From Verrucomicrobiota bacterium (GTDB lineage: Bacteria; Verrucomicrobiota; Kiritimatiellia; JAAZAB01), in NCBI GenBank assembly GCA_043814705.1, contig JBDRJR010000122.1, forward strand, positions 9,295 through 73,294: a DNA stretch of 64,000 nucleotides, in the 5' to 3' direction. Positions 1 to 64,000 of the stretch are shown in pieces. The notes beneath the pieces were generated by a model, which ran no database searches, was not told the DNA's origin, and was given only the letters and a program-made list of their open reading frames with translations. Position 1 is the stretch's first letter. The number at the start of each line of letters is the position of its first letter. Both the position numbers and the translations under genes were made by a program.

Positions 1-2421
1 AAGCTCGTATATCTGAAGGACGTGGCCCGGGTAGAAGATGGATTTCAGGAAGTCACGACGATCGTGCGCGTCAACGGCAAGAGCGCCGTGCAAATGATGA
101 TCCAGAAGCAAATTGGCGCCAATACCGTTGAGGTTGCCCAACGGGTTAAGCAAAAACTCAAGGCATTGGAACCGACTCTGCCGTCGGACGTCAATTTTCT
201 TGTTGTTATGGACACGTCCAAGGACATTTTGGATGCACTTTCCTCGCTCAAATCCACGGTTTGGAACGGGGGGTTGCTGGTGATCCTGGTAACCTGGTTT
301 TTCCTGCGGCGTTTCCGATCCAGTATGATCATTGCGCTGACGATCCCATTTTCACTGCTGATCGCGTTTATTTATCTTTTTTTGGCCGGCAAAACGATCA
401 ACGTCATCAGTCTTTCGTCGCTGACAATTGCGATCGGCATGGTCGTGGATAATGCAATTGTCGTGGCGGATAACATCACGCGCCATTTGGACCGCGGGGA
501 ACGGCCGATGGAAGCCTCGATTTTCGGCGCCTCGGAAATGTTTCCGGCCATTGCCGCCTCGACGGCCACGACCATCGTGGTATTTATGCCCCTGCTGTTT
601 GTGTCCGGAGTGGTTGGGATCATGTTTGGCGAGTTGGCCGTCATTGTCTGTGTAACGTTGATTGCCTCTTTATTTACCGCCGCCACCTTTACGCCCATGC
701 TCTGTTCGCGGTGGTTGCGCCGGACGCCACGGGCCATTACGGGCGCAAGGGTGACGGCGATGCCGGCCATTTCCCGATTCCGGAAGATTTACGATCTTTC
801 CGAGCGCTGGTTCGCGGCGTGGGAGCAGGGTTACGGGTACTCATTGGCTTGGTGTTTGGACCACCGCAAGACGATAATTTTCGGGTTTACGGCCCTGTTT
901 CTGGGCAGTCTGCTGTTGATAAAGTTTGTGGGTAACGAATTTATTCCTGAGGAGGATTCCGGGGATTTGAACGTGACTGTGCATTTACCGATCGGCACGC
1001 GCGTTGAGGAAACCGACCGCGTGGCGCACACAATTGAGGTGATTTTTAACGAAATGATTCCCGAAAAAATTTCTATGCGTGTGCGTAGCGGTGCAACTGC
1101 GGGCATGGGCGCCATTTTCGGCGGGCAATCCGGCACACACGTCATTTCAGGCGGCGTCAAGCTGGCGCCAAAGGATCAGCGGCGCCGTTCGATTCAGGAG
1201 ATTGCCCAGGCGGTGCGCCAAAGGATCAAGGCTGTTCCCGGTGTGGTGAAAACCGATCTCAGCACGGCCAATCCCCTTGGCCGGGTCATCACCGGCACGG
1301 GCGGGAAGAGCGTGCAGGTTGAAATCATCGGTAATTCATTCGCCGATACGGATGCCGTCGCCGAAAAAATCAAGGCCGTCATGGAACGCACCCCCGGCGC
1401 CGTGGACGTCAGTATTTCACGGGAAATGAAACGGCCCGAACTGCGCCTTGCCGTGGACCGCGAAAAAGCCTCGGCTCTGGGGCTGGATATGTATACGTTG
1501 AGTCAAAGTGTGCGCGCTTTCATGGATGGTGCCACGGCCAGCAAATACCGCGAAAAAGGCGAGACTTACGATATTTATGTCCGGTTGGAAGAAACAGATC
1601 GTTCCCGGATTAAGGATATCGAATCCCTGATGCCGGTCTCGCCCTATACCGGCCAAGCGCTGTATCTGGGCAACCTGGCCCGCATCATCGAAACTGTCGG
1701 CCCGGTGGAAGTCGAGCGCCAGAACCGCGAGCGCGTGGTGCGCGTGGAATGCAATACACACGGACGTTCCATGGGCAAAGTGATTGAAGATATCCGCGGC
1801 AAAATGGCCGGCATTATCTTGCCTGCCGATGTCGCCATCGTGATCGGCGGGGAAGCCGAGGAACAGGGCAAAGCCTTCAAGGATTTGACGCTTTTACTTT
1901 TGCTGGGGATTGCCCTGGTTTATATGGTTATGGCCGCCCAGTTCGAGTCTTTACTGGATCCTTTTATTGTCATGTTTGCCGTGCCGTTTACTTTCACGGG
2001 CGTCATCCTGGCATTTCTGCTCACGGGCACCACCCTGAGCGTGATCACTTTCCTCGGCATTGTCATGCTTATGGGGATTGTCGTCAATAACGCCATCGTT
2101 CTGATCAGTTACATCAATATTCTGCGCGCACGCGGCCTGACAATGCTGGAAGCCGTGACGATAGGCGGACGCGACCGGTTGCGGCCCGTGCTGATGACCA
2201 CACTTACCACGCTCATGGGACTCCTGCCGCTGGCGCTTTCGCGCGGCGAAGGCTCAGAAACATGGCAACCGCTGGGCATTACCATGATCGGCGGCTTAAC
2301 CGTCTCGACGTTCATTACGCTGCTTTTCGTGCCGACGCTCTATGCCGTGTTTGAATCAAACTTGAAGCGGTTTAGAAAAATCAACCCCGCGACCGGACCT
2401 GAAACCATTAACGCGCATTAG
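1..2421 (+). CDS. RND-family efflux transporter permease (AcrB/CzcA-like), C-terminal ~800 aa; 5' end cut by the window edge
   Basis: The ORF is open from base 22 with no start codon. It has 12-TM RND architecture with two large periplasmic loops and conserved C-terminal TM helices (motifs such as VNNAIVLISYIN and LSRGEGSE). Confidence 0.85.
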   Translation, partial: KLVYLKDVARVEDGFQEVTTIVRVNGKSAVQMMIQKQIGANTVEVAQRVKQKLKALEPTLPSDVNFLVVMDTSKDILDALSSLKSTVWNGGLLVILVTWFFLRRFRSSMIIALTIPFSLLIAFIYLFLAGKTINVISLSSLTIAIGMVVDNAIVVADNITRHLDRGERPMEASIFGASEMFPAIAASTATTIVVFMPLLFVSGVVGIMFGELAVIVCVTLIASLFTAATFTPMLCSRWLRRTPRAITGARVTAMPAISRFRKIYDLSERWFAAWEQGYGYSLAWCLDHRKTIIFGFTALFLGSLLLIKFVGNEFIPEEDSGDLNVTVHLPIGTRVEETDRVAHTIEVIFNEMIPEKISMRVRSGATAGMGAIFGGQSGTHVISGGVKLAPKDQRRRSIQEIAQAVRQRIKAVPGVVKTDLSTANPLGRVITGTGGKSVQVEIIGNSFADTDAVAEKIKAVMERTPGAVDVSISREMKRPELRLAVDREKASALGLDMYTLSQSVRAFMDGATASKYREKGETYDIYVRLEETDRSRIKDIESLMPVSPYTGQALYLGNLARIIETVGPVEVERQNRERVVRVECNTHGRSMGKVIEDIRGKMAGIILPADVAIVIGGEAEEQGKAFKDLTLLLLLGIALVYMVMAAQFESLLDPFIVMFAVPFTFTGVILAFLLTGTTLSVITFLGIVMLMGIVVNNAIVLISYINILRARGLTMLEAVTIGGRDRLRPVLMTTLTTLMGLLPLALSRGEGSETWQPLGITMIGGLTVSTFITLLFVPTLYAVFESNLKRFRKINPATGPETINAH

Positions 2422-2441
2422 GCAACGGGAGGAGTGTATTT

Positions 2442-2732
2442 GTGAAAATGATCATGCTGGTTTTTAATGAAGCCATGAATGAGGAAGTCATGGAAGTCCT
2501 GCGCCATTGCCGGCTTGGCAGTTATACCCGCCTGAACGGAATTTTCGGCAAGGGTTCGGCGTCCGGAACCCACCTGGGCACCGATATCTGGCCGGGACGC
2601 AATAACAGCCTGCTTATGGCGGTGGACGATGAAGCCACCGCGCCGCTACTCAAATGCATCCGGGAATTGCGGAAAACAATGGGGTCCGAAGGCATCAAGG
2701 CTTTTACCTGGAACCTGGAATCCGTGACCTGA
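2442..2732 (+). CDS. Small P-II-like (DUF3240-type) protein downstream of the RND pump
   Basis: 96 aa with a beta-alpha-beta pattern and a GKG loop (GIFGKGSASG) resembling the P-II T-loop. It starts 21 nt after the RND gene. This family often follows heavy-metal RND pumps. Confidence 0.4.
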   Translation: MKMIMLVFNEAMNEEVMEVLRHCRLGSYTRLNGIFGKGSASGTHLGTDIWPGRNNSLLMAVDDEATAPLLKCIRELRKTMGSEGIKAFTWNLESVT

Positions 2733-2905
2733 TCGGCAAATATCATAACACGGACCGTAGCAGTTCTTAAGCCGGACACCGGCCCGGAACGTCTAATCCT
2801 GACATCAGCCGTTGCGATTTCCCGATTGGAAAATCGCTGAATCACCGAATCTCAATCCGCCTGCAGGGCCATGCGCAACATTGCGGGCAAGTCACTCAAT
2901 TTCTG

Positions 2906-3916
2906 CTACGGCAGGCTGATACGCAGTAGTCGGCTGGCGCCGGTGGTATCCAGATTGGCCATCTCATATTTCTTGAGACAGTCCGGCACAAGGGTTGTGG
3001 TTCCCGGGGTTACATCCACGAGCATACTGCCCGACTTGATCCGCACCAGTCCCTTTTCCAGGAACAGGGCGTGGAAACTATGGGTATCCAGCGGGCAATC
3101 CAGCATACCTGGCACGGTCAGTTCCTCAAATTTAAAATAGGGCGTGCGCAAGCGTTCTACAATAAGGTTTCCTTTTTGGGGCACTTCGGCGTGTACTGCG
3201 GGCATGAGCGCGCGGGCGGCGGGAATGTCTTGCCAATGGATGACTTTCATCGCCTGTTCGATATGCAGTTCTCGCGGCTTACCATCTGCGCCAACCCGGT
3301 CCCAGTCAAATACGCGATAAGTTGTATCGGAATTCTGCTGAACTTCCAATATGAGGCCGCCCGCGCCTATGGTATGGACACAACCGCCAGGAATATAGAT
3401 TACGTCACCTTGATGCACGCTAACGTGTTTGAGCAGATCGCCCACCCGGCCGGCCGCAAGGGCTTCCCGGAACCGGCTTTCATTTACACCGGGTTGAAAA
3501 CCGATAAACACTTCGGCGCCCGGATCCGCATCCAGCATATACCACATTTCGGCTTTCGCTTCGCCACCCACCGTTTTGGCGGAAGCTTCGTTCGGATGCA
3601 CCTGCACACTCAGGCGTTCCTTGGCATCAATCAGTTTGACCAGTAGCGGGAAGCGTTCTAAGGGGCGTCCCAGCAGTTCGGTTCCATAGGTTTGGGTCAA
3701 TTCATGAATATCCTTGCCGGCCAGGGTGCCGTTGACCACCACGTTGATACCCTCGGCGCGGTCGGTGATTTCCCAGGATTCGGCGTAAACACCGGGCGGC
3801 AAGGAACGGCCGTAGCGGCGGGCAATGCGGTCCCCGCCCCAGATATAATTCTTATAAACCGGCTTGAACATTAACGGGTAAAGGGGCGGTTTTGTATTCA
3901 TCACAAAATCAAGCAT
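2906..3916 (-). CDS. manA: Mannose-6-phosphate isomerase, class I
   Basis: N-terminal YIWGG motif, the LSVQVHPNE metal-binding motif, and a C-terminal HAL(F)..G pattern typical of type I phosphomannose isomerase. Confidence 0.75.
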   Translation of the reverse strand: MLDFVMNTKPPLYPLMFKPVYKNYIWGGDRIARRYGRSLPPGVYAESWEITDRAEGINVVVNGTLAGKDIHELTQTYGTELLGRPLERFPLLVKLIDAKERLSVQVHPNEASAKTVGGEAKAEMWYMLDADPGAEVFIGFQPGVNESRFREALAAGRVGDLLKHVSVHQGDVIYIPGGCVHTIGAGGLILEVQQNSDTTYRVFDWDRVGADGKPRELHIEQAMKVIHWQDIPAARALMPAVHAEVPQKGNLIVERLRTPYFKFEELTVPGMLDCPLDTHSFHALFLEKGLVRIKSGSMLVDVTPGTTTLVPDCLKKYEMANLDTTGASRLLRISLP

Positions 3917-4007
3917 ATCCTAACCCGTCAATTAAAACCAGAACGAAAATAATATTTTTTACTTGCACCCAACGATACATCCTTCTATTGTTGCACGGAT
4001 CGGAGAT

Positions 4008-4062
4008 CAGACGACAGACGACTGTCTACAGACGACAGACGACTGTCTACAGACGACAGATG
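4008..4062. repeat. Tandem 21-mer (three GACGACN-type heptamers) x2.5 in the manA/gltA divergent spacer
   Basis: agacgacagacgactgtctac is repeated in tandem. The same GACGACAGACGAC motif recurs at 7230, 9815, 29137, 29280 and 30541. Confidence 0.8.
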
Positions 4063-4100
4063 GAATCCATAAATCGGAAATCAAAAACTGGAGATTGGTT

Positions 4101-5402
4101 ATGCCAAATTCAGCTAAACTTATTATTGACGGGCAAGAGCACTTGTTCCCGATTGTTACGGGCACCCAGAGTGAGCGGGCCATTGATATTACGAGCCTGC
4201 GGGAGCAGGCCGGTCTGATTACGCTTGATACCAGCCTGGGAAATACGGGTAGTTGCCAGAGCCGTATTACCTATATTGATGGCGAAAAGGGCATTCTGCG
4301 CTACCGGGGCTATCCCATTGAGGAGTTGGCCGAAAAATCAACATTCGTGGAAACCGCCTATCTTCTTATTCACGGCGAACTGCCGTCGAAAGACGAGTTG
4401 GCGGTTTTTTCCAATCGGCTGAATGAATCGTCGCTGATCCACGAAGACATGCGCCACTTCTTTGTGGCATTCCCGAAATACGCGCATCCGATGGGCATTC
4501 TGGCCACCATGGTGGCATCGCTTTCCACGTTTTACCCCGTGCCGGATATCATGGACCCGGATGCCGAAGAACAGTTCATGGCTAACCTGATTTCCCAGGT
4601 GCGCACCGTGGCGGCCTTTTCATACAAAAAATCTATCGGCGAGCCGACGGTGTATCCGTCCTTCAAACTGCGTTATGTGGAAAATTTCCTGAACATGATG
4701 TTTTCGTCGCCGGTCAAGGATTATCGGCAGGATCCGGACATCGTACGGGCGGTGGAACTGTTCCTGATCCTGCACGCCGACCACGAGCAAAACTGCAGTG
4801 CGTCCACGGTGCGCCTGGTCGGATCCAGTCTGTCCAACATTTATTCCGTGATTTCGGCGGGAATTTCCGCATTGTGGGGGCCGCGTCATGGCGGCGCCAA
4901 TCAGGAAGTCATCCATATGCTGGAGCGCATTCTGGCTACCGGTGAAGACCCAAAAGTTTTCATTGGACGGGCCAAGAGCAAAACCGGCAAGGAACGGCTC
5001 ATGGGGTTTGGTCACCGGGTCTATAAGAACTTTGATCCGCGAGCCAAGATTCTCAAGCAGGCTTGCCATGAATTGCTTAATAAGCCGGGCGTTGCCAACC
5101 CGCTGTTTGATATTGCCCTGAAAATTGAGGAACTGGCGCTGAAGGACGAATATTTTATCGAGCGCAATCTCTATCCTAATGTGGATTTTTATTCCGGCCT
5201 GATCCTGAAAGCGGTTGGCATTCCCTACGATATGTTCACGGTGCTGTTTGCCATCGGACGCATGCCGGGCTGGCTGGCCCAGTGGCGCGAAATGGTGCAT
5301 ACCGAGGGTTGCAAATTCTTAAGACCGCGCCAGGTCTATATCGGTTCCCCGCAACGGCATTACGAGACGATTGACAAGCGCCTTTCCAGTAAACAGGGCT
5401 GA
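4101..5402 (+). CDS. gltA: Citrate synthase (type II)
   Basis: Motifs GYRGYPIEEL, HGGANQEV and GFGHRVYKNFDPRA. The start is taken at ATG 4101 (MPNSAKLIIDG). The longer ORF from 3963 would read through the tandem repeat. Confidence 0.9.
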   Translation: MPNSAKLIIDGQEHLFPIVTGTQSERAIDITSLREQAGLITLDTSLGNTGSCQSRITYIDGEKGILRYRGYPIEELAEKSTFVETAYLLIHGELPSKDELAVFSNRLNESSLIHEDMRHFFVAFPKYAHPMGILATMVASLSTFYPVPDIMDPDAEEQFMANLISQVRTVAAFSYKKSIGEPTVYPSFKLRYVENFLNMMFSSPVKDYRQDPDIVRAVELFLILHADHEQNCSASTVRLVGSSLSNIYSVISAGISALWGPRHGGANQEVIHMLERILATGEDPKVFIGRAKSKTGKERLMGFGHRVYKNFDPRAKILKQACHELLNKPGVANPLFDIALKIEELALKDEYFIERNLYPNVDFYSGLILKAVGIPYDMFTVLFAIGRMPGWLAQWREMVHTEGCKFLRPRQVYIGSPQRHYETIDKRLSSKQG

Positions 5403-5648
5403 GGGCAAAGAAAGATGCACGCGCTGTGCTTGACGCTCTGCGACGAGTATTTTTGGATCAAGCCCGCCAGCACCGGTGTCAGCACGTCGGCTATGCGCAA
5501 GAATCCCAGATCCGCGGCATGAATGCCGTCCGCGGTTCCCTCGCCATCACGGCCCAACAAATCATTCGCTTCGACAACATGCATGCATCCAAACGCAACG
5601 AGGAATCCCGCCGGCGGCTATTCGGCCGAACTGCCAACAGACAGGACT

Positions 5649-6152
5649 TCAACGCGATAAATAGATGCCGGAACCCAGCCAGAATGAATCGTCAACCTTG
5701 ACAACATAACCGAGTTTGCGGCCTTCCTTGCCGGTAGCCGGGTCTATCCAGCCAAACTCAACAAATCCATTGCCGTCCCTGGCGGCGGCGCGCAGTTGCT
5801 GAATGACCAGCGATCCACGATTATCCTGCTTTCCGGTCAGGTCCTGGCCGACAAGATTTGGCGTAAAACCATGCGCCAGGCACACGCAATTGAAGTCGTA
5901 GGCGTAAATGTAAAGCTCGCCCTTTTCGCGCACAAATTTGCCCTCAGGATTGGAAAACTCCTTCAGGGCCGTTTCCCGCCCGACTTCCTTGACATAGGCG
6001 GCGGCTTCTTCGACGAACTTGACCATCTGCTTCCTGGTGATGGACGCCATTGCCGTTGTTTCCTTCGGCGCTTGTGGTTGGCCCAGTTCACCGGCCAATG
6101 CCAATGTCATCGAAGTCAAAATTGCCGCCACTGTCATAAATACACCATGCAT
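5649..6152 (-). CDS. Secreted single-Cache-domain protein (stand-alone periplasmic sensor/ligand-binding domain)
   Basis: N-terminal signal peptide (MTVAAILTSMTLALA). Cache-like core YIYAYDFNCVCLAHG...LVGQDLTGKQDNRG. No transmembrane or output domain. Confidence 0.5.
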   Translation of the reverse strand: MHGVFMTVAAILTSMTLALAGELGQPQAPKETTAMASITRKQMVKFVEEAAAYVKEVGRETALKEFSNPEGKFVREKGELYIYAYDFNCVCLAHGFTPNLVGQDLTGKQDNRGSLVIQQLRAAARDGNGFVEFGWIDPATGKEGRKLGYVVKVDDSFWLGSGIYLSR

Positions 6153-6473
6153 GACAACCTCCTGATTGATTGTAAAAAATTAGAGCGATGCAATTTATTA
6201 TCGCCAATATCATGTTGGCGGTGGATTGTCAATCGCAGGATGCGTTGCGGAGCAATGCGTCAGAAGTTGTATATTTGGCAATGCCAAACAGAATCCGGTC
6301 CTATCCATTTCGTGTGTTCCGTGTTTCGCGGTTAATTTTCTTGTTTTTTATAGCGCTTTCGAGTGATTGCGGCGCTAATTTTTCACACGTTCCGAGGTGA
6401 CACAACCGCAAAGGTTTCGATGGCCAGATTAATTCCGACGTGCTATATTATCAAATAAGTTCGTCAGCAACAT

Positions 6474-7316
6474 GTGTTTAACGAATCAGAAATGCATGGT
6501 ATTGGAATGGATTACACCGAAATTCCATTAGGCGCAAATAATGACAAACGGTCAAATGCCGGCGCAATAACACGGGCACAGATTCTATGCCTGGCCAAGG
6601 GATTTGCGCATATTTTCTGGGGTATGTTTCTTATGCTCGGCCTGTTCCTTAGTCAGGCGGGACTGGAATTTTTTCATGGCATTCGCATCCCCGCCTATGT
6701 GTTGGGCGCCGGACTCATCGGCTGGGGATTGTGGTTATTGCGGTCGGCCGTCCCTGCAAAACGGAACTGGCAGAGACACACCCGGACGGCATTGGGACTG
6801 GCATTGCTGATCATATATTTCGCCCCGTTTATCGCCTGGTGGCAAGCCATGCCTTACGAGAATTTATTTCTGGTCAATGTTCTTGGTCTGCTCCTGACCG
6901 GCATGGGAATCCTTATGCTGGTTAATCTGCTGGCCGCCGAAACATTCAGCCTGTTTGAGGAATCGGGCGGCCGGATTGAATCCCAGGTTTTTGCGTTTGG
7001 CGTCGTTATCCTGATGATTGCGCCTTTCCTGATTGGTCTTTTGTTTGCGCTGGTGGCATCCATGCGTTATAATACAATTTTTGCCGAGGAAATCTGGATG
7101 ACGATTTACCGCATCCCCGTCTGGCTTTACGTGGCAACCACCTTGCCGTGTTCCCTGACCATGGTGGCCGCGTGGAAAGCCAAGGCTATCTGTTATCAAC
7201 GTCTGTGGAACAGCGGGGCAAAGCCCGACAACAGACGACAGACGACGGACGACAGACCAGAAAAGAATGAGGAAGAAGTAAACGTCGAACGCTCAACGTC
7301 CAACTCCCAACTTTAA
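6474..7316 (+). CDS. Hypothetical polytopic membrane protein with a repeat-derived hydrophilic C-terminal tail
   Basis: About 6 predicted TM helices. The last ~28 codons (PDNRRQTTDDRPEKNEEEVNVERSTSNSQL) are encoded by the GACGAC/AACGYYS heptamer repeat block. Confidence 0.45.
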   Translation: MFNESEMHGIGMDYTEIPLGANNDKRSNAGAITRAQILCLAKGFAHIFWGMFLMLGLFLSQAGLEFFHGIRIPAYVLGAGLIGWGLWLLRSAVPAKRNWQRHTRTALGLALLIIYFAPFIAWWQAMPYENLFLVNVLGLLLTGMGILMLVNLLAAETFSLFEESGGRIESQVFAFGVVILMIAPFLIGLLFALVASMRYNTIFAEEIWMTIYRIPVWLYVATTLPCSLTMVAAWKAKAICYQRLWNSGAKPDNRRQTTDDRPEKNEEEVNVERSTSNSQL

Positions 7317-7538
7317 AATGGAAGGGGAGACAACGCAACAGAACCAGACATGATTTTAACCTTAACCGCCAAAAACTGTTAAGAAAAACAAGAAGACATA
7401 GGGTTTTGCCCGCGAAACACGGACGCGAAAAAATCTTGGCTTGAACAATCAATGTATGCGATCAGGAATGGGTGGCATGTTGGCGTTGCTTTTACGATCA
7501 CTGACAACAACTCACATGGGTTACGGGCATAGCCCGCA

Positions 7539-8510
7539 TTGGATATGAGAAGCATTATTCTCCAGGCATGGACCCTTGCGACGAATACGGTGCTGGACAT
7601 TATCCGTCAACCGGTGATCCTGCTGTTGACCACTACCTGTGTTGTCCTGATCATGCTATTGCCCTCAACTGCAGTATTTGCCTTTGGGGAAGAGGCGCGC
7701 CTGGTTCATGATGGTGCTCTGGCACTGCACCTGGTATTTGGCCTGCTGGTGGCCGGCGCGGCGTCTGCGGCCACGATTTACACCGAAATCAAGAGGGGAA
7801 CCGCCGCCACAGTTCTGTGCAAACCAGTTTCCCGCAGTCTGTATTTTCTATCCACGTATGCCGGCATACTGATGGTCCTCATGTTGTTCGGCGCCATCGC
7901 CCTACTGGCCGGATTGCTGAGTGTGCGAATGGTCTTGCCGGGCATGCAAACAGACGGGCGGATTGGAGTGTTCTTCCTGACGGCCATGCTGATCGCGTTT
8001 GGCTATGCGGCAATTTCAAATTTTATGTTCCGGCGCCAGTTCGTTTCGCAAGCGTTTACCGGGCTGTTACCGTGCCTGGCGGCGGCGTTCGTTGCGACAG
8101 CCTGGCTTGCCCCCAACGGGCACGTGGTTCAATTCGGCAGTCTGATGGCATGGCGGATGGTTCCGGCCGGTATCCTGGTCAGCCTGGCCGTCATGGTTTT
8201 GGCCGCGTTGGCCGTTACACTCTCAACACGACTGCCGCCGGTCCTCAGCACATCGGCTTGCGCGGCCTTATTTTTTCTGGGCTTGGTGTCGGATTATTTG
8301 TTCCGCACTGCCGCCGCAACTTCATGGTGGGCCAATTTGAGCTATCGGCTATTGCCGCACTGGCAGAATTTTTGGATCGTGGATGCGCTTTCCGGCGGCG
8401 GCAATATCCCTTGGCGCTATGTGATTACAACCGCCGGCTATGCAGGATTATATACTATCGCTGTGCTCGCCCTGGGCTTGCTGTCGTTCCGCCGCGTGGA
8501 AATATTGTGA
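7539..8510 (+). CDS. ABC-2 family permease-like membrane protein (orphan; no ATPase adjacent)
   Basis: 6-TM protein with an EIKRGT motif matching the ExxxGT signature of ABC-2/NosY-type permeases. Confidence 0.45.
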   Translation: MDMRSIILQAWTLATNTVLDIIRQPVILLLTTTCVVLIMLLPSTAVFAFGEEARLVHDGALALHLVFGLLVAGAASAATIYTEIKRGTAATVLCKPVSRSLYFLSTYAGILMVLMLFGAIALLAGLLSVRMVLPGMQTDGRIGVFFLTAMLIAFGYAAISNFMFRRQFVSQAFTGLLPCLAAAFVATAWLAPNGHVVQFGSLMAWRMVPAGILVSLAVMVLAALAVTLSTRLPPVLSTSACAALFFLGLVSDYLFRTAAATSWWANLSYRLLPHWQNFWIVDALSGGGNIPWRYVITTAGYAGLYTIAVLALGLLSFRRVEIL

Positions 8511-8539
8511 AAACAAGATTAGGGAGCCGTGCGCAGCTT

Positions 8540-8643
8540 GAAATTTGAAATTCGAAATTAGGGCAAGAAATGAGTGCGTCAACCGGTTCATTAACAGCAC
8601 AAAAGCATGCAGGCCGAATATCTAATTTCCAGTTTCCAATTTC
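8540..8643. repeat. MITE-like element: 22-nt terminal inverted repeats made of GAAATTN heptamers flanking a ~60-nt core (copy 1)
   Basis: Left arm gaaatttgaaattcgaaattag and right arm ctaatttccagtttccaatttc are inverted. Homologous copies lie at 16288-16417 and 58605-58698. Confidence 0.65.
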
Positions 8644-9775
8644 ATCATGTCCCGGCGTCTCACGGCGTGAGTTTCTGGGTTGCATAGGAACGGGTGTGGC
8701 CGGTTGTGTTTTGGCTGACACACTGATTGGTGCAACACCGCTTGGTGCGGCGCAGGACGGCGCCGAACTGCACGAAGCCTCGTTTTATGAACAGTTGGCC
8801 GGCGGCAAGATCCGTTGCAAGCTGTGCCCGCGCGGGTGCGTGGTCGGTGACAAGCAACGCGGCTATTGCCGCGTCCGCGAAAACCGCGGTGGACGCTACT
8901 ATTCGCTGGTCTATGGCCGACCCTGCGCCCTGCACACCGACCCGATTGAAAAAAAACCGTTTTTTCATGTGTATCCGGGCAGTAAGGCTTTTTCCATTGC
9001 CACGGTGGGATGCAACATCGCCTGCAAGTTCTGTCAAAACTGGGACATTTCGCAAGCCAGTCCCGACGATATCCAGCCGCCATATCAATCCCCTGCGACA
9101 ATCGCACAACGGGCGGTGGAGTCCGGCGCGCGCACGCTTGCCTATACTTACACTGAACCCACCATCTTTTTTGAATACATGGCCGATTGCGCCAGGGCCG
9201 GCAAGGCGCGCGGCATCGAGAGCGTCGTGGTCAGTAACGGCTTTATTTCCGCGGAGGCCCAGCAGGCGCTGTTCCCACTGGTCAAGGCCATCAAAATTGA
9301 TTTCAAGGCATTCACATCGTCTTTCTACCGGGACATCTGCGACGGATTCATTGAGCCGGTGCAAGCCTCCCTCCGGCGCATGGCAAAGTCCGGCGTATGG
9401 TTCGAAATCGTTGTCCTCATCATTCCAACCCTGAATGACAGCTCCGACGAAATCAAGCGCATGGCGGCCTGGATCGTAAAGGACCTGAGTCCGGACGTGC
9501 CGCTCCATTTTTCCAGATATCATCCGATGTTCAAAATGAAAAATATCCCCCCCACCCCGCCCGACACCCTGCGGCGCGCGCGCCAGATTGCGCTGGCTGA
9601 AGGATGTCGCTTTGTCTATATCGGCAACGTGCCCGGCGAGGAAGCCCAGAATACCGTCTGCCCACACTGCCAGGCCATGTTGATTCGCCGTTATAATTAT
9701 CGTATCCTGGAAAATAATATCGTCAAAAGCGCCTGCAAGGCCTGCGGCAAGACGATTCCGGGCGTGTGGGAATGA
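8570..9775 (+). CDS. Radical SAM enzyme of the PflA-like / AmmeMemoRadiSam-type family with a twin-arginine (Tat) signal peptide
   Basis: Tat motif SRREFLGCIGTGVAG. N-terminal Cys cluster CKLCPRGCVV..GYC, the DPIEKKPFFH motif, and the radical-SAM CNIACKFCQN motif. The start is uncertain because the 5' end overlaps the MITE-like repeat. Confidence 0.8.
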   Translation: MSASTGSLTAQKHAGRISNFQFPISSCPGVSRREFLGCIGTGVAGCVLADTLIGATPLGAAQDGAELHEASFYEQLAGGKIRCKLCPRGCVVGDKQRGYCRVRENRGGRYYSLVYGRPCALHTDPIEKKPFFHVYPGSKAFSIATVGCNIACKFCQNWDISQASPDDIQPPYQSPATIAQRAVESGARTLAYTYTEPTIFFEYMADCARAGKARGIESVVVSNGFISAEAQQALFPLVKAIKIDFKAFTSSFYRDICDGFIEPVQASLRRMAKSGVWFEIVVLIIPTLNDSSDEIKRMAAWIVKDLSPDVPLHFSRYHPMFKMKNIPPTPPDTLRRARQIALAEGCRFVYIGNVPGEEAQNTVCPHCQAMLIRRYNYRILENNIVKSACKACGKTIPGVWE

Positions 9776-10344
9776 CGGACTGAAGAATGACCGTAGGCCG
9801 TGGAACGTAGCCAGACGTCAGACGATGGACAACCACGCGGGACGCGTGGCAAGCGACACCGTCTGAAATAACGCTCAACGCTTTGTGACAAGCTCTAAAT
9901 AGAGCCTATCATCTGTGTTGACGGCCGCACAAACAGATGTAATATGAAAGCGGGGGTGCTGGATACGATATAATCGAGAAACCGATACAAGAGGCGCCTC
10001 ATGGAGATGTTCAAGACCGGGATGCCATGCCATCCGGGGTGGATATTGCGCCGGGTCTGCGGGCACGATGACGTTCGCGACACGCATTTCGGTTCCCGCC
10101 CCGGGATTCGAAAAGGATCGGCAAGTTTGCTGTAGATACCGGCGCGTAGCGCGAAGCACTGGATATGTATCCGCGCGAGCGCCGGACCTGTCCTCCGAAG
10201 CTCCGGCAGGAGCGAAGGAGAAAGCCGACAGATGCGGCAAAATCACCGGCCCGTTTCGAAAGAAATGCGCGGCGCAACTGCCCCGCGAATATAACCTTGC
10301 CCCAGTCATTACCAATAAATCTATCTTACACCCCGGCAAACTGA

Positions 10345-11646
10345 TCAAGATTTCCGGCGGGACTTGAGGAAGTCGGTTTCGTCGCGGCGCTTCCAGGCTT
10401 TGACGCGCAACAAATCCATTGCTGGAACCTGCGGATAGAGCACGATCTTGCCTTCCACGGACTGGGACTTGATCAGCTCCAAAGCCTTTGAAAACTGGTC
10501 CAGACTGCCAACCATGTCTAAGTGCGCCCCGGGATTGAACTCGCCGTCAGCCACCATGCGCAAAGCTTCCACAACATCCGCCGGACTGCCGCCGCTCGAT
10601 CCGCAGAGACGGATTTCATCGTAGTGCACGCGAAGGGTATCGAGTTCGATCATATGTTCGCCACGCTTGAGTCCGCCAAAGAGATTCAACACGCCGCCCT
10701 TGGCCAGCCATTGCTGGCATTCTTGCTGGACATTGCGGATCCCAACGGCGGCGATAATGTCATCGGCGCCCTTGCCGTTACTGACCTGCTTGATAAGCGC
10801 CGGACCTTCGGCGGAGAGCACGGCATGCAATTCTGTACCGGTGGCCTGAGCTTTTTCCGTCAAACTCGCGCGAACACACGCCAAACGTTCTTCGATGATA
10901 TCCATGACGACCAGGTGGCGCGGCGCAAACCGCAAGGCGGCTTCGGCATGCATCTGGCCCATGGGTCCCGCGCCAATGACCACGGCAACGCCGCCGCGCA
11001 ACAGACCCAACTGTGGGGAACGCGGCGCGGTCGGCGATTTCTGGTAAATGTGGATGTGCCGGTCCTGGGCTGAAATCACACAGGAAAGCGGCTCGCACAG
11101 GGCCCCGGCAAAAAAGGGAATGTCGTCGGAAGGCAGGGGCAGGAGGCAGTCGGCGGCAATTGTCTCCTCGGTAATCAACATGTATTCGGCCAAGTGCCCG
11201 GGCAGGGAATAACCGACCGCCACTTTTTCCATGCCCTCCCCGCCGTTCCGGTACCGCTCACGGTGATTGACCGGGGGATGATCCACCGCCGGCTGGGTGG
11301 CATAACGCCGGCCTATGGGATACTTGCCCGTCACGTTTTTCCCGGCCTGGACGATAGTCACACAGCCTTCATCGCCGAGAATGATGGGATACAGGCCCAA
11401 GTCCCAGCCATTGATGAAGGTATGTTCGCTCCCCTGGGCCACCAGCTTGAGAATGGAAGAACAGACCCCTGCCGCATCCACTCGCACCAGCGCCTGGTTA
11501 TCGTTGGGCCGCGGGACCGGCACGGTATCCACATGGATGTTTTCAAATCCGGCGCCGTGCAGACGCACGGCCCGCATGGTAGCGGGAATGGCAGATGGTA
11601 AATGGTTCATGGGAAATGGGATGCGAATTAGTTCCTTGTTCGTCAT
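10345..11646 (-). CDS. Zinc-dependent alcohol/polyol dehydrogenase (MDR superfamily)
   Basis: GDEGCV catalytic-zinc region, CEPLSC structural motif, and Rossmann GAGPMG motif. Confidence 0.75.
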   Translation of the reverse strand: MTNKELIRIPFPMNHLPSAIPATMRAVRLHGAGFENIHVDTVPVPRPNDNQALVRVDAAGVCSSILKLVAQGSEHTFINGWDLGLYPIILGDEGCVTIVQAGKNVTGKYPIGRRYATQPAVDHPPVNHRERYRNGGEGMEKVAVGYSLPGHLAEYMLITEETIAADCLLPLPSDDIPFFAGALCEPLSCVISAQDRHIHIYQKSPTAPRSPQLGLLRGGVAVVIGAGPMGQMHAEAALRFAPRHLVVMDIIEERLACVRASLTEKAQATGTELHAVLSAEGPALIKQVSNGKGADDIIAAVGIRNVQQECQQWLAKGGVLNLFGGLKRGEHMIELDTLRVHYDEIRLCGSSGGSPADVVEALRMVADGEFNPGAHLDMVGSLDQFSKALELIKSQSVEGKIVLYPQVPAMDLLRVKAWKRRDETDFLKSRRKS

Positions 11647-11712
11647 TCTTGGTTCTTCGTTTTACGCTAACGCTTTACGGTCTCTGTTTCAGGAGGTTTT
11701 TTTGGAGCGGAA

Positions 11713-13383
11713 TCATCCGGAAAGATTTGTCCAGCCGGATGATTTGTACAAATACAGGCCATCTGTTCCCCGGCATACGTCGCCGATTGACGGTTTCAGT
11801 ATTTCAAGATTCTTCAGGGGCATGTCCATGGAACTGAAACGTAACTGAGAACCATTGGAAACCGCGCACTCAAAGCCGGAGCCGCGGTATGAGTTGCCAG
11901 CCGCATTGCAATGAACCTTACCCCCGTTATGGACAACCATAAATTTCCCGGCATCCTCAATATCCCGTCGAAGTATTGGACAATCCTGATAATTCGGTAA
12001 CGCGGCCTTGCTACCGCCGGGAACAGCCGCGGCCGGGCTACCGGTTTCCAGGAACATACAGCTGTTGATGGAAGCGCATAATTCTTTATTGACTGAATCC
12101 TGATCGACGTTGATTACCGTGCACCGGGGATTGTTGAAAAAACAGCCGTTTATTGTGACATCCTTCATGTTGCCCATGAGGTTTACCAGCACCTGGGGGT
12201 TCGCCCCGGTTATCCTGCAGTTGTTGACGGAGATTCCCCAGGAGCCGGAGTTTCTCTCCGTACCGGGATAGAACGGTCGGTGAGGGCCGCCGCCATATTT
12301 TGCCCACATCCAGCCGGGGACTATCCAGTTGGCGACAATGTTCCCCGATTTTTCGAAGATGCAGTTGTCAAATGTCACGTTATACACATTAGTCTGGTAG
12401 AAATCGCAGGGCTGGACAAAACGCCAGGATATGTTATCGGCGCCCGTGACGATGCCGCTTTCATGAACTGGTGCCACGGATGAAACAGCGGAAAAACAGG
12501 GATCGTTGACAACCTGGTACAGGTTCCCCCTGTTGAGACAGAAATCGCCGCTGTCGTACCCGTTTCCCTTCCTGTAATCGGCCCAGGAACCGGTGTAGAT
12601 AAGACAGGTGCGGCCGAAGATATCCTTATACTGGTGGTCGGTGACGTTGGAATCACAGACGTTATATACATCGCCGACTTCCAGAAGTGTCGATGGATAA
12701 TCCGTGCCGCACAGAGACAACCCGTCATCATAGGTGGTCAAATCCAGATTCCGAATTATGGCGTCATGACCGTTGTTTAGTTTTATGCCGTCCTTGTCTC
12801 CGGCCAGGCGGACATTTTCAATGAGCAGGTTTGACCATGTAACGATGTAGATGAGATACTGGTATTTTTTGCCGTCGGTGCAGGTGAAATTTCTGATTGT
12901 CAGGTTTTTTACATAGAAAAAACCAAGCTGGGCGCGCAGTCCATAAACCAGAGTCGGCATCGCTTCCTGGCCGTTTACCGATATTTCCAGGCCGTCGATG
13001 GTGATGTTTTCGTTATATTCTTTCGTCAGAGCGCCCCGGTTAATCAAGACATTGCAGTATGGGGAGTTTTTTCTGAATATAACACCGGGCGCACAGATGA
13101 GCCTCGTGTTTGAATCAAGGAAAACGGTATTATTAAGGTCGTAGACCCCGGGTGTATCTATGGTTACAAGCCCGCCGCCGCTGAGGGCCGCCTGCAGGGC
13201 GGCGACATTTGCATCCGCACTTGCCTGCGGCGAGAAACCGTAACGCCTGGCATTTTTCCCGGCCTGCATGGTAGAAAAAATTTTCGGGCTGTCGTTGCTC
13301 CGCGAAGACGATGATGTTTTCATTGTAATCTCATCTTGGTTAGCACCTTGTCCGCGCGAAACCATTAAAAAACAAGTAATCAT
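11713..13383 (-). CDS. Right-handed parallel beta-helix (pectin-lyase-fold) protein, possible glycoside hydrolase or lyase
   Basis: Periodic N/I/V-rich beta-helix repeats (NLTIRNF, IIRNLDL, NCRITG). The longer ORF to 13530 would overlap lpd, so an internal start near 13383 or 13323 is more likely. Confidence 0.55.
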   Translation of the reverse strand: MITCFLMVSRGQGANQDEITMKTSSSSRSNDSPKIFSTMQAGKNARRYGFSPQASADANVAALQAALSGGGLVTIDTPGVYDLNNTVFLDSNTRLICAPGVIFRKNSPYCNVLINRGALTKEYNENITIDGLEISVNGQEAMPTLVYGLRAQLGFFYVKNLTIRNFTCTDGKKYQYLIYIVTWSNLLIENVRLAGDKDGIKLNNGHDAIIRNLDLTTYDDGLSLCGTDYPSTLLEVGDVYNVCDSNVTDHQYKDIFGRTCLIYTGSWADYRKGNGYDSGDFCLNRGNLYQVVNDPCFSAVSSVAPVHESGIVTGADNISWRFVQPCDFYQTNVYNVTFDNCIFEKSGNIVANWIVPGWMWAKYGGGPHRPFYPGTERNSGSWGISVNNCRITGANPQVLVNLMGNMKDVTINGCFFNNPRCTVINVDQDSVNKELCASINSCMFLETGSPAAAVPGGSKAALPNYQDCPILRRDIEDAGKFMVVHNGGKVHCNAAGNSYRGSGFECAVSNGSQLRFSSMDMPLKNLEILKPSIGDVCRGTDGLYLYKSSGWTNLSG

Positions 13384-13480
13384 ACAGAAAGACGGCCGAC
13401 AGAGACCAGCCGTCGTCAAAGCCTTGGCAGGTTGTCCTTCTACCAGGTTCTGCCGGAGCGATTCGCTTAGGCGCGTCGTT

Positions 13481-14878
13481 TTATTTGCGCCGTCGCGGCG
13501 GTGCATGGATGCACTGAGCGTGCACGGCATGCGCCGCTTCCATCCAGGCTTCCGACAACGTCGGATGCGCCTGGATAGTTCGCGCGAATTCCGTGGCGGT
13601 CAGTTCCGCCTGAACGGCGGTTACGGCCGTGGCGATCAATTCCGTGGCATGCGCGCCGATAGCCGCGGCGCCCAGAAGCTGGTCGGTATCCGCGTCCGCA
13701 ATCCATTTAACGAAGCCGGTTGTCTCGCCCGAAGCCACTGCCTTGCCCAACGCCGCAAAATGGAACTTGCCGGTTTTAACAATGCGGTTCTGCTGTTTGG
13801 CTTCCTGTTCGGAAAGCCCCACCGTGGCGATTTCCGGCGCCGTGAAAATGCAGGATGGCACAACCTGCGCGCGCAAAGTCAACCGTGGTCCCACGGCATG
13901 CTCCGCGACCTTTAACCCTTGGGCCGTGGCCGCATGCGCCAGTTGCGGCCCGCCGTTGACGTCGCCAATCGCATAAATTCCCGCCGCCTTCGTCTGGCAG
14001 GCGGCATTTACCTCGATATAACCTTTGGCATTGGGCGTAAGCCCGGCCTTGTCCAGGTCCAGTTTTTCGGTAACCGGCCGGCGGCCAACGGCCGCCAGGA
14101 GTAGTTCCGCTTCTATTGTCTCACCGGCCACCTGGCCCTTAACGCCCTGTGCCCCGGCCTTGATCTGCTCCAGCGGCTTGCCCGTAAGGATACTAATTTT
14201 TAATTGGTTTTCCATGTAGCGGCGCGCATCCGCGCGCAAGTCAGCATCCAACATGATCAGAATGTCATCGAGGATTTCAACGATGGTCACCTGGGCGCCA
14301 AGCTGGGCGGCCAGGCAGGCCAGCTCACAACCGATCACGCCGCCGCCAAGCACGATCAACCGCGCAGGCAGGTCGGTTCGGTCAAGGAATGCGCGGCTTT
14401 CCACGACGGTTGTGGACTTCGGTAAAAAGGCCGGGAGCGCCGCGCTGGATCCAGTGGCAATAATGATACGCGCGGCCTCCAAAACCACGGATTCCTTCCC
14501 GTTCCGCTGGATGGTCAGGCGATTGCGGGTCATAAATGCGGCCTGGCCTTCGAACACCGTGACGCCGTTGGCCTTAAGCAGTTGCGCAATACCGCCGCGC
14601 AGTTTTTCAACCACCTGGTTCTTGTGCTGGATCATGGCGGCATAATCGAATGAGGCCTTTTCGACACTGACCCCCAAGGCTTGGGTCGGCCGCATGTGCC
14701 AGTATAGCGAAGCGGACGCAATTAAAGTTTTTGTCGGGATACAGCCCCAGTTCAGACAGGTCCCGCCAAGTGATTCCTTTTCCACAATGGCCACGGAAGC
14801 GCCCAATTGGGCCGCGCGGATCGCCGCCGGGTAGCCGCCCGGACCGGCACCAATGACGATCAGATCATACTTTTCCAT
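13481..14878 (-). CDS. lpd: Dihydrolipoyl dehydrogenase (E3)
   Basis: GGTCLNWGCIPTK redox disulfide, FAD and NAD Rossmann motifs, and a C-terminal HPTLSE motif. Confidence 0.92.
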   Translation of the reverse strand: MEKYDLIVIGAGPGGYPAAIRAAQLGASVAIVEKESLGGTCLNWGCIPTKTLIASASLYWHMRPTQALGVSVEKASFDYAAMIQHKNQVVEKLRGGIAQLLKANGVTVFEGQAAFMTRNRLTIQRNGKESVVLEAARIIIATGSSAALPAFLPKSTTVVESRAFLDRTDLPARLIVLGGGVIGCELACLAAQLGAQVTIVEILDDILIMLDADLRADARRYMENQLKISILTGKPLEQIKAGAQGVKGQVAGETIEAELLLAAVGRRPVTEKLDLDKAGLTPNAKGYIEVNAACQTKAAGIYAIGDVNGGPQLAHAATAQGLKVAEHAVGPRLTLRAQVVPSCIFTAPEIATVGLSEQEAKQQNRIVKTGKFHFAALGKAVASGETTGFVKWIADADTDQLLGAAAIGAHATELIATAVTAVQAELTATEFARTIQAHPTLSEAWMEAAHAVHAQCIHAPPRRRK

Positions 14879-16278
14879 AATTCCAGATCCTCAAGCATGT
14901 TTTTGACACGATTGACAAAGCGCGCGGCACAAGCGCCATCCACCAGGCGGTGGTCGGACGAGAGCGTAATATTCATCATTGCGCGGATTTCGATTTTGCC
15001 GCCCCTGACCACGGGCATCGAACGAATGCTGGCCACCGCCAGGATCGCGCTTTCACCGGGGTTGATGATGGCCGTAAAATGATCCACGTTGAGCATGCCC
15101 ATGTTCGACACGGTAAAGGTGCTACCGGTCATTTCATCCGGGGTCAGCTTGCCATCGCGCGCCTTAAGGGCCAGACTGGCGGCACGTTCATGCAGTTCGG
15201 CAATCGAAAGATCGTGGGCATTACGAATTACCGGAACCACCAAGCCCTCGGCAATTGAAACCGCCAGGCCGAGATGCACACCACTATGCCAGCGGGTGGT
15301 GCGCCCATCAGTCGAACTATTAAGCGCCGGGAACTCCACAAGCGCCAAGGCAACAGCCTTGAGAATAAAATCGTTAACTGAAAACGGTTTTCCGGCCTTT
15401 TTCAGAATTTTACGCCATTCCAGCAGATCGGTCATATCCACCGCAACGGTCACATAGAAATGCGGTGTCGTCGTGAAGCTCATGGTTAACCGCTGGGCGA
15501 TGACCTGCCGTATCTTGCTCATTATCACGGGCTTTTCGGCAATCGCCCGCTGAATCATCGCCACCGTAATGCGTTCCCTGTTTTCGTCCGCAGGCATGGT
15601 TAAAATATCTATGCCATTCTCGCGCGCCAGGTTCTTGGCGGTCGGCGTGATTTTAAGATCGGCATAGTGTTTCGCTTCAAGGTAGGTCCGGACGTCCTTT
15701 TCCACCACGCGTCCACCGGGACCGGTGCCGGGAATAGGATCGGCGCTGATGGCGCATTCGCGGACCATCCGCCGGGCACGCGGAGATATGGATGCACGTG
15801 GCCTGCCCTCCGTAGCCACGATCAAAGCGGGAGCGTAGGAGGGAGCGTTAAGCGTGGAGCGTGGAGCGGGCCCTGGCACACCCGCCGCAGGCTGAACGGA
15901 AGCGGCAGGCGCTGGTCGCAGAGCGGCGGCGGTCAGAGCGATCGCGGGTTCCGCGGCGGGCGCGGACCGGACTATCGGCTTCACTTCGGGAATCGGTTCG
16001 CCCGGTTGGCCGATAAAGGCCACGGGCACCGCGACCGGCACGGTCTGGCCTTCGGCCACGACAATTTTCAAGAGTGTGCCTTCAAAAAAACTTTCGATTT
16101 CGAGAACGGCCTTGTCCGTTTCGATTTCAAACAAAATTTCGCCCTTTTTTACCAGATCGCCTTCGCGTTTGTGCCACTTGACAATCGTGGATTCCTCCAC
16201 AGTCTGTCCGAGTTTCGGCATGATGACTGTTTGAGCCATGGACAAGGTGCTTCCGTTAGAATAAAATTTTATAGCCAT
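14860..16278 (-). CDS. Dihydrolipoamide acyltransferase (E2) with a single lipoyl domain
   Basis: Lipoyl-lysine motif ETDKA, an Ala/Pro-rich linker, the subunit-binding domain, and the catalytic DHRLVDG motif. The true start is probably MAQTVIMPKLG (~16239). Confidence 0.85.
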   Translation of the reverse strand: MAIKFYSNGSTLSMAQTVIMPKLGQTVEESTIVKWHKREGDLVKKGEILFEIETDKAVLEIESFFEGTLLKIVVAEGQTVPVAVPVAFIGQPGEPIPEVKPIVRSAPAAEPAIALTAAALRPAPAASVQPAAGVPGPAPRSTLNAPSYAPALIVATEGRPRASISPRARRMVRECAISADPIPGTGPGGRVVEKDVRTYLEAKHYADLKITPTAKNLARENGIDILTMPADENRERITVAMIQRAIAEKPVIMSKIRQVIAQRLTMSFTTTPHFYVTVAVDMTDLLEWRKILKKAGKPFSVNDFILKAVALALVEFPALNSSTDGRTTRWHSGVHLGLAVSIAEGLVVPVIRNAHDLSIAELHERAASLALKARDGKLTPDEMTGSTFTVSNMGMLNVDHFTAIINPGESAILAVASIRSMPVVRGGKIEIRAMMNITLSSDHRLVDGACAARFVNRVKNMLEDLELWKSMI

Positions 16279-16287
16279 TCACGGCTT

Positions 16288-16417
16288 GAAATTGGAAATC
16301 AGAAATTGGTGCAACAACGGAATCTCGCCTCTGTAAAATGCGTTTCGTTATTTTAATTCGGTTTGTTTGCATCAACAGCATAAGAACATGAAGTCCGAAT
16401 TTCCAATTTCTAATATC
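16288..16417. repeat. MITE-like element, copy 2 (GAAATTGGAAAT inverted arms) in the spacer between the E2 and E1 genes
   Basis: Left arm gaaattggaaatcagaaattgg, right arm gaatttccaatttctaatatc. A 7-bp hairpin agcgttc/gaacgct follows. Confidence 0.6.
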
Positions 16418-16433
16418 AGCGTTCCTTGAACGC

Positions 16434-18749
16434 TCACAAAATCTTTTTCGCCGCCGCCACGATGTCATGGGCATTGGGCAGGAAGGCCGCTTCCAGGATA
16501 TGCGATTGCGGCGCGATGCCGTCCCGGGCGCCGACCCGCAGGACCGGAGCATCCAGGTCATCAAACGCCTGCGCCATGATGTTGGACGCGATTTCACCGG
16601 TAAAACTGCCAATGCTTACCGCCTGGCTGGCGACCACGCATCGTCCGGTCTTGCGGACCGACTGCAATACGGTCTCCATGTCCAACGGAACCAGACTGCG
16701 CAGATCAATTACTTCGGCGCTGACTTTTTCTTCATCATAAAGAATTTTAGCCGCCTTGAGGGCGTCATGCACGGCCGGGCCCCAGGCCACGAGGGTGATG
16801 TCCGATCCCTCGCGTTTGATATCGGCCACACCCAGCGGCACGAGGCATTCGGTTTCAGGCACGGGACCCTTCAAGCCGTAGAGCAGTTGGGATTCGATAA
16901 ACATGATCGGATTGTTGTCGCGGATAGCCGTTTTCAGCATGCCCTTGGCGTCAAACGGCGTGGCCGGATAGACAACATACAGGCCTGGAATATGGACAAA
17001 CATGGACTCCAGCGTCTGCGAGTGCTGGCCGCCGTAGCCCTTGCCACCGCCAACCGAGGCACGAATAACCAGCGCGATTTCCACGTTGGCACCGGACATG
17101 TAATGCCACTTGGCGGCTTGATTGCTGATCTGGTCGGAGGCCATCAGGGCAAAGTCCATGTACATCAGTTCCACGACCGGCCGCAAGCCCGCCATGGAAG
17201 CGCCCACCGCCGTGCCGCAAATGGCGGCTTCCGAGATCGGCGTGTTAAATATGCGCTCACGGCCAAACGCCTCCAGCAGGCCCTTGGTCACCTTGAAGGC
17301 GCCGCCGTAATCAGCCACATCTTCCCCGTAATGGATGACGCGATTGTCACGAAGCATTTCCTCAATCAGCGCCTCCTTGATGGCATCCTTGTAGGTAATT
17401 TCGCCGTTAACCCGCTTGATAACCGGTAATTCCTTGATGATTTTCGTTTGGCGGGCCGACGTCGGCACCACCGCGCAGGTAGTGTCCGTGTACATATATT
17501 TGATGACATCTTCCGGCAAGGGATCGGGCGCGGCCGCCGCGCGCTGGGCGGCGCGCGCATTGCGCTCGCGCACTTTCTGCTCCAAGGCGGCCAAGGTATC
17601 CTTGTTCAAAACTCCGGCCTCCACCAGTTGGCGCGAGAAGACAGCGATGGGATCCAGCGCCTTCCAGGCCGTTTCCTCATCCTTGGCACGGTATTCCGTG
17701 CGCGGATCAGTCAGCGAATGGCCGTAATAGCGGTAGGTATTGAGTTCAACAAGATAGGGTCCCTGGCCTTGGCGACAACCGGCGGCGGCGCGCCCAATGG
17801 CATCGCGCACGGCCAGCACATCCATGCCGTTGACGACCTCCGCATGCATGTTGTTGTCGGCAAAGCCCGCGGCGCGGCGCGCCAGGAGGGCAACACCGGT
17901 GACTTCCTTGAGCGCGCGGCCGGTCATGCCATAGTGGTTGTTCTGGATAACGAAAATGATCGGCAGGCCAAAGGAGTGCTTGGTGATGTCATTGGTATAC
18001 TGGCCCATGGCCGCCCAGTTCAGGGATTCCAGCACAACACCGTTGGCGTAAGCGCCGTCACCCGCAAAACAGCAGACCACGCGTTGGTTCTGCAGATAAC
18101 GACAGGCCATGGCCGCGCCAGTGGCGATCGGCACACCGCCTCCCACAATCGCGTTGGCGCCCAGGTGATTCAAAGTGAAGTCGGCAATGTGCATACCGCC
18201 GCCGCGCCCTTTACAATAGCCGCTTTCCTTGCCGAAAAGCTCGGCAATAGTCCTGAAAACATGGTCTTCAATGACCGCCTCCATGAGATCATCACGCTGG
18301 ACGGCAGAAGAACAGTCCGCCTTGCCCGAGCCGGCCAGGGGCACGCGCCGGCGAAGCGCTGTATCGTCCATGGCACGCAGGGCAACACAGCCCTTGGCAA
18401 TACTGTCGCCGTGGCCGCGATGCGTACTGGTGATATAATCCGCGCCTTGCAGACCAGAGCACGCGCCGGCGGAAGAAGCTTCCTGACCGATGGAAACGTG
18501 GGTCGGCCCACGGTAATTAAAATTCGGCAGTGGCTCGTACGCGCCGGAACGGAGCTTGACGATCATTTCCTCAAACTCGCGGATCGTCAACATGTCCTCC
18601 AGAAGCTGAAGCGCCTGGGTACGATCCAAATGCCCGGCGGCCAATTCCGCGGACAGGTCGCCCTTGAACTGATAACACGCAATGGCGCCGCATTGAACAA
18701 GCGCGGCGGTAAAGTCCGGCTTGAGATTACTTAAATAAGTAGTAGGCAT
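16434..18749 (-). CDS. 2-oxo-acid (pyruvate/branched-chain) dehydrogenase E1 component with alpha and beta subunits fused in one 771-aa polypeptide
   Basis: The N-terminal half has the TPP-binding alpha signature (GDGAYANGVV, HRGHG). The C-terminal half is a beta subunit (transketolase-like Pyr and C-terminal domains). Confidence 0.85.
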   Translation of the reverse strand: MPTTYLSNLKPDFTAALVQCGAIACYQFKGDLSAELAAGHLDRTQALQLLEDMLTIREFEEMIVKLRSGAYEPLPNFNYRGPTHVSIGQEASSAGACSGLQGADYITSTHRGHGDSIAKGCVALRAMDDTALRRRVPLAGSGKADCSSAVQRDDLMEAVIEDHVFRTIAELFGKESGYCKGRGGGMHIADFTLNHLGANAIVGGGVPIATGAAMACRYLQNQRVVCCFAGDGAYANGVVLESLNWAAMGQYTNDITKHSFGLPIIFVIQNNHYGMTGRALKEVTGVALLARRAAGFADNNMHAEVVNGMDVLAVRDAIGRAAAGCRQGQGPYLVELNTYRYYGHSLTDPRTEYRAKDEETAWKALDPIAVFSRQLVEAGVLNKDTLAALEQKVRERNARAAQRAAAAPDPLPEDVIKYMYTDTTCAVVPTSARQTKIIKELPVIKRVNGEITYKDAIKEALIEEMLRDNRVIHYGEDVADYGGAFKVTKGLLEAFGRERIFNTPISEAAICGTAVGASMAGLRPVVELMYMDFALMASDQISNQAAKWHYMSGANVEIALVIRASVGGGKGYGGQHSQTLESMFVHIPGLYVVYPATPFDAKGMLKTAIRDNNPIMFIESQLLYGLKGPVPETECLVPLGVADIKREGSDITLVAWGPAVHDALKAAKILYDEEKVSAEVIDLRSLVPLDMETVLQSVRKTGRCVVASQAVSIGSFTGEIASNIMAQAFDDLDAPVLRVGARDGIAPQSHILEAAFLPNAHDIVAAAKKIL

Positions 18750-18978
18750 AGGCAGTTATCTCGATGTATATGAATTTTATGAGGCGGCTAAGGGCCGCAA
18801 CTGTTATTTCCTCTCCTTGGTGAGAGGATTAAGGTGATGGGCTTCTGTCGTGTCCCCCCCCCTCACCCCTGCCCTCTCCCAAGGGAGAGGGAGCAAGATT
18901 AAAATTCCTGCATTAAAATCAGGGCAGATCTAACCTGACGTTAGTGCGCAAGTCAGGCGCAGACGAAGCGGGATAAAC

Positions 18979-19206
18979 TCAGACCTTGGGCAAGTTCTTG
19001 GCCTGTGAAAAATCAATCTCGGCCACCAGCTTCCCGTCGGCTATTTCCCGCAGTACAATATCTTCGATATCCTCATCGGGATGGAGCGGCTTGACTAAGG
19101 GACGATCCCCAAAAATCAGCTGTTTGACCCGCTTGGACACCATGTTGATCAGCACCGATGCATTAGGAACTCGCCGCTTAGCCGCATTCAAAGATTCCAG
19201 ATTCAT
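18979..19206 (-). CDS. rpoZ: DNA-directed RNA polymerase subunit omega
   Basis: NASVLINMVSKRVKQL...GDRPLV...VLREIADGKL matches the RpoZ core (RFELVLLAAKRARQL...KPLV...ALREIAEGKI). The start is taken at MNLESL. Confidence 0.55.
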   Translation of the reverse strand: MNLESLNAAKRRVPNASVLINMVSKRVKQLIFGDRPLVKPLHPDEDIEDIVLREIADGKLVAEIDFSQAKNLPKV

Positions 19207-19437
19207 GCCATATCCTCCCAAAAAAACGTTTGTAGTATAGGAGGCGCCCCTCCGATAAGCAAGCGTTTTATCAAATAAAAAAGTTCGGCGGCCCAGCCCG
19301 GGGATAACCCCCGCACCGGCCGCCGAACCAACGATTCAATCTGGAAGTGTGATCGGTTTTCGCCTTAAGGCTACGCCCGGGCAATTCGGGAAACGCGCGC
19401 GCCGACACGAACCGCACCCGTTCACACCGCCAAATGA

Positions 19438-21102
19438 TTAATACATGCCGTCCATACCGCCCATGCCGCCGCCCATGCCACCGCCCATGCCGCCACCACC
19501 GGCCGGCATCGGTTTTTCCTTTTCCGGAATCTCGGTCACCATGCACTCGGTGGTCAGCAGTAACCCGGCGATACTTGCCGCATTCTGGATCGCAAACCGC
19601 GTCACTTTGGTCGGATCAATGACGCCGTCCTTAATCAGGTCGGTGTATTCCGCCGTCGCCACGTTGTAGCCGGCACTGCCCTTGTTTTTCTTGACTTCGG
19701 CCACAACAATCGAGGCATCAATGCCCGCGTTGGCCACAAGCTGACGAATCGGGGCTTCCAGCGCGCGATTGATGATCTGCACGCCAATGGACTCGTCGCC
19801 CTTGGCATCAAACTTGTCGAGCACTGACTGACAACGCAACAGCGCCACGCCGCCGCCCGCCACAACACCTTCTTCCACCGCCGCGCGGGTCGCATGCAGG
19901 GCATCCTCAACGCGCGCTTTCTTTTCCTTCATTTCCGTTTCCGTGGCCGCCCCGACGTTGATCACGGCAACACCGCCGGCCAATTTCGCCAGGCGTTCCT
20001 GCAGTTTTTCGCGGTCATAGTCCGAGGTGGTTTCCTCGATCTCATTGCGAATCTGCGCGACGCGTCCCTGGATGGCCGCGGTCTTGCCGCCGCCTTCGAT
20101 GATCGTGGTATTTTCCTTGTCCACGGTCACGCGTTTCGCGCGGCCCAGATCCTCGATCTTCACGTTTTCGAGCTTGACGCCCAGGTCTTCCGTGATGCAC
20201 TTGCCACCCGTCAGAATGGCAATGTCTTCCAGCATGGCCTTGCGACGGTCACCGAAGCCGGGCGCTTTCACCGCGCAAGCCTGCAAAGTGCCACGCAGGC
20301 GGTTGACCACAAGGGTCGCCAATGCTTCGCCTTCGACTTCTTCCGCGATGATCAGCAGGGGCTTGCTGGCCTTGGCCACGTTCTGCAGTAACGGCAGGAG
20401 GTCCTGTAAACTGGAAATTTTCTTTTCATAAATCAGGATGTAAGCATCCTCCAGCAGGACTTCCATAGTCTCCGCGTTGGTGACGAAGTAAGGCGAGAGA
20501 TAGCCCTTGTCAAACTGCATGCCTTCGACGACGTCAAGCGTCGTTTCGATGGTCTTGGCTTCCTCAACCGTTACCGTGCCGTCCTTGCCGACTTTGTCCA
20601 TGGCGTCGGCAATGATTTCGCCGATCTGCTTGTCGCCGTTAGCCGAAATGGTCGCCACCTGGCAGATTTCGGTGTGCTCTTTGACCTTCTTGCTCTGCTT
20701 GGCCAAGGCATCGGTAACAGCCGCGACAGCCTTGTCAATGCCACGCTTCAAGGCCATGGGATCCGAACCGGCGGTCACGTTTTTCAGACCTTCGCGATAA
20801 ATGGCTTCACTCAAGAGCGTCGCCGTGGTCGTGCCGTCGCCCGCCACGTCGCTGGTCTTGCTGGCCACTTCGCGCACCATCTGGGCGCCCATGTTTTCAA
20901 ACGGATCCGCAAGTTCGATTTCCTTGGCCACCGTGACACCGTCCTTGGTGATCGTGGGAGAGCCGAACTTTTTGTCCAGAATGACGTTGCGACCGCAGGG
21001 TCCCAGCGTGACTTTTACGGCGCGGCTGAGCTTTTCTACGCCTCGTAAAATTGCCTGGCGTGCTTCCGCGTCGTATTTTAATTGCTTGCCTCTATCTGCC
21101 AT
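19438..21102 (-). CDS. groL: Chaperonin GroEL (60 kDa) with a GGM-repeat C-terminus
   Basis: Full-length match to the Cpn60 consensus ([19 protein letters not shown]-terminal [11 protein letters not shown]). Confidence 0.97.
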
Positions 21103-21158
21103 AACACCTATCTCCTTATATTATTTGGTTTCCCTAAAAAGGGGTATTTATACTTACA

Positions 21159-21449
21159 TTACGATTCGATAATGCCCAGGATATCGTCCTCACGGACAAT
21201 CTGATATTCCTTGTCATTAATCTTGACTTCGGTGCCGCCGTATTTCGGCAACAACACCAAGTCGCCCTTCTTAACGTTCATGGGAATCAACTTCCCATCG
21301 TCATCCCGTTTCCCGGCGCCGACCGCGATGATCTTGCCCTGCATGGGCTTTTCCTTGGCGCTATCGGGAATGATAATTCCACCCTTCTTGACTTCCGAAT
21401 CCTTTTCCGGCTCAATCAGGACCCGATCCCCTAACGGCTGAATTTTCAT
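21159..21449 (-). CDS. groS: Co-chaperonin GroES
   Basis: [15 protein letters not shown]...GGIIIP matches the Cpn10 consensus. A strong RBS (AGGAGGG) precedes it. Confidence 0.95.
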
Positions 21450-21616
21450 ATATCCACTACCCTCCTTTATTTGGTTTGTTACCCTGTTCCCCGCAACACA
21501 ACGTGTCCGGGCTTGTTTTAATGCATAGGCATTTCAACCTTGCGGTTCCCCGAACTGCGACTCCACCAGCTTGGTGCAGGTGCCGTTCGTAAGAACGGCA
21601 AAGCCGAAAGCCTAAT

Positions 21617-23566
21617 TTACTTCTTCTTATCCTTGTCATCCACCATCTCAAAATCGGCGTCAATGACGTCATCACCGCCCTTGGCGGGACCCCCGTCTGG
21701 AGCCGCCTGCTGTTGGCCAGGTTCGCCTGCCGCCCCGCCTTCGGGCGGAGTTTGCTGTTTAGCGCCTTTGGCACGCGCATACAGGTCGGCGGATACCGCC
21801 TGCATTTCGGTGTTAAGCGCTTCCATGGCACTGCGCAGGGCATCGCTCGCGCCATCCTTAATGGCCGCCTTGAGTTTTTCGACCGCCGCTTCCACGCCGG
21901 CCTTTTTGGCCGCATCAATCTTATCGCCCTGCTCTTTAAGCAATTTTTCCGTTTCATAAACAGTGGCATCGGCCTTGTTTTTAAGTTCCACGCCTTCGCG
22001 GCGTTGTTGGTCATCGGCGGCATGTTGTTCAGCGTCCTTGACCATTTTTTCGATCTCGCTCTTGTCGAGACCGCTCGTGGCGGTGATCGTGATTTTTTGT
22101 TCCTTGCCCGTGCCCAGGTCCTTGGCGCCCACGTGCAGAATACCGTTGGCATCAATATCGAAAGCAACTTCAATCTGCGGCATGCCCCGGGGCGACGGCG
22201 GAATGCCGTCCAGGTGAAAACGGCCAATGGACTTGTTATCTCCGGCCATTTTACGCTCGCCCTGGAGCACGTGGATTTCCACCGAGGACTGATTGTCCGC
22301 GGCGGTACTGAAGATTTCGCTCTTGCGGGTGGGAATGGTCGTGTTGCGCTCGATCAGCATGGTGAAGACACCGCCCAGCGTTTCGATGCCCAAACTCAAG
22401 GGCGTCACATCCAGCAACAGGACGTCATGCACTTCACCCTTCAAAACACCGGCCTGGATAGCCGCGCCGACCGCAACCACCTCGTCGGGATTGACGCCTT
22501 TATGCGGATCTTTGCCGAAAATTTCCTTGACCTGATCCTGGACCTTGGGCATGCGGGTCATGCCGCCGACAAGCACAACCTCGTCAATTTTCGAAAATTC
22601 AATGCCGGAATCCTTCATGCAGGCGCGCACCGGACCGACCGAACGCTCAATGAACGCATCCACGAGTTGTTCCAGCTTGGCGCGTGTCAGGGTGACGTTA
22701 AGATGCTTGGGCCCCGTGGCGTCGGCCGTTATGAAAGGCAAATTAATATCCGTCTGTTGGGCCGTGGAGAGTTCGCACTTGGCTTTCTCGGCGGCTTCCT
22801 TGAGGCGCTGGATGGCCATGGCATCTTTCGAGAGGTCAATGCCATTGTCCTTTTTGAATTCGGTAACCAGCCAGGTAATGATGGCCTGGTCAAAATCGTC
22901 GCCACCCAAGTGGGTATCACCGTTGGTGGCTTTGACCTCGAATACGCCGTCGCCGATCTCGAGGACGGAGATATCGAAAGTTCCGCCGCCCAGGTCATAA
23001 ACCGCAATTTTTTCGTCCTTTTTTTTATCCAGCCCGTAGGCCAGCGAAGCCGCCGTCGGCTCGTTGATAATGCGCAGAACCTCGAGCCCGGCGATCTTGC
23101 CGGCATCCTTGGTGGCCTGACGCTGGCTGTCATTGAAATAAGCCGGCGTGGTAATGACCGCCTGGGTAATCTTCTCGCCCACATAGGCTTCGGCATCGGC
23201 TTTCATCTTCTGCAGGATCATGGACGAAATTTCGGGCGGCGAATAGATTTTATCGCCGATCTTGACATTGGCATCACCGTTCTTGGCCCGGACCACCTCG
23301 TAGGGTACCAGCGTAATCTCGCGCGCCACTTCCTCGAATTTGCGTCCCATAAAGCGCTTAATGGAATAGACCGTGTTTTTTGGATTCGTCACCGACTGGC
23401 GCTTGGCCGCCTGACCAACCAGCCGCTCGCCGCTCTTGGTGAAAGCCACAACGGAAGGAGTGGTGCGCATCCCATCCGCATTGGGAATAACCACCGGCTG
23501 GCCACCTTCCATGATGGCCATGCATGAGTTAGTCGTGCCTAAATCAATGCCTAATACTTTTGACAT
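21617..23566 (-). CDS. dnaK: Chaperone DnaK (Hsp70)
   Basis: [16 protein letters not shown] and the rest of the ATPase and substrate-binding domains. It lies directly upstream of groES-groEL on the same strand. Confidence 0.97.
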
Positions 23567-24013
23567 TGGCTTGTTCTCCTAAAAGCAATCAATTTTTATC
23601 ATCAAAATATAAATTTACAATGATATAGTTAGCAAGGAATATGCCAAGATACTGTTTATTGCCAGCATCATAATAATATCATGTTGAATATAAGCTAAAT
23701 ACAACTAATTTATTTTTTTATCATTTTATGACTTCTCGCCGTATTGCGCCGTTTTGTCTCTTTTAATTAGAAAAGTGAGACATTTTTGTGTTGTATTATG
23801 GCGCATATATTGACTGCACACAAAACCGGACTGGAAATCATTGATGTCGAAATCGTGCTTGCATTATCATCATTAATTTCATTAAGTCCTCCGCTTACAG
23901 ACCAAACGACAGAGTGGATATCACCAGCATGGCCGTTGTCTAACATCCCGCCTTCGTCCCGACTCTCCAAGAGGTCGAAACTACGGCGGGCAAACCAGCG
24001 TCAGGGACCGGAT

Positions 24014-24772
24014 ATGGATGCCGCGCTATTTAATCTTTCACTCAGTCACTGGTGTCTGGCAATATTATGCGGCCTATTGGTGGGGTTCAATAAGACCGGC
24101 ATGCCCGGGGCAGGAATTTTTGCCGTGCCCCTGATGGCCATGATTTTCCCAGCGGGCAAATCCACCGGCATTTACTTGCCCATGCTGATCATGGGTGACG
24201 TGTTCACTCTGCTCTATTATCGGCGCCATGCCCAGTGGCGCTATGTTCTGCGGCTGTTGTCCTGGGGTGCGGCCGGCATCCTCATGGGCTTCTGGGTAAT
24301 CCGGCATTATCAGATGACCGACCTGCACCTCCAACGGCTGATTGGCGTCATTGTCCTCGTAATTCTCGGGATGGGACTCTGGATGAGCCGGCGCCCGAAT
24401 GCGCTGGCCGTGCCGCACGCCTGGTGGTTTGCCGCCTGCATGGGCCTGATCGGCGGATTCACCACCATGACCGCCAACGCCGCCGGTCCAATCTGGATCG
24501 TTTACCTCCTGGCCATGAACTTGAATAAGCGCGAATTCCTCGGTACCAGCGGCTGGATCTATCTCATCTTGAACCTGTTCAAGGTGCCTTTTAGCTGTGC
24601 CCTCGGCTTTATCAGCGCCGACAGTCTGATCTTCGATTTAAAACTGGCGCCGGCCGTGGCATTGGGCGCCGTAATCGGCATCCTTACCCTTAACCGCATT
24701 CCCCAGAAAGTCTTCGATATCATCATCCGCATCCTAACCGCCCTGGCCGCGCTGAAATTGTTGCTTGGGTAG
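24014..24772 (+). CDS. TauE/SafE (DUF81) family sulfite/anion exporter-like membrane protein
   Basis: Two repeated 4-TM halves with an internal GxxxG-rich pattern. The start is taken at MDAALFNL, because the longer ORF begins inside the AT-rich island. Confidence 0.65.
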   Translation: MDAALFNLSLSHWCLAILCGLLVGFNKTGMPGAGIFAVPLMAMIFPAGKSTGIYLPMLIMGDVFTLLYYRRHAQWRYVLRLLSWGAAGILMGFWVIRHYQMTDLHLQRLIGVIVLVILGMGLWMSRRPNALAVPHAWWFAACMGLIGGFTTMTANAAGPIWIVYLLAMNLNKREFLGTSGWIYLILNLFKVPFSCALGFISADSLIFDLKLAPAVALGAVIGILTLNRIPQKVFDIIIRILTALAALKLLLG

Positions 24773-24974
24773 AACCGCGCTGAACAATGGCCCCGCCAAA
24801 ACACCCCGCCAAAACAACCTTGACACCGGGAAAACAGCATTGACAATACCGTCAATAAACGAACATTTTTTCTTTAAAAATTTTTCGCAAGGAAAGTTCG
24901 AATGTACAGGCAACCGGGTTTTACACGCGGAGCGCAATGGCATGTTGGGCAAGCGTAACGGAAAGGAAAGCTTT

Positions 24975-25778
24975 ATGGTAAATAGCGAAGCAACTATGTT
25001 GCCGTGTGTTGATTTTTGCGGACTCAAGATAACACGGCTCGTTCTGGGCGCCAATCCGTTTGGCGGCTACAGTCATCAAAATGAACGGCGTGACAACGAG
25101 ATGCGGGCGTACTACACGATCGAACGCATCAAGGAAACTTGGGCGCGCGCGGAAGCCGCCGGCATTAACACGATGATTACAAACAACGAGACCAGCCATG
25201 TCATTCAAGCGGTGCGCGAGTACATCGGTAACGGCGGGAAACTCCAGTGGATTGCGCAGATCAATGGACGAAGCAAGCCCGAGATGATCAAAGCCATTGA
25301 CGAAGCAGTGGACATCGGATGCAAAGCGCTTTATTTCCATGGCGCCCAAACAGATGATGTTTACAGCAGGAAAGACGATGAAACATTGCGGATCTGGTGC
25401 GATCATGCCCGATCACGTGGTGTACCCGTGGGGGTAGCCGGCCACGCTCCGGAAGCGCATTTATGGATAAACGGCTTGGATATTGTCGATTTCCACGTCG
25501 TGTGCTTTTTTAACTGCGGCAGTCTGCACGATGGAAAGGGAAATAAATTCAAACTGAAAGACATAGGTCCTGCGGTCGAATGCGTGCGTCGGATCAAGAA
25601 ACCGTGTATTGGCTACAAGATCATGGGTGCCGGCCGGATCGACCCGCGCATGGCGTTCGAATATGCTTTTGATCAAATCAAGGCCACGGACGTGGTAAAT
25701 GTCGGTATGTACCGCGGCGACAAAGACGACATGCTTGAAGAAAATGCGGCCATGGTGCGTGAAATTCTTGGCGGCTAA
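24975..25778 (+). CDS. Hypothetical protein (possible TIM-barrel enzyme)
   Basis: 268-aa ORF with an RBS-like aggaaag upstream of ATG 24975. It shows alternating beta/alpha periodicity and has no recognisable family signature. Confidence 0.4.
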   Translation: MVNSEATMLPCVDFCGLKITRLVLGANPFGGYSHQNERRDNEMRAYYTIERIKETWARAEAAGINTMITNNETSHVIQAVREYIGNGGKLQWIAQINGRSKPEMIKAIDEAVDIGCKALYFHGAQTDDVYSRKDDETLRIWCDHARSRGVPVGVAGHAPEAHLWINGLDIVDFHVVCFFNCGSLHDGKGNKFKLKDIGPAVECVRRIKKPCIGYKIMGAGRIDPRMAFEYAFDQIKATDVVNVGMYRGDKDDMLEENAAMVREILGG

Positions 25779-26040
25779 GGCGCTACGGTAAAAGCAACCT
25801 GATTGATGGGGTTGTCATTAGCAACACTGGCCCACGGATGCGATAGGCGCGCGCCGGTGATGCGTGACGTTCTAACTCGCGGCAGGGTGGCACACCTTCT
25901 GTTTGCCGCCGACATATTGGATTTATTGATAGCAAAGCGACCGGCACTTGTTTTCGCTCCCATCCACCGACACTCGCCCGTTGCACCATAATAAAATGTT
26001 GCCGATGCAACATGGACGAGATGCAGGCCGTTGCCGGCAT

Positions 26041-26078
26041 GTAACAGTTAGCTTCACGATCGTGAAGCTAACTGTTAC
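26041..26078. promoter_or_regulatory. 38-nt perfect palindrome (17-bp arms, 4-nt centre atcg) between the upstream gene and trpS
   Basis: gtaacagttagcttcacg atcg cgtgaagctaactgttac is an exact inverted repeat. It is followed at 26088-26112 by a short GC hairpin plus a T7 run, which looks like an intrinsic terminator. Confidence 0.6.
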
Positions 26079-26208
26079 ATAACCACCGCCCGTTGAGCGG
26101 CTGTTTTTTTCTTTGAATCCAGCCTCAGATTTCACTATGCTTCCCTTTTGTGCAAGCGATCAAGGAAGCGGCCACGCGGAGCGCTCAGGCGCAGAGGACA
26201 AAAACACA

Positions 26209-27171
26209 ATGAGAGCATTATCCGGCATTCAACCTTCCGGGAAACTGCATATCGGCAATTATTTCGGCATGATGAAGCCCGCTTTGGAACTTCAGGAAAA
26301 AGGCGAGGCCTTTTTGTTCATCGCCAATTATCACGCCCTGACTTCAATCGCCGAAGCCGAAGCCCTGCGCACGCTCACGCGGGACGTAGCCCTCGACTTC
26401 CTGGCCTGCGGCCTCGATCCCGAGCGCACGGTGTTTTACCGTCAGAGCGATGTCCCCGAAGTCCATGAGCTTGCCTGGCTGTTGTCCATTGTCACACCCC
26501 TGGGACTTCTGGAACGCTGTCATTCCTACAAGGACAAGGTGGCCAAGGGCGTCCCGGCCAACCACGGGCTTTTTGCTTACCCGGTCCTGATGGCCGCGGA
26601 CATCCTGGCCGTCCAGGCTGACGTCGTCCCCGTCGGCCAGGATCAGAAACAGCACGTCGAGGTCACGCGCGACATTGCCATCAAGTTCAACCAGAAATTC
26701 GGCGAAACATTCAAGATCCCATCCCCGATGATTCGCGCAGGCGTGGCCGTGGTCCCCGGCCTGGACGGCCAGAAAATGTCGAAATCCTACAACAACACGA
26801 TTGAACTGTTCGCGTCCCAGGCGGAGACGCGCAAGGCCATTATGCGCATCGTGACCGACAGCAAAACCGTCACAGACCCGAAGGACCCCGCGACCTGCAA
26901 CGTATTTGCGCTCTACAAGCTGTTTGCGACCGAGCCAGAGCGCGCGGCCATGGCAACGCGCTACCGCGCCGGCGGCCTGGGTTACGGGGAAGTCAAAAAA
27001 GCGCTGTTTGAAAAATTCTGGGCCGTGTTCGAGCCATTCCGGCGCCGGCGAGAAGAACTGCAGAAGGACCCGGATCAGGTCGAGCGGATTCTCCAGCACG
27101 GTGCGGCGCGGGCCCGGGAAGAACTTAGCAAGACCTTAAAGGCCGCCCGCCGGGCCGCGGGGCTGGAGTAA
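26209..27171 (+). CDS. trpS: Tryptophan--tRNA ligase
   Basis: Class I HIGN and KMSKS motifs. The protein is TrpRS-sized (~320 aa) and has the GIQPSGKLHIGNY N-terminus. Confidence 0.9.
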   Translation: MRALSGIQPSGKLHIGNYFGMMKPALELQEKGEAFLFIANYHALTSIAEAEALRTLTRDVALDFLACGLDPERTVFYRQSDVPEVHELAWLLSIVTPLGLLERCHSYKDKVAKGVPANHGLFAYPVLMAADILAVQADVVPVGQDQKQHVEVTRDIAIKFNQKFGETFKIPSPMIRAGVAVVPGLDGQKMSKSYNNTIELFASQAETRKAIMRIVTDSKTVTDPKDPATCNVFALYKLFATEPERAAMATRYRAGGLGYGEVKKALFEKFWAVFEPFRRRREELQKDPDQVERILQHGAARAREELSKTLKAARRAAGLE

Positions 27172-27600
27172 ATGAAGAATGCAGAATGAAGAATGTAGAA
27201 TTAAGAATCCTGTGCCTTATCCACCAAAACCCGCTATAAAAAAATAAGAAAAGAAACCGGAACATTGCCCGCTAAACACTAGCCAAACGTATTTGAAATT
27301 TTCAGACCAAGGGAGGGCGGGCATGTTGCCCGCCGAGCCGGACGGCGACACGCCATCCCTCCTTTTATATTTAGCGTTAGAGTTCTGCAAAATAGCAAGA
27401 AAGCCGGTCATAGACCGGTGCTACACATTCGAATGTTATGCGCAAGTGCAATGTATTGAAATGCTTACGGTGTAGCAACGCTCTGCGAGCGGTGTCTTCA
27501 ATGCCTGTTTTGCATAACTCTAATTTAGCGTAATTTCGCGTGTTTAGCGGGTAAATTCTTTGGGTCGCGCGGGCTCGGCCCGCATTGGGATAAACGCAAC

Positions 27601-28341
27601 ATGCCGATTCAGGAAGAATACAAGGTCAAGCTGGAAGTGTTCGAGGGTCCGCTGGACCTCCTGCTCTACCTCATCAAAAAGGACGAGGTGGACATCTATG
27701 ACATTCCCATCGAGCTGATCGCGCGCCAGTACATGGAATACCTTGGCCTGATGCGGATGCTGGATCTCGACATTGCCGGCGAGTTCCTCGTGATGGCCGC
27801 CACGCTCATGATGATCAAGAGCCGCATGCTCCTGCCGCCGGAAGAGCGGCCCGCGCTGGAGGCCGAGGAGGAAGACCCGCGCTGGGAACTCATCCGCCAG
27901 TTGATCGAGTATAAGAAATTCAAAGATGCCGCGGCCAACCTGCAGGAAATGGAATCTTTGGCGGGCAACATGTTCCTGCGCAGTGCGGAGGATCCGGTGG
28001 TTGTGGTGGAACAGCCGGGCGTCGGGCTGGAGGACGTCACCATTTTCGACCTGATTGCGTCCTTTAACGAGGCGCTCAAGCGGATCCAGGTGAATGAAAT
28101 CGGCGAAATCATGGCCGAGCGCTTCACGGTGGCCGACGGCATCGAGTCCATCTTGGGGCGCATTAAGCGCGAAACACAAGTAATTTTTGCCACCCTGTTC
28201 CAGCCGCTCAGCACGCGCCATGAAATTATCATAACCTTCCTGGCACTGCTGGAGTTAATTCGCCTGCGCCAGGTGGTGGCCCGGCAAGAGGCGGTGTTCG
28301 GCGATATTGTAATCATGCGGCCGGAGGTTGAGGGAGGATAA
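27601..28341 (+). CDS. scpA: Segregation and condensation protein A (kleisin)
   Basis: N-terminal FEGPLDLLLYLIKKDEVDIYDIPI signature. Confidence 0.85.
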   Translation: MPIQEEYKVKLEVFEGPLDLLLYLIKKDEVDIYDIPIELIARQYMEYLGLMRMLDLDIAGEFLVMAATLMMIKSRMLLPPEERPALEAEEEDPRWELIRQLIEYKKFKDAAANLQEMESLAGNMFLRSAEDPVVVVEQPGVGLEDVTIFDLIASFNEALKRIQVNEIGEIMAERFTVADGIESILGRIKRETQVIFATLFQPLSTRHEIIITFLALLELIRLRQVVARQEAVFGDIVIMRPEVEGG

Positions 28342-28487
28342 GGGGCAAAGGCACAAAGGAGCAGAGGGACAAAGGGGCAGAGAAATCGAGCGAATGCTCA
28401 GCAGTTTGATACGCAAATTAAACAGCAAGAGGCCGGACTGAGCTTTGTGCCTCTCGATCGCTCTGTGCCTTTGCCCCTTTGTGCCTG
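28340..28487. repeat. Imperfect inverted repeat (~19-bp arms, about 100 bp apart) made of RRCAAAGG octamer tandem units, in the scpA-scpB spacer
   Basis: aggggcaaaggcacaaagg ... ctctgtgcctttgcccctt. The arms are reverse complements. Confidence 0.6.
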
Positions 28488-28504
28488 ATTTAAAAAGGAT
28501 TTTT

Positions 28505-29446
28505 ATGACATCAGAAACCAATCAACCGACCAAAGCGAATGCTCTTCCGGAACTCAAACAGGTCCTGGGCGCCCTGTTGTTTGCCGCCCGGAAACCGATT
28601 GCGGCGAGTGAGTTGTGCGGGATATTGGCACAAGTGGCCCAAAACGGCGAAGACACCACCCGTGCATTCGGCAAAATCAAGGAGAGCGATATTCGGGCGG
28701 CCCTCGAACAATTGAAGACCGCGCTGGCCGAACGCAAGCTGGGCCTTATCCTCGTAGAAGTGGCGGGCGGGTTCCGGTTCCAGACGGATCCCTCCGGCGG
28801 TCACTGGGTGCGGCATTTGTTGAATCTGGACAAGCCGTCGCGCCTTTCCAAGCCGGCCCTGGAAACGCTGGCCATTATCGCGTATCGTCAGCCGACGACC
28901 CGCGCCGAAATTGAGGCTTTACGCGGCGTCAACGTGGACGCCATGATGCGCCACTTGCTGGAACTGCAGTTGATCCGCATCGTTGGCCGCAGTGACCTGC
29001 CGGGTAGACCGCTGATGTACGGAACGACCCAATTGTTCCTGGAACATTTCGGCCTGAGCAGTGTCAAGAACCTGCCGGGCGTCGAACAGTTGTCGCGGCG
29101 GGATGCGGAACGCGTCAAGAAGGAAACCGACGCCGGAGCGGCGAAGACGGACGACGGACCTGAAAATACAGACGCCGGACGCCAGGCGCCGGACGCCAGC
29201 TTGGAGAAGACGGACCCTCCTTCGCCAGAGCGCTTGCCCCTACGCGAAGCCGCTTCGGCAGGACAAGTCGGAGGACAAGCGACGGACGACGGACCAGAGA
29301 CGACAGACGACCAACAGCAAACAGCGGAGGAAGAGAAGGAAGAAACCGAAAAAGATGAGGATGAAGACAAAGAGTACGACGAAGACGAGGAAGATGAAGA
29401 AGACGAAGATGATGATAAAGACGAGGACGCTGAAGGAAGGGAATGA
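28505..29446 (+). CDS. scpB: Segregation and condensation protein B with a ~110-aa acidic low-complexity C-terminal extension
   Basis: ScpB winged-helix core (LETLAIIAYRQPTTRAEIEALRGV). The tail TDDGPENTD...TDDGPETTDD...EEDEEDEDDDKDED is encoded by GNCGGAC/GACGAC heptamer repeats. Confidence 0.8.
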   Translation: MTSETNQPTKANALPELKQVLGALLFAARKPIAASELCGILAQVAQNGEDTTRAFGKIKESDIRAALEQLKTALAERKLGLILVEVAGGFRFQTDPSGGHWVRHLLNLDKPSRLSKPALETLAIIAYRQPTTRAEIEALRGVNVDAMMRHLLELQLIRIVGRSDLPGRPLMYGTTQLFLEHFGLSSVKNLPGVEQLSRRDAERVKKETDAGAAKTDDGPENTDAGRQAPDASLEKTDPPSPERLPLREAASAGQVGGQATDDGPETTDDQQQTAEEEKEETEKDEDEDKEYDEDEEDEEDEDDDKDEDAEGRE

Positions 29447-29449
29447 ACC

Positions 29450-30547
29450 ATGCATGTTGCCGAGTTGAGAAAAAAAATCGATGCGCTGGATCGGCGCTTA
29501 GTCAGCCTGCTGAATGCGCGCGCCCGGGTGGCCGTGCGGATCGGACAGTTAAAGCAGGTATCGGCTGTTGACGTGTATGTACCCGCACGCGAAAAAACCG
29601 TGCTCGCGCACGTTCAACGTGAAAATCACGGGCCATTAGGCAAGGAAGCGATGGACTCCATTTACCGGGAGATCATGTCCTCCACGCGTTCCTTGGAACG
29701 GCAGGTGCGCGTGGCCCATTTTGGCCAGGCCACCACATTCACGCACCAGGCCGCACGCCTGCGTTTCGGCGCCAGCGTGACTTACATTCCCTGTGAAACC
29801 ATTTCCGACGTTTTTGAAAAAGTCCGCAATGGCCAGGCGGACCATGGCGTCGTCCCAATTGAAAATTCGACCGAGGGCGCGGTAACTTACACCCTGGATG
29901 AATTCGCCCAGACACCATTGAAGATTTGCGCGGAAATTTACCTGCCGATTTCACACCACTTGATGGCTCGCCACGCGCCACGAGTGGCCGCCAATCCGTG
30001 CCGGGGCATCCGGCAGGTGGTCAGTCATCCGCAAGTGCTTGCGCAGTGCCGCAACTGGTTGCACACCGAAATGCCCGGGGTAGAAATCGTGCCGGCAACC
30101 AGCACCGCCCGCGCGGCGGAAATGGCTGTTCAGGATCGCCGTGTGGCGGCCATTGGCAGTATTCTGGCGGCAGAACATTATCATTTACAGGTGCTGGCGG
30201 CGGAGATTCAGGATCTAAGCGGTAATATGACCCGCTTTCTGGTGATCGGCAAGTCGTTTGGGTCTCCCACCGGCGACGATAAGACCTCGATTTTCTTTGC
30301 GGTAAAGCATAAGGCCGGCACCCTGCACAACGCCTTGGGAGCGCTCAAGAAATACCGACTCAATATGACTAAAATTGAGTCCCGCCCCAACAAATTGAAA
30401 GCCTGGGAATATCTTTTTTTTGTGGATATTGAAGGCCATGTCATGGAACCGCGGGTGCACAAGGCGTTGCGCGAGCTGGAGCGCCATTGCACGCTGATGA
30501 CGGTCCTGGGGGCTTATCCCCAGGCACCGGAGGCCGCAGAAGACTGA
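29450..30547 (+). CDS. pheA: Bifunctional chorismate mutase / prephenate dehydratase (P-protein)
   Basis: N-terminal CM domain (LRKKIDALDRRLVSLLNARA), PDT domain, and C-terminal ACT domain (ESRP, LFFVDIEGH). Confidence 0.85.
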   Translation: MHVAELRKKIDALDRRLVSLLNARARVAVRIGQLKQVSAVDVYVPAREKTVLAHVQRENHGPLGKEAMDSIYREIMSSTRSLERQVRVAHFGQATTFTHQAARLRFGASVTYIPCETISDVFEKVRNGQADHGVVPIENSTEGAVTYTLDEFAQTPLKICAEIYLPISHHLMARHAPRVAANPCRGIRQVVSHPQVLAQCRNWLHTEMPGVEIVPATSTARAAEMAVQDRRVAAIGSILAAEHYHLQVLAAEIQDLSGNMTRFLVIGKSFGSPTGDDKTSIFFAVKHKAGTLHNALGALKKYRLNMTKIESRPNKLKAWEYLFFVDIEGHVMEPRVHKALRELERHCTLMTVLGAYPQAPEAAED

Positions 30548-30668
30548 CGACGGACGGCAGATGACGGACGGTAGCCCGGAAAACGGAAAAAGCAAACGTC
30601 GAACGCTCAACGCTGAACGCCCAACGTCCAATGGAAAACGAAGAACGAAGAACCAAGAACAAGGAACG
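30541..30668. repeat. Composite heptamer-repeat block (GACGRCG x4, AACGYYS x5, GAACNAA x5) beginning at the pheA stop codon
   Basis: gactgacgacggacggcagatgacggacgg ... aaacgtcgaacgctcaacgctgaacgcccaacgtcc ... gaacgaagaacgaagaaccaagaacaaggaacg. This is near-identical to the block at 7230-7310. Confidence 0.8.
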
Positions 30669-30713
30669 ATTTCTTATTCTCATTGACCATTTCCGCCGAA
30701 GGCGGATCCGCCT

Positions 30714-31856
30714 ATGGCGGAAACCATTCTCCATGAGCCGCTCATGAAAAACATCGCCCATTCGTGGATCCTGGATTTGAAGATGTATGAGCCGGGCAAG
30801 CCAATTGAGGAAGTGGCGCGGGAACTTGGGTTTGCGTCCGTGGATGACATCATCAAGCTGGCGTCCAACGAAAACGCCCTGGGACCCTCACCCCTCGCCT
30901 TGCGGGCAATGCAACGCGCGGCCGCCCAAATGCATCGCTATCCCGACAGCAGTGCGCATTTATTACGGCGCGCCCTGTCGAAAAAACTGGGCGTCAAGCC
31001 GGATCAGCTCCTGATCGCCAACGGCGGCAATGAGATCATCGAGTTCATCGGCCACGTGTTCCTGGGTCCGGACGTGGACATGGTTGTCGCCGACCGCGCC
31101 TTTGCCATTTACCGGCTGATCGGCGACATGTTTCGCGCGCGGACCATCAGCGTGCCCATGAAAAATTTTACGCACGATCTGGACGCCATGCTGGCGGCAA
31201 TTACACCCCGCACACGCGTGGTCTTTATTGCCAACCCCAATAATCCCACCGGAACCATGGTCAACGGTAAAGCACTGGACCTGTTTATGCGGCATGTTCC
31301 GGAACACGTTGTCGTGGCACTGGACGAGGCTTACGTCGAATTACTGCCCGAGGATCTTCAGCCCGACACGCTTCAACACGTCCGCGAAGGGCGAAAAATC
31401 ATTATTATACGGACATTTTCCAAAACTTACGGATTGGCCGGCCTGCGCATCGCCTATGCCGTGGCGCCGGAAGAGGGCATTCAACTGATGCATCGCATCC
31501 GCCAGGCATTTAATTTCAACGCCATGGCCCTGGCCGCCGCCGAGGCCGCGCTGGCCGACGACGCCTTCGTCTGCAAAACACGCCGCATGATCCAAGCCGG
31601 CCTGAAGCTGTTTGCGGAACACCTGCCGCGCATGGGAATTGCCTATGTGCCCTCCGTGACTAATTTCATGCTGGTCGAGACAGGTCAGGCGCGCGCAAAG
31701 TTTCACGCCCTGCAGAAGGAAAAAATCATTGTGCGGCCCATGGACGGCTACGGCCTGCCCGACCATGTGCGTATCACCGTCGGCACCCGCGCGGAAAATG
31801 AACAGTGCCTCAAGGCGCTTGCCCGCGTCCTGCACAAGCCGGAACCGCAGTTTTGA
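30714..31856 (+). CDS. hisC: Histidinol-phosphate aminotransferase
   Basis: Class II aminotransferase with a PLP-lysine context (RTFSKTYGLAGLRIAY), N-terminal LASNENALGPSP. Confidence 0.85.
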   Translation: MAETILHEPLMKNIAHSWILDLKMYEPGKPIEEVARELGFASVDDIIKLASNENALGPSPLALRAMQRAAAQMHRYPDSSAHLLRRALSKKLGVKPDQLLIANGGNEIIEFIGHVFLGPDVDMVVADRAFAIYRLIGDMFRARTISVPMKNFTHDLDAMLAAITPRTRVVFIANPNNPTGTMVNGKALDLFMRHVPEHVVVALDEAYVELLPEDLQPDTLQHVREGRKIIIIRTFSKTYGLAGLRIAYAVAPEEGIQLMHRIRQAFNFNAMALAAAEAALADDAFVCKTRRMIQAGLKLFAEHLPRMGIAYVPSVTNFMLVETGQARAKFHALQKEKIIVRPMDGYGLPDHVRITVGTRAENEQCLKALARVLHKPEPQF

Positions 31857-31899
31857 AAATAGCCGGAAAGGGGGCAAAATGATGGGTTCTTCATAAAAA

Positions 31900-33090
31900 T
31901 TAAATTTTTCCACGCCTAATGGCATTACTGCCGAAGGAATGACGCAATGCATCCACCGCCTGATCAATTTTCTTGTTCCGGCTGTCCGGCCCCCTGCCGG
32001 ACAATGCCGCAAACAATTCCGGCTGTGCCGGCGCGGCCTGATCCAGGCGCGCAAGATTACTCACGCCGAACCCCACCAACCGAATTTTCCGTTTTACGCG
32101 CGCACACTCAAACAAGGCCAGCGCGCAGGCAATCAATTCTCGATCGCTATTGAGCGCCGTGGAAAATGACGTTTGCCGGGTAATGGTTGCAAAATCACCA
32201 AACCGCAATTTGATCCGGGCGGTTTTGGCCAGTTTTCCGGATTTACGCAATCGTCCGCCAACTTCCTCCGCCAACTCCAACAGGCGTTGACGGACCCGCT
32301 CCATATCAGGTTCATCATACGGAAACGTATATTCATTGGAAATGCTTTTCTCTTCCCAATGTGTAATGACCGGACGGTTGTCACGGCCCCGGGCCAGATC
32401 AGCCATATCCGCCGCACCCTTTTTCCCAAACAAGCGCTCCAATATTCCTGGATTCAGCGCCTGCAATTGACCAATTGTCCGGATGCCTTCCTTGGCCATT
32501 CGGGCACCGGTGACTTTGCCGATCCCCCACATTTTGGTTACCGGAAGCGGCGCCAGAAAAGCCATGATCTCAGGCGCCGTTACCGGGACCACCGTCAAAC
32601 CATCCGGTTTGTGCATGTCGCTGGCCATCTTGGCCAGGAACTTATTGGGAGCAACCCCCACCGAAGCCGTCAATCCCGTCCGTGTCTTGATGCGTTCCTT
32701 TAATTTTGCGGCGATTGTCACCGCATCACCCCATATCCGCAAGGTCCCGCTGACATCAAGGAAGGCCTCATCCAGCGAGAGTGGTTCGACCAGCGGCGTA
32801 AACTCCTCTAAAATGTCCATAATCCGCGCGGAAATTTCCGCATAACGTTCCATGCGCGGCGGCACAAATACAGCCTGCGGACATAATTTGCCGGCGGTCC
32901 GCGACGGCATGGCGGAATGGATACCATAACGGCGAGCCTCATAGGAACAGGTGGCAACCACGCCGCGCTGATCCGGTGGAGAACCGACGACCAGCGGGAG
33001 CCCGCGCCACTCCGGATGATCCAGGGCCTCAATGGCCGCATAGAATGCATCCATATCCACATGTAGGATTGTTAAAAAAGAGGCGGGCAT
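31900..33090 (-). CDS. dinB: DNA polymerase IV (Y-family)
   Basis: ILHVDMDAFYAAIE, SYEARRYGI and the little-finger domain. The start is taken at MPASFL. Confidence 0.85.
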   Translation of the reverse strand: MPASFLTILHVDMDAFYAAIEALDHPEWRGLPLVVGSPPDQRGVVATCSYEARRYGIHSAMPSRTAGKLCPQAVFVPPRMERYAEISARIMDILEEFTPLVEPLSLDEAFLDVSGTLRIWGDAVTIAAKLKERIKTRTGLTASVGVAPNKFLAKMASDMHKPDGLTVVPVTAPEIMAFLAPLPVTKMWGIGKVTGARMAKEGIRTIGQLQALNPGILERLFGKKGAADMADLARGRDNRPVITHWEEKSISNEYTFPYDEPDMERVRQRLLELAEEVGGRLRKSGKLAKTARIKLRFGDFATITRQTSFSTALNSDRELIACALALFECARVKRKIRLVGFGVSNLARLDQAAPAQPELFAALSGRGPDSRNKKIDQAVDALRHSFGSNAIRRGKI

Positions 33091-33243
33091 TAACTCTGCC
33101 TGATCGCGCAAGGTTTTGCATTTCGTTTTGAGCATCGAAAGTCAATGGCGTATCACGCGCGGCGCCGATCACGCCGGCAATTCCGCGATGTGCAGATCGG
33201 CCAAGCATGCCACGGCTCTTTTTTCCTGAGAAGCGGAAAAAAC

Positions 33244-34074
33244 CTACGGCCTGGCCCACTCGTGCACAAGGCAATCAAATCCGGGAACCGAGACTTTTTC
33301 CGCGCTATTTGTCAAGTCCGTCCTCTTCAAGGAAAACTCGCGCGGTGCCGCACCGGAATTGAAGACGAAGGTGACTATCCTGTCGCGCAACTGCCAAGTC
33401 GCACCGGATGCGTTTTCACCCGACAATTTGACAAGATCGTCCGCCCGCTTGCCATCAACGATGAAATCCTCGTATTTTGCAAGCAGGCTGTTCGCCTGGC
33501 GGATCGGCGCGATCAACTGGTCGTCCATGCCCCACACCCCGGTAAATGACCAGCCGGCGGTACTGCCGTAGCGAGTGACCAGCTTGATGATGTCGATTTT
33601 CAAACTTTGGAACATTGAGCAACGCTGACCCCAACTGCCGCCCGCACTCGGCCCGTATAGGCTGATTATGATCTTTGGCAGAGGCTGGCCTTCTTTCAAT
33701 CCCTTTGCCAGCGCCGACCGCAAAGCCTCAACACGATTTTCACCGCCAGGGGGAAACGGACCGCCGGTACGCGCCATCGCAATGTCCAACACCGGCGCAA
33801 GCATCGCCCAGTCCACGCCATACGCCTGGCGGCAATAATCACCCAGCTTAAGGCCTTTTTCAATCCTGTCCGTCGGCCAGCCGCTGTAAATGCCAACCGT
33901 GACACGCGGATTGACACGCCGAGCCGAATCGTGGAGTAATTCAATAAAGCGGCGATGCTGCCAGCATTTGAAATCCGTCACCTTCTCGTAAAGCTCCCCG
34001 CAGATCTCATCGGTTGTCGGGAGATGATCCAGCTTGGCATAGTCATGAAAGGCCTGGAGGCACCGCTTGCACAG
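33244..34074 (-). CDS. C-terminal continuation (277 codons) of the same reading frame after the in-frame TGA at 34075-34077; candidate pseudogene or recoded gene
   Basis: The 93 nt between the two predicted ORFs are open in the same frame (…PLDI-TGA-LCKRCLQAFHDYAKLDHLPTTDEICGELYEKVTDFKCWQ…). Confidence 0.5.
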   Translation of the reverse strand: MCKRCLQAFHDYAKLDHLPTTDEICGELYEKVTDFKCWQHRRFIELLHDSARRVNPRVTVGIYSGWPTDRIEKGLKLGDYCRQAYGVDWAMLAPVLDIAMARTGGPFPPGGENRVEALRSALAKGLKEGQPLPKIIISLYGPSAGGSWGQRCSMFQSLKIDIIKLVTRYGSTAGWSFTGVWGMDDQLIAPIRQANSLLAKYEDFIVDGKRADDLVKLSGENASGATWQLRDRIVTFVFNSGAAPREFSLKRTDLTNSAEKVSVPGFDCLVHEWARP

Positions 34075-35637
34075 TCAAATATCCAATGGCTTACGCTTCT
34101 CCGGTGGAATATCTTTACGGTAAGGGGCCCCGGAGATTTCATGATCAATCCAGATGCCGTCCATGGCGTTGACCTCAATGCGTTTGTTCAAGACTTCGCA
34201 GTATCGCGCCAGCCATGGATTGTTCAGTCCCGCTCCGGCGTCGGATGGCGGAGTGTCATATTTCCCTCCGTCCAGAACGTGCGTCAGGCAAACGTTGTAG
34301 TTGGCACTCTTTCCCCCTTTGTAATTCTCGGCCCGATATTCGGGGTGCGCCTCGCAATACGGCTTGGCGGCGGATGTATAGCGGACATGCAAATACGCCC
34401 GCGCCTGCATATCCCGGCGCTTGGCCTCCTGGATGACGGGAAAGCTGAACTCGATCGTATCATTGGAAGCTCCATACACCGGCTCATCAAATTGAGGCAT
34501 GATTGTGTTCAGCCCCCAGGTTGCAAACTTCTCCACAAAGATCTTTTGCACAGGGATTGGCTCGCGCTGGAGCATTGTTTCGGCAATCCAGACCGATGTC
34601 TCGAGTTTCTTAGGTGTCAGCGTTTTGCCGGCGGGTATGAGCGCAACGGCTCCCTCGCGGCACACGCGCTGTTTGCCGTCGGTAATGCACCAGACCAGCT
34701 TGGCCGGCAATACGGCGTCGGCGGCCACATCGAAAATAAAAGTCCGGGTAAAAAACACCGTGCCGCCTTTTGCAAGCGCATCCTGCGCAGACATGGATTT
34801 GCTTTTAATGTCGTCACCCTTCGCCTCGCACGTGACGGCATATCGCGTGCCGGGAGTAAGCTGGACCCTGTTTGTGACAAACCAATGCGCGATTTTCACA
34901 CCCTGCTCAGCGGTGACGGTTATTTCCTTCCCGGCGGGAAGCGCATAGACCAATTTGCCGGAATCGGCCTCGTGAATATTCAGGTTCCGGAAGTGGAGGG
35001 TTCCGGAATAGGTGGAATTGTCGGGCCACTTCAAGAGCAGTGGCATGACGCCGGCGGCGTTGTCAGGCGTTATGACTTCTTTCGAGAATTTGCGCCAATC
35101 GAAGGAACCGATGAATTTTATAATGGGGGTGTAACTGATAGTGCCGCCGACTGCTCTGATGTAGCAAAAGTTCAGCTCTATCCCCTCGCAAAGATTTTGC
35201 ATGTCCGGGCGATAGCATATTTCCGTCCTTTTTTCCCCCTCGGCAATGACCGCGCGCGCCTGTTCGTCCACTGAAGCAACCTTATGGTTATAACCGCTCT
35301 CATCCGTTCCTATAACCTGCAGTTTGCTCAAGGAATATGCGCCCGGCAGGCTGAGGACAAGGGTATATTCATCATCGGCCAGCCCTTCCACCGGCATAAT
35401 CCTGGCATGCAGCATCAATTTCCCGCCCGGTGTCACTTCGACCGCATGTGTGAGAAAGGGTGTCTGGCTGACGGGTAGCGCTTCCAGTTTTACCGCTGAT
35501 ACTTGCCCTATGACCGCGGGCGGAGCTGTTTTGGCGGTATCCGTATCCTTAACTTTACAGCCGCAACAAAATGAAAGAAGCAACGCGCTCGACACACTGA
35601 CCAGCATCCTGCGATTTTTCATCAGCTTTCTCATCAC
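34075..35637 (-). CDS. Lipoprotein, N-terminal 520-aa portion of a putative ~797-aa glycoside-hydrolase-like protein; ends at an in-frame TGA
   Basis: Lipoprotein signal MMRKLMKNRRMLVSVSSALLLSFCC-GC. The downstream ORF 33244-33981 continues in the same frame with no other stop. Confidence 0.6.
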   Translation of the reverse strand: MMRKLMKNRRMLVSVSSALLLSFCCGCKVKDTDTAKTAPPAVIGQVSAVKLEALPVSQTPFLTHAVEVTPGGKLMLHARIMPVEGLADDEYTLVLSLPGAYSLSKLQVIGTDESGYNHKVASVDEQARAVIAEGEKRTEICYRPDMQNLCEGIELNFCYIRAVGGTISYTPIIKFIGSFDWRKFSKEVITPDNAAGVMPLLLKWPDNSTYSGTLHFRNLNIHEADSGKLVYALPAGKEITVTAEQGVKIAHWFVTNRVQLTPGTRYAVTCEAKGDDIKSKSMSAQDALAKGGTVFFTRTFIFDVAADAVLPAKLVWCITDGKQRVCREGAVALIPAGKTLTPKKLETSVWIAETMLQREPIPVQKIFVEKFATWGLNTIMPQFDEPVYGASNDTIEFSFPVIQEAKRRDMQARAYLHVRYTSAAKPYCEAHPEYRAENYKGGKSANYNVCLTHVLDGGKYDTPPSDAGAGLNNPWLARYCEVLNKRIEVNAMDGIWIDHEISGAPYRKDIPPEKRKPLDI

Positions 35638-35911
35638 CGCACCTCCTTATTGATGTTATCGTTCTGGATCCGCGTCGGAATTTCCCGCGGCGCTTTGCAT
35701 CCGCTTTCGTCAAAATTACCTGGCCACCGCGAAAAAAATGGCACAGTCGATCAAGATAATCGATGATCGTACTCCTGGAATTTAGCATGTCAATCCTGAT
35801 TTTTTGTCATTTTTCTGATCGTCAACATATAATATTTTGTTTGCCGGCGTGGTCCCAATATGGTAACAATAAACTGCTTATGTTTTATCTCCGTCAACCC
35901 GAGGTCCCGCG

Positions 35912-37429
35912 ATGCTGAACAGGAACGCTTTCGACAACGACCGCTACCTGCGCGAGCAGACCCAGGCCATTCTGGAGCGTGTGCACCGGTTCGGCAACAA
36001 GCTTTATCTGGAATTCGGCGGCAAACTGCTTTTCGACTATCACGCGGCACGGGTCCTGCCGGGTTATGATCCGAACGTCAAGATGCGGCTTTTAAAGCAA
36101 CTCAAGGACCAGGCCGACATTGTCCTCTGTATTTTTGCCGGCGACATCGAACGCCGCAAAATGCGGGCCGATTTCGGCATTTCTTACGATTCCGACGCAT
36201 TGAAACTGATTGATGATATCCGCGAATGGGGTATTGACGTTTTGGCTGTAGTGATTACCCGTTTTGATAACCAACCCGCGGCCAAGTCATTCCGTGACAA
36301 ACTGGAGCGGCGCGGCGTCAAGGTCTATTGTCACCGGGCCACCAGCGGTTATCCGACCAACGTGGACATGATTGTCAGCCCGGAAGGCTACGGCGCCAAT
36401 GCTTATATTAAAACCCACAAGCCGTTAGTAGTCGTTACAGGTCCTGGACCAGGCAGTGGCAAGCTGGCCACCTGCCTGAGCCAGCTTTATCATGATCATA
36501 TCCAGGGACGCCAAGCCGGTTACGCCAAATTTGAGACCTTTCCAATCTGGAACCTGCCGCTCAAGCATCCGGTCAACGTGGCTTATGAGGCGGCCACGGC
36601 CGATTTGCGGGACATTAATCTGATTGATCCCTTCCACATGGAGGCCTACCAGGCCGCATCCGTAAATTATAACCGGGACGTCGAGGCTTTTCCGCTTTTG
36701 CGGGCCATCTGGGAAAGGATCCTCACTCATGACGCAATTTACAAGTCACCCACGGACATGGGTGTTAACCGGGCGGGGTTCGGCATCGTGGATGACCAGG
36801 CCGCGCAGAAGGCCGCATGCCAGGAAATTATCCGCCGCTATTTCCGTTACGCCTGCGAATACGCCATGGGTCTGACCGACCGCGAAACCGTGACCCGGAC
36901 CGAACTGCTGATGCAAGAGGTCGGCGTGCGCCCCGAGGACCGGCGCGTGGTGGAACCGGCGCGCCGGGCGGCCGACGAAGCCCGGCAGACCGGCAAAGGC
37001 AACGCCGGTATTTATTGCGGCGCCGCCCTTGAACTGCCTGATGGAACAATTATAACGGGCAAAAATTCGCTCCTCATGCACGCCGCCTCGAGTGTGATCC
37101 TGAACGCCATCAAACAGCAGGCGGAAATCCCGGATAAGATTCATTTACTCTCAACCCTCATCATGCAGGCCATTGGCGCCTTTAAACGCGACATCCTGCA
37201 ACGCAAGGCCGAAAGCCTGAACCTGGAGGAAACGCTCATCGCGCTCAGCATCAGCTCAACAACCAACCCGGCGGCGCAGATAGCCATGGAAAAACTGAAG
37301 GACCTGCGCGGGGCCGAAATTCACCTGACCCACATACCGGCACCAGGCGATGAGGCCGGCCTGCGGCGGCTGGGCGTCAACCTGACCAGCGACCCGTCCT
37401 TTGCCACGCGCAATTTGTTTTTGGCGTAA
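35912..37429 (+). CDS. DUF1846 / UPF0371 family protein
   Basis: ~500 aa with the KLYLEFGGKLLFDYHAARVLPGYDPN N-terminal signature of UPF0371. Confidence 0.75.
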   Translation: MLNRNAFDNDRYLREQTQAILERVHRFGNKLYLEFGGKLLFDYHAARVLPGYDPNVKMRLLKQLKDQADIVLCIFAGDIERRKMRADFGISYDSDALKLIDDIREWGIDVLAVVITRFDNQPAAKSFRDKLERRGVKVYCHRATSGYPTNVDMIVSPEGYGANAYIKTHKPLVVVTGPGPGSGKLATCLSQLYHDHIQGRQAGYAKFETFPIWNLPLKHPVNVAYEAATADLRDINLIDPFHMEAYQAASVNYNRDVEAFPLLRAIWERILTHDAIYKSPTDMGVNRAGFGIVDDQAAQKAACQEIIRRYFRYACEYAMGLTDRETVTRTELLMQEVGVRPEDRRVVEPARRAADEARQTGKGNAGIYCGAALELPDGTIITGKNSLLMHAASSVILNAIKQQAEIPDKIHLLSTLIMQAIGAFKRDILQRKAESLNLEETLIALSISSTTNPAAQIAMEKLKDLRGAEIHLTHIPAPGDEAGLRRLGVNLTSDPSFATRNLFLA

Positions 37430-37648
37430 AGCGGAATCAAACAGCACACATGCACGGACGGCCCCTTTACCCGCTCCAGATGACCCCGCCCAAGTTATTT
37501 GTCATGAGCACCAACGAGGACTTGACGGCACAGATTCCAAGATTGAACGAAAGAAAGAACTTTTCCAATATAAGAGCCTACTCGTTTTGTCAGGCTTCTC
37601 CTTTGACAACTTTTTGAACTGCTTCATTGGCGTCCCATAGGGCCGCCG

Positions 37649-37800
37649 AGGGCTGTAGACTTTGGGCTGTAGGCCGTAGGTTCAAACAAGCAAAATGTAT
37701 GTGCAAAAAACCGGAACTGTGGTTTTAACAATGGGTGTAAATACCCTTTGTTTTCCTACAGTCTACGGTCCACAGCCTACGGTCTGAACGTCCTGTGGGA
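37649..37800. repeat. Inverted arrays of GGGCTGTAG/CCGTAGG heptamer units flanking a ~70-nt AT-richer core (MITE-like)
   Basis: gggctgtagactttgggctgtaggccgtagg ... cctacagtctacggtccacagcctacgg. A related GGGCTGT x3 tandem lies inside comEC at 40395-40440. Confidence 0.6.
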
Positions 37801-38014
37801 TGCTATTGGAACTGCTTGGAAAATGGAAACGTTCTTGTGGACTTTGACGCAAGGACAGGACACAATCACGGCACCAAGTTTAGAATTCGGCAAGGCCAAT
37901 GGGCCAATCTGTATTCTGAGACAAAACAAATTTTCTAAGAATCAGCCAACAACACGTTGTCGGCACCACGCATGCTCGGGGCCAGTCCGTGCATATGTGC
38001 AACTACGGTTGGAT

Positions 38015-40747
38015 TCAACGATTTTCTAACGGTTCCACACGGTAATCCGATTCATTCAGATCAACCCGCAGGCCTTGTCCTGGGGTCAAACCAATCCACG
38101 CGACGCCATCCGTATCATTGTTCCCCGGCATTACCGCGCCTGGTTCCACACACCGGATGCGCCAGATGGCGGGCATGCCCGCCGGGTTACGGCACGCAAA
38201 CGTAACCATGTCGGCGTCATCCTGCCCAAGCATGGCCTTGTCCCAGCGCGTAGAGTGTGAAGTGTGAAGCGTGGAGCGTGTTTCCGACACATCCTGTCTG
38301 TTCCACTCTATTTTCAGAACGGTTTCACCGCGCCGGACAATAAACTTGTTGGAGGCGGCTTGATATTGCCAAGCCATATTGCCGCGCCATGCGCCCTGCC
38401 CTTCACTGGCAAGGAGCTGGATCGGAATGCCGCGCTCGCGCGCCACAGTAAGCACCTGCCGGAAAACAGGCGAACGCGCATTGGTCGTTACGCACCAAAG
38501 TTCTTTGACGCGAAAAGCGGCCAATATATCCAGCGCACCACCGGCATGACGCTCGTCCGCCGCCGGCAAAACCAACACGGACAGCTGGTTAACGCCCTGC
38601 CGTTGCAGTTTTTGCACCACACGCCGTCCGGAAAACCGCGATCCGGCATGAACCAGCATATGGGCCGTGCCCGGTGCCTTGATCCGGCAAATGGGTATAC
38701 CACTGATATTGGTTATATCGGCGGATACCCGGTTCCAGTCCGGAATCATACTACCGAGCAAGGCGGCAACCAATAGAGCGGGCCCCGCCAGGCGGATGCT
38801 CCACCGCCGCCATCCATGCTTGATGTCACAGTCCGGATACTGGGCACGGCCCGGCAACCAGGCCAGGAGCGTTCCAAACCAGACAAGCACTGCCCAGATC
38901 GAAGGCGAGGCGACAAAGAAATGACCCCCTGGAATCCGGGCCATGCCATCGGTGATGCAGATCAAAAATGAAACCAGCACTACGTTGGTAAAGTTAAACA
39001 CTTCGCCCAGCCACGGCAAACAGGTTCCAAACAGGATTGAGAAAAAACCGGCTAACAAAACAAAAGCACTGACGGGAATGATTATTAAATTGGCCAGCAA
39101 GGCTATCGGCGAAAATAAGTTGAACCAGCGGGCAATAAGCGGCGTCGAAACGGCCCAAGCCGCCAGGGATGAGACCATCAACAGCGTAACAAAGCGTTGT
39201 GCACTGCGCCGGAATTGGACAACGGGGCGTTCCGGCTCCAATCGCCAGGGGTCCGGCGCCAGCCATGGTTCCAGCAATTTCAGCATGGGCGGGCAGAAAA
39301 CAATCAGGCCGGCCACCACCCCGAACGAAAGCAGAAATCCGTAATCAAACAATTGAAAAGGGTCCACGGCCAGAATCAGGATGGCCGCCAGCGCCATGGC
39401 CGAGGGCAAATCGGGTTTACGGCAAAGCAGGGGCCCGAGGAAAACCAGGAGCGCCATCAAACAGCCGCGCACGGCGCTGGAACTTAACCCCGTGGAAAGC
39501 GTAAAGGCGATTAACACCGGCGCCACATATAGAAACCATTTCACCCGGCACACCCGCTGGGACTGGAGCACCACGATGATGAACAAGGCCAGGATGGCGA
39601 CGTGCTGGCCGGAAATGGCGAAAATGTGATAGGTTCCCGTGGCAATAAAATCGCGGCGGATTTTGTCCGGCAATTCCTGACGATAGCCCAACAACAACGC
39701 CTGCAAGAGGCCCACGACTTCGGGACGATGTTCAATCCCACGTGCCAGATAATTTCCGGCCTTCCGCCGCCCCTGGAAACACCAGGCCATGAGCCGTGCG
39801 CCCTGCCCCTCGGCCAGACAAACACCGGTTGACGGATCCGCGGCAAAGGAATACCTGTTTTTAATCCATTCCCCGACGGGACGTGAAGCTCCCCGCGGTC
39901 CGGCCGTTGCCGGACGGGGCAGCCTACTCCACCGTAGTCCGGCACTGCCGGACGAAGGCTGGATCTTTGCGGAACCCTCCGAAGCTCGTTCCGAAGCATC
40001 AGCGCGAGCAAAGGAGGGCTCATTCGGGAAACGAGCGTTATCCACAAGGACACCGGCAAAGCGCCAGCGTTCGCCATAATGCGGAAACTTTTTCCCCGGG
40101 ATATCGCGCAAACTGATCTGAACCGTGCCACGCGCCTTCTGCCAGGACGGCAGGCGCCGGATCGCTTCCACGCGCAAAGGGAAACTCCACGTGCGCCTGG
40201 TTCCATCCCACGTCACCCTCATAAACGGATCATCCGTGATAACCCCGGATAGCTCCACCCCTTCGCGCGGCTGATCCATTAACGCCGCCAACTCGCGGCC
40301 GGATGGATTATGCAGATATAACGCCACATTCAGCCAAGCGGTCAACAAAACCGCCAGGTATAAGCAAAACAGGCTGAGGGCAGGCAGAAGACGGACTGAG
40401 GATAGGTTGTAGACCGTGGGCTGTGGGCTGTGGGCTGGCGGAACCGAAAGCGGCAAATGCCGCACCGCCCAATACGCCGCCCAACTACCCGCCACCGATA
40501 TAACCAGCGCTGACACCGCCGTCAGAAAAAGAATGCGCGGCGCAAGCGCGGGGACAAAAATACCACCAACAATGCCAAGGATACAGCATGCGGTCAGGCC
40601 CAACAGCGGGCGGCGCAGAATGGGCTGATTGGGGCATTGCACGGGCATACCGACATGATAACGCACACAACATGGAAAACCAAGACCAGAGCCAATATGG
40701 TCGGACACGCAGACAAAACACGTAGCCGATATCAGCGGTGCCCACAA
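38015..40747 (-). CDS. comEC: DNA internalization competence protein ComEC/Rec2 (competence domain plus C-terminal metallo-beta-lactamase domain)
   Basis: Polytopic membrane core with a DUF4131-like N-terminus, a competence domain, and a C-terminal MBL fold (HAGSRFSGRRVV...ADERHAGG). The N-terminal extent is uncertain (910 aa as called). Confidence 0.8.
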   Translation of the reverse strand: MWAPLISATCFVCVSDHIGSGLGFPCCVRYHVGMPVQCPNQPILRRPLLGLTACCILGIVGGIFVPALAPRILFLTAVSALVISVAGSWAAYWAVRHLPLSVPPAHSPQPTVYNLSSVRLLPALSLFCLYLAVLLTAWLNVALYLHNPSGRELAALMDQPREGVELSGVITDDPFMRVTWDGTRRTWSFPLRVEAIRRLPSWQKARGTVQISLRDIPGKKFPHYGERWRFAGVLVDNARFPNEPSFARADASERASEGSAKIQPSSGSAGLRWSRLPRPATAGPRGASRPVGEWIKNRYSFAADPSTGVCLAEGQGARLMAWCFQGRRKAGNYLARGIEHRPEVVGLLQALLLGYRQELPDKIRRDFIATGTYHIFAISGQHVAILALFIIVVLQSQRVCRVKWFLYVAPVLIAFTLSTGLSSSAVRGCLMALLVFLGPLLCRKPDLPSAMALAAILILAVDPFQLFDYGFLLSFGVVAGLIVFCPPMLKLLEPWLAPDPWRLEPERPVVQFRRSAQRFVTLLMVSSLAAWAVSTPLIARWFNLFSPIALLANLIIIPVSAFVLLAGFFSILFGTCLPWLGEVFNFTNVVLVSFLICITDGMARIPGGHFFVASPSIWAVLVWFGTLLAWLPGRAQYPDCDIKHGWRRWSIRLAGPALLVAALLGSMIPDWNRVSADITNISGIPICRIKAPGTAHMLVHAGSRFSGRRVVQKLQRQGVNQLSVLVLPAADERHAGGALDILAAFRVKELWCVTTNARSPVFRQVLTVARERGIPIQLLASEGQGAWRGNMAWQYQAASNKFIVRRGETVLKIEWNRQDVSETRSTLHTSHSTRWDKAMLGQDDADMVTFACRNPAGMPAIWRIRCVEPGAVMPGNNDTDGVAWIGLTPGQGLRVDLNESDYRVEPLENR

Positions 40748-40823
40748 TAATATATACCCTCTCCCAAAGGAGAGGATGAGGTTTCATTAAGCGAAAACGT
40801 TTAGATGACACCGTGGCCGGTCT

Positions 40824-42128
40824 TTAAGGACGCTTCAGGAACAGCTCGATCACCGGCACGGTTACGGGCGGCTTTTGAACCGGCAAGGTCAACGTTAGCG
40901 TATTCCGGTTGGAAGGCGACTGAGTTTGCCCGTGCAAAGCGAAATCTGACTGGTTGGCAAATTTGATTTCGGATGCGTCATTCAGGACCTGGGCGTATGC
41001 CACTTTGCCGGCAAATCCGTCCAGGTGCAGATGCACGAACGGCCAGGCAAACACGTGCACATAAAGCCGGTTGGTCTGCGGGTTATAGGTCAGGCGGCAA
41101 TCCTGCGGCGTCTGGAACCCGTTCGGAGCCTGGGTACAGCCGTAAATGGAACGGCTGTGGCGTTTCATCCATGCGCCTATGGCGGCCAGCCGGTCAAGTG
41201 CGCGCTGATCGAATTCACCGCGGCCGGTCGGCCCAACGTTCAGCAGAAGATTGCCGCCCTTGCTGACGGAGTCAATCAGCATCTGCACCAATTGGTCCAC
41301 ACTCTTCCAACTGGTTTCATCGCGATGGTAACCCCACGAGCCCGAAAATGTCTGGCAGGCCTCCCAGACCACCCGCCGGCCATTGACCCGCACCCATTCC
41401 CGCGGCTGGAACTGCTCGGGCGTCTTGATATCCCACTCTTCCGGCAGATCAAGCCGGTCGTTCAGGATAATATGCGGCGCCAGCTTGCGGACCAGGGCAT
41501 ACAGTTTTGCGCTTTGCCAGTCCTTCTGACCTTTGCCACTGCCATCCGGTTTGGGATAGCTGAAATCGAACCAAAGCACATCCACTTTACCGAACTTGGT
41601 CAGGAGTTCGCGCACCTGGCCGTGCAGGTAACGGGCATACTTGGCCTGGTCGCGCCCCCTGTTCATTTGCGCGCGGTCCGGCCGGTTACGATAGGGCCCG
41701 ATATGCGGATCAATGACATTCTGGGGATGATGCCAGTCAATCAACGAATGGTAAAACCCGACGCGCAGGTCCTGTTCGCGGAAGGCCTTGACCATGGGGC
41801 GCAGGAGATCACGGCCGGCCGGCGTATTGGGCGCCTTATAATCGGTGAGCTTGGTATCCCACAGGCAGAAGCCCTCATGGTGCTTGGTGGTGATGACAAA
41901 ATATTTCATGCCGGCGTCGGCGGCGGCCTTGGCCCAGAGTTTGGGCTTGTAGAGATCGGGATCGAAATGCCGGAAATACATATCGTAACGCTCATCCGGG
42001 ATTTCCTCGTTATGCTTGACCCACTCATGGCGCGCCGGCTGGGCATAAAGCCCCCAGTGGATGAACATCCCGAAGCGGTCACGCACAAACCACGATGTAT
42101 CACCGGTCGTTTTTCGAACTTTATCCAT
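40824..42128 (-). CDS. Alpha-L-fucosidase (GH29), cytoplasmic (no signal peptide)
   Basis: FGMFIHWGLYA, HHEGFCLWDT, and the catalytic nucleophile region of GH29. Confidence 0.85.
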   Translation of the reverse strand: MDKVRKTTGDTSWFVRDRFGMFIHWGLYAQPARHEWVKHNEEIPDERYDMYFRHFDPDLYKPKLWAKAAADAGMKYFVITTKHHEGFCLWDTKLTDYKAPNTPAGRDLLRPMVKAFREQDLRVGFYHSLIDWHHPQNVIDPHIGPYRNRPDRAQMNRGRDQAKYARYLHGQVRELLTKFGKVDVLWFDFSYPKPDGSGKGQKDWQSAKLYALVRKLAPHIILNDRLDLPEEWDIKTPEQFQPREWVRVNGRRVVWEACQTFSGSWGYHRDETSWKSVDQLVQMLIDSVSKGGNLLLNVGPTGRGEFDQRALDRLAAIGAWMKRHSRSIYGCTQAPNGFQTPQDCRLTYNPQTNRLYVHVFAWPFVHLHLDGFAGKVAYAQVLNDASEIKFANQSDFALHGQTQSPSNRNTLTLTLPVQKPPVTVPVIELFLKRP

Positions 42129-42209
42129 TGTTTATTCCCTTTCAAAGGCAATACTTCAAAGACACAATCATATGCGTTCCAAATCAAATTGTAATCGTTT
42201 GTTTATTCG

Positions 42210-42971
42210 TTATTTCATGCTGGTCGTAATTTTGTTCATGCCAGCGGGGCTCCCGCGGGCGGCGCGCATGCAGATCGCGGCCACATCAGCCGGCCGTTCC
42301 TGGGGTAAGTAATGACCGGCATCGGCAATCCAGCATATTTTGATATTAGATCGGTCGGGAATCGCAAGGATGCCGCGCGTAGCTTCCGTCTTACCCATGC
42401 TACCGTATACTTCAAAGACCGGCATGGCCATCCGTGCCAGGATTGGCGCCGCATCAAAGGCCTGGACTGATGCCCAGAAGTTATTCCAGACCGCCGTGGC
42501 AAAACGAGCTCTTGTTGCCGTCGCTTTCTTCTGAATCTGCTCAACGGCCTGCGACGGCAATTGGCCATAAAACCTTTCACCGGCAAAGGCATTTGCCGCC
42601 CGCAGACTGGTCCAGCCTTCGAGTAACACCAACGCCTTGATCCAAGGCGAACGGGAAGCAATTTCCAGAGCCACCATACCGCCGAGACTGTGACCGACCA
42701 GAACTACGTCCTGCAACCCAAGTCCATTCACCAGCAGGATAACATCGTCGGCCAGATCGCTCAACACAAAGGAATCCCTGGCAACGTCGCTTGCCCCATG
42801 CCCGCGAAAATCCACCCGCACCAGAGGACCGCCGGCGCACAAAGCGGCCGTAACGTCGTTCCAGTCAGACATATTGCAGCCCGTTCCGTGGAGGAACACA
42901 AACGGCGCTCGGTCCGACTTGCCTGCGCAAGTATAGCCCATCCGACCCCATGGCATGTCAAGATATTGCAT
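42210..42971 (-). CDS. Alpha/beta-fold hydrolase
   Basis: HGTGCN oxyanion region, GHSLGG nucleophile elbow, and a C-terminal His. Confidence 0.75.
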   Translation of the reverse strand: MQYLDMPWGRMGYTCAGKSDRAPFVFLHGTGCNMSDWNDVTAALCAGGPLVRVDFRGHGASDVARDSFVLSDLADDVILLVNGLGLQDVVLVGHSLGGMVALEIASRSPWIKALVLLEGWTSLRAANAFAGERFYGQLPSQAVEQIQKKATATRARFATAVWNNFWASVQAFDAAPILARMAMPVFEVYGSMGKTEATRGILAIPDRSNIKICWIADAGHYLPQERPADVAAICMRAARGSPAGMNKITTSMK

Positions 42972-42985
42972 GATGATGGCAACGG

Positions 42986-44245
42986 TTATCTGGCGTCCGA
43001 TGTCCGGCGTCCGGCGTCTGATCGCCGCCGGATGGCCGCAATGCGCTGGAGAACCGGCGGGTGACTGTAGTCGAAAAACACCTTGAGCGGATGCGGCGTC
43101 AAGTTGGCAAGATTATCCACACTCAACTTTTTCAAGGCTGTGATCATAATTTCCGGCTGGTTGAAACTATCCGCGGCAAACGCGTCAGCCTGGTATTCAA
43201 ATTGGCGGGAGACCCAGTTGCTGAAAACGGAAAGCGCCATATCAATCGGCGTATAAAGCAGGCCAAAAAATACGATCCCCGCATACACGGAAGGTTTGGC
43301 CACACCACATGCCTGAAAAAGCGCGGGCATCCGGATCACCAGCGACAGAATAAAGAACATCAGGCCGGAGCTGGCCAGCGAAATCAGCAAAAACTTATAA
43401 ATATGACGGTATTGATAATGACCGATCTCGTGCGCCAGCACACTGACCAGTTCCGGCGTGGTATGCTTCTGGATCAGCGTGTCGTAAAGCACAATCCGCC
43501 GGAACCGGCCAAACCCCGTGAACATGGCATTGGCCTTCGCGGACCGCCTGGATCCATCCATGGCATACACGCCCTGCATCTTGAAATTCTGCGAACGGGC
43601 ATAATTTTCAATTGCCTGGCGCAGTTCACCCGGCGGCAGGGGAACAAACTTATTGAAAAGCGGCATAATGACAACCGGCGCAATAAATGCCAGGAACAAC
43701 TGAAAACCAAAAAGTCCAAGCCAGGCATAAACCCAGGCCCGCGAACCGGCTTTTTCAAAGAACCACAACACGAGCGCCAGCGCCAAGGCGCCCAAAATGC
43801 CGGCCAACGCCACACTTTTCAGCAGGTCCAGCACAAAGGTGCCGACCGTCATCCGGTTGAATCCGTAGCGCTCCTCAATCACAAATGTCTCATAGATTGC
43901 GAACGGGAGCTGAATGAAAAAAAACGGAATCATCAGGAGACCGGCAAAGATCAGGCCGGTAACAATCGCCCCCGCCTGAAAATGGCGCGCCGCCTGATCA
44001 ACAAGCGCAAAACCGCCCGCCAGGATAAAAACAACGATCAGGGCGGTAAAAAAGATGGTCTTGATGATAGCAAGCCAGGTATTGGCGCGCAGATAGGCTT
44101 GGGATGTTTGGTAGCGCGCGGCGTCATAATACCCCTCGAATTCCGACGGCAGTCGCGTGGTTAACTGCCGGACATTAAGCCAGTTGATCAGGACATCCAG
44201 CAGGCATGCGCCGACCAGCACGATCAAAATGAGGACAAGCATTTT
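42986..44245 (-). CDS. M48 family zinc metalloprotease (Ste24/HtpX-like, CAAX-protease type)
   Basis: HEIGHYQYRH zinc motif after multi-TM helices. The start is taken at MLVLILIV, because the longer ORF to 44389 runs through a heptamer repeat. Confidence 0.8.
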   Translation of the reverse strand, partial: KMLVLILIVLVGACLLDVLINWLNVRQLTTRLPSEFEGYYDAARYQTSQAYLRANTWLAIIKTIFFTALIVVFILAGGFALVDQAARHFQAGAIVTGLIFAGLLMIPFFFIQLPFAIYETFVIEERYGFNRMTVGTFVLDLLKSVALAGILGALALALVLWFFEKAGSRAWVYAWLGLFGFQLFLAFIAPVVIMPLFNKFVPLPPGELRQAIENYARSQNFKMQGVYAMDGSRRSAKANAMFTGFGRFRRIVLYDTLIQKHTTPELVSVLAHEIGHYQYRHIYKFLLISLASSGLMFFILSLVIRMPALFQACGVAKPSVYAGIVFFGLLYTPIDMALSVFSNWVSRQFEYQADAFAADSFNQPEIMITALKKLSVDNLANLTPHPLKVFFDYSHPPVLQRIAAIRRRSDAGRRTSDAR

Positions 44246-44385
44246 ATGAGCCACGGGTGTAAGGCCTCCTCCGGCGCCAACATGGTGATATTCGGCATTC
44301 CATGATTCATCATCGTTGCGCTTATTATTACAAGCGCATATCCAACAAACGAAGAACCAAAAACGAGGAACAAAGAACGTTTTCT

Positions 44386-44637
44386 TCAATATTGCTTTTC
44401 ATACTCGCCCTTGCCAAGGCGTTTCAACTTATGGAAACCGGCCTGGCTGGCGCGCCGATCAAGCGTGCTTTTTGATCCACCCACCACCGGCGCCGAGATC
44501 AGGCGCCCAACCGGCGCGCCGCAGGCAGGGCATTTATCCAAAGACGGCGACTGCAGACGCTCCAACCGTTCAAACGGGCGGCAACAGACGGCGCATCCCC
44601 GCGCCGGATCATTAGCTTGATATTCGCGGATAGGCAT
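44386..44637 (-). CDS. FmdB-family zinc-ribbon protein
   Basis: MPIREYQ...CAVCC...CPACG: two CxxC pairs with the FmdB N-terminal signature. Confidence 0.7.
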   Translation of the reverse strand: MPIREYQANDPARGCAVCCRPFERLERLQSPSLDKCPACGAPVGRLISAPVVGGSKSTLDRRASQAGFHKLKRLGKGEYEKQY

Positions 44638-44844
44638 ATATGATATTTTGGATTGTTGATTTTCGATTTATGATTGAAAACAATCTGAAACCGACCTGGT
44701 GCAGGCGGACCGCCTTCACTTTGCGCTTGACTCCGCCATTTTTTTTTGGAAACTACCCAAATTCCTGTTTGCCGGCAAACAACGCATCCTCGCTACCGAC
44801 CATGCCGGCAAACGCAAAGACACTATAACAAAGGACACTCCGGT

Positions 44845-45972
44845 ATGAAATCTAAATTTCGATGCAATCTGGCACACCAGGGCAACTTGTCCGCCATAGC
44901 CTTGGCAACGAAGGAAGCCCTCACTGCTTCGCCAAGGCGCTACGCAAGGGCAAGTCGACGAAGCTTGGCGGGCGGCATTGTGATCGCCCTGGTCTTGGCC
45001 TCCAGCATACCAGTCCTCGCGCGCATCAAGAAGGCGGTCACCATCGCACGCGACCCCTATGTGGGCGCCATGGTAATTGACGCCGCGAGCGGCCAGATTC
45101 TGGCCGCCGATAATCCCGACGTCAAGGCTTATCCTGCCAGTGTGCTGAAACTGATGAATCTCCTGATCATCCTCGATAAAATCCAGGCCGGCGTCTTGAC
45201 TCTGCAGGACAAGGTGCTGGTCACGGCGGAAGCCGCCCGCATCGGCGGCTCGCAGGTGTATCTCAAGGAAAACGAGACGTTCACTATTGACGAACTGCTG
45301 TATGCGCTCATGGTGCAATCGGCCAACGATGCCGCCACGGCCTTAGCCATCCACACGGCGGGCAGTAAGGACGGGTTTGTTGAGCTTATGAACCAATGCG
45401 CCCGTGCACTGGGCATGCAATCCACGGAATTTCATTCGATCCACGGTTTGCCGCCAGGACCCGGCCAGAAACCGGATGTCACCACCCCCCGCGATCTGGC
45501 GCGCCTGGCACGTGCGCTTTTAAACTATCCGGATGCCCTGCGCTACACCTCAACGCGCGAGCGCGCTTTCCGTAACAATACGTTTATCATGCGGACACAC
45601 AATCATTTACTGGGCCGGATCGCCGGTTGTGACGGCATGAAAACCGGTTATTTTACCGCCGCCGGCTATTCCATCGTTGCCACCGCCCGCCGGGACGACA
45701 ATCGCGTCATTGCCGTGGTCATGGGCAGTGTCAGCCGAAAAATCAGGGACACCAAGACAGCCGAGTTGCTCGCCAAGGGTTTCATGCTGATGCCTAAGAA
45801 ACCGGCGCTGGCGCCGGCAATCACCAATCTGCCGCCGCCGGCGCCGCCGCCGGCGGAAAGCTGTTCAGCCGGCCACACAACGGCAAAGATCGTCCTGCTG
45901 ATTGCAGTCCTGGCGCTGGCGGCGCTGGGAATCGTTTATTTTTTGAACCTGCGCCGGCGCCCTCCGGAATGA
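44845..45972 (+). CDS. D-alanyl-D-alanine carboxypeptidase (PBP5/6-type serine peptidase S11)
   Basis: SxxK (ASVLK), SxN (SAND) and KTG (KTGYF) motifs, a signal/anchor, and a C-terminal membrane anchor. Confidence 0.8.
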   Translation: MKSKFRCNLAHQGNLSAIALATKEALTASPRRYARASRRSLAGGIVIALVLASSIPVLARIKKAVTIARDPYVGAMVIDAASGQILAADNPDVKAYPASVLKLMNLLIILDKIQAGVLTLQDKVLVTAEAARIGGSQVYLKENETFTIDELLYALMVQSANDAATALAIHTAGSKDGFVELMNQCARALGMQSTEFHSIHGLPPGPGQKPDVTTPRDLARLARALLNYPDALRYTSTRERAFRNNTFIMRTHNHLLGRIAGCDGMKTGYFTAAGYSIVATARRDDNRVIAVVMGSVSRKIRDTKTAELLAKGFMLMPKKPALAPAITNLPPPAPPPAESCSAGHTTAKIVLLIAVLALAALGIVYFLNLRRRPPE

Positions 45973-46009
45973 TCCGGATGCGCGCGGGTAAAACAGGCCA
46001 TTACCGTAT

Positions 46010-47071
46010 ATGAACGCCGTCACATATCGAGAATTCTTTTTTTTAACATCATTCATTTTTTCGTTATTTTTTCTCACCGCTTGCAACGTGCGCCAACCGA
46101 TACCGAAACAATCATTCCTGGCAATGGGCACGCTGGGTTCCGTATCTTTATCGGCAAGCGAAGCGAATCGGATGGGAGAAGCAACCGCCATAGTAACAAA
46201 CGTCCTGAGCAATCTGGAAAAGCGTTGCAGTGTATATCGACTGGAAAGCGAACTCTCGCGTTTGAATGCCCAGGGCGCGAACCGGCCGCTTCCGGTTTCA
46301 CGGGAATTGCGCGAAATATTGGCTTTGGCCAAGGCCTACGGAGACCTAAGCGGCGGCGCGTTCGACGTCACCATCGGCCCGATTATGAAACTCTGGGGAT
46401 TCAACCAGAACCGGATACCGGCCAACCCGTTGACGCCCGATCAGATAAGGCCTTTTCTGGACAAGATCGGCTATCGGCACATCGTTCTTTCCAACGACAC
46501 CGTATGCCTGGATCAGGCCGACATCCAGGTGGATCTGGGCGGAATTGTCAAGGGCTATGCCGTTGACCGGTGTTGCGCGGAATTATTGAACCGCGGCCTT
46601 TCCAATGCCCTTGTGAATTTTGGCGGCAACATGCGCGCCCTGGGCGCGCCCGCCAAAGACCGGGCGTGGAAAATCGCGGTACGCAACCCATTCCGGCCCG
46701 ACCAATCACTCGGCACATTGTGCCTGTCGAACGGGCAGGCCGTGGCCACGTCCGGCAATTATGAGCGGTTCGTGACCTTGCACGGACGCCGCTATGGCCA
46801 TATTATGGATCCGCGCACCGGTTTTCCGGCAAGCGGCATGGCGGGCGTCACGGTCCTGGCGCAAACCGCCGCGGACGCCGACGCCCTTTCTACCATGCTT
46901 TTTGTGCAGGGCACACGGGAAGGGTTGGTTACGCTGAAAAAAAAACCGGGGTGCGCCGCGCTATTCGTGCCCGATCAACAACCTCTCGAAATCCTGATCA
47001 CACCAAGATTCGCCGGCTGGTTCAGTCCGAACCCGGACTTGGCGGACCGGGTAATACTGTTAAACGAATGA
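46010..47071 (+). CDS. apbE: FAD:protein FMN transferase ApbE (lipoprotein)
   Basis: Lipobox LTAC. LAMGT motif, GGIVKGYAVD, and a C-terminal Mg/FAD-binding region. It lies immediately upstream of rnf, whose D and G subunits it flavinylates. Confidence 0.85.
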   Translation: MNAVTYREFFFLTSFIFSLFFLTACNVRQPIPKQSFLAMGTLGSVSLSASEANRMGEATAIVTNVLSNLEKRCSVYRLESELSRLNAQGANRPLPVSRELREILALAKAYGDLSGGAFDVTIGPIMKLWGFNQNRIPANPLTPDQIRPFLDKIGYRHIVLSNDTVCLDQADIQVDLGGIVKGYAVDRCCAELLNRGLSNALVNFGGNMRALGAPAKDRAWKIAVRNPFRPDQSLGTLCLSNGQAVATSGNYERFVTLHGRRYGHIMDPRTGFPASGMAGVTVLAQTAADADALSTMLFVQGTREGLVTLKKKPGCAALFVPDQQPLEILITPRFAGWFSPNPDLADRVILLNE

Positions 47072-47149
47072 AAGTCGCGCTCCAATGCGCGTTTTTTTAT
47101 TTTGATTTCCGGCAAGTTTTGTAATACAAATGAATCACACGGAACTAAC

Positions 47150-47746
47150 ATGGAAAAATACATTCTGCTGATTCTCGGCGCGGTGCTGGTCAATAATTTT
47201 GTGCTGACCCGCTTCCTGGGAATCTGCCCGTTTTTGGGGGTTTCCAGAAATTTGCCGACGGCACTGGGCATGTGCGCCGCGCTTACTTTTGTGATGACCT
47301 GCGCCTCGGCGGTGGTTTGGTTGATATCGCGATGCTTGCTGGAACCATCCGGCGCGTTCCACGCTGACCTGACCTACCTGCAGACCATCGTGTTCATTCT
47401 GGTTATTGCGGCCTTTGTGCAGTTTGTGGAAATGATTATCCGGAAATTCAGCCCGATGCTTTACAAGGGCCTGGGGATTTATCTGCCGCTGATTACGACC
47501 AATTGCGCCGTGCTGGGCGTGGCCGTGCTGAATGTGCAAAAGGGCTTTAACCTGTTGGCCGCCACACTGTTCGGGTTTGGCGCCGCCGCCGGCTTTTCGC
47601 TGGCGCTTATTATTTTCACAGGCTTGCGCGAAAAAATCGATCGCGCCAACCCGCCGCAAGCGTTCCGCGGCACCGCCATCGCGCTCCTGACGGCCGGCCA
47701 GTTGAGCCTGGCCTTCATGGGTTTCGCGGCGTTGATCAAAATGTGA
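47150..47746 (+). CDS. rnfA: Rnf complex subunit A
   Basis: [30 protein letters not shown] is a classic RnfA/NqrE N-terminus. Confidence 0.9.
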
Positions 47747-48091
47747 TTAAAGACGTTCATGGTTTTCCGTTCGTTATTTTTCGCTTTGAACAAACCATTG
47801 GATTAGGCCCGGCGGTTGCCGGGCAACTTTGACAAAACGATCAGCCACAAAAACGCACAAGATTCACAAACATGATAAATCAATGCGCTTTTTCGTGCTT
47901 TTTGTGTCCGGCACCTGCCGGATGGCAACTTTAAAATTCCTTGGCATCGAAGTTAGGCGGCAAGGCCGCCGCTAATCGCACCCGGAAGTCGCGATCCACC
48001 TTAAGAAATCGTTGCCCGAGGTGGACGCCGCCGTCCCGGCGGCGTTTCCGTGCCATCGGCGACTAATTTGACAACCAGGAACATTGAGCGC

Positions 48092-48907
48092 ATGTCTGCG
48101 GATATTATAAATTCAACCATCATTACGGGCGGGATCGGGCTGTTTTGCAGTGTCCTGCTGGGCGTAGCCGCGCGTTTTTTCGCCGTGCACGAGGACCAGC
48201 GCATTGAGGCGCTTACCGCCCTCCTGCCCGGCGCCAACTGCGGCGCCTGTGGTTTTCCCGGGTGCGCCGAATATGCCCGCGCGCTCATCGGCGCGCACGC
48301 CAAAGTCAACCTTTGCAAACCAGGCGGAGCAACAACCATGCACGCGCTGGCATCCTGTCTGGGAATTGAGCCGGTGGTCACGGAACGGCAGGTGGCCATT
48401 GTGCTCTGCAACGGGGATGATCAAACAGCCGCACGCAAATTTCGCTATAATGGCATCGCCGATTGCGCCGCCGCGGCGCTCGTGGGCGGAGGCGACAAGG
48501 CCTGCAGTTACGGATGCCTGGGGCTGGGAAGCTGTGCGCGCGTTTGCCCGACCGACGCCATCGAAATTACGCCTGCACACCTGGCCGTTGTGCATCCGGA
48601 ACTGTGCATCGGCTGTGGACAGTGCCTGAAAGCCTGTCCTAAAAAGATCATCCGGCTCGTGCCCGAAAGCCGGACGATTCACATCCTGTGCCGGTCGAAG
48701 GACCGCGGGAACGTGGTAAAAAAGAACTGCTCCGTCGGTTGTATTGCCTGCACGCTCTGCACCAAGGTGGCGGGCAATGCCATCAGGATGGAAGGCGCCC
48801 TGGCCGTCGTGGATTACAGCCAGGAGTTGGAAAATGAAGCGGTCATCGCCAAGTGCCCGCAACACACAATCATCAAGCGTTCCGGCCGGAAGGCGGTCCC
48901 GGCATGA
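48092..48907 (+). CDS. rnfB: Rnf complex subunit B (polyferredoxin)
   Basis: N-terminal TM anchor, a GANCGACGFPGC cluster, and two further 4Fe-4S CxxCxxCxxxCP motifs. Confidence 0.85.
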   Translation: MSADIINSTIITGGIGLFCSVLLGVAARFFAVHEDQRIEALTALLPGANCGACGFPGCAEYARALIGAHAKVNLCKPGGATTMHALASCLGIEPVVTERQVAIVLCNGDDQTAARKFRYNGIADCAAAALVGGGDKACSYGCLGLGSCARVCPTDAIEITPAHLAVVHPELCIGCGQCLKACPKKIIRLVPESRTIHILCRSKDRGNVVKKNCSVGCIACTLCTKVAGNAIRMEGALAVVDYSQELENEAVIAKCPQHTIIKRSGRKAVPA

Positions 48908-50253
48908 AAATATTACGGGAACTGTTCCGTTCCAAAGGCGGCATCCATCCGGCGTCCCGCAAGCGGGCAACCGCCGCCATGCCTGTTGAAAACATGCCGT
49001 TATCGAAAGTTTTTTTCGTGTCCATGGTCCAGCACATGGGTGCACCGGCCCGGCCGATTGTAAAAAAAGGCGATGCCGTCATGCGCGGGCAGGTTCTGGG
49101 CGAAGCCGGGGGCTATGTTTCCGCGCCGGTCCACGCGCCAACCTCCGGCAAGGTCATCGCCCTCGGCGAACGCCCGACCCAGGCTGGCCTGCCGGCCGTA
49201 TGCGTGGAGATTGAGACTGACGGCGCAGACCGCTGGGACCCCGCAATCCAGCCTGGCCCCGACTGGAAAACCATGGAGCCCAAAGTCCTTGTGGAACGGA
49301 TCGTCACTGCGGGCATCGTCGGCATGGGCGGGGCCGGATTTCCCACCCACGTCAAACTTTTACCGCCGGCAGGTAAAACAATTGACACCTTGATCATTAA
49401 CGGCGCGGAATGCGAGCCTTACCTGACCGCCGACCTGCGGCTCATGGTGGAAATGCCGCAAAGCGTATGGACCGGAGCGCAGATCGTGCGACAGATTCTG
49501 GGCGCCCGCCGGATAGTGATGGCCATTGAGGACAATAAACCCGATGCCATTCAGGCCATGCGCGCCGTCATGCAAGCGACGGACGCCGAACTGGTCGTCC
49601 TGAAAACCAAATATCCGCAGGGAGCTGAAAAACAATTGATTTATGCCGTAACCGGCCGTGAGGTGCCATCCGGCGGCCTACCCATGGCCGTCGGTGCGCT
49701 CGTGGAAAACGTCGGCACCTGCGCCGCCATTTACGAGACAATCACGGCGGGACGCCCATTGACGGAACGTATTGTGACCGTCACAGGCGCCATGATCCGG
49801 ACACCTAAGAACTTGCGTGTGCGCATCGGCGCCCCACTGTCAGACCTGGCGGCTTTTTGCGGCGGGATGGCGGGCCAGCCGGGCAAAATTGTTTGTGGCG
49901 GTCCAATGATGGGCCTGGCCCAAGGTTCGCTGGAAACGGCGGTGACCAAAACAACCTCAGGCGTAGTGCTCTTGCCGCGCCAGGCGGTTCAGCAATTTTC
50001 ATCAATGCCATGCATAAGTTGCGGCCGTTGTGTTTCGGCCTGTCCAATGCGACTGATGCCGAACACGCTGGGCGAGATGATCGAGGCTGATGATATCGAG
50101 GGCGCCGAGGGCCTCGACGTAATGGATTGCATCGAATGCGGGGCCTGCGCCTACGAGTGCCCGGCGCACCGGCCGCTGGTTCAGCACATGCGCCGGGCCA
50201 AGGCGGAGATCGCAAAACAGCGCCGCGAAAAGGAAACGGCAAACAAGGGATAA
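48904..50253 (+). CDS. rnfC: Rnf complex subunit C (NADH-binding, 2x[4Fe-4S])
   Basis: GMGGAGFPT NADH/FMN region. CISCGRCVSACP and CIECGACAYECP motifs. Confidence 0.9.
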   Translation: MKILRELFRSKGGIHPASRKRATAAMPVENMPLSKVFFVSMVQHMGAPARPIVKKGDAVMRGQVLGEAGGYVSAPVHAPTSGKVIALGERPTQAGLPAVCVEIETDGADRWDPAIQPGPDWKTMEPKVLVERIVTAGIVGMGGAGFPTHVKLLPPAGKTIDTLIINGAECEPYLTADLRLMVEMPQSVWTGAQIVRQILGARRIVMAIEDNKPDAIQAMRAVMQATDAELVVLKTKYPQGAEKQLIYAVTGREVPSGGLPMAVGALVENVGTCAAIYETITAGRPLTERIVTVTGAMIRTPKNLRVRIGAPLSDLAAFCGGMAGQPGKIVCGGPMMGLAQGSLETAVTKTTSGVVLLPRQAVQQFSSMPCISCGRCVSACPMRLMPNTLGEMIEADDIEGAEGLDVMDCIECGACAYECPAHRPLVQHMRRAKAEIAKQRREKETANKG

Positions 50254-50360
50254 GATTGCCGTGAATTGCGAAAACACCGTTCTCTGCAAATGGCTAAAGA
50301 GTTGCCATCCCCGCGACAAGCGGGAATCCGGATTGAAAAAAACTTTGGTTTGGGAGTTTT

Positions 50361-51434
50361 GTGAAGTTATTTAAGGGACGCTACCGCAATATGAATGCAC
50401 CTGTTGAAAATACTCCGCCATTGGCGGCCGAAGAACCCGCCTGGCTGGTGAGTAGTTCGCCGCACGCGCATTCGGGCGATTCGGTACGCAAGATCATGCT
50501 TGCGGTGATTATCGCGCTCATGCCGGCCCTGGCGGCGGCCATCGGCTTGTTCGGCTGGGATACTCTCCGTCTGACGGGCATTTGCGTTGTCAGTTGTGTG
50601 GCGGCGGAATTTACGACGCGCAAGCTCATGCGCCGCAACAAGGGGATTGATGACTTAAGCGCCGTGGTCACCGGCCTTTTACTGGCATTCAACCTGCCGC
50701 CGGCGCTCCCGGGCTGGATGGCAATCGTCGGTTCCGTGGTGGCAATTGTCATTGCCAAGCAATTTTACGGCGGGCTGGGTTATAACCCCTTCAATCCGGC
50801 CCTGATCGGACGTGTATTCCTGTTAATTTCGTTCCCCGTGGCCATGACAACCTGGAGTCCGTGGCACATCATATCGCCGGCGGCCGGCGTGGATGCAATC
50901 ACCACGGCCACACCATTGGGATTGGTCAAGACGATGCTCGGCACAGGTCAACCCCTGCCTTTTGCATTCGACGGCGCCACGATCCTTCAATTTTTTATGG
51001 GGAATAAAAACGGGTGTATCGGCGAAGTATCCGGCCTGGCGCTCCTGGTAGGCGGGATGTATCTCCTGTGGCGGCGCTGTATTTCCTGGCAAGTCCCGGT
51101 GTTTTACATCGGCACAGTGGCGGTTTTTGCCGCGATCCTCTGGCTGGTGGATTCAGCTCATAATTATAATCCCCTTTTCCATATTCTGACCGGCGGACTG
51201 ATCCTGGGCGCATTTTTTATGGCCACGGATATGGTAACCACACCGGTTACGAAAGCCGGCCTGGCGTTTTTCGGCATCGGCTGCGGCATACTGACCATGG
51301 TCATCCGCAAGTGGGGCGGATACCCGGAAGGGGTCAGCTTTGCAATCCTGATCATGAACGCCTTCACCCCGCTGTTGAACCGCATGACCCGGCCACGGGT
51401 CTTCGGACACGGCAAAGCAAAGAAAACCCAATGA
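50361..51434 (+). CDS. rnfD: Rnf complex subunit D
   Basis: NqrB/RnfD family with the flavinylation site region (TGATP..). The true start is possibly ~50391. Confidence 0.9.
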   Translation: MKLFKGRYRNMNAPVENTPPLAAEEPAWLVSSSPHAHSGDSVRKIMLAVIIALMPALAAAIGLFGWDTLRLTGICVVSCVAAEFTTRKLMRRNKGIDDLSAVVTGLLLAFNLPPALPGWMAIVGSVVAIVIAKQFYGGLGYNPFNPALIGRVFLLISFPVAMTTWSPWHIISPAAGVDAITTATPLGLVKTMLGTGQPLPFAFDGATILQFFMGNKNGCIGEVSGLALLVGGMYLLWRRCISWQVPVFYIGTVAVFAAILWLVDSAHNYNPLFHILTGGLILGAFFMATDMVTTPVTKAGLAFFGIGCGILTMVIRKWGGYPEGVSFAILIMNAFTPLLNRMTRPRVFGHGKAKKTQ

Positions 51435-52012
51435 AAGACATAATTAAAATGGTAGTAGTGCTGACGGCCATCAGCGTGGTGGCCGGATATCTATTGGCAA
51501 CGACCAATAAAATCACCAAGGCGCCGATCGCGGCCGCGCGCCTGGCAGAAAAAATGGATGCCATGAAAAAAGTCCTGCCGGACTACGATAATAATCCGGC
51601 GGTAAACACCTGCGTCGTGCAGGAAGCCGGCAAACAATGGACGTTTTACGTGGCGCGCAGGCAGGGTGTCTTCGCCGGCGCCGCCTTCGAGGCCGCCTCA
51701 GATCAGGGCTACAGCGGCACGATCCGCATCCTGGCCGGGATCCTTCCGGATAATAGCATCAAGGGCTTGGAGATCATTGAACAGACCGAAACGCCGGGTT
51801 TGGGCGCAAAAATTTCGGAAAGCGCCTTCAAGGACCAGTTTCAAGGCAAAGCGATTTCCCACACACGCTGGATGGTGAAAAAAGACGGCGGTGATATTGA
51901 CGCCATCACCGGCGCCACGATTTCACCACGGGCCGTTATTTCCGCCCTGACAACAGGGCTGGCGGTATATACAAATCATTTTGACAGGATCGCGGCCACG
52001 GACGGCAGATAG
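51431..52012 (+). CDS. rnfG: Rnf complex subunit G (FMN-binding)
   Basis: N-terminal TM anchor and the FMN attachment motif (ITGATIS). The start overlaps the rnfD stop (ATGA). Confidence 0.85.
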   Translation: MKDIIKMVVVLTAISVVAGYLLATTNKITKAPIAAARLAEKMDAMKKVLPDYDNNPAVNTCVVQEAGKQWTFYVARRQGVFAGAAFEAASDQGYSGTIRILAGILPDNSIKGLEIIEQTETPGLGAKISESAFKDQFQGKAISHTRWMVKKDGGDIDAITGATISPRAVISALTTGLAVYTNHFDRIAATDGR

Positions 52013-52113
52013 AGGTCAGAGATCAGAAGTCAGAGGTCAGAGGGCGGAGGGCGGAGGACAGAATAAAAAATGTGCAGGAGCCGATCCCCAATCGGCGATA
52101 AGCGAGGCAACCC

Positions 52114-52782
52114 ATGCGGTGTTACAAGGAATTGATTAAGGGACTGTGGACGGAAAACCCCATTTTCAGGATTGTGCTGGGCATGTGCCCTACCCTGGCG
52201 ATTACGACCTCGGTCAATAATGCCGTCGGCATGGGATTGGCCGCCACGTTTGTGCTGGTCTGTTCCAATACCGCCGTTGCGGCCGTGCGCAATATCGTGC
52301 CGGGCAAAGTCCGGATTCCGTGTTACATCGTGATTATTGCCACCTTTGTCACGATTGTGGACCTGTTGATGAATGCGTTTGCGCACGAATTGCACAAAGC
52401 CTTGGGTATCTTTATTCCACTGATCGTGGTGAACTGCATCATCCTGGGCAGGGCTGAAGCGTTTGCCAGCAAGAACGGCGTCTGGCTGTCGCTTGCTGAC
52501 GGCATTGGCATGGGCATAGGCTTCACGCTGGCGCTGATTGTGGTTTCCGCCGTCCGGGAAATTCTGGGAAACGCCACCCTGCTGGGTTATGCCGTCGGCC
52601 ATTACCAGTCCGTCCTGCTGATGGTTCTGCCACCGGGTGGATTCCTGACGTTGGGCTGTCTGCTGGCGCTGATGAATCACATCCAAGCTTGCATGGCTTT
52701 GCATAGCGGACGCACATACGCCCCATCCCCTGCTCTCGACTGCCGCCACTGCATGATCTGCAAATGGGATGAGGAAAAATAA
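52114..52782 (+). CDS. rnfE: Rnf complex subunit E
   Basis: LWTENPIFRIVLGMCPTLAITTSV is the RnfE/NqrD signature. Confidence 0.9.
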   Translation: MRCYKELIKGLWTENPIFRIVLGMCPTLAITTSVNNAVGMGLAATFVLVCSNTAVAAVRNIVPGKVRIPCYIVIIATFVTIVDLLMNAFAHELHKALGIFIPLIVVNCIILGRAEAFASKNGVWLSLADGIGMGIGFTLALIVVSAVREILGNATLLGYAVGHYQSVLLMVLPPGGFLTLGCLLALMNHIQACMALHSGRTYAPSPALDCRHCMICKWDEEK

Positions 52783-52791
52783 AAATATTTC

Positions 52792-54234
52792 GTGAAATTC
52801 GAATTAATACTTGCATTCGCCGTTTTGACGCCACTGCTTGGCTCGTTTTCCCTGCCCCTGATTGGCCGCTGGTCGGAACAAACACGTAATGGATTAGCGC
52901 TGATTTTTGTGCTGGTGGCGCTCGGCATGGCGGTCATGCTGGTTCCGTTCGTTACCGCCGGACTGACTGTCTCCGTGCAATTGGCCGGATTTACGCTCTT
53001 TTACGCCGACAGCCTGGCCGTGTTCATGGCCATCGTTTCATCCCTGGTAGGCGCCGTCATTGTCCTGTATTCCTTCGGTTACATCCGCCACTATCCCTGG
53101 CGGAATGAATACTATTTCATGGTGGTCCTCTTCCTGGGCGCCATGATGGGGCTGATTTTCGCGCGAAACCTGCTCGTCCTTTACCTGTTCTGGGAAATTA
53201 CGTCCATTGCCTGTTGGCGGCTAATCGGCTTTTTCCGGGAAAAAAGCTATGTGCTCAAAGCCGACAAGGCCTTTCTCGTCACCGTATTCGGCGCCCTGGT
53301 AATGCTCATGGGGTTTATTATAATTTACAGTCAAACGGGCTCTTTCGATCTGGGCCGGATCCAAACGGCCCTTCAAGGCCGGCCGATCTCTAATATCGCG
53401 GTATTGCTGATCCTGTTCGGCATTTTGTCAAAGTCCGCCACGGTGCCTCTGCATACCTGGCTTCCGGATGCCGGTGTAGCGCCCGCGCCGGTCACGGCGC
53501 TCCTGCATGCCGCCGTGCTGGTAAAAATCGGCGTTTATGTATATGCCCGGTTGTTTCTCGCCGGCATGGCGATCGAACCAATCTGGCACACGGTGGTTCC
53601 GGCCATTGCGGCGGTCAGCGCGCTTGTTGCGGCCGGCGCGGCCCTGGTCGAAACCAACTTGAAACGTCTGATCGCCTATTCCACGATCAGCCAGATCGGA
53701 TTCATCTTCCTGGGACTTTCCATCGGCAACGAAATCGGCATTGCCGGCGGTTTGCTTTATATCCTCATGCACGGGATTGCCAAGGCCGGCCTGTTCCTGT
53801 GCGCCGGCATCGTCGAACAAAACGCTAAAACCAAGGACATTACCCAGATGGGCGGATTGATCACCACGATGCCCGTGACCGCCGTTGCTTTCCTGCTTTG
53901 CGCATTTTCGGTAATGGGCATTCCGCCGACGGGCGGTTTCTTCAGCAAGTATATGGTCATTACCGGCGCGGTAACCAGCGGGCAGATAGTCATTACCCTG
54001 ACATTCATTGTCGGCGCGTTCCTGACGATCATTTACCTGTTCCGCGCGTTCACGCTCGTGTTTCTGGGCGAATCAAAGCTTGCGGCGGGATTCCGGCCGG
54101 CGGAAGGTTCGCCGGTAATGGTCTTCAGCGTTGCCTTCCTGGGCGCACTGGCAATCCTCAGCGGATTATTCATTAATTTTCCGTCGCAATTTGTTCAAAC
54201 CGCCGTGCACCAGATGCTGGGGCTAATTCAATAA
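52792..54234 (+). CDS. Antiporter-like subunit 1 of the membrane-bound hydrogenase (NuoN/MrpD-type proton-conducting membrane transporter)
   Basis: ~14 TM helices and the conserved TWLPDA motif of the complex I/Mrp antiporter family. Confidence 0.8.
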   Translation: MKFELILAFAVLTPLLGSFSLPLIGRWSEQTRNGLALIFVLVALGMAVMLVPFVTAGLTVSVQLAGFTLFYADSLAVFMAIVSSLVGAVIVLYSFGYIRHYPWRNEYYFMVVLFLGAMMGLIFARNLLVLYLFWEITSIACWRLIGFFREKSYVLKADKAFLVTVFGALVMLMGFIIIYSQTGSFDLGRIQTALQGRPISNIAVLLILFGILSKSATVPLHTWLPDAGVAPAPVTALLHAAVLVKIGVYVYARLFLAGMAIEPIWHTVVPAIAAVSALVAAGAALVETNLKRLIAYSTISQIGFIFLGLSIGNEIGIAGGLLYILMHGIAKAGLFLCAGIVEQNAKTKDITQMGGLITTMPVTAVAFLLCAFSVMGIPPTGGFFSKYMVITGAVTSGQIVITLTFIVGAFLTIIYLFRAFTLVFLGESKLAAGFRPAEGSPVMVFSVAFLGALAILSGLFINFPSQFVQTAVHQMLGLIQ

Positions 54235-54377
54235 CGCGACCTGAATGACCGCAACTGTTTCATTTGGCCGTCCCGATGCGCTTGCACGATCAGAATGACA
54301 CCGTGGCCGCCGAAGGAATCCACGCCCTCACGGGCGCGGCTACCAAAATTTACATTCTGATATAAGTAGCCAATAGT

Positions 54378-56234
54378 ATGCGCAACTATTTTTTATTTGA
54401 ACCGATTGTGCTTCCTGTTGCGGCGGGAATACTGGCTTTGCTGTTCCGCCGCGAGCAGGGCAAGGCCTGCGCCTGGTTTTGCACGGCCGTTGCGGCGATC
54501 CATCTGGCCATGGCGGCATATCTGTTCGGGAAAGAATCAAGCCTGACTCTGCCCTGGGGCGCATTTGGTTTTGAATTCTCCTTGCGGCTTTATCATTTCA
54601 GCGGTTTCATCCTGCTGGCGGCGGCGGGATTCGGTTTCCTGATTGCGCTGTATTCCACGGCCTTTATGGACGGCGGGCGCTTCCTGAACCAATATTACGC
54701 GTATTTTCTGTTAACGCTGGGATTGGTCAACGGCGCCGTCCTGGCCGACAACCTGATTGTCATGCTCTTCTTCTGGGAAAGCTTGCTCCTTACGCTGTTC
54801 GGCATGATTATCATCGGCCAACCCGGGGCGTATAAAACCGCAGTCAAGGCGTTCATCATTTCAGGTGTCGCCGACCTCTGCATGATGGTCGGAATCGGGA
54901 TGACCATTTATATCGCGGGCACCATGACAATGTCGCAGATTCGTCTGCCGGTGGGCGCATGGAGCAGTGCGGCATTTATTTTTCTGATGATCGGCGCCAT
55001 CGCCAAGTCCGGGGCCATGCCTTTTCACAGCTGGATACCGGATGCCGCCGTGGATGCCCCCTTACCCTTCATGGCGCTGGCGCCCGCGGCCCTGGATAAA
55101 ATGCTTGGCATCTATTTCCTGGCCCGCATCGCGCTGGACCTCTTTGTGCTGACACCCCTCTCGTGGCTCTCGCCTCTGCTGATGGTTATCGGCTGTATCT
55201 CGATTCTCCTGGCCGTCATGATGGCCCTCATCCAGCGGGACTATAAGCGCCTGCTCGCGTTCCATGCCATCAGCCAGGTCGGCTATATGATCCTCGGTAT
55301 CGGGACGTGTGTGCCAGCGGGAATTGTGGGCGGCCTGTTTCACATGATCAACAATGCAATTTACAAGAGCGGGCTGTTCCTGACAAGCGGCGCCGTGGAA
55401 AAACAGGCCGGCACCACCAACCTGGCCAAACTTGGCGGTCTGGGCGCCCGGATGCCGCTAACTTTCATTTGCTACATCGTGCTGGCGGCATCCATTTCCG
55501 GTGTGCCGCCTTTCAACGGTTTTTTTTCCAAGGAACTGGTTTATGACAGCGCCCTGGAGGCCGGACGGATTTGGCACGTGGGTTGGATTTTCTATGCGGC
55601 CGCCCTGCTGGGCTCCTTTTTTACCGCCGCCTCGTTCCTTAAACTGGGCCATGCGGCCTATCTCGGCCAACCTGCCGCCGATCATTCCAAAGTCAGGGAA
55701 ACTTCATTCGTAATGCTGATCCCCATAATCGTCCTGGCCGCGCTTTGCGTTCTATTCGGGGTATGGAACGCCCTGCCGTTGAATCACCTGATCCAGCCAA
55801 TCCTCGGCATGCACCCGCCGGAAGGACAAACGTTCGCGGGTTGGCCCGCCAGCACGACCATCGTTCTGCTGACAGTCCTTGTTTTGATCGGCGCGATCTT
55901 GAATCACCTATGGGGCGCGAAACGCGCCGGCAATGGGTTGGGCGCCGATGATCACATCCATTACGCGCCGGTTCTGCATTCGCTTTATGACAAGGCTGAA
56001 CGCCGTTTGTTCGATCCTTATGAAATCGGGTTAAAGATTGCCCACGTCATCGCCCGCATCGCCTGGCGCATAGATCGGGGGATTGATTATGTATATGACA
56101 CCGTAGCCGTGAAGGTGACCTACGCATTGTCCGCCGGCATCGGCAAGGCTCATACGGGCAGTTTGTTTGTCTATTTAGCGTGGGCGCTGGCGGGGCTGAT
56201 TTTAATTATTGCGCTGATCATGGGAGGAATCTGA
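54378..56234 (+). CDS. Antiporter-like subunit 2 (NuoL/MrpA-type, 618 aa)
   Basis: HSWIPDA motif. It is longer than the M/N types, with a C-terminal extension. Confidence 0.8.
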   Translation: MRNYFLFEPIVLPVAAGILALLFRREQGKACAWFCTAVAAIHLAMAAYLFGKESSLTLPWGAFGFEFSLRLYHFSGFILLAAAGFGFLIALYSTAFMDGGRFLNQYYAYFLLTLGLVNGAVLADNLIVMLFFWESLLLTLFGMIIIGQPGAYKTAVKAFIISGVADLCMMVGIGMTIYIAGTMTMSQIRLPVGAWSSAAFIFLMIGAIAKSGAMPFHSWIPDAAVDAPLPFMALAPAALDKMLGIYFLARIALDLFVLTPLSWLSPLLMVIGCISILLAVMMALIQRDYKRLLAFHAISQVGYMILGIGTCVPAGIVGGLFHMINNAIYKSGLFLTSGAVEKQAGTTNLAKLGGLGARMPLTFICYIVLAASISGVPPFNGFFSKELVYDSALEAGRIWHVGWIFYAAALLGSFFTAASFLKLGHAAYLGQPAADHSKVRETSFVMLIPIIVLAALCVLFGVWNALPLNHLIQPILGMHPPEGQTFAGWPASTTIVLLTVLVLIGAILNHLWGAKRAGNGLGADDHIHYAPVLHSLYDKAERRLFDPYEIGLKIAHVIARIAWRIDRGIDYVYDTVAVKVTYALSAGIGKAHTGSLFVYLAWALAGLILIIALIMGGI

Positions 56235-56236
56235 AC

Positions 56237-57694
56237 ATGCCCATGTTGCTCATTATCGTCCCATTGCTGGCTGTCCTGGCGTTGAACCTGCCGTGGATGC
56301 GCCTGATGAACCGGCTGGCTATCTGGGTCGGCCTGGGATTGTGTCTGGCCCAGGCCGGCCTGGTAATTTTTAACCCGGCTTTTTTCCACAACATACCGTC
56401 GCTGTGGCTCGGCCGCCTGCTCCTGTTCGAGTCCACGGTGGATCATCTCGCGCTGGTCATGTTCCTGGCCATTGCCATCGTGGGCGCCGGGGCGTTGATG
56501 GTCTGCCGCCATGCGGTTTTCGCGACGGCTGAGTCTGCTTTATCAGGGGTGTGCGTCAACAACCGTTTTCTGGTCATTAATCTCGTGATCTTGGCACTGA
56601 CCGGCATGAACGGCGTGGTGCTCGCCAATGATCTGTTCTCGTTATACGTTTTTCTGGAAATCACGGCCGTAGCTTCCTATATCCTGATCGCAGTTGAAAA
56701 AGGGCGCGATGCCTTCGAGGGCGCATTCAAGTATCTGATCATGTCCGCCGTGGCCACCGCCCTGATCCTGGCGGCCATTGCCCTGTTGATGCTGACCGCC
56801 GGCAGTCTGTCTTTCGCACATATCAAACCGGCAATGGACGCCTCACCCCATGGCCGCGTTGTCTTGGCGGCTATAGCCCTGCTGGCGGCCGGACTGTTCA
56901 TCAAGGGCGGCCTGATTCCGTTTCACGGCTGGCTGCCGGACACCTACTCGGCGGCGCCCGCGCCGGTATCCATCCTGCTGGCGGGTATTGTTACCAAGAC
57001 CACGGGCGTGTACACGCTGATCCGGGTGGTAATATCTGTCATCGGGTTCAACGCCTCGCTCCAGACCCTGTTTTTGTTGATCGGTGTTGTTTCGATGCTG
57101 GTTGGAGTGCTGGCGGCCCTCGGTCAGAGTGATTTCAAACGCATGCTGGCTTACTCCAGCATCAGCCAGGTCGGTTATATCGTGCTGGGTTTGGGCGCCG
57201 GGACAAATCTCGGTATTGCCGGCGCCATATTGCACTTGTTCAACCATGCCATTTTCAAGTCGCTCCTGTTTATTAACGCGGCCGCGGTGGAACAGCAAAC
57301 CGGCACTCGCAACATGAACCGGCTGGGCGGCTTAGCCGAAAAAATGCCGGTAACCGGCTTTACCGCGATAATTGGATTCCTGTCCACGGCGGGTATTCCA
57401 CCCCTGGCGGGATTCTGGAGCAAGCTGATCATCATCGTGGCGCTTTGGCAGACCGGCCATATCGTTTATGCCGTTGCCGCCATCCTGGCCAGTCTGTTAA
57501 CCTTGGCATATTTGCTCTCCATGCAACGACGCGTATTTTTCGGGAAACTGGCCGCGGGTTATGAAAACCTCAGGGAAGCAAACGCCTGGATATTGATTCC
57601 GGCCTGCGTCCTGGCGCTGATTACAATCGGCGTAGGCATCGGCATCCCATGGCTGTTTGAAACGTTCCTGCTTCCCATCCGCAGTTTGTTATAA
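56237..57694 (+). CDS. Antiporter-like subunit 3 (NuoM/MrpD-type)
   Basis: HGWLPDTY motif. The start at MPMLLIIV lies 2 nt after the preceding stop. Confidence 0.8.
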   Translation: MPMLLIIVPLLAVLALNLPWMRLMNRLAIWVGLGLCLAQAGLVIFNPAFFHNIPSLWLGRLLLFESTVDHLALVMFLAIAIVGAGALMVCRHAVFATAESALSGVCVNNRFLVINLVILALTGMNGVVLANDLFSLYVFLEITAVASYILIAVEKGRDAFEGAFKYLIMSAVATALILAAIALLMLTAGSLSFAHIKPAMDASPHGRVVLAAIALLAAGLFIKGGLIPFHGWLPDTYSAAPAPVSILLAGIVTKTTGVYTLIRVVISVIGFNASLQTLFLLIGVVSMLVGVLAALGQSDFKRMLAYSSISQVGYIVLGLGAGTNLGIAGAILHLFNHAIFKSLLFINAAAVEQQTGTRNMNRLGGLAEKMPVTGFTAIIGFLSTAGIPPLAGFWSKLIIIVALWQTGHIVYAVAAILASLLTLAYLLSMQRRVFFGKLAAGYENLREANAWILIPACVLALITIGVGIGIPWLFETFLLPIRSLL

Positions 57695-57757
57695 TATTTC
57701 AAATTATTACGCCACAGGCGGAGCGGCCGGAGACATGAAGCTTTTTGGAAAAACCGT

Positions 57758-58282
57758 ATGATTAATCCCGTCTTTTTCATCGTGTTGCTGTTCCTCCTCC
57801 TGCTGATGGGGATCGCAACGGTTATGACGCTTGATCTGCTGAAGTCGGCCATAGGACTGGCCGTGACCAGCGCAATCCTGTCGTTTCTGTTGTTCCGCAT
57901 GGACGCGCCCCTGGCCGGCGTTTTCGAGCTTTCCGTCTGTGCCGGCCTGATTATTGTCGTATTCATTAATGTCATCAGTTTGACCAAGCCGCTGACGGAC
58001 GCCGCCGCGCGCGCGCGCGACCGTAGCCGGGTCAGGCGCTTCATTTGCCTGCCGATCCTGATCGTCATTCTGGGCGGGATCTTGTATATTCTGCGCCCGC
58101 AGATGGATCTGCCCTTGCCGCCGTCCAGCGTCGTAACGGATGCGCGCGAGATGCTTTGGAATGTCAGGCGGATGGATCTCGTCGGCCAGATTCTAATTAT
58201 CCTGGCCGGTGTGTTTGGCGTCGTGATCCTGTTCAAGGAACGGCCCGATATCAAGGGACCGCGGGGGGAGGGTAATTCATGA
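57758..58282 (+). CDS. MnhB/MrpB-like small membrane subunit
   Basis: 174 aa with 4-5 TM helices and MrpB-domain-like organisation. Its stop overlaps the next start (ATGA). Confidence 0.6.
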   Translation: MINPVFFIVLLFLLLLMGIATVMTLDLLKSAIGLAVTSAILSFLLFRMDAPLAGVFELSVCAGLIIVVFINVISLTKPLTDAAARARDRSRVRRFICLPILIVILGGILYILRPQMDLPLPPSSVVTDAREMLWNVRRMDLVGQILIILAGVFGVVILFKERPDIKGPRGEGNS

Positions 58283-58599
58283 TAGCCCATGCGCAAACGC
58301 TGTTCGCCGCAGGTGTAATTTTCATAATACTGCTGGCGGTCACGGCGCTTTATTGCATCCTTATCAGCCGCAACCTGATCCGCATGCTGATCGGCCTGGA
58401 ACTGCTGGTCAAGGCCGTCACACTGCTGATCGCTCTGGCCGGTTATCTCGGCGGCCACATGGCGCTGGCGCAGACCATGATCATTACGATGATCGTGATC
58501 GAGGTCGTGGTCATCGCCGTGGCGGCCGGCATTGTCATCGGCGCCCACCGCCACAACCATTCGCTGGATGTCAGGACACTGAGGAACCTGAGGGGATAG
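58279..58599 (+). CDS. NuoK/MrpC-like 3-TM subunit
   Basis: 106 aa, three TM helices, and a LIGLELL-type motif (MLIGLELLVKAVTLL). Confidence 0.7.
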   Translation: MIAHAQTLFAAGVIFIILLAVTALYCILISRNLIRMLIGLELLVKAVTLLIALAGYLGGHMALAQTMIITMIVIEVVVIAVAAGIVIGAHRHNHSLDVRTLRNLRG

Positions 58600-58604
58600 A
58601 GCAA

Positions 58605-58698
58605 GAAATTTGTAATTCGAAATTTGGAAGAGAGACAAAACATGGCTATGCATTCAAAACGCGCGAAGACGAATATCTAATTTCCAATTTCTAATTTC
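58605..58698. repeat. MITE-like element, copy 3 (GAAATTN inverted arms) inserted between two hydrogenase membrane-subunit genes
   Basis: Left arm gaaatttgtaattcgaaatttgg, right arm ctaatttccaatttctaatttc. It fills the whole 113-nt spacer between the 58599 stop and the 58713 start. Confidence 0.65.
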
Positions 58699-58712
58699 AA
58701 AGGATTCGATCT

Positions 58713-59048
58713 ATGGATAACTGGCTGTTATGGACGCCGTTCACATTTTTGCTGATTCTCTTCACGACGCTGATTTTGTTGAGGGGCTTGGCTTTGTTTT
58801 CATCAACTTCCAGGGGCGCCGTCCCGGGGGGCAAGCTCAAACCCTATGCCTGCGGCGAGGATATGCGGGAAAACCGGGGCCAGCCGGATTACAGCCAGTT
58901 TTTCCCGTTCGCGGTTTTTTTCACCATCATGCACGTGCTCGCGCTCGTGGTGACGACCGTTCCCGTGCACGATTGGCCGGCCGTTGAAATCGCCATGGGA
59001 TATTGGATTTGTTCCTCCATCGGATTGTTCATTCTGTTCCGGAGATAG
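58713..59048 (+). CDS. NuoA-like small membrane subunit
   Basis: KLKPYACGE matches the NuoA/ND3 KxxPYECG motif, followed by a hydrophobic FxxFxxVA-like helix. Confidence 0.55.
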   Translation: MDNWLLWTPFTFLLILFTTLILLRGLALFSSTSRGAVPGGKLKPYACGEDMRENRGQPDYSQFFPFAVFFTIMHVLALVVTTVPVHDWPAVEIAMGYWICSSIGLFILFRR

Positions 59049-59114
59049 GTTTTCTGGAAGAAATGGTTAATGGCTAATGGTTGATGGTCAATGTTATTCA
59101 GGAGACAGGCATCC

Positions 59115-59558
59115 ATGAAATGGTTGCGGAAATTGACTGCCTGGGCCCGGATCAAATCGCCGTGGATCATTCATTTCAACACGGGCGCCTGCAATGGCTG
59201 TGACATTGAAATTGTGGCGGCGCTGACGCCGCGCTATGATATCGAACACCTCGGCATTCTGTTAAAGGGCACACCCCGGCACGCGGATATCCTGCTGTGC
59301 TCCGGACCCGTGACGCGCCAGATCCAGGACCGGCTGGTGCGCATCTACGAACAAATGCCGGAGCCCAAGTTCGTCGTCGCCGTGGGAGCCTGCGCCTGCT
59401 CGGGCGGCGTATTCAAAGGCTGTTATAATGTGTGCGGCGGCATTGATGCCGTGATTCCGGTCGCGGTCTACATCCCCGGATGCCCGGTACAGCCCGAGGC
59501 GATTATTGACGGGATCGTCAAACTGCTGGCTGGCCTGAAGGACGGGAAATCATCATGA
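59115..59558 (+). CDS. [NiFe] hydrogenase small subunit, NuoB-like (single proximal 4Fe-4S)
   Basis: GACNGCDIE, GACACSGG and CPGCP cysteine motifs. Confidence 0.85.
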   Translation: MKWLRKLTAWARIKSPWIIHFNTGACNGCDIEIVAALTPRYDIEHLGILLKGTPRHADILLCSGPVTRQIQDRLVRIYEQMPEPKFVVAVGACACSGGVFKGCYNVCGGIDAVIPVAVYIPGCPVQPEAIIDGIVKLLAGLKDGKSS

Positions 59559-60016
59559 CGAACGAGGAAAAAATCCGGCAGGAACTGTCGGAACAGTTCG
59601 GCTTCGGCACGGAACAGATCCGCGTGACGCGCGAACGGCGCCTATTCCTGGAAACGCCCTATAACCGGTTCCGCGGCGTGCTTGAACACGCCGTGAACAA
59701 CATGGGCTTCAAGCAACTGTGCACGATTACCGGATTGGATGAAGGCGAATCACTGGCGGGCATCTATCACCTGGCGCGTGCGGATGGCATCGTGCTGAAC
59801 CTGAGGGTGCGCGTCCCGAAAGCCAATCCGGTTTTGCAAACGATCACCGACATATTTCCCGGCAGTATGAATTATGAGCGCGAGCTGGTGGATTTGCTGG
59901 GTTTCAGGGTGGAAGGGTTGCCGGAAGGCAACCGCTATCCCCTGCCCGACAACTGGCCGATCGGTCAATGCCCGTTGCGCAAGGACTGGAAAGCGAAAAT
60001 GCCGGACACAACCTGA
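59555..60016 (+). CDS. NuoC-like (30 kDa-type) hydrogenase subunit
   Basis: YERELVDLLGFRVEG matches the NuoC/HycE-N ERExxDxxG motif. Confidence 0.8.
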   Translation: MTNEEKIRQELSEQFGFGTEQIRVTRERRLFLETPYNRFRGVLEHAVNNMGFKQLCTITGLDEGESLAGIYHLARADGIVLNLRVRVPKANPVLQTITDIFPGSMNYERELVDLLGFRVEGLPEGNRYPLPDNWPIGQCPLRKDWKAKMPDTT

Positions 60017-60074
60017 ATTTGAAATCCGGTGTTTCGAATTTCGTGCTTCAATTTTAGATTAAAAAGGGACGGCC

Positions 60075-61298
60075 ATGGCTAATGTCAAGATTCCCGTCGG
60101 TCCACAGCACCCGGCCTTGAAAGAGCCGGAAAATTTTACCATTACGCTCAACGGTGAAAACATCATCAACATGGATATGCGCCTGGGCTACAATCACCGC
60201 GGCATCGAAAAAGCCTGCGAGGAACGCACTTACCTCCAGGCCATGTATATTGTCGAGCGCGTCTGCGGGATATGTTCCCACTCGCATTCAACCTGCTTCA
60301 TCCAGGCCGTGGAGGAAATCGCCGGGCTGAGCGTGCCGCCGCGCGCCCAATTCATACGCACGATCATCGCCGAGCTGGAACGCATGCACAGCCACTTGCT
60401 CTGGCTGGGCGTGGCCGCCCATGAAATCGGTTTTGATACCCTGCTGATGTATTCGTGGCGCGATCGTGAACTGGTTATGGATGCCCTGGCCACATTGACC
60501 GGCAACCGTGTCAACTACGGCATGAACACGATCGGCGGCGTGCGCCGGGACATCAGCCAAGAACATTTGACCGGCCTCCTGAAAACGATGGATGTGCTCG
60601 AAGAACGCACGAAATATTACATTGAAGTCGTATCGCAAGAGCTTACATTGATCAAAAGGCTCTCCGGCGTGGGTTATCTTTCACACGCGGATGCCGTAAA
60701 ACTTGGCACAATCGGCCCCACCGGACGCGCTTCCGGTGTTGACACCGACACCCGCCGGGATGATCCGTATCTCGCCTACCGGGAACTTGATTTCAAGGTA
60801 ATCACCGATAATCATAACGACGTTTACGGGCGCACACTGGTGCGTGTCGGCGAATTAATGCAATCCTATAGTATGATCCGCCAGCTGGCCGCCAAAATGC
60901 CGGCAGGCCCCATCGCAATCAAGGCGCCTCGTAAAATTCAGGCCGGTGAAGCCTTCAGCCGTTATGAGGCGCCGCGGGGCGAGGACGTTCATTACGTCAA
61001 GGCCAACGGCACCGACAAGCCCGAACGGGTGAAAATCCGGGCGCCCACGCTGGCCAACCTTGCCGCGGTATCCAAAATGATGGAAAACAACCGCTTGGCG
61101 GACGTGCCGATCATTATCGCGGCCATTGACCCGTGTTTTTCATGCACGGACCGGATGATCCGGGTCAACGACACTGGCGGCAACCAGCGCGAAATCATTT
61201 CCTGGCAGTCGTTGCATGCGCAAAGCGTGGAGTGGTATCGGAAACAGGGCATTGATTTTAAGGCGTTGAATGCGAAACTAAACCTGCCGCGACTGTAA
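60075..61298 (+). CDS. Group 4 [NiFe] hydrogenase large subunit (NuoD-like) with a ~40-aa C-terminal extension
   Basis: N-terminal RVCGICSHSH and C-terminal DPCFSCTDR Ni-Fe ligand motifs are both intact. Confidence 0.88.
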   Translation: MANVKIPVGPQHPALKEPENFTITLNGENIINMDMRLGYNHRGIEKACEERTYLQAMYIVERVCGICSHSHSTCFIQAVEEIAGLSVPPRAQFIRTIIAELERMHSHLLWLGVAAHEIGFDTLLMYSWRDRELVMDALATLTGNRVNYGMNTIGGVRRDISQEHLTGLLKTMDVLEERTKYYIEVVSQELTLIKRLSGVGYLSHADAVKLGTIGPTGRASGVDTDTRRDDPYLAYRELDFKVITDNHNDVYGRTLVRVGELMQSYSMIRQLAAKMPAGPIAIKAPRKIQAGEAFSRYEAPRGEDVHYVKANGTDKPERVKIRAPTLANLAAVSKMMENNRLADVPIIIAAIDPCFSCTDRMIRVNDTGGNQREIISWQSLHAQSVEWYRKQGIDFKALNAKLNLPRL

Positions 61299-61303
61299 TT
61301 ACC

Positions 61304-62245
61304 ATGATTTTAACATTGTTCCATTTGCTGATATTCCCGGGCTTTCTGTTCCTGTGCTTTTTCGGGTGGGCCATGGAATATGTGGACCGCAAGCTTTACG
61401 CCCGATTGCAGAACCGGATCGGCCCGCCCTGGTTTCAGCCGCTGGCCGACTTCATCAAGCTGGCCGCCAAGGAAGACATTATCCCCGAGGAAGCTGATCC
61501 GGTCATATTCAAATTAATGCCGGCCTTTGCCCTGACAGCAGTGGTTACGGCCTTTTTTTACATTCCCCTTTGGGGGACGCAGGCGCTGTTTGCATTCAGC
61601 AGTGACTTGGTCGTCGTAATTTACCTGCTTACAATCCCCACGATGACGTTTTTCCTGGCCGGGTGGCATTCCGAATCCCTGTTTCCGATGATCGGCGCGA
61701 CCCGCACCCTGACCCAGCTTTTTGCCTATGAAGTGCCTTTATTTATGGCCATCCTGGCACCGGCCCTGCTGGCCAACACATGGTCCCTCAACGAGATGAC
61801 GGTGTTTTATCATCGGCATCCGGCCTATACCGGATACAACCTTATCGGCTTTATCGTGGCGCTCATCGCGCTCCAGGGCAAGCTGGAACGGGTGCCGTTC
61901 GATATTCCCGAAGCCGAAACCGAGATTGTCGGGGGCACGTTCACGGAATACGGCGGGCGGTTTTTGGCTTTGTTCCGTCTGGCTATTGATATTGAAGCTG
62001 TCGTCGGGGCCTCCTTGATCGCCGCCGTTTTTCTGCCGTTCGGGCTGGGGCTGGGCGCGGGATGGGGATTTGTTTTTTACATTGTCAAGGTGCTCATTAT
62101 CATTTCCCTGCTGACGCTTGTGCGAACAGTCCTGGCGCGGCTGAGAATCGAGCAAATGGTGATCTTCTGCTGGAAAGTCGTGGCGCCGGCCGCTTTGCTC
62201 CAGCTTTTTATCAACCTGATCCTCAGTGGAGCTATCCGATTATGA
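61304..62245 (+). CDS. NuoH-like membrane subunit (HycD/EchB/MbhM-type)
   Basis: 8-TM NuoH-family topology with a conserved acidic loop. Confidence 0.8.
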   Translation: MILTLFHLLIFPGFLFLCFFGWAMEYVDRKLYARLQNRIGPPWFQPLADFIKLAAKEDIIPEEADPVIFKLMPAFALTAVVTAFFYIPLWGTQALFAFSSDLVVVIYLLTIPTMTFFLAGWHSESLFPMIGATRTLTQLFAYEVPLFMAILAPALLANTWSLNEMTVFYHRHPAYTGYNLIGFIVALIALQGKLERVPFDIPEAETEIVGGTFTEYGGRFLALFRLAIDIEAVVGASLIAAVFLPFGLGLGAGWGFVFYIVKVLIIISLLTLVRTVLARLRIEQMVIFCWKVVAPAALLQLFINLILSGAIRL

Positions 62246-62667
62246 TCAAACCGGGAAAAATGGCCCGCGAAGTTCTGCAATCCCTTTTCCGCCCGCCAGC
62301 CACCGTGCTTTACCCGTCCGTTAAGGTCCCAAGGCCCGACCGGTTCCGCGGCAAAATCAAGTTCACGTCCGCCCGATGCATCGGATGCAAATTATGCATG
62401 CAGGATTGTCCGACAAACGCGATAACAATTACCAGGGTTGGCGACAAGCAGTTCCAGGCCGAATTTGATCTCGATAAGTGCATTTATTGCGCCCAGTGCG
62501 TTGATTCCTGTCCCAAAAAAGCACTGGAGTCCACCACCGAATACGAACTGGCCCAGCTCCAACGCGACAAACTGAAAGTGATTTTCCATGCCGAGCCCAC
62601 GCCTCCATCCGCCCCGGCGGCGCCCGCTGAGCGCACTGCTGAAAGCCCGTCTGCAACCGGCGCATAG
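62242..62667 (+). CDS. NuoI-like 2x[4Fe-4S] ferredoxin subunit
   Basis: CIGCKLCMQDCP and CIYCAQCVDSCP. The start at MIKPGK overlaps the previous stop. A Pro/Ala-rich tail follows. Confidence 0.8.
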   Translation: MIKPGKMAREVLQSLFRPPATVLYPSVKVPRPDRFRGKIKFTSARCIGCKLCMQDCPTNAITITRVGDKQFQAEFDLDKCIYCAQCVDSCPKKALESTTEYELAQLQRDKLKVIFHAEPTPPSAPAAPAERTAESPSATGA

Positions 62668-63226
62668 TCTGGCCGTCGTCGGGATCGGGTCCGATCTGCG
62701 CGGCGACGATATTGCCGGCCTCCTGGTTCTGCGCAATTTGCGCGCGGCATTGGCCCGCCCGCAACGCTGGAGCCCTGCCCGCAATGCTACGCATAGCGTT
62801 GCAGGCGGGGTAGCGACTGCGGGCGCGGCGCGCTCCCGGCCAAAAACCATCCGCTCTGAGGCATCGGAACGAGTCCGGCTGTTTGATGGCGGCACAGCGC
62901 CCGAAAACCTGACGGGTGAAATCGTGCGGTTCCGGCCTTCGCATATTTTACTGGTGGACGCCGCCGACTTTGGACAAAAACCGGGCACGGTGAAATTAAT
63001 TGAGCCTGAGAATATAGACGGCATGTCGTTTTCCACGCACGCCCTGCCGCTGAATATCCTGGCCGACTATCTAAAGCGCACCCTGTCCTGCCACATCATG
63101 ATCCTGGGCATCCAGCCCGGGCGAACCGATTTCGGCGCGCCGCCTTCCCGCGAAATTCGACAAACCGCCCGCCGGCTCGCACGGATCATTTTAAATGCCG
63201 CGCTACGCCGTGAAAAAAGCGCTTGA
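62588..63226 (+). CDS. Hydrogenase maturation endopeptidase (HycI-type) carrying a ~50-aa low-complexity insert
   Basis: LAVVGIGSDLRGDDIAG metal-binding N-terminus and a downstream H ligand region. The start (ATG 62588 or later) is uncertain. Confidence 0.65.
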   Translation: MPSPRLHPPRRRPLSALLKARLQPAHSLAVVGIGSDLRGDDIAGLLVLRNLRAALARPQRWSPARNATHSVAGGVATAGAARSRPKTIRSEASERVRLFDGGTAPENLTGEIVRFRPSHILLVDAADFGQKPGTVKLIEPENIDGMSFSTHALPLNILADYLKRTLSCHIMILGIQPGRTDFGAPPSREIRQTARRLARIILNAALRREKSA

Positions 63227-63264
63227 TCAGGCGTCATGATTCCCGCGGCAAAACCGTCACTGCG

Positions 63265-63726
63265 CTAAAGGGCTCTTAATTCCCGCATGATTACATCGAG
63301 ATACTCCGGCAGGCGCGCTTGTAAAACCGGCGACAGTGTTTCGCCCGGCGCCAGCGTCTCGGGCTGGATGCCGAAGATAACGATCCGCTCCGGGTACTCG
63401 CCCACACGCCGCGCCAGGGCAATCAGGTCCAACACATTGCCTTCGTGAAGGGAAAAATACGGGGGCGCATCACCGGCGCGCACCGTGTCCGGGGTAAAAC
63501 GGCGCAAGGTGCCCGGCGCCGCGCCCATGCGGGCGCAATCCAGGATCACGGCCGTTTTCCGGCCGGCAAAAGCATGGAGCACGGCCATGCCGCCCGTGCC
63601 CAATTCCAGAAAATCCACGGTCGGAAATTCGGCTGATTTCCGCGTCAATGTATCCAGTAGGACCAAGCCGATATTCTCGTCCGAAAGAAGCCTGTTGCCC
63701 AACCCGATGACCACCGTGGGGTTCAT
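63265..63726 (-). CDS. Hydrogenase maturation endopeptidase (HyaD/HybD-type)
   Basis: MNPTVVIGLGNRLLSDENIG and downstream Asp/His ligands. It is on the opposite strand at the window edge. Confidence 0.75.
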   Translation of the reverse strand: MNPTVVIGLGNRLLSDENIGLVLLDTLTRKSAEFPTVDFLELGTGGMAVLHAFAGRKTAVILDCARMGAAPGTLRRFTPDTVRAGDAPPYFSLHEGNVLDLIALARRVGEYPERIVIFGIQPETLAPGETLSPVLQARLPEYLDVIMRELRAL

Positions 63727-64000
63727 AAAGTTTTCCGGTTATTTCCATTTCCTTTGCAAGGAAAAACCATATTTACTCTAATAAATACAACTTATTTTGA
63801 AAATATGGCATTCCATTGAGTTTTTGCCGATTCCGCCGTAATCGGCAGGCAATAGACATCCGGCGCAACTTTTTTCAAAGTGCAATGATGCGATGGAGGC
63901 GCCGTAATGAAGATATTGCCTTTCATTCCCCTGGGGCGCCGTAATACGCCGGAAAGTACGCCTTTTTTTTCATCCCATTTCACCCCGGCCAGATCGCATC

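Follow-up and report, generated by a model that had tools for sequence, protein, structure and literature searches.

How does repeat DNA of the kind found between genes come to be translated, and does it give rise to new protein ends or enter ends that already existed? The question is raised by the scpB gene of an uncultured Kiritimatiellia bacterium, whose product continues far beyond its conserved domain through stretches of seven-nucleotide (heptamer) repeats. We examined it within the whole 64,000-nt stretch of DNA that was analysed, referred to here as the window. An earlier note on this DNA had credited ScpB with a tail of about 110 amino acids, born when the gene lost its stop codon and read on into a 3′ repeat block. 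The length is borne out: the tail measures 121 aa beyond the Pfam SMC_ScpB domain (aa 21–192 of 313), and about 105 aa when counted from the last residues conserved among orthologues. As to its origin, we consider it likely that heptamers colonised unconstrained DNA and came to be translated in two ways, at 3′ gene ends by drift of the stop codon and inside genes within disordered segments that were already present. The gene has the following parts.

28505–29446, + strand: scpB gene with its stop codon, product of 313 aa (open reading frame list; Pfam SMC_ScpB, E = 2e-47)
28565–29080, + strand: ScpB core domain, aa 21–192 (Pfam envelope; invariant residues across 22 orthologues)
29129–29330, + strand: hypervariable linker of heptamer-type modules (lag-7/14/21 periodicity, TRF, indel-rich orthologue alignment)
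29143–29159, + strand: GACGGAC block in the linker
29169–29199, + strand: GACGCCG block in the linker
29206–29280, + strand: short hairpin-type module in the linker
29280–29325, + strand: GACGGAC/GACAGAC block in the linker
29331–29443, + strand: acidic C-terminal module, EEEK...EYDEDEEDEEDEDDDKDEDAEGRE (period 3 only, orthologue conservation)

The protein belongs to the SMC_ScpB family (PF04079), scoring 161 bits against a cutoff of 27.4 over profile positions 3–159 of 160, and is 100% identical to an NCBI MAG protein annotated as ScpB. The gene for ScpA (PF02616; 27601–28341) lies directly upstream and pheA lies downstream, an arrangement shared with relatives; the scpA–scpB order is kept in all relatives, where smc is also close by. 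The peptides quoted earlier from ScpB, a membrane protein, E2 and ComEC are all present. Within the ScpB tail, KTDDGPENTD is encoded at 29140–29169, ATDDGPETTDD at 29277–29311 and the acidic run EEDEEDEDDDKDED at 29386–29428.

Autocorrelation analysis revealed a periodicity of the linker DNA, with values of 0.41, 0.44 and 0.48 at lags 7, 14 and 21; the lag-7 value was reached by 0 of 5000 codon shuffles, and codon composition cannot account for this periodicity. The blocks of the linker are poor in T (2 of 71 bases in the first, 0 of 46 in the second), and the second contains no stop codon in any frame, the first a single one that is out of frame. The same holds for translated blocks generally, whose sense strand is T-poor and has no in-frame stop and at most a few stops in the remaining frames. 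Among orthologues the linker aligns in modular fashion with many indels, and both of its flanks are conserved. A GAAGA-rich block in the acidic module had been listed alongside the heptamer blocks. It is not repeat DNA of this kind, since it shows autocorrelations of 0.55–0.61 at lags 3, 6 and 9 and of 0.24 at lag 7, that is, the pure period of 3 of an ordinary acidic coding run.

Heptamers recur throughout the window, which contains 17 tandem blocks of period 7 (0.05 in shuffles), 0–3 blocks for periods 4–6 and 8–13, and 10 for period 14, the double of 7. Rows of the TRF output confirm the period-7 arrays. As in SSR, STRR and TAACTGA repeats, the 7-nt units follow one another head to tail, specifically at period 7 and far above chance. 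They are not copies of a single perfect or nearly perfect unit: at least eight unit families are present, units within an array differ (69–94% matches in most arrays), and arrays are joined into composite modules. A core of 3–4 nt (GAC or AACG) stays constant every 7 nt and the other positions vary. Three GACs in a row at 7-base spacing were observed 11 times (0.19 expected), AACG every 7 bases 12 times (0.45 expected), and GACGGACGACGGAC with up to two mismatches 7 times (0.47 expected). Recurrence was measured by blastn and autocorrelation, the background of 10-mers being too high. Rfam at gathering thresholds gave no match anywhere in the window. GACGGAC also occurs at 33316 and 33868, in a region considered as a fragmented smc gene; this was rejected, as the region encodes DinB-like and other proteins and both occurrences are singletons.

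Block density amounts to 0.23–0.73 per kb in the window and the clade loci L001–L007, L009 and L055, with the exception of L008 (0.09), and falls to 0 in the outgroups L010 and L011 and in most of the distant Kiritimatiellales loci. Like other heptanucleotide repeats, the blocks have a predominantly non-coding location: of 27 blocks in gene-called relatives, the majority fall between genes or lie across gene ends, with about 87–92% of the DNA being coding, and these position counts rest on the gene calls of the relatives, not on those of the window. The following non-coding elements surround scpB.

30545–30670, + strand: non-coding composite element right after the pheA stop codon (sequence, blastn alignments)
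27168–27210, + strand: AATGMAG heptamer block that begins within the trpS stop codon (stop-rich, non-coding)
28338–28487, + strand: inverted-repeat element of about 150 nt that fills the scpA–scpB spacer (RNA fold −65 kcal/mol, z = −5.1)

The composite element consists, in order, of (GACGGAC)n, CCCGGAAAACGGAAAAAG, (AACGYCC)n, CCAATGGAAAA and (GAAGAAC)n. It matches the DNA of the membrane-protein tail at 72% over 104–110 nt (E = 3e-11 to 3e-12), the scpA–scpB spacer of L001 at 76% over 102 nt (E = 1e-12), and the coding ScpB linkers of L009 (E = 2e-8) and L055 (E = 6e-8). Furthermore, the ScpB-linker peptide KTDPPSPERLPLREAASAGQ is found in the tails of the membrane protein, which is unrelated to ScpB, in other genomes (P0140), and its DNA is non-coding in L088. 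Coding copies are thus homologous to non-coding ones, and the earlier contention that intergenic-type repeats are translated stands. Like MITEs and Rickettsia palindromic elements (RPEs), the composite is dispersed over unrelated loci and different genomes, including the scpA–scpB spacer of L001 and L003. The terminal inverted repeats or palindromic fold of these elements were not found in the heptamer composites: the RNA fold of the copy after pheA is not significant (z = 0.1), with composites ranging from z = −0.3 to +0.1. Inspection by eye of the junctions that were read showed no target-site duplications. The inverted-repeat element between scpA and scpB belongs to another class of repeat and is untranslated in the window; in sister genomes, heptamer modules take its place in the spacer and ScpA reads into them. 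The AATGMAG family occupies the orthologous position in L001 and L004.

In principle, selection for peptides of the TDDG or PEK type could have created the DNA periodicity, with the non-coding copies being decayed coding fragments. The fair conservation of the first linker module, TDDGRQTTDxGPEKTEDG, as protein across the clade would fit this direction, as would the fact that ScpB, ScpA and the membrane protein all use one reading frame of the composite. However, successive 7-nt units fall into each of the three reading frames in turn, so that a peptide repeat cannot give identical adjacent heptamers, and codon shuffling never reproduced the observed lag-7 value. Moreover, the majority of blocks do not code for protein, and they represent many families, some of them AT-rich, rich in stops and never able to code, and the motifs are absent from outgroup tails. 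We therefore regard this direction as very improbable, and favour the opposite one, from repeat DNA to peptide. Given the peptide conservation of its first module, part of the ScpB linker may now be under selection.

The age of the tail can be read from its acidic end. The module EYDED...VEGRK is conserved, and in frame, in all close ScpB orthologues. The outgroup L010 keeps the acidic module with the ending IEGRK, and the outgroup L011 has an acidic run ending in ETRK, both behind linkers without a period-7 signal (lag-7 z of about 0–1, versus 2.7–7 in the clade). The EYDED motif is also found in distant homologues, and acidic runs are present in 19 of 21 close and 58 of 99 distant ScpB proteins. 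The ScpB acidic tail is ancestral and older than the heptamer repeats, because its end is conserved in relatives without period-7 linkers and is common in distant homologues. That the whole tail of about 110 aa, acidic run included, arose by loss of the ScpB stop codon into 3′ repeats is accordingly very improbable. The mechanism itself does operate at the neighbouring ScpA (L003, L004) and at the membrane protein, and GC-rich repeat families with few or no stops would lend themselves to it. Yet all close orthologues, as well as L010 and L011, keep the acidic end in frame, more distant Kiritimatiellia commonly have acidic tails, the acidic block has a period of 3 only, and the repeats are flanked by conserved coding sequence on both sides. 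Alignment of orthologues had been named earlier as the check, with tails shared by distant taxa as the result that would speak against a repeat origin, and distant homologues do share the acidic tail. Lineage specificity holds for the heptamer-type peptide motifs, which occur in 13 of 21 close and 0 of 99 distant proteins, and fails for the acidic end. To judge from the alignments, the repeats in ScpB are in-frame insertions or expansions inside an existing linker rather than a product of stop-codon loss; selection for an intact reading frame of the acidic module would leave only net length changes divisible by three there.

Stop-codon drift has shaped the C-termini of other proteins, so that this part of the earlier proposal survives outside ScpB. 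The features concerned in the window are these.

6492–7316, + strand: conserved hypothetical multi-pass membrane protein, 274 aa (translation; 100% identical to an NCBI hypothetical protein)
7223–7313, + strand: composite repeat element forming the last ~30 codons of the membrane protein
42989–43022, − strand: GACGCCG block forming the last 12 aa (RSDAGRRTSDAR, followed by the stop) of an M48 (Ste24-type) peptidase (sequence)

The open reading frame at 6474–7316 ends in RRQTTDDRPEKNEEEVNVERSTSNSQL and a stop codon. Orthologues of the membrane protein share a core up to ...CYQRLWNSGAK, after which each has a different end inside the repeat; the tail is a lineage-specific extension whose length is set by the chance position of a stop in the 3′ repeat. 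In sister genomes, ScpA is extended by 9, 55 or 65 aa through read-through into repeats, and the extended form is reproduced in the independent assemblies L004 and L005. The M48 peptidase, whose repeat tail is a case absent from the earlier note, has a Pfam Peptidase_M48 match that ends at aa 456 of 467 and at profile position 185 of 186. Stop drift is thus shown by orthologues for the membrane protein and ScpA, and by the sequence of the gene alone for M48. Open reading frames together with frame conservation suggest that the repeat-encoded tails are made as protein. ATDDGPETTDDQQQTAEEEK and QTTDDRPEK are among the peptides that such translation would yield.

Blocks are also present inside genes away from the C-terminus, in the window in E2 and ComEC.

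15841–15872, − strand: ACGCTCC-type block in the E2 lipoyl–PSBD linker, encoding PRSTLNAPS (period-7 block)
38245–38284, − strand: ACGCTYC/ACACTYC block inside ComEC, ETRSTLHTSHSTR (period-7 block)

The E2 block, within the peptide APRSTLNAPSYAP, falls at about aa 136–146, between the Pfam lipoyl domain (17–87) and the E3-binding domain (164–197), and in L086 the corresponding linker of the E2 orthologue holds a heptamer block of another type (GGCGTCC). In ComEC, which contains the quoted peptide ETRSTLHTSHST, the window and L089 share the 12-aa segment TLHTSHSTRWDK, which the more distant L090 lacks, a scan of metagenomes with the ComEC C-terminus having given 2 relatives; the E2 and ComEC comparisons thus involve one or two orthologues each. 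The SMC C-terminal tail of L003 carries an in-frame insertion relative to L001 and L004, with both flanks conserved. As with MITEs and RPEs, in-frame occurrence with conserved flanking protein was therefore found in ScpB, SMC of L003, ComEC and E2. For ScpB, an AF2 model from a 22-sequence alignment gives the tail no secondary structure and block-mean pLDDT values of 36–56, mostly low, in a model that is poor overall (mean pLDDT 53); the tail may be disordered.

Seven is not divisible by 3, and the gain or loss of a single unit by slippage within the ScpB linker could shift the frame and so switch the acidic tail on and off; the metagenomic homologue P0019 indeed lacks the acidic end and runs on through further repeat-type sequence (RTPDRRRRTLLRRSATEG). 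We find such phase variation hardly credible. P0019, on a contig of 953 bp, may be truncated, the acidic end is in frame in 19 of 21 close homologues, and the tracts are short (2–4 units) and degenerate (69–94% matches), which makes them poor substrates for slippage. L004 and L005, independent assemblies of one relative that are 99.84% identical, showed no indels and thus no length polymorphism, albeit in a small sample, and L001, L002 and L006 are 100% identical copies and uninformative in this respect. Neither the long perfect frame-switching tract nor the polymorphism of a phase-variable contingency locus was found at scpB.

A further explanation takes the blocks to be primarily functional cis-elements at gene boundaries, translated incidentally: unstructured RNA, rich in C or purines, as a loading site for Rho or a different RNA-binding protein downstream of the stop codon, back-up stops, or unstructured leaders before start codons. 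Among the 3′-side blocks of gene-called relatives, 10 of 13 overlap the stop codon or begin no more than 4 nt after it, other blocks lie just 5′ of start codons, and, with few exceptions, blocks run in the same orientation as the gene. In addition, the 3–4 nt core kept every 7 nt resembles a periodic binding motif more than pure slippage, and the blocks show no significant RNA fold. Similar roles have been proposed for TAACTGA repeats (PMC4679880). However, orthologous spacers hold different unit families, which argues against sequence-specific recognition, and the copies in internal linkers have no obvious boundary role. We consider a primary cis-function possible rather than likely; it is compatible with heptamer colonisation followed by translation, and the two are not mutually exclusive. 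Blocks near the open reading frame starts at 4008, 8615, 11587, 40407 and 44342 could represent either 5′ UTRs or N-terminal extensions.

Under the colonisation model that we favour, degenerate tandem heptamers of several families (GACGGAC/GACGCCG, AACGYCC, GAAGAAC, AGAGGTC, AATGMAG, AATTTCC and others), frequently combined into recurrent composites some 100 nt long, would have colonised unconstrained DNA in a clade of uncultured Kiritimatiellia. The modules may have spread by slippage combined with recombination or copy-paste. GC-rich families are T-poor on the sense strand of the adjacent or enclosing gene in all examined cases but one, and therefore carry few or no stops on that strand. The peptides that they encode are hydrophilic, of low complexity and rich in T, D, G, R, Q, P, E, N and S, so that translation would be harmless wherever a protein tolerates disorder. 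At 3′ gene ends, a block abuts or overlaps the stop codon and the first in-frame stop inside it sets the C-terminus, with the consequence that tails of 0–65 repeat-encoded residues are gained and lost between orthologues. Inside genes, blocks occur in frame in segments that would already have been disordered, namely the ScpB linker, the SMC C-terminal tail, the E2 linker and the ComEC loop. In ScpB, a conserved winged-helix core is followed by a hypervariable linker colonised by repeats and then by an ancestral acidic module.

Taken together, these results make the locus a clean natural example of non-coding repeat DNA turning into protein. Across the orthologue series, the same module appears as a non-coding spacer, a short tail, a long tail and an internal linker insert, and ScpB marks a limit of the process, as its conserved acidic end restricts repeats to net in-frame changes. 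Gene callers can be expected to place stops and starts inconsistently in these genomes, and protein clustering to yield spurious “domains” (TDDGRQTTD, STSNAQRPMEE) common to unrelated proteins. If the blocks are boundary signals, they would offer a new handle on the punctuation of transcription and translation in an uncultured PVC lineage.

Neither Kiritimatiellia repeats nor acidic tails of ScpB were covered in any paper found by a literature search. Tentatively, the elements might form an undescribed class of modular, non-palindromic heptamers that mark gene boundaries in the orientation of transcription, beginning at stop codons or lying shortly before start codons, probably as signals at the RNA level. 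Because their sense strand carries few or no stops, they would also be a standing reservoir of disordered peptide, out of which tails and linkers specific to a lineage would arise and disappear time and again in ScpA, ScpB, SMC, E2, ComEC, M48 and the membrane protein.

Among known systems, RPEs are MITE-like elements found both in intergenic DNA and in frame within unrelated housekeeping genes (PMC10969869). Like them, the elements described here are dispersed repeats that occur between and, in frame, within genes and add a peptide compatible with protein function. RPEs are palindromic, about 150 bp long and encode a conserved peptide, whereas the present elements are non-palindromic, unstructured (z about 0) and modular, consist of degenerate 7-nt tandem units, vary in length, and lie mostly in disordered tails or linkers and at stop codons. 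The TAACTGA heptamers of Beggiatoaceae, cyanobacteria and Bacteroidetes are overwhelmingly intergenic, adjoin start and stop codons, and sometimes overlap the ends of open reading frames or encode peripheral protein residues (PMC4679880). Tandem 7-nt units, adjacency to start and stop codons and occasional peripheral residues are thus shared. TAACTGA repeats are built from one nearly perfect unit that places stops in each of the three forward frames; the present repeats comprise many unit families, the GC-rich ones with few or no stops, and show translation over tens of codons and internal copies. STRR heptanucleotide repeats were reportedly described from cyanobacteria by Mazel and colleagues in 1990. 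The repeats in Kiritimatiellia differ from them in taxon, in their degenerate arrays within composite modules and in their systematic translation into tails, which is not part of the STRR description. An excess of heptameric SSRs in bacteria has been noted in another study (PMC4692102). In common with STRR and heptameric SSRs, the present elements are 7-nt tandem repeats enriched in the non-coding DNA of particular lineages. The pneumococcal BOX and E. coli BIME elements are mosaics of modules with a variable number of sub-units, sometimes nested, that lie 3′ of genes. They resemble the composites in being built from sub-units, but form stem-loops and are not known to be based on heptamers. 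For the acidic end, a parallel is offered by the disordered acidic C-terminal tails of nucleic-acid-binding proteins, such as the CTD of Hfq, which can mimic nucleic acid and autoregulate binding (PMC5606850). The end of ScpB would likewise be a long D/E run on the flexible linker of a subunit of a DNA-handling complex, and by analogy may act as a nucleic-acid mimic or a charge module on the SMC–ScpAB complex. For the repeats themselves, the closest precedents are RPEs and the TAACTGA or STRR heptamers.

Sequence analysis showed that heptamer repeats in the window run through open reading frames, as an earlier note had observed in reading the DNA; each peptide it quoted was found in place, and the observation is borne out by a period-7 signal and by alignments between coding and non-coding copies. 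The window contains 17 period-7 tandem blocks compared with 0.05 in locally shuffled sequence, a count with which TRF agrees. Periods 4–6 and 8–13 yielded 0–3 blocks each, and period 14, twice the unit, yielded 10. Individual motifs also exceed expectation: GACGGACGACGGAC with at most two mismatches (7 occurrences versus 0.47), GAC every 7 nt three times over (11 versus 0.19), and AACG every 7 nt (12 versus 0.45). The repeat signal is real. At 4008–4060, a 21-nt unit, CAGACGACAGACGACTGTCTA, is repeated 2.5 times with 100% matches upstream of a citrate synthase domain; it lies within an over-long ORF with a TTG start (3963–5402) and is probably 5′ UTR. The features on which the following comparisons rest are:

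28505–29446, forward strand: scpB, an ORF of 313 aa
126-nt stretch starting at the pheA stop codon: non-coding composite element, [GACGGAC]n, CCCGGAAAACGGAAAAAG, [AACGYCC]n, CCAATGGAAAA, [GAAGAAC]n
M48 peptidase of the window: last 12 residues, RSDAGRRTSDAR and stop, encoded by GACGCCG heptamers

The composite element after pheA can be aligned with the final ~100 nt of the membrane-protein ORF at 6492–7316 (72%, E=3e-11), to the scpA–scpB spacer of the sister genome L001, GCA_018823155.1 (76% over 102 nt, E=1e-12), and to the coding ScpB linkers of two related loci (L009, E=2e-8; L055, E=6e-8). Judged by this similarity, coding and non-coding copies are one set of elements. Another module, located in the window ScpB linker and encoding KTDPPSPERLPLREAASAGQVGGQATDDG, likewise forms the C-terminal tail of this membrane protein, which is unrelated to ScpB, in further metagenomic orthologues (homologue P0140: KTDPPTPERFPLREAASAGQDGGQAPDDG) and is non-coding DNA in the relative L088. 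RNA folding of the heptamer composites is not significant (z between −0.3 and +0.1). In two different gene contexts (L003 5860–5960, L004 6740–6790), an AACxxCC array carries at the identical point a short palindromic insert, CCAGGCTCCGCCGAAGCGCTTCGCCCAGGCGAG, which encodes PGSAEALRPGE; the composite including this insert is thus repeated as a unit. In the heptamer-poor outgroup L088, the sole heptamer/hairpin module found (13524–14081) lies ~350 nt ahead of a gene for an rve-family integrase.

ScpB, whose gene has scpA immediately upstream and pheA immediately downstream, matches the Pfam domain SMC_ScpB over residues 21–192 (E=2e-47). An NCBI MAG protein with the label Verrucomicrobiota matches it at 100% identity; related contigs bear the labels Kiritimatiellia, Kiritimatiellota, Verrucomicrobia or Verrucomicrobiota. 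Its linker (29120–29330) has autocorrelations of 0.41, 0.44 and 0.48 at lags 7, 14 and 21, and since 0 of 5000 shuffles of the linker's own codons reached the lag-7 value, this periodicity resides in the DNA itself and does not follow from amino-acid composition. The acidic block at the end (29331–29443) has a pure period of 3, with lag-7 autocorrelation at background, and is not heptamer DNA. In L001, the ScpB linker (6621–6790) is a 57-nt (19-aa) composite unit, GRRTPDAGPEKMEDGLKTDD, in three tandem copies, a heptamer-built higher-order repeat of a length divisible by 3.

All 20 closest ScpB homologues share one layout, with a core invariant through LPGVEQLSRRDAERVKRE, a modular middle rich in indels, and an end, EEYDEDEEDDDEDEDEDEDVEGRK, conserved in nearly all. 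The acidic run is missing only from P0017 and P0019, both truncated-looking; P0019, from a 953-bp ENA contig, runs on into repeat-type sequence (RTPDRRRRTLLRRSATEGRHQT) and is either cut off by the contig end or a natural frameshift variant. In a genome scan with per-locus analysis, period-7 block density was 0.23–0.73/kb in the window and its heptamer-rich clade (L001–L007, L009, L055), and 0.09/kb in L008 of the same clade; it was 0 in the outgroups L010 and L011, as in the majority of distant loci from Kiritimatiellales and Pontiella. Despite this, L010 ScpB ends in EDEEDEYDEDDDEDEDDDEDDDIEGRK, and long acidic tails, most with an EYD(D/E)E motif, also occur in L011, L016, L018, L020, L022, L027 and L031. 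The L010 and L011 linkers carry no lag-7 signal (z about 0–1; clade linkers, z = 2.7–7). Heptamer-type peptide motifs are present in 13/21 close versus 0/99 distant ScpB homologues, and acidic runs in 19/21 and 58/99, respectively. Since acidic tails occur in outgroups and distant homologues that lack the heptamer signal, the ScpB tail and its acidic module are older than the repeats, which sit within an old linker. The earlier proposal that this tail arose by stop-codon loss into 3′ repeats is ruled out, as the repeats are internal, with conserved coding sequence on either side; for the acidic part, it also fails on the tails of distant homologues, the observation that the note itself had named as refuting.

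Repeat-driven C-terminal extension, which does not account for the ScpB tail as a whole, does hold for the membrane protein and neighbouring genes, where the stop varies inside the repeat. The 37 homologues of the membrane protein (6492–7316) share a core through WKAKAICYQRLWNSGAK and then diverge: in a few close and some distant homologues the protein stops only a few residues further on (P0143 in WDSGKSQL, P0131 in KTDNG), and others carry 10–40 repeat-encoded residues from differing modules. In the DNA, the repeat begins directly past the conserved core, and translation ends at a TAG after 9 repeat codons in L086, at a TGA within a GGATGAC unit in L087, and at a TAA after about 30 repeat-encoded codons in the window; in L088 the end is unrelated and 17 aa long. 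ScpA stops at EVEGG ahead of the spacer element in the window and 9 codons into a GACGGAC block in L001 and L002. It is 65 aa longer in L003, where the whole composite element is read through (TTDDGRRKTGEANSEDPTPGS...ESNAQRPMEDQNKI), and 55 aa longer via different modules in L004 and the independent assembly L005. The Pfam match of the M48 peptidase ends at residue 456 of 467.

Internal in-frame insertions were also found, and all translated blocks lie outside detected Pfam envelopes. L003 SMC contains QDKSDDRRQTTDLKGDQR, encoded by GACGACAGAC heptamers, between KEHHH and AEAPAA, flanks that are conserved around no insert in L001 and L004. In the E2 lipoyl–PSBD linker, the window has an ACGCTCC block, and the block in L086 is a different one, GGCGTCC. 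In ComEC, a heptamer block encodes a 12-aa segment, TLHTSHSTRWDK, common to L089 and absent from the more distant L090; L089 ComEC additionally has GWGRHL hexapeptide repeats, GWGRHLGWGRHLGWGRHLGWG (about 1495–1570 and 2080–2120), with none there in the window protein. Synteny with L001, L003 and L004 breaks downstream of hisC (31900–35640): in these relatives smc (about 1240 aa, minus strand) directly follows hisC, and the window, with no smc at that position, carries an ORF for a DinB-like polymerase along with unrelated ones.

Translated blocks are T-poor on the sense strand (2/71 and 0/46 bases in ScpB, 2/34 in M48), with no in-frame stops and at most a few in the two remaining frames; the AT-rich families AATGMAG, AATTTCC and AATGGTT carry stops and remain intergenic. 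Among gene-called relatives, 10 of 13 3′-side blocks overlap the stop codon or begin at most 4 nt past it, and blocks likewise lie at the stops of trpS, scpA, pheA and an FMN-binding gene in the window. Such 3′ blocks, beginning at the upstream gene's stop or a few nt from it, occur at 27168, 28340, 30545, 52010 and 9814 in the window and also in L001, L003, L004, L086 and L087, often with the stop inside the first unit. Given this placement and the few sense-strand stops, the ORF–repeat boundary is fluid by construction. Unit families in orthologous spacers differ between genomes, indicating fast turnover; behind pheA, for instance, the window has GACGGAC-type and L001 GACGCC-type units, L003 has GAAGCGT, and L004 has AGAGGTC. 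The scpA–scpB spacer of the window (28338–28487) is a ~150-nt inverted-repeat element with arms of GGGGCAAAGGCACAAAGGAGCAGAGGGACAAAGGGGCAGAG and its complement, each arm being of period 8/16, and with an RNA fold of −65 kcal/mol (z=−5.1); sister genomes have heptamer modules in its place. The AT-rich families AATTTCC and CCATTNA/AATGGTT sit just upstream of start codons, and a 30-nt block, CGAATATCTAATTTCCAGTTTCCAATTTCA, which precedes a radical-SAM gene or forms its very beginning, is identical in the window and L086. The start-side AT-rich blocks are:

Window: 8615–8644, 16390–16417, 58669–58703, 59060–59095
L004: 8075–8112
L086: 12089–12118

Taken together, unconstrained DNA is probably occupied by degenerate heptamer arrays and composite modules that form one lineage-specific family. 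In 3′ flanks, chance stops within the array would set the protein end, and in disordered linkers and tails in-frame copies would persist. In ScpB, selection for keeping the ancestral acidic module in frame would filter changes, the 19-codon unit of L001 being one example. The tails are presumably made as protein and disordered, because the ORFs are uninterrupted, orthologues keep the frame and AF2 predicts a ScpB tail without secondary structure (mostly pLDDT below 50, block means 36–56, in a model poor overall). We speculate that the ScpB acidic end could act as a nucleic-acid mimic on SMC–ScpAB, by analogy with Hfq CTDs (PMC5606850).

A limited literature search found no description of heptamer elements in Kiritimatiellia. 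Cyanobacterial STRRs are heptamers too. Rickettsia palindromic elements are repeats inserted in frame into housekeeping genes (PMC10969869), and TAACTGA repeats are heptamers at ORF boundaries that now and then encode peripheral residues (PMC4679880). Compared with these systems as a group, the window elements differ in being non-palindromic, degenerate, multi-family and modular, and in having few or no stops on their sense strand, allowing translation across tens of codons.

Follow-up and report, generated by a model that had tools for sequence, protein, structure and literature searches.

Analysis of the window, which here means the whole 64,000-nt stretch of DNA under study, revealed numerous short tandem arrays of 7-nt units, which are probably lineage-specific heptanucleotide microsatellites, born by slippage and retained only where they are harmless to mRNA and protein. 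A lag-p self-match scan, in which an array was called at 16 or more self-matches out of 21, detected 15 period-7 arrays in the 64-kb window compared to 0.05 in Markov-1 shuffles; the other periods from 2 to 13 and period 15 gave 0 to 3 arrays each, and the harmonic 14 gave 10. In the intergenic sequence of the window, nine period-7 arrays were found versus 0.0 in 50 shuffles, each intergenic segment being shuffled separately. The original prediction, which described pervasive tandem heptamers in several recurring families and was to be abandoned if period 7 showed no enrichment over shuffled intergenic sequence, was therefore upheld for the window. Intergenic sequence contained 0.67 arrays per kb, compared to 0.10 for coding sequence, where they were confined to linkers or tails. 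Tandem Repeats Finder (TRF) confirmed the head-to-tail arrangement, with 2.9 to 7.6 copies in its period-7 rows. Arrays usually comprise four to seven units, adjacent units are the most alike, and super-periods of 14 and 21 nt occur. An assembly artefact was ruled out because the same arrays recur at corresponding spacers in independent assemblies.

The arrays abut stop or start codons, lie within operons and sometimes run into protein tails, stops being the most frequent position (Table 1). As had been predicted, arrays start at or within a few nucleotides of the stop codons of pheA, trpS, the radical SAM gene and the fmdB-like gene. Since arrays are located inside the rnf, nuo, E1-E2 and scpA-scpB-pheA operons, they must be transcribed through. 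Some of the sites proposed earlier had to be revised: those at 9815 and 9874 hold only 2 to 2.5 units each, the supposed GAATGNA array at 9781 is instead part of a CCGTAGG-like run, and those at 29137 and 29280 are true arrays but lie inside the ScpB reading frame rather than in a spacer. The array at 30541 is likewise real but decayed, with about 12 of 21 lag-7 matches over 30541-30576, and is recognisable mainly through its orthologue in the related locus L009. Families do recur as proposed, but the count of at least five is blurred by their intergradation, AACGYYS and GAACNAA forming a single continuous AAC-N4 array in one phase. In several cases the array sequence is translated and forms part of a protein. 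A function as back-up stops in all three frames was rejected, as the commonest units, GACGACA and AACGAAG, lack T, so that they cannot contain a stop codon and instead extend reading frames.

Table 1. Heptamer arrays and associated elements of the window (positions are those of the window; TRF, Tandem Repeats Finder).
Feature	Positions	Strand	TRF	Context
CAGACGA array, 21-nt super-period	4008-4060	+	periods 7 and 21 (period 21: 100% matches)	divergent spacer, upstream of citrate synthase (Citrate_synt domain)
Second composite copy: GACGACA x5, linker-like AGAATGAGGAAGAAGTAAAC, AACGTCG AACGCTC AACGTCC AACTCCC	7226-7311	+	7227-7257; 7281-7311 (as period 14)	final ~30 codons of ORF 6474-7316
TTGAAAT array	8532-8562	+	8538-8559	upstream of radical SAM gene
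AATTTCC array, inverted counterpart of TTGAAAT	8615-8644	+	8624-8643	upstream of radical SAM gene
Short runs: CCGTAGG-like, GACGTCA, two AACGCTC units	9778-9887	+		directly 3' of radical SAM stop (9773-9775); small palindrome between; 20-mer GAATGACCGTAGGCCGTGGA also in L005 pheA spacer
AACGAAG-type array, then CCATTTN array	11587-11666	-	11587-11619	fills spacer to likely start of an alcohol dehydrogenase-like gene
ACGCTCC array	15841-15872	-	15842-15868	in E2 acyltransferase gene, lipoyl/E3-binding interdomain linker
AATTTCC-family array	16390-16417	-		E1-E2 operon spacer, 16 nt past E1 stop
AATGNAG array	27168-27210	+	27171-27208	begins on trpS TAA stop (27169-27171)
GACGCCG and GACGACN arrays	29129-29325	+	29171-29197; 29280-29311	translated, acidic ScpB C-terminal tail (ScpB domain ends at residue 212 of 333)
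Decayed GACGRMN array (GAAGACT GACGACG GACGGCA GATGACG GACGGTA)	30541-30580	+		covers last two codons and TGA of pheA (stop 30545-30547)
Composite linker, 19 nt, GAAAACGGAAAAAGCAAAC	30579-30597	+		separates GACGRMN and AAC-N4 arrays
Ten AAC-N4 units (five AACGYYS, one AATGGAA, four AACNAAG)	30595-30670	+	30602-30631; 30637-30669	after pheA; lag-7 extent 30577-30671
Two tandem small hairpins TCCGCCGAAGGCGGA TCCGCCTATGGCGGA	30692-30721	+	period 15	within CCATT-type run, upstream of hisC-like start (30745)
CACGCTY array	38245-38284	-	38254-38280	in ComEC-like reading frame
AGCCCAC array	40407-40444	-	40416-40437	in ComEC-like reading frame
GACGCCG array	42989-43022	-	42992-43018	encodes final M48 peptidase residues, ends at stop
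GAACNAA-family array	44342-44379	-	listed (as period 14)	6 nt past stop (44386-44388, minus strand) of fmdB-like (small Zn-ribbon) gene
AAATCRA array	44645-44678	-		reaches ATG of fmdB-like gene
AGAGGTC array	52010-52067	+	52011-52062	begins on stop of FMN-binding Rnf subunit, within rnf operon
AATTTCY array	58669-58703	+	58679-58698	~10 nt upstream of nuoA-like start
AATGGTT array	59060-59095	+	59062-59093	occupies nuoA-nuoB spacer

The block downstream of pheA, a gene identified by its PDT, CM_2 and ACT domains, belongs to a composite with the architecture (GACGRMN)n-GAAAACGGAAGAAGCAAAC-(AACRYCS)n, which was found at no fewer than four non-orthologous sites and in sense orientation every time. 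In its ten-unit array, the AAC core is kept at 29 of 30 positions. The copy in the window at 7226-7325 shares 74% identity over 100 nt, including an exact 19-mer, with 30545-30640; random windows averaged 47% and did not exceed 58%, so that the two composites are homologous, although the earlier wording "nearly a copy" was generous at this identity. With up to three mismatches allowed, the 19-nt linker was located at seven places in the window, L001, L004, L005, L007, L009 and L014, in all cases sense-oriented and between the two array types, representing three or four contexts. The tandem hairpins at 30692-30721 represent a separate element class, and the orthologous spacers read ...CCATTAACCATTCATG without them. 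The same genomes also hold other small intergenic elements, namely a hairpin family and an element of about 200 nt with inverted ends.

The sharing of architecture and linker by at least four non-orthologous sites, the variable presence among lineages and the single orientation relative to transcription would suit a small non-autonomous mobile element spread by transposition or retro-copying, with the remaining arrays as its debris or relatives, and the hairpin family and inverted-end element show that these genomes do house such sequences. This is nonetheless an improbable account. Neither terminal inverted repeats, target-site duplications nor an associated transposase was seen at the composite copies, whose variable boundaries and lack of inverted ends also set them apart from REP and MITE elements. 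The linker is missing from most arrays, its 10 matches in viral contigs were all chance occurrences without arrays, and recombination or template switching between arrays would give an equal pattern.

The host is a member of the Kiritimatiellia (PVC group), and the nearest loci came from Kiritimatiellia/Verrucomicrobiota MAGs with 80-89% PheA identity. The metagenome scan gave 10 loci, two of them duplicates, L005 and L010 having the same sequence and L013 being contained in L014. Arrays occur in some members of this one clade and are nearly missing from others: relatives rich in arrays had 2.73 per 10 kb, those poor in arrays 0.16 and unrelated control DNA 0.2, and the array-poor loci were interspersed among the array-rich ones in the PheA tree. 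Sister MAGs on the array-rich side include JAPLSY01 and JBAZEM01, and those on the array-poor side JAQUMN01, CAZTWL01 and CAYYBV01. The array at a given spacer has either been passed on by descent, changing about as fast as four-fold synonymous sites, or has given way entirely to a different family. The AATGNAG array at trpS is kept in six lineages (including L014, L007, L012, L003 and L004), decayed in two (L005 and L008) and absent from one (L006), while the pheA spacer holds GACGNNN, AATCAGA/AGGTCAG or GCGTGAA arrays depending on the lineage. Arrays that are not renewed decay.

The pheA GACGRMN array aligned unit for unit with that of L009, and the composite as a whole did the same at 72-78% identity, compared to 73.6% at the four-fold sites of pheA. 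Purifying selection on the composite was rejected on this ground, as a divergence equal to that of four-fold sites gives no sign of extra constraint. A hand count of differences between the window and L009 gave 7 in 42 at core positions and 23 in 56 at spacer positions. Unit number was equal in these two arrays, which speaks against slippage, and differed among other orthologous arrays. An exact PheA look-up and the metagenome scan recovered no near-identical strain pair, and no copy-number polymorphism was seen.

Analysis of the strands revealed that the array sense strand contains 35% A, 27% G, 25% C and 12.6% T, and non-array spacers are balanced (26/24/26/24), which rules out general intergenic composition as the cause of the T-depletion. 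The one-strand depletion noted at the outset was thus confirmed for 30541-30668 (8 T in 128 nt), but T-poverty of the sense strand is the usual state with exceptions: downstream of the fmdB-like gene the array is T-rich in sense, and members of the AATGGTT and AATTTCC families are found in either orientation. Both in the window and among its relatives, GACGNCN arrays point the same way as the genes, the three cases on the minus strand all included, and in 63 independent IMG/VR contigs their flanking ORFs were sense in 24 cases versus antisense in 4 (p 2e-4). For AATGNAG arrays in viral contigs the corresponding numbers were 24 and 8 (p 0.007), and AACNYCN and TCAGANN arrays showed no orientation bias there. 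The orientation filter is therefore dependent on the family.

In the predictions of RNA folding, sense array RNA reached -0.114 kcal/mol/nt, compared to -0.218 for coding windows (p 5e-7), -0.178 for random-unit heptamer arrays (p 5e-4) and -0.165 for antisense RNA, the p-values of the array statistics being optimistic because orthologous and same-family arrays were counted as independent. A structured RNA was rejected, as the composite sense strand folded no better than shuffles and no Rfam covariance model matched anywhere in the window at gathering thresholds; no tRNA or tmRNA-related sequence was found either. The inverted TTGAAAT/AATTTCC pair at 8532-8644 has a long predicted stem which is not significant (z -1.4). 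Sense folds of the composite gave z -0.3 to +1.2 with no U-tract, and no intrinsic terminator was thus found on that strand.

Among the terminator-like sites of 20001-40000, the strongest falls on the antisense (minus) strand at 30630-30593, with 17 pairs and CTTTTTCC, and a second one is located at 7304-7279, also on the minus strand. These antisense segments fold to -23.5 (z -2.9) and -16.0 kcal/mol (z -2.3), respectively, with unremarkable sense folds, which would agree with the AACGYC array and its A-rich linker acting as a one-way terminator, where a G-U-rich hairpin plus U-tract stops antisense transcription and sense transcription reads through. However, only the two window copies attain about 2 standard deviations. 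In L009 and in L005 (8985-9045) the long G-U stem yields z of only -0.8 to -0.9, L001, L005 (9788) and L014 are weak or worse than shuffles, window 9850-9900 is a two-unit remnant without linker, and the hairpin is impossible for AACATCC variants. The stems further need numerous G-U pairs, the genes on either side run in one direction and therefore offer no obvious source of antisense transcription, and the other array families would be left unexplained, so that a terminator of this kind is very unlikely.

Many arrays show a conserved 3-nt core at 7-nt spacing, a pattern that recalls the triplet spacing of known RNA-binding proteins: HutP reads UAG-N4 triplets and TRAP reads (G/U)AG triplets. 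The arrays might accordingly be mRNA platforms for a multimeric protein reading a RAY core (GAC, AAC or AAT) every 7 nt, and as such would form a lineage-specific post-transcriptional regulon governing translation or decay of the flanking cistrons. The fixed core with four other positions varying within arrays and among orthologues, the orientation with transcription, the predicted single-stranded sense RNA, the location at start and stop codons and the typical number of 4-7 units are all consistent with such platforms, and similar proposals have been published for TAACTGA repeats and Nostoc heptamers. We consider this possible but unlikely. The many unrelated units (AGAGGTC, AATTTCC, ACGCTCC, AGCCCAC, GCGTGAA) mean that there is no single motif, and the pooled test of uneven column conservation within units was weak (p 0.012; window alone, p 0.12). 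Family swaps at orthologous spacers and the array-free close relatives argue against an essential regulon, the arrays evolve at approximately the synonymous rate, and the protein partner is putative, with no candidate. A shade less likely again is that the arrays are the RNA side of a lineage-specific post-transcriptional system, with a multimeric protein that reads RAY cores at 7-nt spacing on stretches free of structure, located precisely at cistron boundaries. If true, termination-reinitiation or decay would be tuned across housekeeping operons and the array-poor sister lineages would have lost the protein; a sub-variant would make the AACGYC composite an antisense-only terminator through G-U pairing.

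The microsatellite explanation, which we favor, would operate as follows. Replication slippage and unit turnover would create and renew the arrays, an origin suggested by the close likeness of neighbouring units and by the 14- and 21-nt super-periods, and occasional copying of an array plus its flank between array-bearing loci would account for the composite at four or more unrelated sites. Because a unit of 7 nt does not fit the 3-nt reading frame, arrays would survive only at frame-insensitive places, that is, just past stops, just before starts, in operon spacers, and in disordered linkers and C-terminal tails. A second filter would act at the transcript, retaining units of reduced alphabet whose A-rich, U-poor strand is the sense one; the corresponding stretch of mRNA is thereby predicted to be almost structure-free and without U-tracts, and T-free units, having no stop codons, would give a hydrophilic peptide where translated. 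The most likely role of the arrays would be that of passive spacers, free of structure, within polycistronic mRNAs, rather than that of sequence-specific signals. The fixed 3-nt core with a drifting 4-nt remainder and the reuse of few families across genomes are not obviously expected under neutral slippage and could indicate recognition by a factor, and "free space" explains only partly why arrays start exactly on stop codons.

A unit length that shifts the frame is also what contingency loci would use, the gain or loss of 7-nt units switching genes through frameshift or promoter spacing in the manner of the phase-variable genes found in host-adapted pathogens, and heptanucleotide phase variation has been described for Haemophilus and E. 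coli NeuO. It is most improbable here: the flanking genes have housekeeping functions (pheA, trpS, nuo, rnf, 2-oxoacid dehydrogenase, scpAB), the arrays lie past stops or in dispensable tails rather than in 5' coding regions, and the window and L009 agree in unit number.

Among known heptamer systems, the cyanobacterial STRRs of Calothrix PCC 7601 have the units CCCCAGT (STRR1), TTGGTCA (STRR2) and CAACAGT (STRR3). The analogy with the STRRs of heterocystous cyanobacteria, on which the original prediction drew, was supported in that both comprise several tandem heptamer families dispersed in non-coding DNA, and the two differ in units, phylum and base composition. Neither STRR1-3, searched as three-unit arrays allowing up to 2 mismatches, nor TAACTGA, GGGAATC, GGGGATT, GGGACCG or TTTTGAA was arrayed in the window, and the arrays are therefore analogous to those families without belonging to them. 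The further claim that heptamer repeats are a hallmark of heterocystous cyanobacteria was overstated, as genome-wide families have been published for Xanthomonas, Nostoc, Beggiatoaceae, some Bacteroidetes and Geobacter (PMC4692102, PMC4679880, PMC2700814); their occurrence in one more phylum is new without being a great surprise.

Heptanucleotides are described as the dominant class of long simple sequence repeats (LSSRs) in many bacterial genomes, with polymerase slippage as the proposed cause (PMC4679880, PMC4692102). As summarised in these two papers, the LSSRs of Mrazek, Guo and Shah (2007) are tandem, beyond chance and mostly intergenic, are scattered across phyla, and include several motifs per genome that differ between close relatives. 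The arrays studied here are alike in their tandem 7-nt units, their excess over composition and their depletion in coding sequence, and are a lineage-specific case of this known repeat type, STRR-like but outside the cyanobacterial STRR families. To what those summaries describe, they add the composite of two arrays and a linker and a measured T-poor-sense bias. Kiritimatiellia are absent from the lineages described in the heptamer LSSR literature that we located.

The GGGAATC repeats of Xanthomonas and GGGGAYT repeats of Nostoc (Rehm et al., 2015, PMC4692102) are similarly intergenic, typically of at least four units with conserved and variable positions, and occupy spacers common to related species with extensive variation in length and sequence and some inverted pairs. 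Those repeats carry G-tracts able to form G-quadruplexes, whereas the Kiritimatiellia units lack them, with no G-tract of three or more per unit in any window array, and are predicted to be unstructured. The TAACTGA repeats of marine Beggiatoaceae, some Cyanobacteria and Bacteroidetes (MacGregor, 2015, PMC4679880) occur as 2-6 units within a few nucleotides of starts, often without an evident Shine-Dalgarno sequence, and a post-transcriptional role was proposed for them. Some Kiritimatiellia arrays also touch start codons; unlike TAACTGA, which is a single dominant unit with two stop codons and lies mostly upstream of starts, they have many units and lie mostly after stops. Geobacter metallireducens has dozens of copies of short heptamer arrays, intragenic as well as intergenic, which were annotated as putative elements of global regulation and comprise four- and five-unit elements (GGGACCG, MTYCTGA; Aklujkar et al., 2009, PMC2700814); the units differ from those found here, and copy number per element is fixed in Geobacter.

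The clade offers a clean natural comparison, in which genomes that share 80-89% PheA identity and their gene order have either some 3 arrays in every 10 kb or hardly any, a difference that arose recently, as judged from the decayed remnants. Comparison of array-rich and array-poor gene sets could indicate the factor involved, be it a variant of replication or repair or a protein that binds RNA. For annotation, T-free arrays without stop codons lengthen ORFs and thus create variable protein C-termini, as in ScpA, ScpB, PheA and the M48 peptidase. The arrays also bear on why bacteria accumulate repeats of 7 nt rather than of other lengths, a question raised first by Calothrix and later by numerous other genomes, for which polymerase slippage, regulator binding and G-quadruplexes have been the published ideas.

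Period 7 dominates the tandem repetition of the window. A lag scan with an array threshold of at least 16/21 self-matches detected 15 period-7 arrays against 0.05 in first-order shuffles, while the other periods (2-13 except 7, and 15) gave 0-3 arrays each and the harmonic 14 gave 10. Shuffling the intergenic segments one by one left 0.0 arrays against 9 observed, and thus the period-7 signal of the original prediction was enriched over shuffled intergenic sequence. Tandem Repeats Finder returned 56 rows, 21 of them of period 7, and assigned this period to the last two stretches of the region after pheA. The heptamer arrays are real and statistically solid; the positions first proposed for them were mostly correct, although a few runs had only two units and one family was mis-assigned.

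The block after pheA (chorismate mutase/prephenate dehydratase) lies among scpA, scpB and a class I/II aminotransferase gene. MAGs whose labels read Kiritimatiellaeota, Kiritimatiellia or Verrucomicrobiota, and ten metagenome contigs, encode PheA orthologues with 80-89% identity; the C-terminus of PheA varies exactly where the array starts (APEAAED, APEAD, APEAREA, APESAN). The ten AAC units keep a single phase, with AAC almost invariant. Rfam and tRNA scans of the whole window gave no match. The aminotransferase start is conserved, and a Shine-Dalgarno-like sequence is absent upstream of it in every lineage compared, with or without arrays, unlike scpB, which carries AAGGA; the sequences suggest that the clade uses Shine-Dalgarno sequences in mixed fashion. 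This absence in all lineages indicates that an unstructured leader is compatible with initiation and that arrays are not required.

Location and sequence of arrays and other elements in the window, in loci with the pheA region from related MAGs or metagenome contigs (L001-L017) and in IMG/VR contigs
Feature	Location	Sequence or context
pheA 3' end	window	last two codons and TGA stop, then four to five decayed GACGRMN units
After decayed units	window	CCCGGAAAACGGAAAAAGCAAAC, then ten-unit AAC array
Ten-unit array	window	AACGTCG, AACGCTC, AACGCTG, AACGCCC, AACGTCC, AATGGAA, AACGAAG, AACGAAG, AACCAAG, AACAAGG
Aminotransferase start	window 30745; L004-L008, L014	ATGAAAAACATCGCC
pheA spacer start	window, L009, L001-L003	GACGNNN units on stop
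pheA spacer start	L005, L007, L014	TAAATCAGAGGTCAG
pheA spacer start	L004, L017	GCGTGAAGCGTG
trpS spacer array	window, L014, L007, L012, L003, L004	AATGNAG, begins on TAA stop
Linker, context 1	window, L009	after pheA
Linker, context 2	L001, L004	between scpA and scpB
Linker, context 3	L005, L007, L014	inside scpB tail
Composite, context 4	window 7226-7325	
Translated array		ScpB acidic tail
Translated array		E2 linker
Translated arrays		two loops or tails of ComEC-like protein
Translated array		last residues of M48 peptidase
Translated array	L005	ScpA tail
Period-16 repeat	window 28340-28382	AAGGGGCAGAGGCACA, 2.7 copies
21-nt super-period	window 4008-4060	CAGACGACAGACGACTGTCTA, 2.5 copies
TTGAAAT array	window 8532-8562	
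AATTTCC array	window 8615-8644	
REP-like hairpin	window 30692-30721; L001 ~3165-3205; L003 ~7810-7840, ~11140-11180; L007 ~3565-3595, ~5130-5160; L012 ~550-580	(C)TTGTCCRCC - GTAGCTTnTAGCRAn - GGYGGA; short form in window TCCGCC-N3-GGCGGA
~200-nt element, pheA spacer	L001 3195-3400; L002 ~1170; L003 11180-11390	inverted ends GTGTGTCGAATTYGGTTTCC ... TTTTTCGAACCRAATTCGMCACAC
~200-nt element, trpS spacer	L003 7840-8090; L012 575-780	same ends
Contigs classed viral	L073 6756-10330; L031 2112-11232; L072 2467-6869; L068 1394-3087	4-10 arrays of several families within ~10 kb

The same arrangement recurs as a composite of GACGRMN units, a 19-mer linker (GAAAACGGAAGAAGCAAAC) and AACRYCS units. Allowing up to 3 mismatches, the linker occurs seven times in the window and the relatives' data, in 7/7 cases flanked by both array types in sense orientation. 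A fourth context of the composite matches the pheA copy at 74% identity, random windows reaching 58% at most, and the two have an exact 19-mer in common; the window's radical SAM spacer and L005's pheA spacer also share a 20-mer, which belongs to another run. The composite could be read as a mobile element, but none of the features of one was found at its copies, where neither inverted ends nor target duplications were seen. Arrays may instead at times be copied from one array-bearing locus to another. In the scpA-scpB spacer, where relatives have the composite, the window has a period-16 repeat.

Array density separates the related loci. The array-rich ones (L001, L002, L004, L005, L007, L009, L014, L015, L017) hold 2.73 arrays per 10 kb with the same period-7 excess, against 0.16 in the array-poor ones (L003, L006, L008, L011, L012) and 0.2 in an unrelated control set. 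A neighbour-joining tree of PheA, only suggestive as a single-gene tree, intersperses array-poor among array-rich loci. The pheA spacers of L006 and L008 have no array; in the trpS spacer L006 lacks the AATGNAG array, and L005 and L008 retain it only in decayed form. The composites of the window and L009 align unit for unit with 72-78% identity, and pheA four-fold degenerate sites are 73.6% identical. These comparisons indicate that arrays are inherited and diverge at a roughly neutral rate, that some lineages lose them by decay, and that whole arrays are occasionally exchanged for others.

Many arrays begin no more than about 10 nt from a stop codon (trpS, -4; an Rnf subunit, -3; pheA and trpS orthologues, -10 to +3), and some reach start codons, as CCATTAACCATTCATG before the aminotransferase gene of L014 and an AAATCRA array before the fmdB-like gene. 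Others lie inside operons (rnf, nuoA-nuoB, E1-E2 of 2-oxoacid dehydrogenase, scpA-scpB-pheA) and must therefore be transcribed through. T-free units lack stop codons, and several arrays are accordingly translated as parts of proteins. In scpB (window 28445-29446) the ScpB domain stops at residue 212, and the remaining acidic low-complexity tail of ~120 residues, especially 29100-29446, consists of repeats of period 6, 7, 9, 18 and 21 and stops 3 nt short of the pheA ATG. Relatives have the composite within this tail. Phase variation is very unlikely, since it does not match the housekeeping gene context.

Oriented by local genes, the arrays contain 35% A, 27% G, 25% C and 12.6% T, while spacer sequence without arrays is balanced. 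Predicted folding of the sense RNA was -0.114 kcal/mol per nt, against -0.218 for length-matched coding windows (p 5e-7) and -0.178 for simulated random-heptamer arrays (p 5e-4), both p-values being optimistic since related arrays were counted as independent; the antisense strand gave -0.165. GACGNCN arrays point the same way as the genes, and the clade's three minus-strand cases all conform. In independent IMG/VR contigs with at least 4 GACGNCN units, flanking long ORFs shared the strand of the array in 24 cases and opposed it in 4; AATGNAG gave 24 against 8, and no orientation bias was found in these contigs for AACNYCN (25 vs 20) or TCAGANN (22 vs 17). Some window arrays depart from the sense-strand pattern: the one following the fmdB-like gene is T-rich, and the AATGGTT and AATTTCC families occur in both directions. 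Four contigs classed viral carry dense arrays, L068 and L072 including the GACGNCN and GCAAAC-(AACNCCS)n types of the Kiritimatiellia clade; they may derive from phages that infect such hosts or be bacterial DNA that was binned wrongly.

In folding predictions the AACGYC array and linker, read in antisense, resemble a hairpin followed by a U-tract, as a one-way terminator would. They form the top terminator-like site in their 20-kb segment, and the two copies in the window reach antisense z of -2.9 and -2.3, but the copies of L009 and L005 (8985-9045) form a long G-U stem with z of only -0.8 to -0.9, and other copies are weak. The arrays may, with lower probability, serve as a protein-binding platform, since a 3-nt core (GAC, AAC, AAT, CCATT) is kept while the remaining positions drift; against this, the pooled test was weak, the different units are too many for a single motif and close relatives lack the arrays.

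Other small elements share these spacers. A family of small hairpins looks, from its sequence, like a REP element; its stems vary by compensatory changes (GTCCGCC/GGCGGAC, GTCCACC/GGTGGAT, ATCCTCC/GGAGGAT), and copies often sit inserted within heptamer arrays. The ~200-nt MITE-like element, present in two different spacers and in some lineages only, occurs mainly in the array-poor L003 and L012. The radical SAM gene is closely preceded by TTGAAAT and AATTTCC arrays ~50 nt apart, which are mutual reverse complements and could, as modelled, pair as a long A-U stem enclosing the start region (z -1.4). In the perfect 21-nt super-period, which lies in a divergent promoter region, every third unit gives way to TGTCTAC, and short GACAG/CTGTC hairpins result.

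The simplest account of this pattern, from which we infer slippage, copying between loci and a selective filter, is that the arrays are heptanucleotide microsatellites that slippage and unit turnover create and refresh. They would be retained only where frame is irrelevant, in orientations and compositions that yield an unstructured, U-poor transcript or, if translated, a hydrophilic, stop-free peptide. We lean slightly towards such slippage-born, passively tolerated arrays. Among long simple sequence repeats, heptamers are the commonest class in numerous bacterial genomes, and polymerase slippage has been proposed to cause them (PMC4679880, PMC4692102), and genome-wide families, none with proven function, are described from Calothrix and Nostoc, Xanthomonas (PMC4692102), Beggiatoaceae, Bacteroidetes (PMC4679880) and Geobacter (PMC2700814). 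No arrays of these published units were found here, and our literature search found no paper connecting Kiritimatiellia with tandem repeats. The arrays are thus an analogue, not a member, of the STRRs of heterocystous cyanobacteria, and to the known cases they add a contrast between array-rich and array-poor sister lineages, a composite that recurs and a quantified sense-strand bias.

Follow-up and report, generated by a model that had tools for sequence, protein, structure and literature searches.

An uncultured bacterium of Kiritimatiellia type carries the genes for an Rnf complex and those for a complex-I-shaped [NiFe] hydrogenase joined end to end, probably as one long operon. The join is specific to this lineage, and both complexes, Rnf and a group 4 [NiFe] hydrogenase, are standard ones that depend on ferredoxin and translocate ions. 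The locus lies within positions 46010-63726 of the window, that is, of the 64,000-nt stretch that was analysed (GCA_043814705.1 JBDRJR010000122.1:9295-73294, Verrucomicrobiota bacterium), which comes from a Kiritimatiellia-like metagenome-assembled genome (MAG). On balance, we consider it probable that such a join has placed both complexes on a shared transcript of ~16 kb and that both draw on a common ferredoxin pool. The components are all known already. Since more than 100 related loci are without the join, it is a rearrangement in one genome and not a new conserved system.

The first unit consists of apbE and rnfABCDGE on the + strand, as identified by open reading frame (ORF) calls, Pfam, and NCBIfam. 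Its left flank is a Peptidase_S11 gene for a D-Ala-D-Ala carboxypeptidase (44746-45972, + strand; Pfam PF00768, E=1.3e-57). In blastn synteny this S11 gene is the anchor common to both alternative locus types (L081, L085, L086, and L087 for one; L103 and L104 for the other). The apbE gene (46010-47071, + strand; PF02424, 270 bits) encodes an FAD:protein FMN transferase, a predicted lipoprotein with the lipobox LTAC, and the S11-apbE-rnf linkage is kept in the relative loci L103-L105. By location apbE does head the cluster, as the first-pass annotation had it. However, because a hairpin with a T-run (CGCGC-N6-GCGCG, a terminator-like match) and then a conserved promoter-like element stand between apbE and rnfA (47076-47125, + strand), apbE may be a transcription unit of its own, separate from rnfA onward. 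The element has invariant columns when the window is aligned with L103, L100, and L106.

The rnf genes, all on the + strand, are rnfA (47150-47746, best start ATG 47150; TIGR01943, 259 bits against a cut-off of 229), rnfB in its long poly-[4Fe-4S] form with 22 Cys (48092-48907; PF04060 and Fer4; TIGR01944, 100 bits against 68.7), rnfC for the NADH/FMN-binding subunit (48904-50253; RnfC_N, Complex1_51K, SLBB, and Fer4 domains), rnfD (50391-51434; PF03116, 399 bits), rnfG (51431-52012; PF04205), and rnfE (52114-52782; TIGR01948, 263 bits against 213). There is no essential difference from the Rnf of Rhodobacter capsulatus or Acetobacterium woodii (Rsx in E. coli), with which this one shares all six subunits, the rnfABCDGE order, the ApbE flavinylation machinery, and the long poly-ferredoxin RnfB. 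The proposed flavinylation of Rnf by ApbE agrees with the canonical motif DAITGAT in RnfG and with the lipoprotein signal of ApbE. RnfD has the variant motif DAITTAT, where SGAT-type motifs are usual. A further departure from described Rnf operons is the structured, hairpin-rich spacer between rnfA and rnfB (47747-48091, + strand; RNA fold z-score -3.3), unusually long at 345 nt compared with 26-286 nt in relatives. An Rfam search with the spacer gave no match, and a search for further copies of it found none elsewhere.

The second unit is a self-contained cassette of 12 genes, in which 11 genes (52792 to 62667) encode a group 4 [NiFe] hydrogenase of complex-I architecture and the last encodes HycI. 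Three antiporter-like subunits, with NCBIfam matches to HyfD/HyfB, come first on the + strand. Subunit 1 (NuoL/M/N-, MrpA/D-, and HyfD-like; 52792-54234; PF00361, 259 bits) has the conserved TM5 Glu and TM7/8/12 Lys, and an alignment of starts places its GTG at 52792 as orthologous to the ATG start of relatives. Subunit 2 (54378-56234) is full-length NuoL-like, residues 10-615 matching positions 9-610 of the 615 in NF005141, with a C-terminal extension of ~130 aa that terminates in a transmembrane helix. Subunit 3 (56237-57694; PF00361, 240 bits) is NuoM/N-like. With these three, the J-, K-, and A-like subunits give the membrane arm its complex-I-like character: a NuoJ/MbhD-E-like protein (57758-58282, + strand; PF00499, 33.1 bits, at the cut-off; among solved structures 6u8y_D at E=5.8e-5 and 6cfw_D at E=1.7e-3), a NuoK-like protein (58279-58599, + strand; PF00420, 59.8 bits), and a NuoA-like protein (58713-59048, + strand). 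The last is a weak match (PF00507 E=6.5e-4, below the cut-off; ND3 8b9z_A E=0.028), and its gene has a conserved operon position and is present in 70/80 loci.

The remaining genes, also on the + strand, encode the catalytic core and its anchor. A NuoB-like small subunit (59091-59558; PF01058, 111 bits) has the Cys ligands for one [4Fe-4S] cluster, and the NuoC-like subunit (59555-60016; PF00329, 75.5 bits) is a separate gene, unfused to the large subunit. The [NiFe] large subunit (60075-61298; PF00346 and PF00374) has the motifs RVCGICSHSH (L1) and DPCFSCTDR (L2), whose four Cys are invariant in 20 homologues; its best solved relative is MbhL (6cfw_L, E=9e-100), and its C-terminal extension of ~48 aa would be removed by HycI. 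There follow a NuoH/MbhM-like membrane anchor (61304-62245; PF00146, 249 bits; 6cfw_M 127 bits, NuoH 122 bits) and a NuoI-like 2x[4Fe-4S] subunit (62242-62667; Fer4 domains, two CxxCxxCxxxCP motifs), the presumed entry point for ferredoxin. The 12 ORFs of the cassette all retain their full length and catalytic motifs, and the gene identities first assigned in the cluster are upheld throughout by ORFs, Pfam, and NCBIfam. The label "Mrp/Mbh-type" fits in part. Among solved structures, MbhL and MbhM are nearest to the catalytic core. The membrane arm, however, has NuoJ/K/A-like subunits and three antiporter-like ones, including a full-length NuoL-like protein, and MrpE/F/G/MnhB domains, sought in the hydrogenase genes with Pfam and NCBIfam, are absent.

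Two maturation proteases had been counted in the cluster, all of it on one strand. The HycI-type protease, last gene of the cassette (62588-63226, + strand; TIGR00142, 118 bits), overlaps the NuoI-like gene by 80 nt, and a HycI gene follows the hydrogenase operon in 65/80 loci. The single strand holds as far as 63226. Beyond it, the second protease, hycI2 (63265-63726; TIGR00140-type), is convergent on the minus strand. It is 83.7% identical in amino acids to a gene that stands 10 nt after rnfE in L103; a remnant of it lies directly 3' of rnfE in L111; and its orthologue in relatives is the terminal gene of an operon for a sulfhydrogenase-like group 3b hydrogenase. Because it is of the HyaD/HybD type, on the minus strand, and orthologous to the last gene of that operon, hycI2 belongs to the right flank and not to the cluster.

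The two units meet at a junction of 9 nt, AAATATTTC (52783-52791, + strand), which is the left edge of the cassette and a break in homology. The reported 9-nt gap is exact: rnfE ends with the stop codon at 52780-52782, and the hydrogenase genes begin with the GTG at 52792. Homology to rnf loci stops at 52779 and homology to hydrogenase loci starts at 52781, so that 9 nt are left in the window 5' of the orthologous hydrogenase start codon. In six relatives the first hydrogenase gene is preceded by a conserved promoter-like element, TTGCATTGATTTTTTWAAT...TAAAGT, which has 0 matches in the window with up to 3 mismatches allowed. No promoter-like or terminator-like match was found on the + strand from 52013 to 52791, nor any sigma-70-like match in the last ~1.2 kb upstream of the hydrogenase, by a consensus scan of a kind that an internal promoter inside rnfG or rnfE could escape. 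Because the cassette is without a promoter-like element of its own while the element upstream of rnf is kept, read-through co-transcription from rnf into the hydrogenase genes is likely. One transcript of ~16 kb, from roughly 47.1 kb to 63.2 kb, would then express both complexes together.

Evidence that the join is a feature of one lineage's locus comes from the related loci. The cassette order L-L-N-J-K-A-B-C-D-H-I-hycI recurs across 80 loci wherever the contig is long enough, under labels that include Omnitrophota, Planctomycetota, Elusimicrobia, Spirochaetota, Bacillota, Myxococcota, and Margulisiibacteriota. The cassette is thus an autonomous conserved unit, widely distributed across many phyla. 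Genes that recur beside it are those for H+-PPase (11 loci) and F-ATPase subunits, and hyp genes; a recurrent electron-input partner was sought among the loci and none was found. Matches to rnf or apbE occur in 0/80 genome loci (56/80 have at least 2 kb of upstream sequence), and none of the closest hydrogenase relatives, which are metagenomic and 83-92% identical in amino acids, has rnf upstream. Downstream of rnfE, ~14 closely related rnf loci carry nfnAB, a convergent protease gene, or other genes. Conservation of the rnfE-hydrogenase adjacency had been put forward as a check, with its lack in related genomes counting against the reading, and it is this lack that the gene-neighbourhood comparison finds.

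In close relatives rnfE is immediately followed by convergent hycI2, and in other relatives the cassette stands elsewhere behind its own promoter-like element; in the window it lies precisely between the rnfE stop and the hycI2 stop. The site is empty in L103, L104, L105, and L111, where homology runs through S11-apbE-rnf to 52779 and then jumps to 63267 onward. Reciprocally, L085, L086, and L087 are homologous from comEC to S11 up to ~45972-45985 and then jump to ~52781-52799. To judge from these alignments, the window looks like a relative's locus, S11-apbE-rnf followed by hycI2, with a 10.5-kb hydrogenase cassette dropped in. Cassette insertion and differential loss are both possible orders of events, and the argument between them is one of parsimony. 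In another locus type, too, S11 lies next to the hydrogenase, and under the insertion model this would have to be a coincidence.

A rather unlikely alternative is that the cassette landed beside rnf by chance in a rearrangement-prone region and is driven by a cryptic internal promoter, the two complexes being no more closely linked in function than wherever a genome has both. The adjacency is conserved in none of the >100 related loci, and relatives of ~77-90% DNA identity show at least 4 configurations, so the locus is recombinationally active; in L084 the hydrogenase operon stands behind an ABC transporter. Chance does less well with a cassette that fits between two stop codons to the base and has neither its native promoter element nor any sigma-70-like match in the ~1.2 kb upstream. 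Moreover, Rnf repeatedly adjoins redox-balancing modules in this clade (nfnAB, the group 3b hydrogenase, and here the group 4 hydrogenase), and a second, independent adjacency occurs in L093, where a distinct rnfC-first operon is head-to-head with the same hydrogenase.

The missing promoter element, and a GTG start where relatives have ATG, would also suit a recently acquired, unexpressed operon heading for decay. This is improbable, as 12/12 genes are intact and still encode the [NiFe] and Fe-S ligands and the conserved channel residues, and no ORF is disrupted despite ~13-25% DNA divergence from every sampled relative. Still more doubtful is a chimeric contig, in which assembly or binning joined the rnf locus of one population to the hydrogenase locus of a related, co-occurring one. 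The source is a short-read MAG, the metagenomes hold related populations with each parent arrangement, and the join is found in this one MAG, its exact proteins on a single contig. The assembly does contain the join: NCBI protein accessions are unbroken from RnfE (MFH1477612) to the large subunit (MFH1477621) within a 93-kb contig. An artefact would need two misjoins within a few bases of gene ends (52780 and ~63265) with all ORFs and start codons preserved. Both outer flanks are one syntenic backbone. No sampled relative is identical to the cassette or to the rnf block, whose best matches reach 83-90%; the window was thus not stitched from populations sampled here. Least credible is a co-translated Rnf-hydrogenase supercomplex in which the RnfB polyferredoxin would hand electrons straight to the NuoI-like subunit, bypassing soluble ferredoxin. 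The 9-nt spacing and long multi-cluster RnfB are circumstantial evidence for it. Against it, the hydrogenase is without adjacent Rnf in all other genomes sampled, and in neither partner is there an additional domain or an adaptor gene peculiar to this genome.

To judge from what is known of their families, Rnf and hydrogenase would share one ferredoxin pool, each moving ions across the membrane. Rnf interconverts Fd(red) + NAD+ with Fd(ox) + NADH. Because no other input module is present, we infer that ferredoxin is the redox partner of the hydrogenase; its electrons would pass through the NuoI-like and NuoB-like Fe-S subunits to the [NiFe] site, where H2 would be formed, or the reverse, coupled to the three antiporter-like channels. 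The energy of electron transfer from ferredoxin to H+ seems too small to pay for coupling at all three of these conserved proton channels. Co-expression would let a sugar fermenter send ferredoxin electrons to NAD+ or to H+, with energy conserved at each step. At low H2, Rnf may perhaps run in reverse, NADH electrons leaving as H2; either direction is possible. A redox-balancing role for NADH, ferredoxin, and H2 through a shared ferredoxin pool is plausible, and two pumps working in opposite directions, as first suggested, is a reasonable hypothesis.

The closest described kind of hydrogenase, likened by subunit content, is Hfo, the Fpo-like 11-subunit [NiFe] hydrogenase of Bathyarchaeia (HydDB subgroup 4g; Loh et al. 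2021, PMC7886697). Both have eleven subunit types (Nuo/Fpo A, B, C, D, H, I, J, K, L, M, N), keep the L1 and L2 [NiFe] motifs, are without the NuoEFG/FpoFO input module, and are presumed to be ferredoxin-coupled and ion-translocating. The Hfo order is A-B-C-D-H-I-J-K-L-M-N, compared with L-L/M-N-J-K-A-B-C-D-H-I here. The version here is bacterial and widely distributed, its large subunit is extended at the C terminus, and it has a HycI gene of its own; its likeness to 4g is one of subunit set. Among solved structures, the MBH of Pyrococcus furiosus (group 4d, PDB 6CFW), with ferredoxin as donor, comes closest in the large subunit, the NuoH-like anchor, and, through MbhD, the N-terminal half of the J-like subunit. 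MBH has one antiporter-like subunit (MbhH) and an Mrp-type Na+ module (MbhA-C, F), where the present enzyme has three such subunits and no MrpE/F/G/MnhB. E. coli hydrogenase-4, or formate hydrogenlyase-2 (Hyf, group 4a), also has three antiporter-like subunits (HyfB, D, F) and a large-subunit extension, which HycI cleaves. However, Hyf has NuoC and NuoD fused in the large subunit and works with formate dehydrogenase H and HyfA; no formate dehydrogenase or HyfA-type gene is in the window cluster or recurs in the neighbourhoods of related loci.

MAG papers already treat it as standard that Rnf and an energy-converting hydrogenase draw on one pool of ferredoxin (PMC6349859, PMC8542988). One region with both a group 4 hydrogenase and Rnf is the Ech - V-ATPase - Rnf region of Margulisbacteria RA1A (Matheus Carnevali et al. 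2019, PMC6349859). In that region a V-ATPase accompanies a hydrogenase of the six-subunit Ech kind (4e) and an Rnf complex encoded in the order rnfCDGEAB; neither a head-to-tail 9-nt join nor promoter loss is reported. The co-location itself was flagged as remarkable by its authors.

Nineteen consecutive genes were called on the forward strand of the window between 46,010 and 63,226. The first encodes ApbE (46010-47071, +; 270 bits, Pfam), which has a lipoprotein signal with the lipobox LTAC. All six Rnf subunits (A, B, C, D, G, and E) are then found in one cluster, in the order rnfABCDGE. The best-supported starts, all on the forward strand, are 47150 (rnfA), 48092 (rnfB), 48904 (rnfC), 50391 (rnfD), and 51431 (rnfG). 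RnfA and RnfE are clearly told apart by their NCBIfam models (TIGR01943, 259 bits against a cut-off of 229, and TIGR01948, 263 against 213). RnfB is of the long multi-cluster form (NCBIfam, 100 bits against a cut-off of 68.7), RnfC contains RnfC_N, Complex1_51K, and SLBB domains, and RnfD and RnfG are recognized by NQR2_RnfD_RnfE and FMN_bind matches (Pfam). When the pattern Dxx(s/t)gA(T/S) is applied, RnfG carries the canonical covalent-FMN motif DAITGAT and RnfD the variant DAITTAT, with T at the g position. With ApbE available, both are putative flavinylation sites. [quoted passage not shown]

The spacer between rnfA and rnfB (47747-48091) is 345 nt long and contains many GC hairpins (RNA fold z = -3.3). 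Its counterparts in relatives measure 26, 93, or 286 nt, and their sequence is unrelated to that of the window. A repeated mobile element was considered and rejected: the spacer is unique, its sole match being 26 nt at the rnfB-proximal end in one related rnf locus (L106), and it has neither a second copy within the window nor an Rfam match. An Rfam scan of the whole window gave zero matches. The site seems to accumulate small palindromic inserts.

The rnfE gene stops at 52780-52782, and the next gene begins with GTG at 52792. The orthologous start in relatives is ATG, as can be seen by comparing VKFELIL in the window with MKFECIL in the related hydrogenase locus L084. The contig with this join carries the NCBI proteins MFH1477612-MFH1477621, from RnfE to the large subunit. 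Eleven genes follow in the order three antiporter-like (PF00361), NuoJ/MbhD-like, NuoK-like, NuoA-like, NuoB-like (small subunit), NuoC-like, NuoD-like (large subunit), NuoH-like, and NuoI-like. The hallmarks of group 4 are all found by Pfam, namely PF01058 in the NuoB-like protein, PF00146 in the NuoH-like protein, two [4Fe-4S] Fer4 sites in the NuoI-like protein, and three copies of PF00361. Weak matches were obtained for the A-like (E 6.5e-4) and J-like (E 5.4e-8) subunits. The first-pass annotation had described apbE, rnfABCDGE, and an 11-gene group 4 [NiFe] hydrogenase set 9 nt behind rnfE; the gene content is confirmed by Pfam, NCBIfam, and the [NiFe] motifs, and the gap is indeed 9 nt.

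The large subunit contains the motifs RVCGICSHSH (L1) and DPCFSCTDR (L2), in agreement with the published definitions C[GS][ILV]C[AGNS]xxH and [DE][PL]Cx[AGST]Cx[DE][RL] (PMC7886697). All four [NiFe]-ligating cysteines lie in these motifs and are invariant among 20 homologues. Because both motifs are retained, the enzyme is a true hydrogenase and not an Ehr complex or a quinone reductase. Ehr is defined by the loss of the four cysteines and can be ruled out. The Glu of TM5 and the Lys of TM7, TM8, and TM12 are kept in all three antiporter-like subunits. The second of these aligns with NuoL from end to end and carries a C-terminal extension of about 130 residues that finishes in a transmembrane helix; the large subunit has a C-terminal extension of about 48 residues.

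Among solved structures, the catalytic core is closest to the membrane-bound hydrogenase (MBH, group 4d) of P. furiosus. The best PDB match of the large subunit is MbhL (6cfw_L, 337 bits), ahead of HycE (274) and Nqo4 (215). For the NuoH-like anchor, MbhM (127 bits) and NuoH (122 bits) are nearly equal. The likeness to MBH does not extend to its Mrp-derived Na+ module (MbhA, B, C, and F), which is absent here: none of the 11 hydrogenase genes matches MrpE, MrpF, MrpG, or MnhB (PF01899, PF04066, PF03334, PF04039). The earlier label "Mrp/Mbh-type" is therefore imprecise; it is apt for the large subunit, but not for the missing module. Since no Mrp-type domain is present, the best description is a group 4 hydrogenase of complex I architecture.

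The nearest described kind is, by analogy, the Fpo-like hydrogenase Hfo of subgroup 4g (PMC7886697). Both have 11 subunits corresponding to Nuo/Fpo A, B, C, D, H, I, J, K, L, M, and N, and both do without NuoEFG/FpoFO; genes for the 51K, 24K, and 75K proteins are absent from the cassette and do not recur in its flanks. The gene order differs, being A-B-C-D-H-I-J-K-L-M-N in Hfo and L-L/M-N-J-K-A-B-C-D-H-I in the window. The 4g label used here expresses likeness to other systems and is not a classification result; it follows studies of metagenome-assembled genomes (MAGs) in which similar enzymes of Omnitrophota are assigned to 4g (PMC8542988). In Hyf (formate hydrogenlyase-2, 4a), NuoC and NuoD are fused, whereas the NuoC-like and NuoD-like proteins are encoded separately here, and no gene for a molybdopterin protein or HyfA, the FdhF/HyfA partner of Hyf, was found in the cluster or among recurrent neighbours. 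Ech, Hyf, and Ehr were each rejected as classifications on a defining feature.

The last gene of the 12-gene cassette encodes a HycI-type protease (62588-63226, +; TIGR00142, 118 bits). It shares 80 nt with the NuoI-like gene before it, and, compared with the HycI profile, the protein has an Ala/Gly/Arg-rich insertion of about 35 residues. A second protease gene, hycI2, of the HyaD/HybD type, lies on the minus strand at 63265-63726. Two maturation proteases had been counted in the cluster at first. The HycI-type gene does belong there, but hycI2 is convergent and linked to another class of hydrogenase. It is 83.7% identical to the last gene of a four-subunit, sulfhydrogenase-like (group 3b) operon in three related rnf loci (L103-L105). 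In these loci (in L103 at 10674-15982) the convergent group 3b operon lies 10 nt past rnfE and ends in the hycI2 orthologue, so that Rnf adjoins a different hydrogenase class. In the window, no ORF is present on the minus strand in the final 274 bases past hycI2.

A genuine Mrp-Mbh-type operon exists in two of the loci in which the hydrogenase lies behind S11, a D-Ala-D-Ala carboxypeptidase gene. It is a second, convergent operon (L081:14544-21227, L084:15573-21227) with MrpE/F/G, MnhB, and MbhD/E domains and a HycI of its own. That hycI2 is the end of such an operon was considered and rejected, as identity to the protease there is about 28%, against 84% to the group 3b protease of L103.

Homologues of the large subunit number in the thousands. 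Identity is 69-100% among the best 120, which carry the labels Kiritimatiellia, Lentisphaerae, Omnitrophota, Endomicrobiales, and others; the match at 100% is an NCBI "Verrucomicrobiota" MAG. A scan of one genome per species yielded 80 loci, which were compared with the window proteins by tblastn. The 12-gene order is identical in all of them wherever the contig is long enough. The only genes that recur beside it are those for H+-pyrophosphatase (11 loci), for subunits of F-type ATP synthase, and for hyp maturation proteins. The flanks of the 80 loci show no recurring input module, whether formate dehydrogenase, CO dehydrogenase, or one of the NuoEFG type, and for this reason ferredoxin is inferred as the redox partner.

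Within the 80-locus set, identity of the large subunit (P0028) is 60-86% over MAGs that bear the labels of more than 10 bacterial phyla, and one homologue is labelled Bathyarchaeia (77%). High identity across phyla together with strict synteny points to frequent horizontal transfer of the cassette as a whole, or else to some mis-binning. The cassette is strictly syntenic, has three intact proton channels, occurs in MAGs with these many phylum labels, and, to our knowledge, has never been studied biochemically.

The join between rnfE and the hydrogenase had been proposed as a co-regulated module, and gene neighbourhoods show that it is not conserved. At E <= 1e-8, rnf or apbE matches occur in none of the 80 hydrogenase loci, 56 of which include 2 kb or more of sequence before the first gene. 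None of the seven closest relatives having upstream sequence (83-92% amino-acid identity) has rnf upstream of the hydrogenase; a peptidase or an ABC transporter is found there instead. Conversely, the cassette does not follow rnfE in any of about 14 closely related rnf loci. Eight rnf loci (L100, L101, L102, L106-L109, and one similar place) have nfnAB-like genes after rnfE. In L100 (6944-9415), L106 (10757-13110), and L107-L109, these NfnAB/SudAB-like genes directly follow rnfABCDGE (PRK06222, 415 bits; TIGR01316, 609 bits). In others (L103-L105, L111) a convergent protease gene follows. In L100, the NfnAB/SudAB-like genes are followed after a few kb by a V-type ATPase operon.

The sole other association found is on a 2.7-kb metagenome contig (L093), which holds a second, independent Rnf-hydrogenase neighbourhood. 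There an rnfC-like gene (5-772, -) stands head-to-head with the first hydrogenase gene (1697-2761), about 900 nt away. The hydrogenase gene is 79% identical to that of the window, and the rnfC-like gene is 45% identical, with a typical RnfC N-terminus, and is of a different, rnfC-first type. Judged roughly, two adjacencies among about 70 informative loci are more than random placement would give, yet far from a conserved module. Published schemes for Omnitrophota and related MAGs already show Rnf alongside 4g/Mbh-type hydrogenases (PMC8542988), and an Ech-V-ATPase-Rnf region has been noted in Margulisbacteria (PMC6349859).

A promoter-like element, TTGCATTGATTTTTTWAAT...TAAAGT (also TTGCATTGATTTTTTWAAT-N-TAAAGT), precedes the first hydrogenase gene by 60-90 nt in six relatives, namely L081 (2043-2120), L084, L086, L087, and the more distant L089 and L001. 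It has no match anywhere in the window, even with up to three mismatches. The hydrogenase genes of the window are 83-87% identical to those of L084, L086, and L087 and 72-81% identical to those of L089 and L001. Because they thus appear to nest among relatives that have the element, its loss appears derived. A different element, upstream of rnfA, is common to the window and three rnf loci of two configurations, and a short hairpin with a T-run lies between apbE and this conserved element.

Loss of the hydrogenase promoter element strengthens the case for co-transcription of rnf and hydrogenase, which is plausible. One long transcript from rnfA to hycI is the likeliest reading of these signals. 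A consensus scan of the forward strand from rnfG to the first hydrogenase gene found no promoter-like or terminator-like sites; a cryptic internal promoter driving the hydrogenase is nevertheless possible. It is also possible that the cassette is silent, its own element being lost; its ORFs are all intact.

Evidence for the origin of the arrangement is provided by two kinds of empty site (blastn). Three hydrogenase loci (L085, L086, L087) are collinear with the window from comEC through S11 (44746..45972, +) to about 45972-45985, and resume at about 52781-52799. Four rnf loci (L103, L104, L105, L111) are collinear from an M48 peptidase gene through S11, apbE, and rnfABCDGE to 52779, and resume at 63267; the rnf genes of L111 are the most similar to those of the window (87-90% DNA identity). 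From these breaks, the window consists of an S11-apbE-rnf-hycI2 backbone with a 10.48-kb cassette (52783-63264) set between rnf and hycI2. The cassette ends fall exactly between two stop codons, and no direct repeats or microhomology were seen at them. The arrangement with S11 beside the hydrogenase is represented by Ga0378408, Ga0247841, and Ga0209749, the S11-apbE-rnf-hycI2 arrangement by GCA_018824175.1 and GCA_008636085.1, and rnf followed by nfnAB by GCA_043825055.1 and GCA_022012615.1.

The loci in which S11 borders the hydrogenase, taken alone, had suggested that apbE-rnf was inserted before the hydrogenase. This was revised, as L103 and L111 show that S11-apbE-rnf-hycI2 is the conserved backbone. 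The most parsimonious account has a promoter-less cassette entering behind rnfE, although its polarity is a parsimony argument, and S11 bordering the hydrogenase in the other locus type is left unexplained by it. An assembly chimera, which would make the join an artefact, is unlikely, because it needs two misjoins that both land at gene ends, and the two outer flanks of the window belong to one backbone.

In two relatives (L111:4846-5658 and the protein P0247) the stop codon of rnfE is lost, and the protein is 40-46 residues longer, running across the remnant of a convergent protease gene. The 3' junction of rnfE is therefore unstable in this clade.

[quoted passage not shown] If co-expressed, the two complexes would give a fermenter two energy-conserving outlets for reduced ferredoxin, and at low H2 electrons of NADH could reach H2 via Rnf run in reverse. 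Such venting is frequent in metabolic cartoons of uncultured anaerobes but is rarely tested, and the locus offers a concrete place for asking whether it happens. If the join is real and co-transcribed, it is a natural experiment in which a promoter-less, complex-I-shaped hydrogenase has come under control of the Rnf operon, which would argue that it suits the cell to make the two ferredoxin-linked ion pumps together. Rnf beside NfnAB or a group 3b hydrogenase in this clade is in keeping with a general tendency to cluster modules for balancing the ferredoxin, NAD(P)H, and H2 pools. One oddity lies in the coupling: three apparently functional proton channels seem to be more than the small energy span from ferredoxin to H+ can drive.

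A stronger proposal is that, in this lineage, a complex-I-type hydrogenase without an N-module has Rnf as its dedicated module for NADH input. Co-expression from one mRNA would be obligate, and the two complexes, perhaps physically associated, would form an ion-coupled NADH:H+ (or H2:NAD+) loop in which one complex spends the gradient of the other. The pair would then be a functional analogue of 14-subunit complex I, with protons replacing quinone. We regard this as improbable. What is new is a gene-order variant in one genome, built from parts that all belong to known families, and for that reason it is a useful annotation and a modest lead rather than a discovery.

Elsewhere in the window, no Pfam match at E <= 1e-5 was obtained for a 605-aa ORF (11713-13530, -) or for the 439- and 520-aa ORFs on opposite strands at 33955-35637. 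A citrate synthase gene is located at 3963-5402. A complete NAD-dependent 2-oxoacid dehydrogenase complex (fused E1, E2, E3) is encoded at 13481-18749 (-), and would be a source of NADH in an apparent anaerobe.
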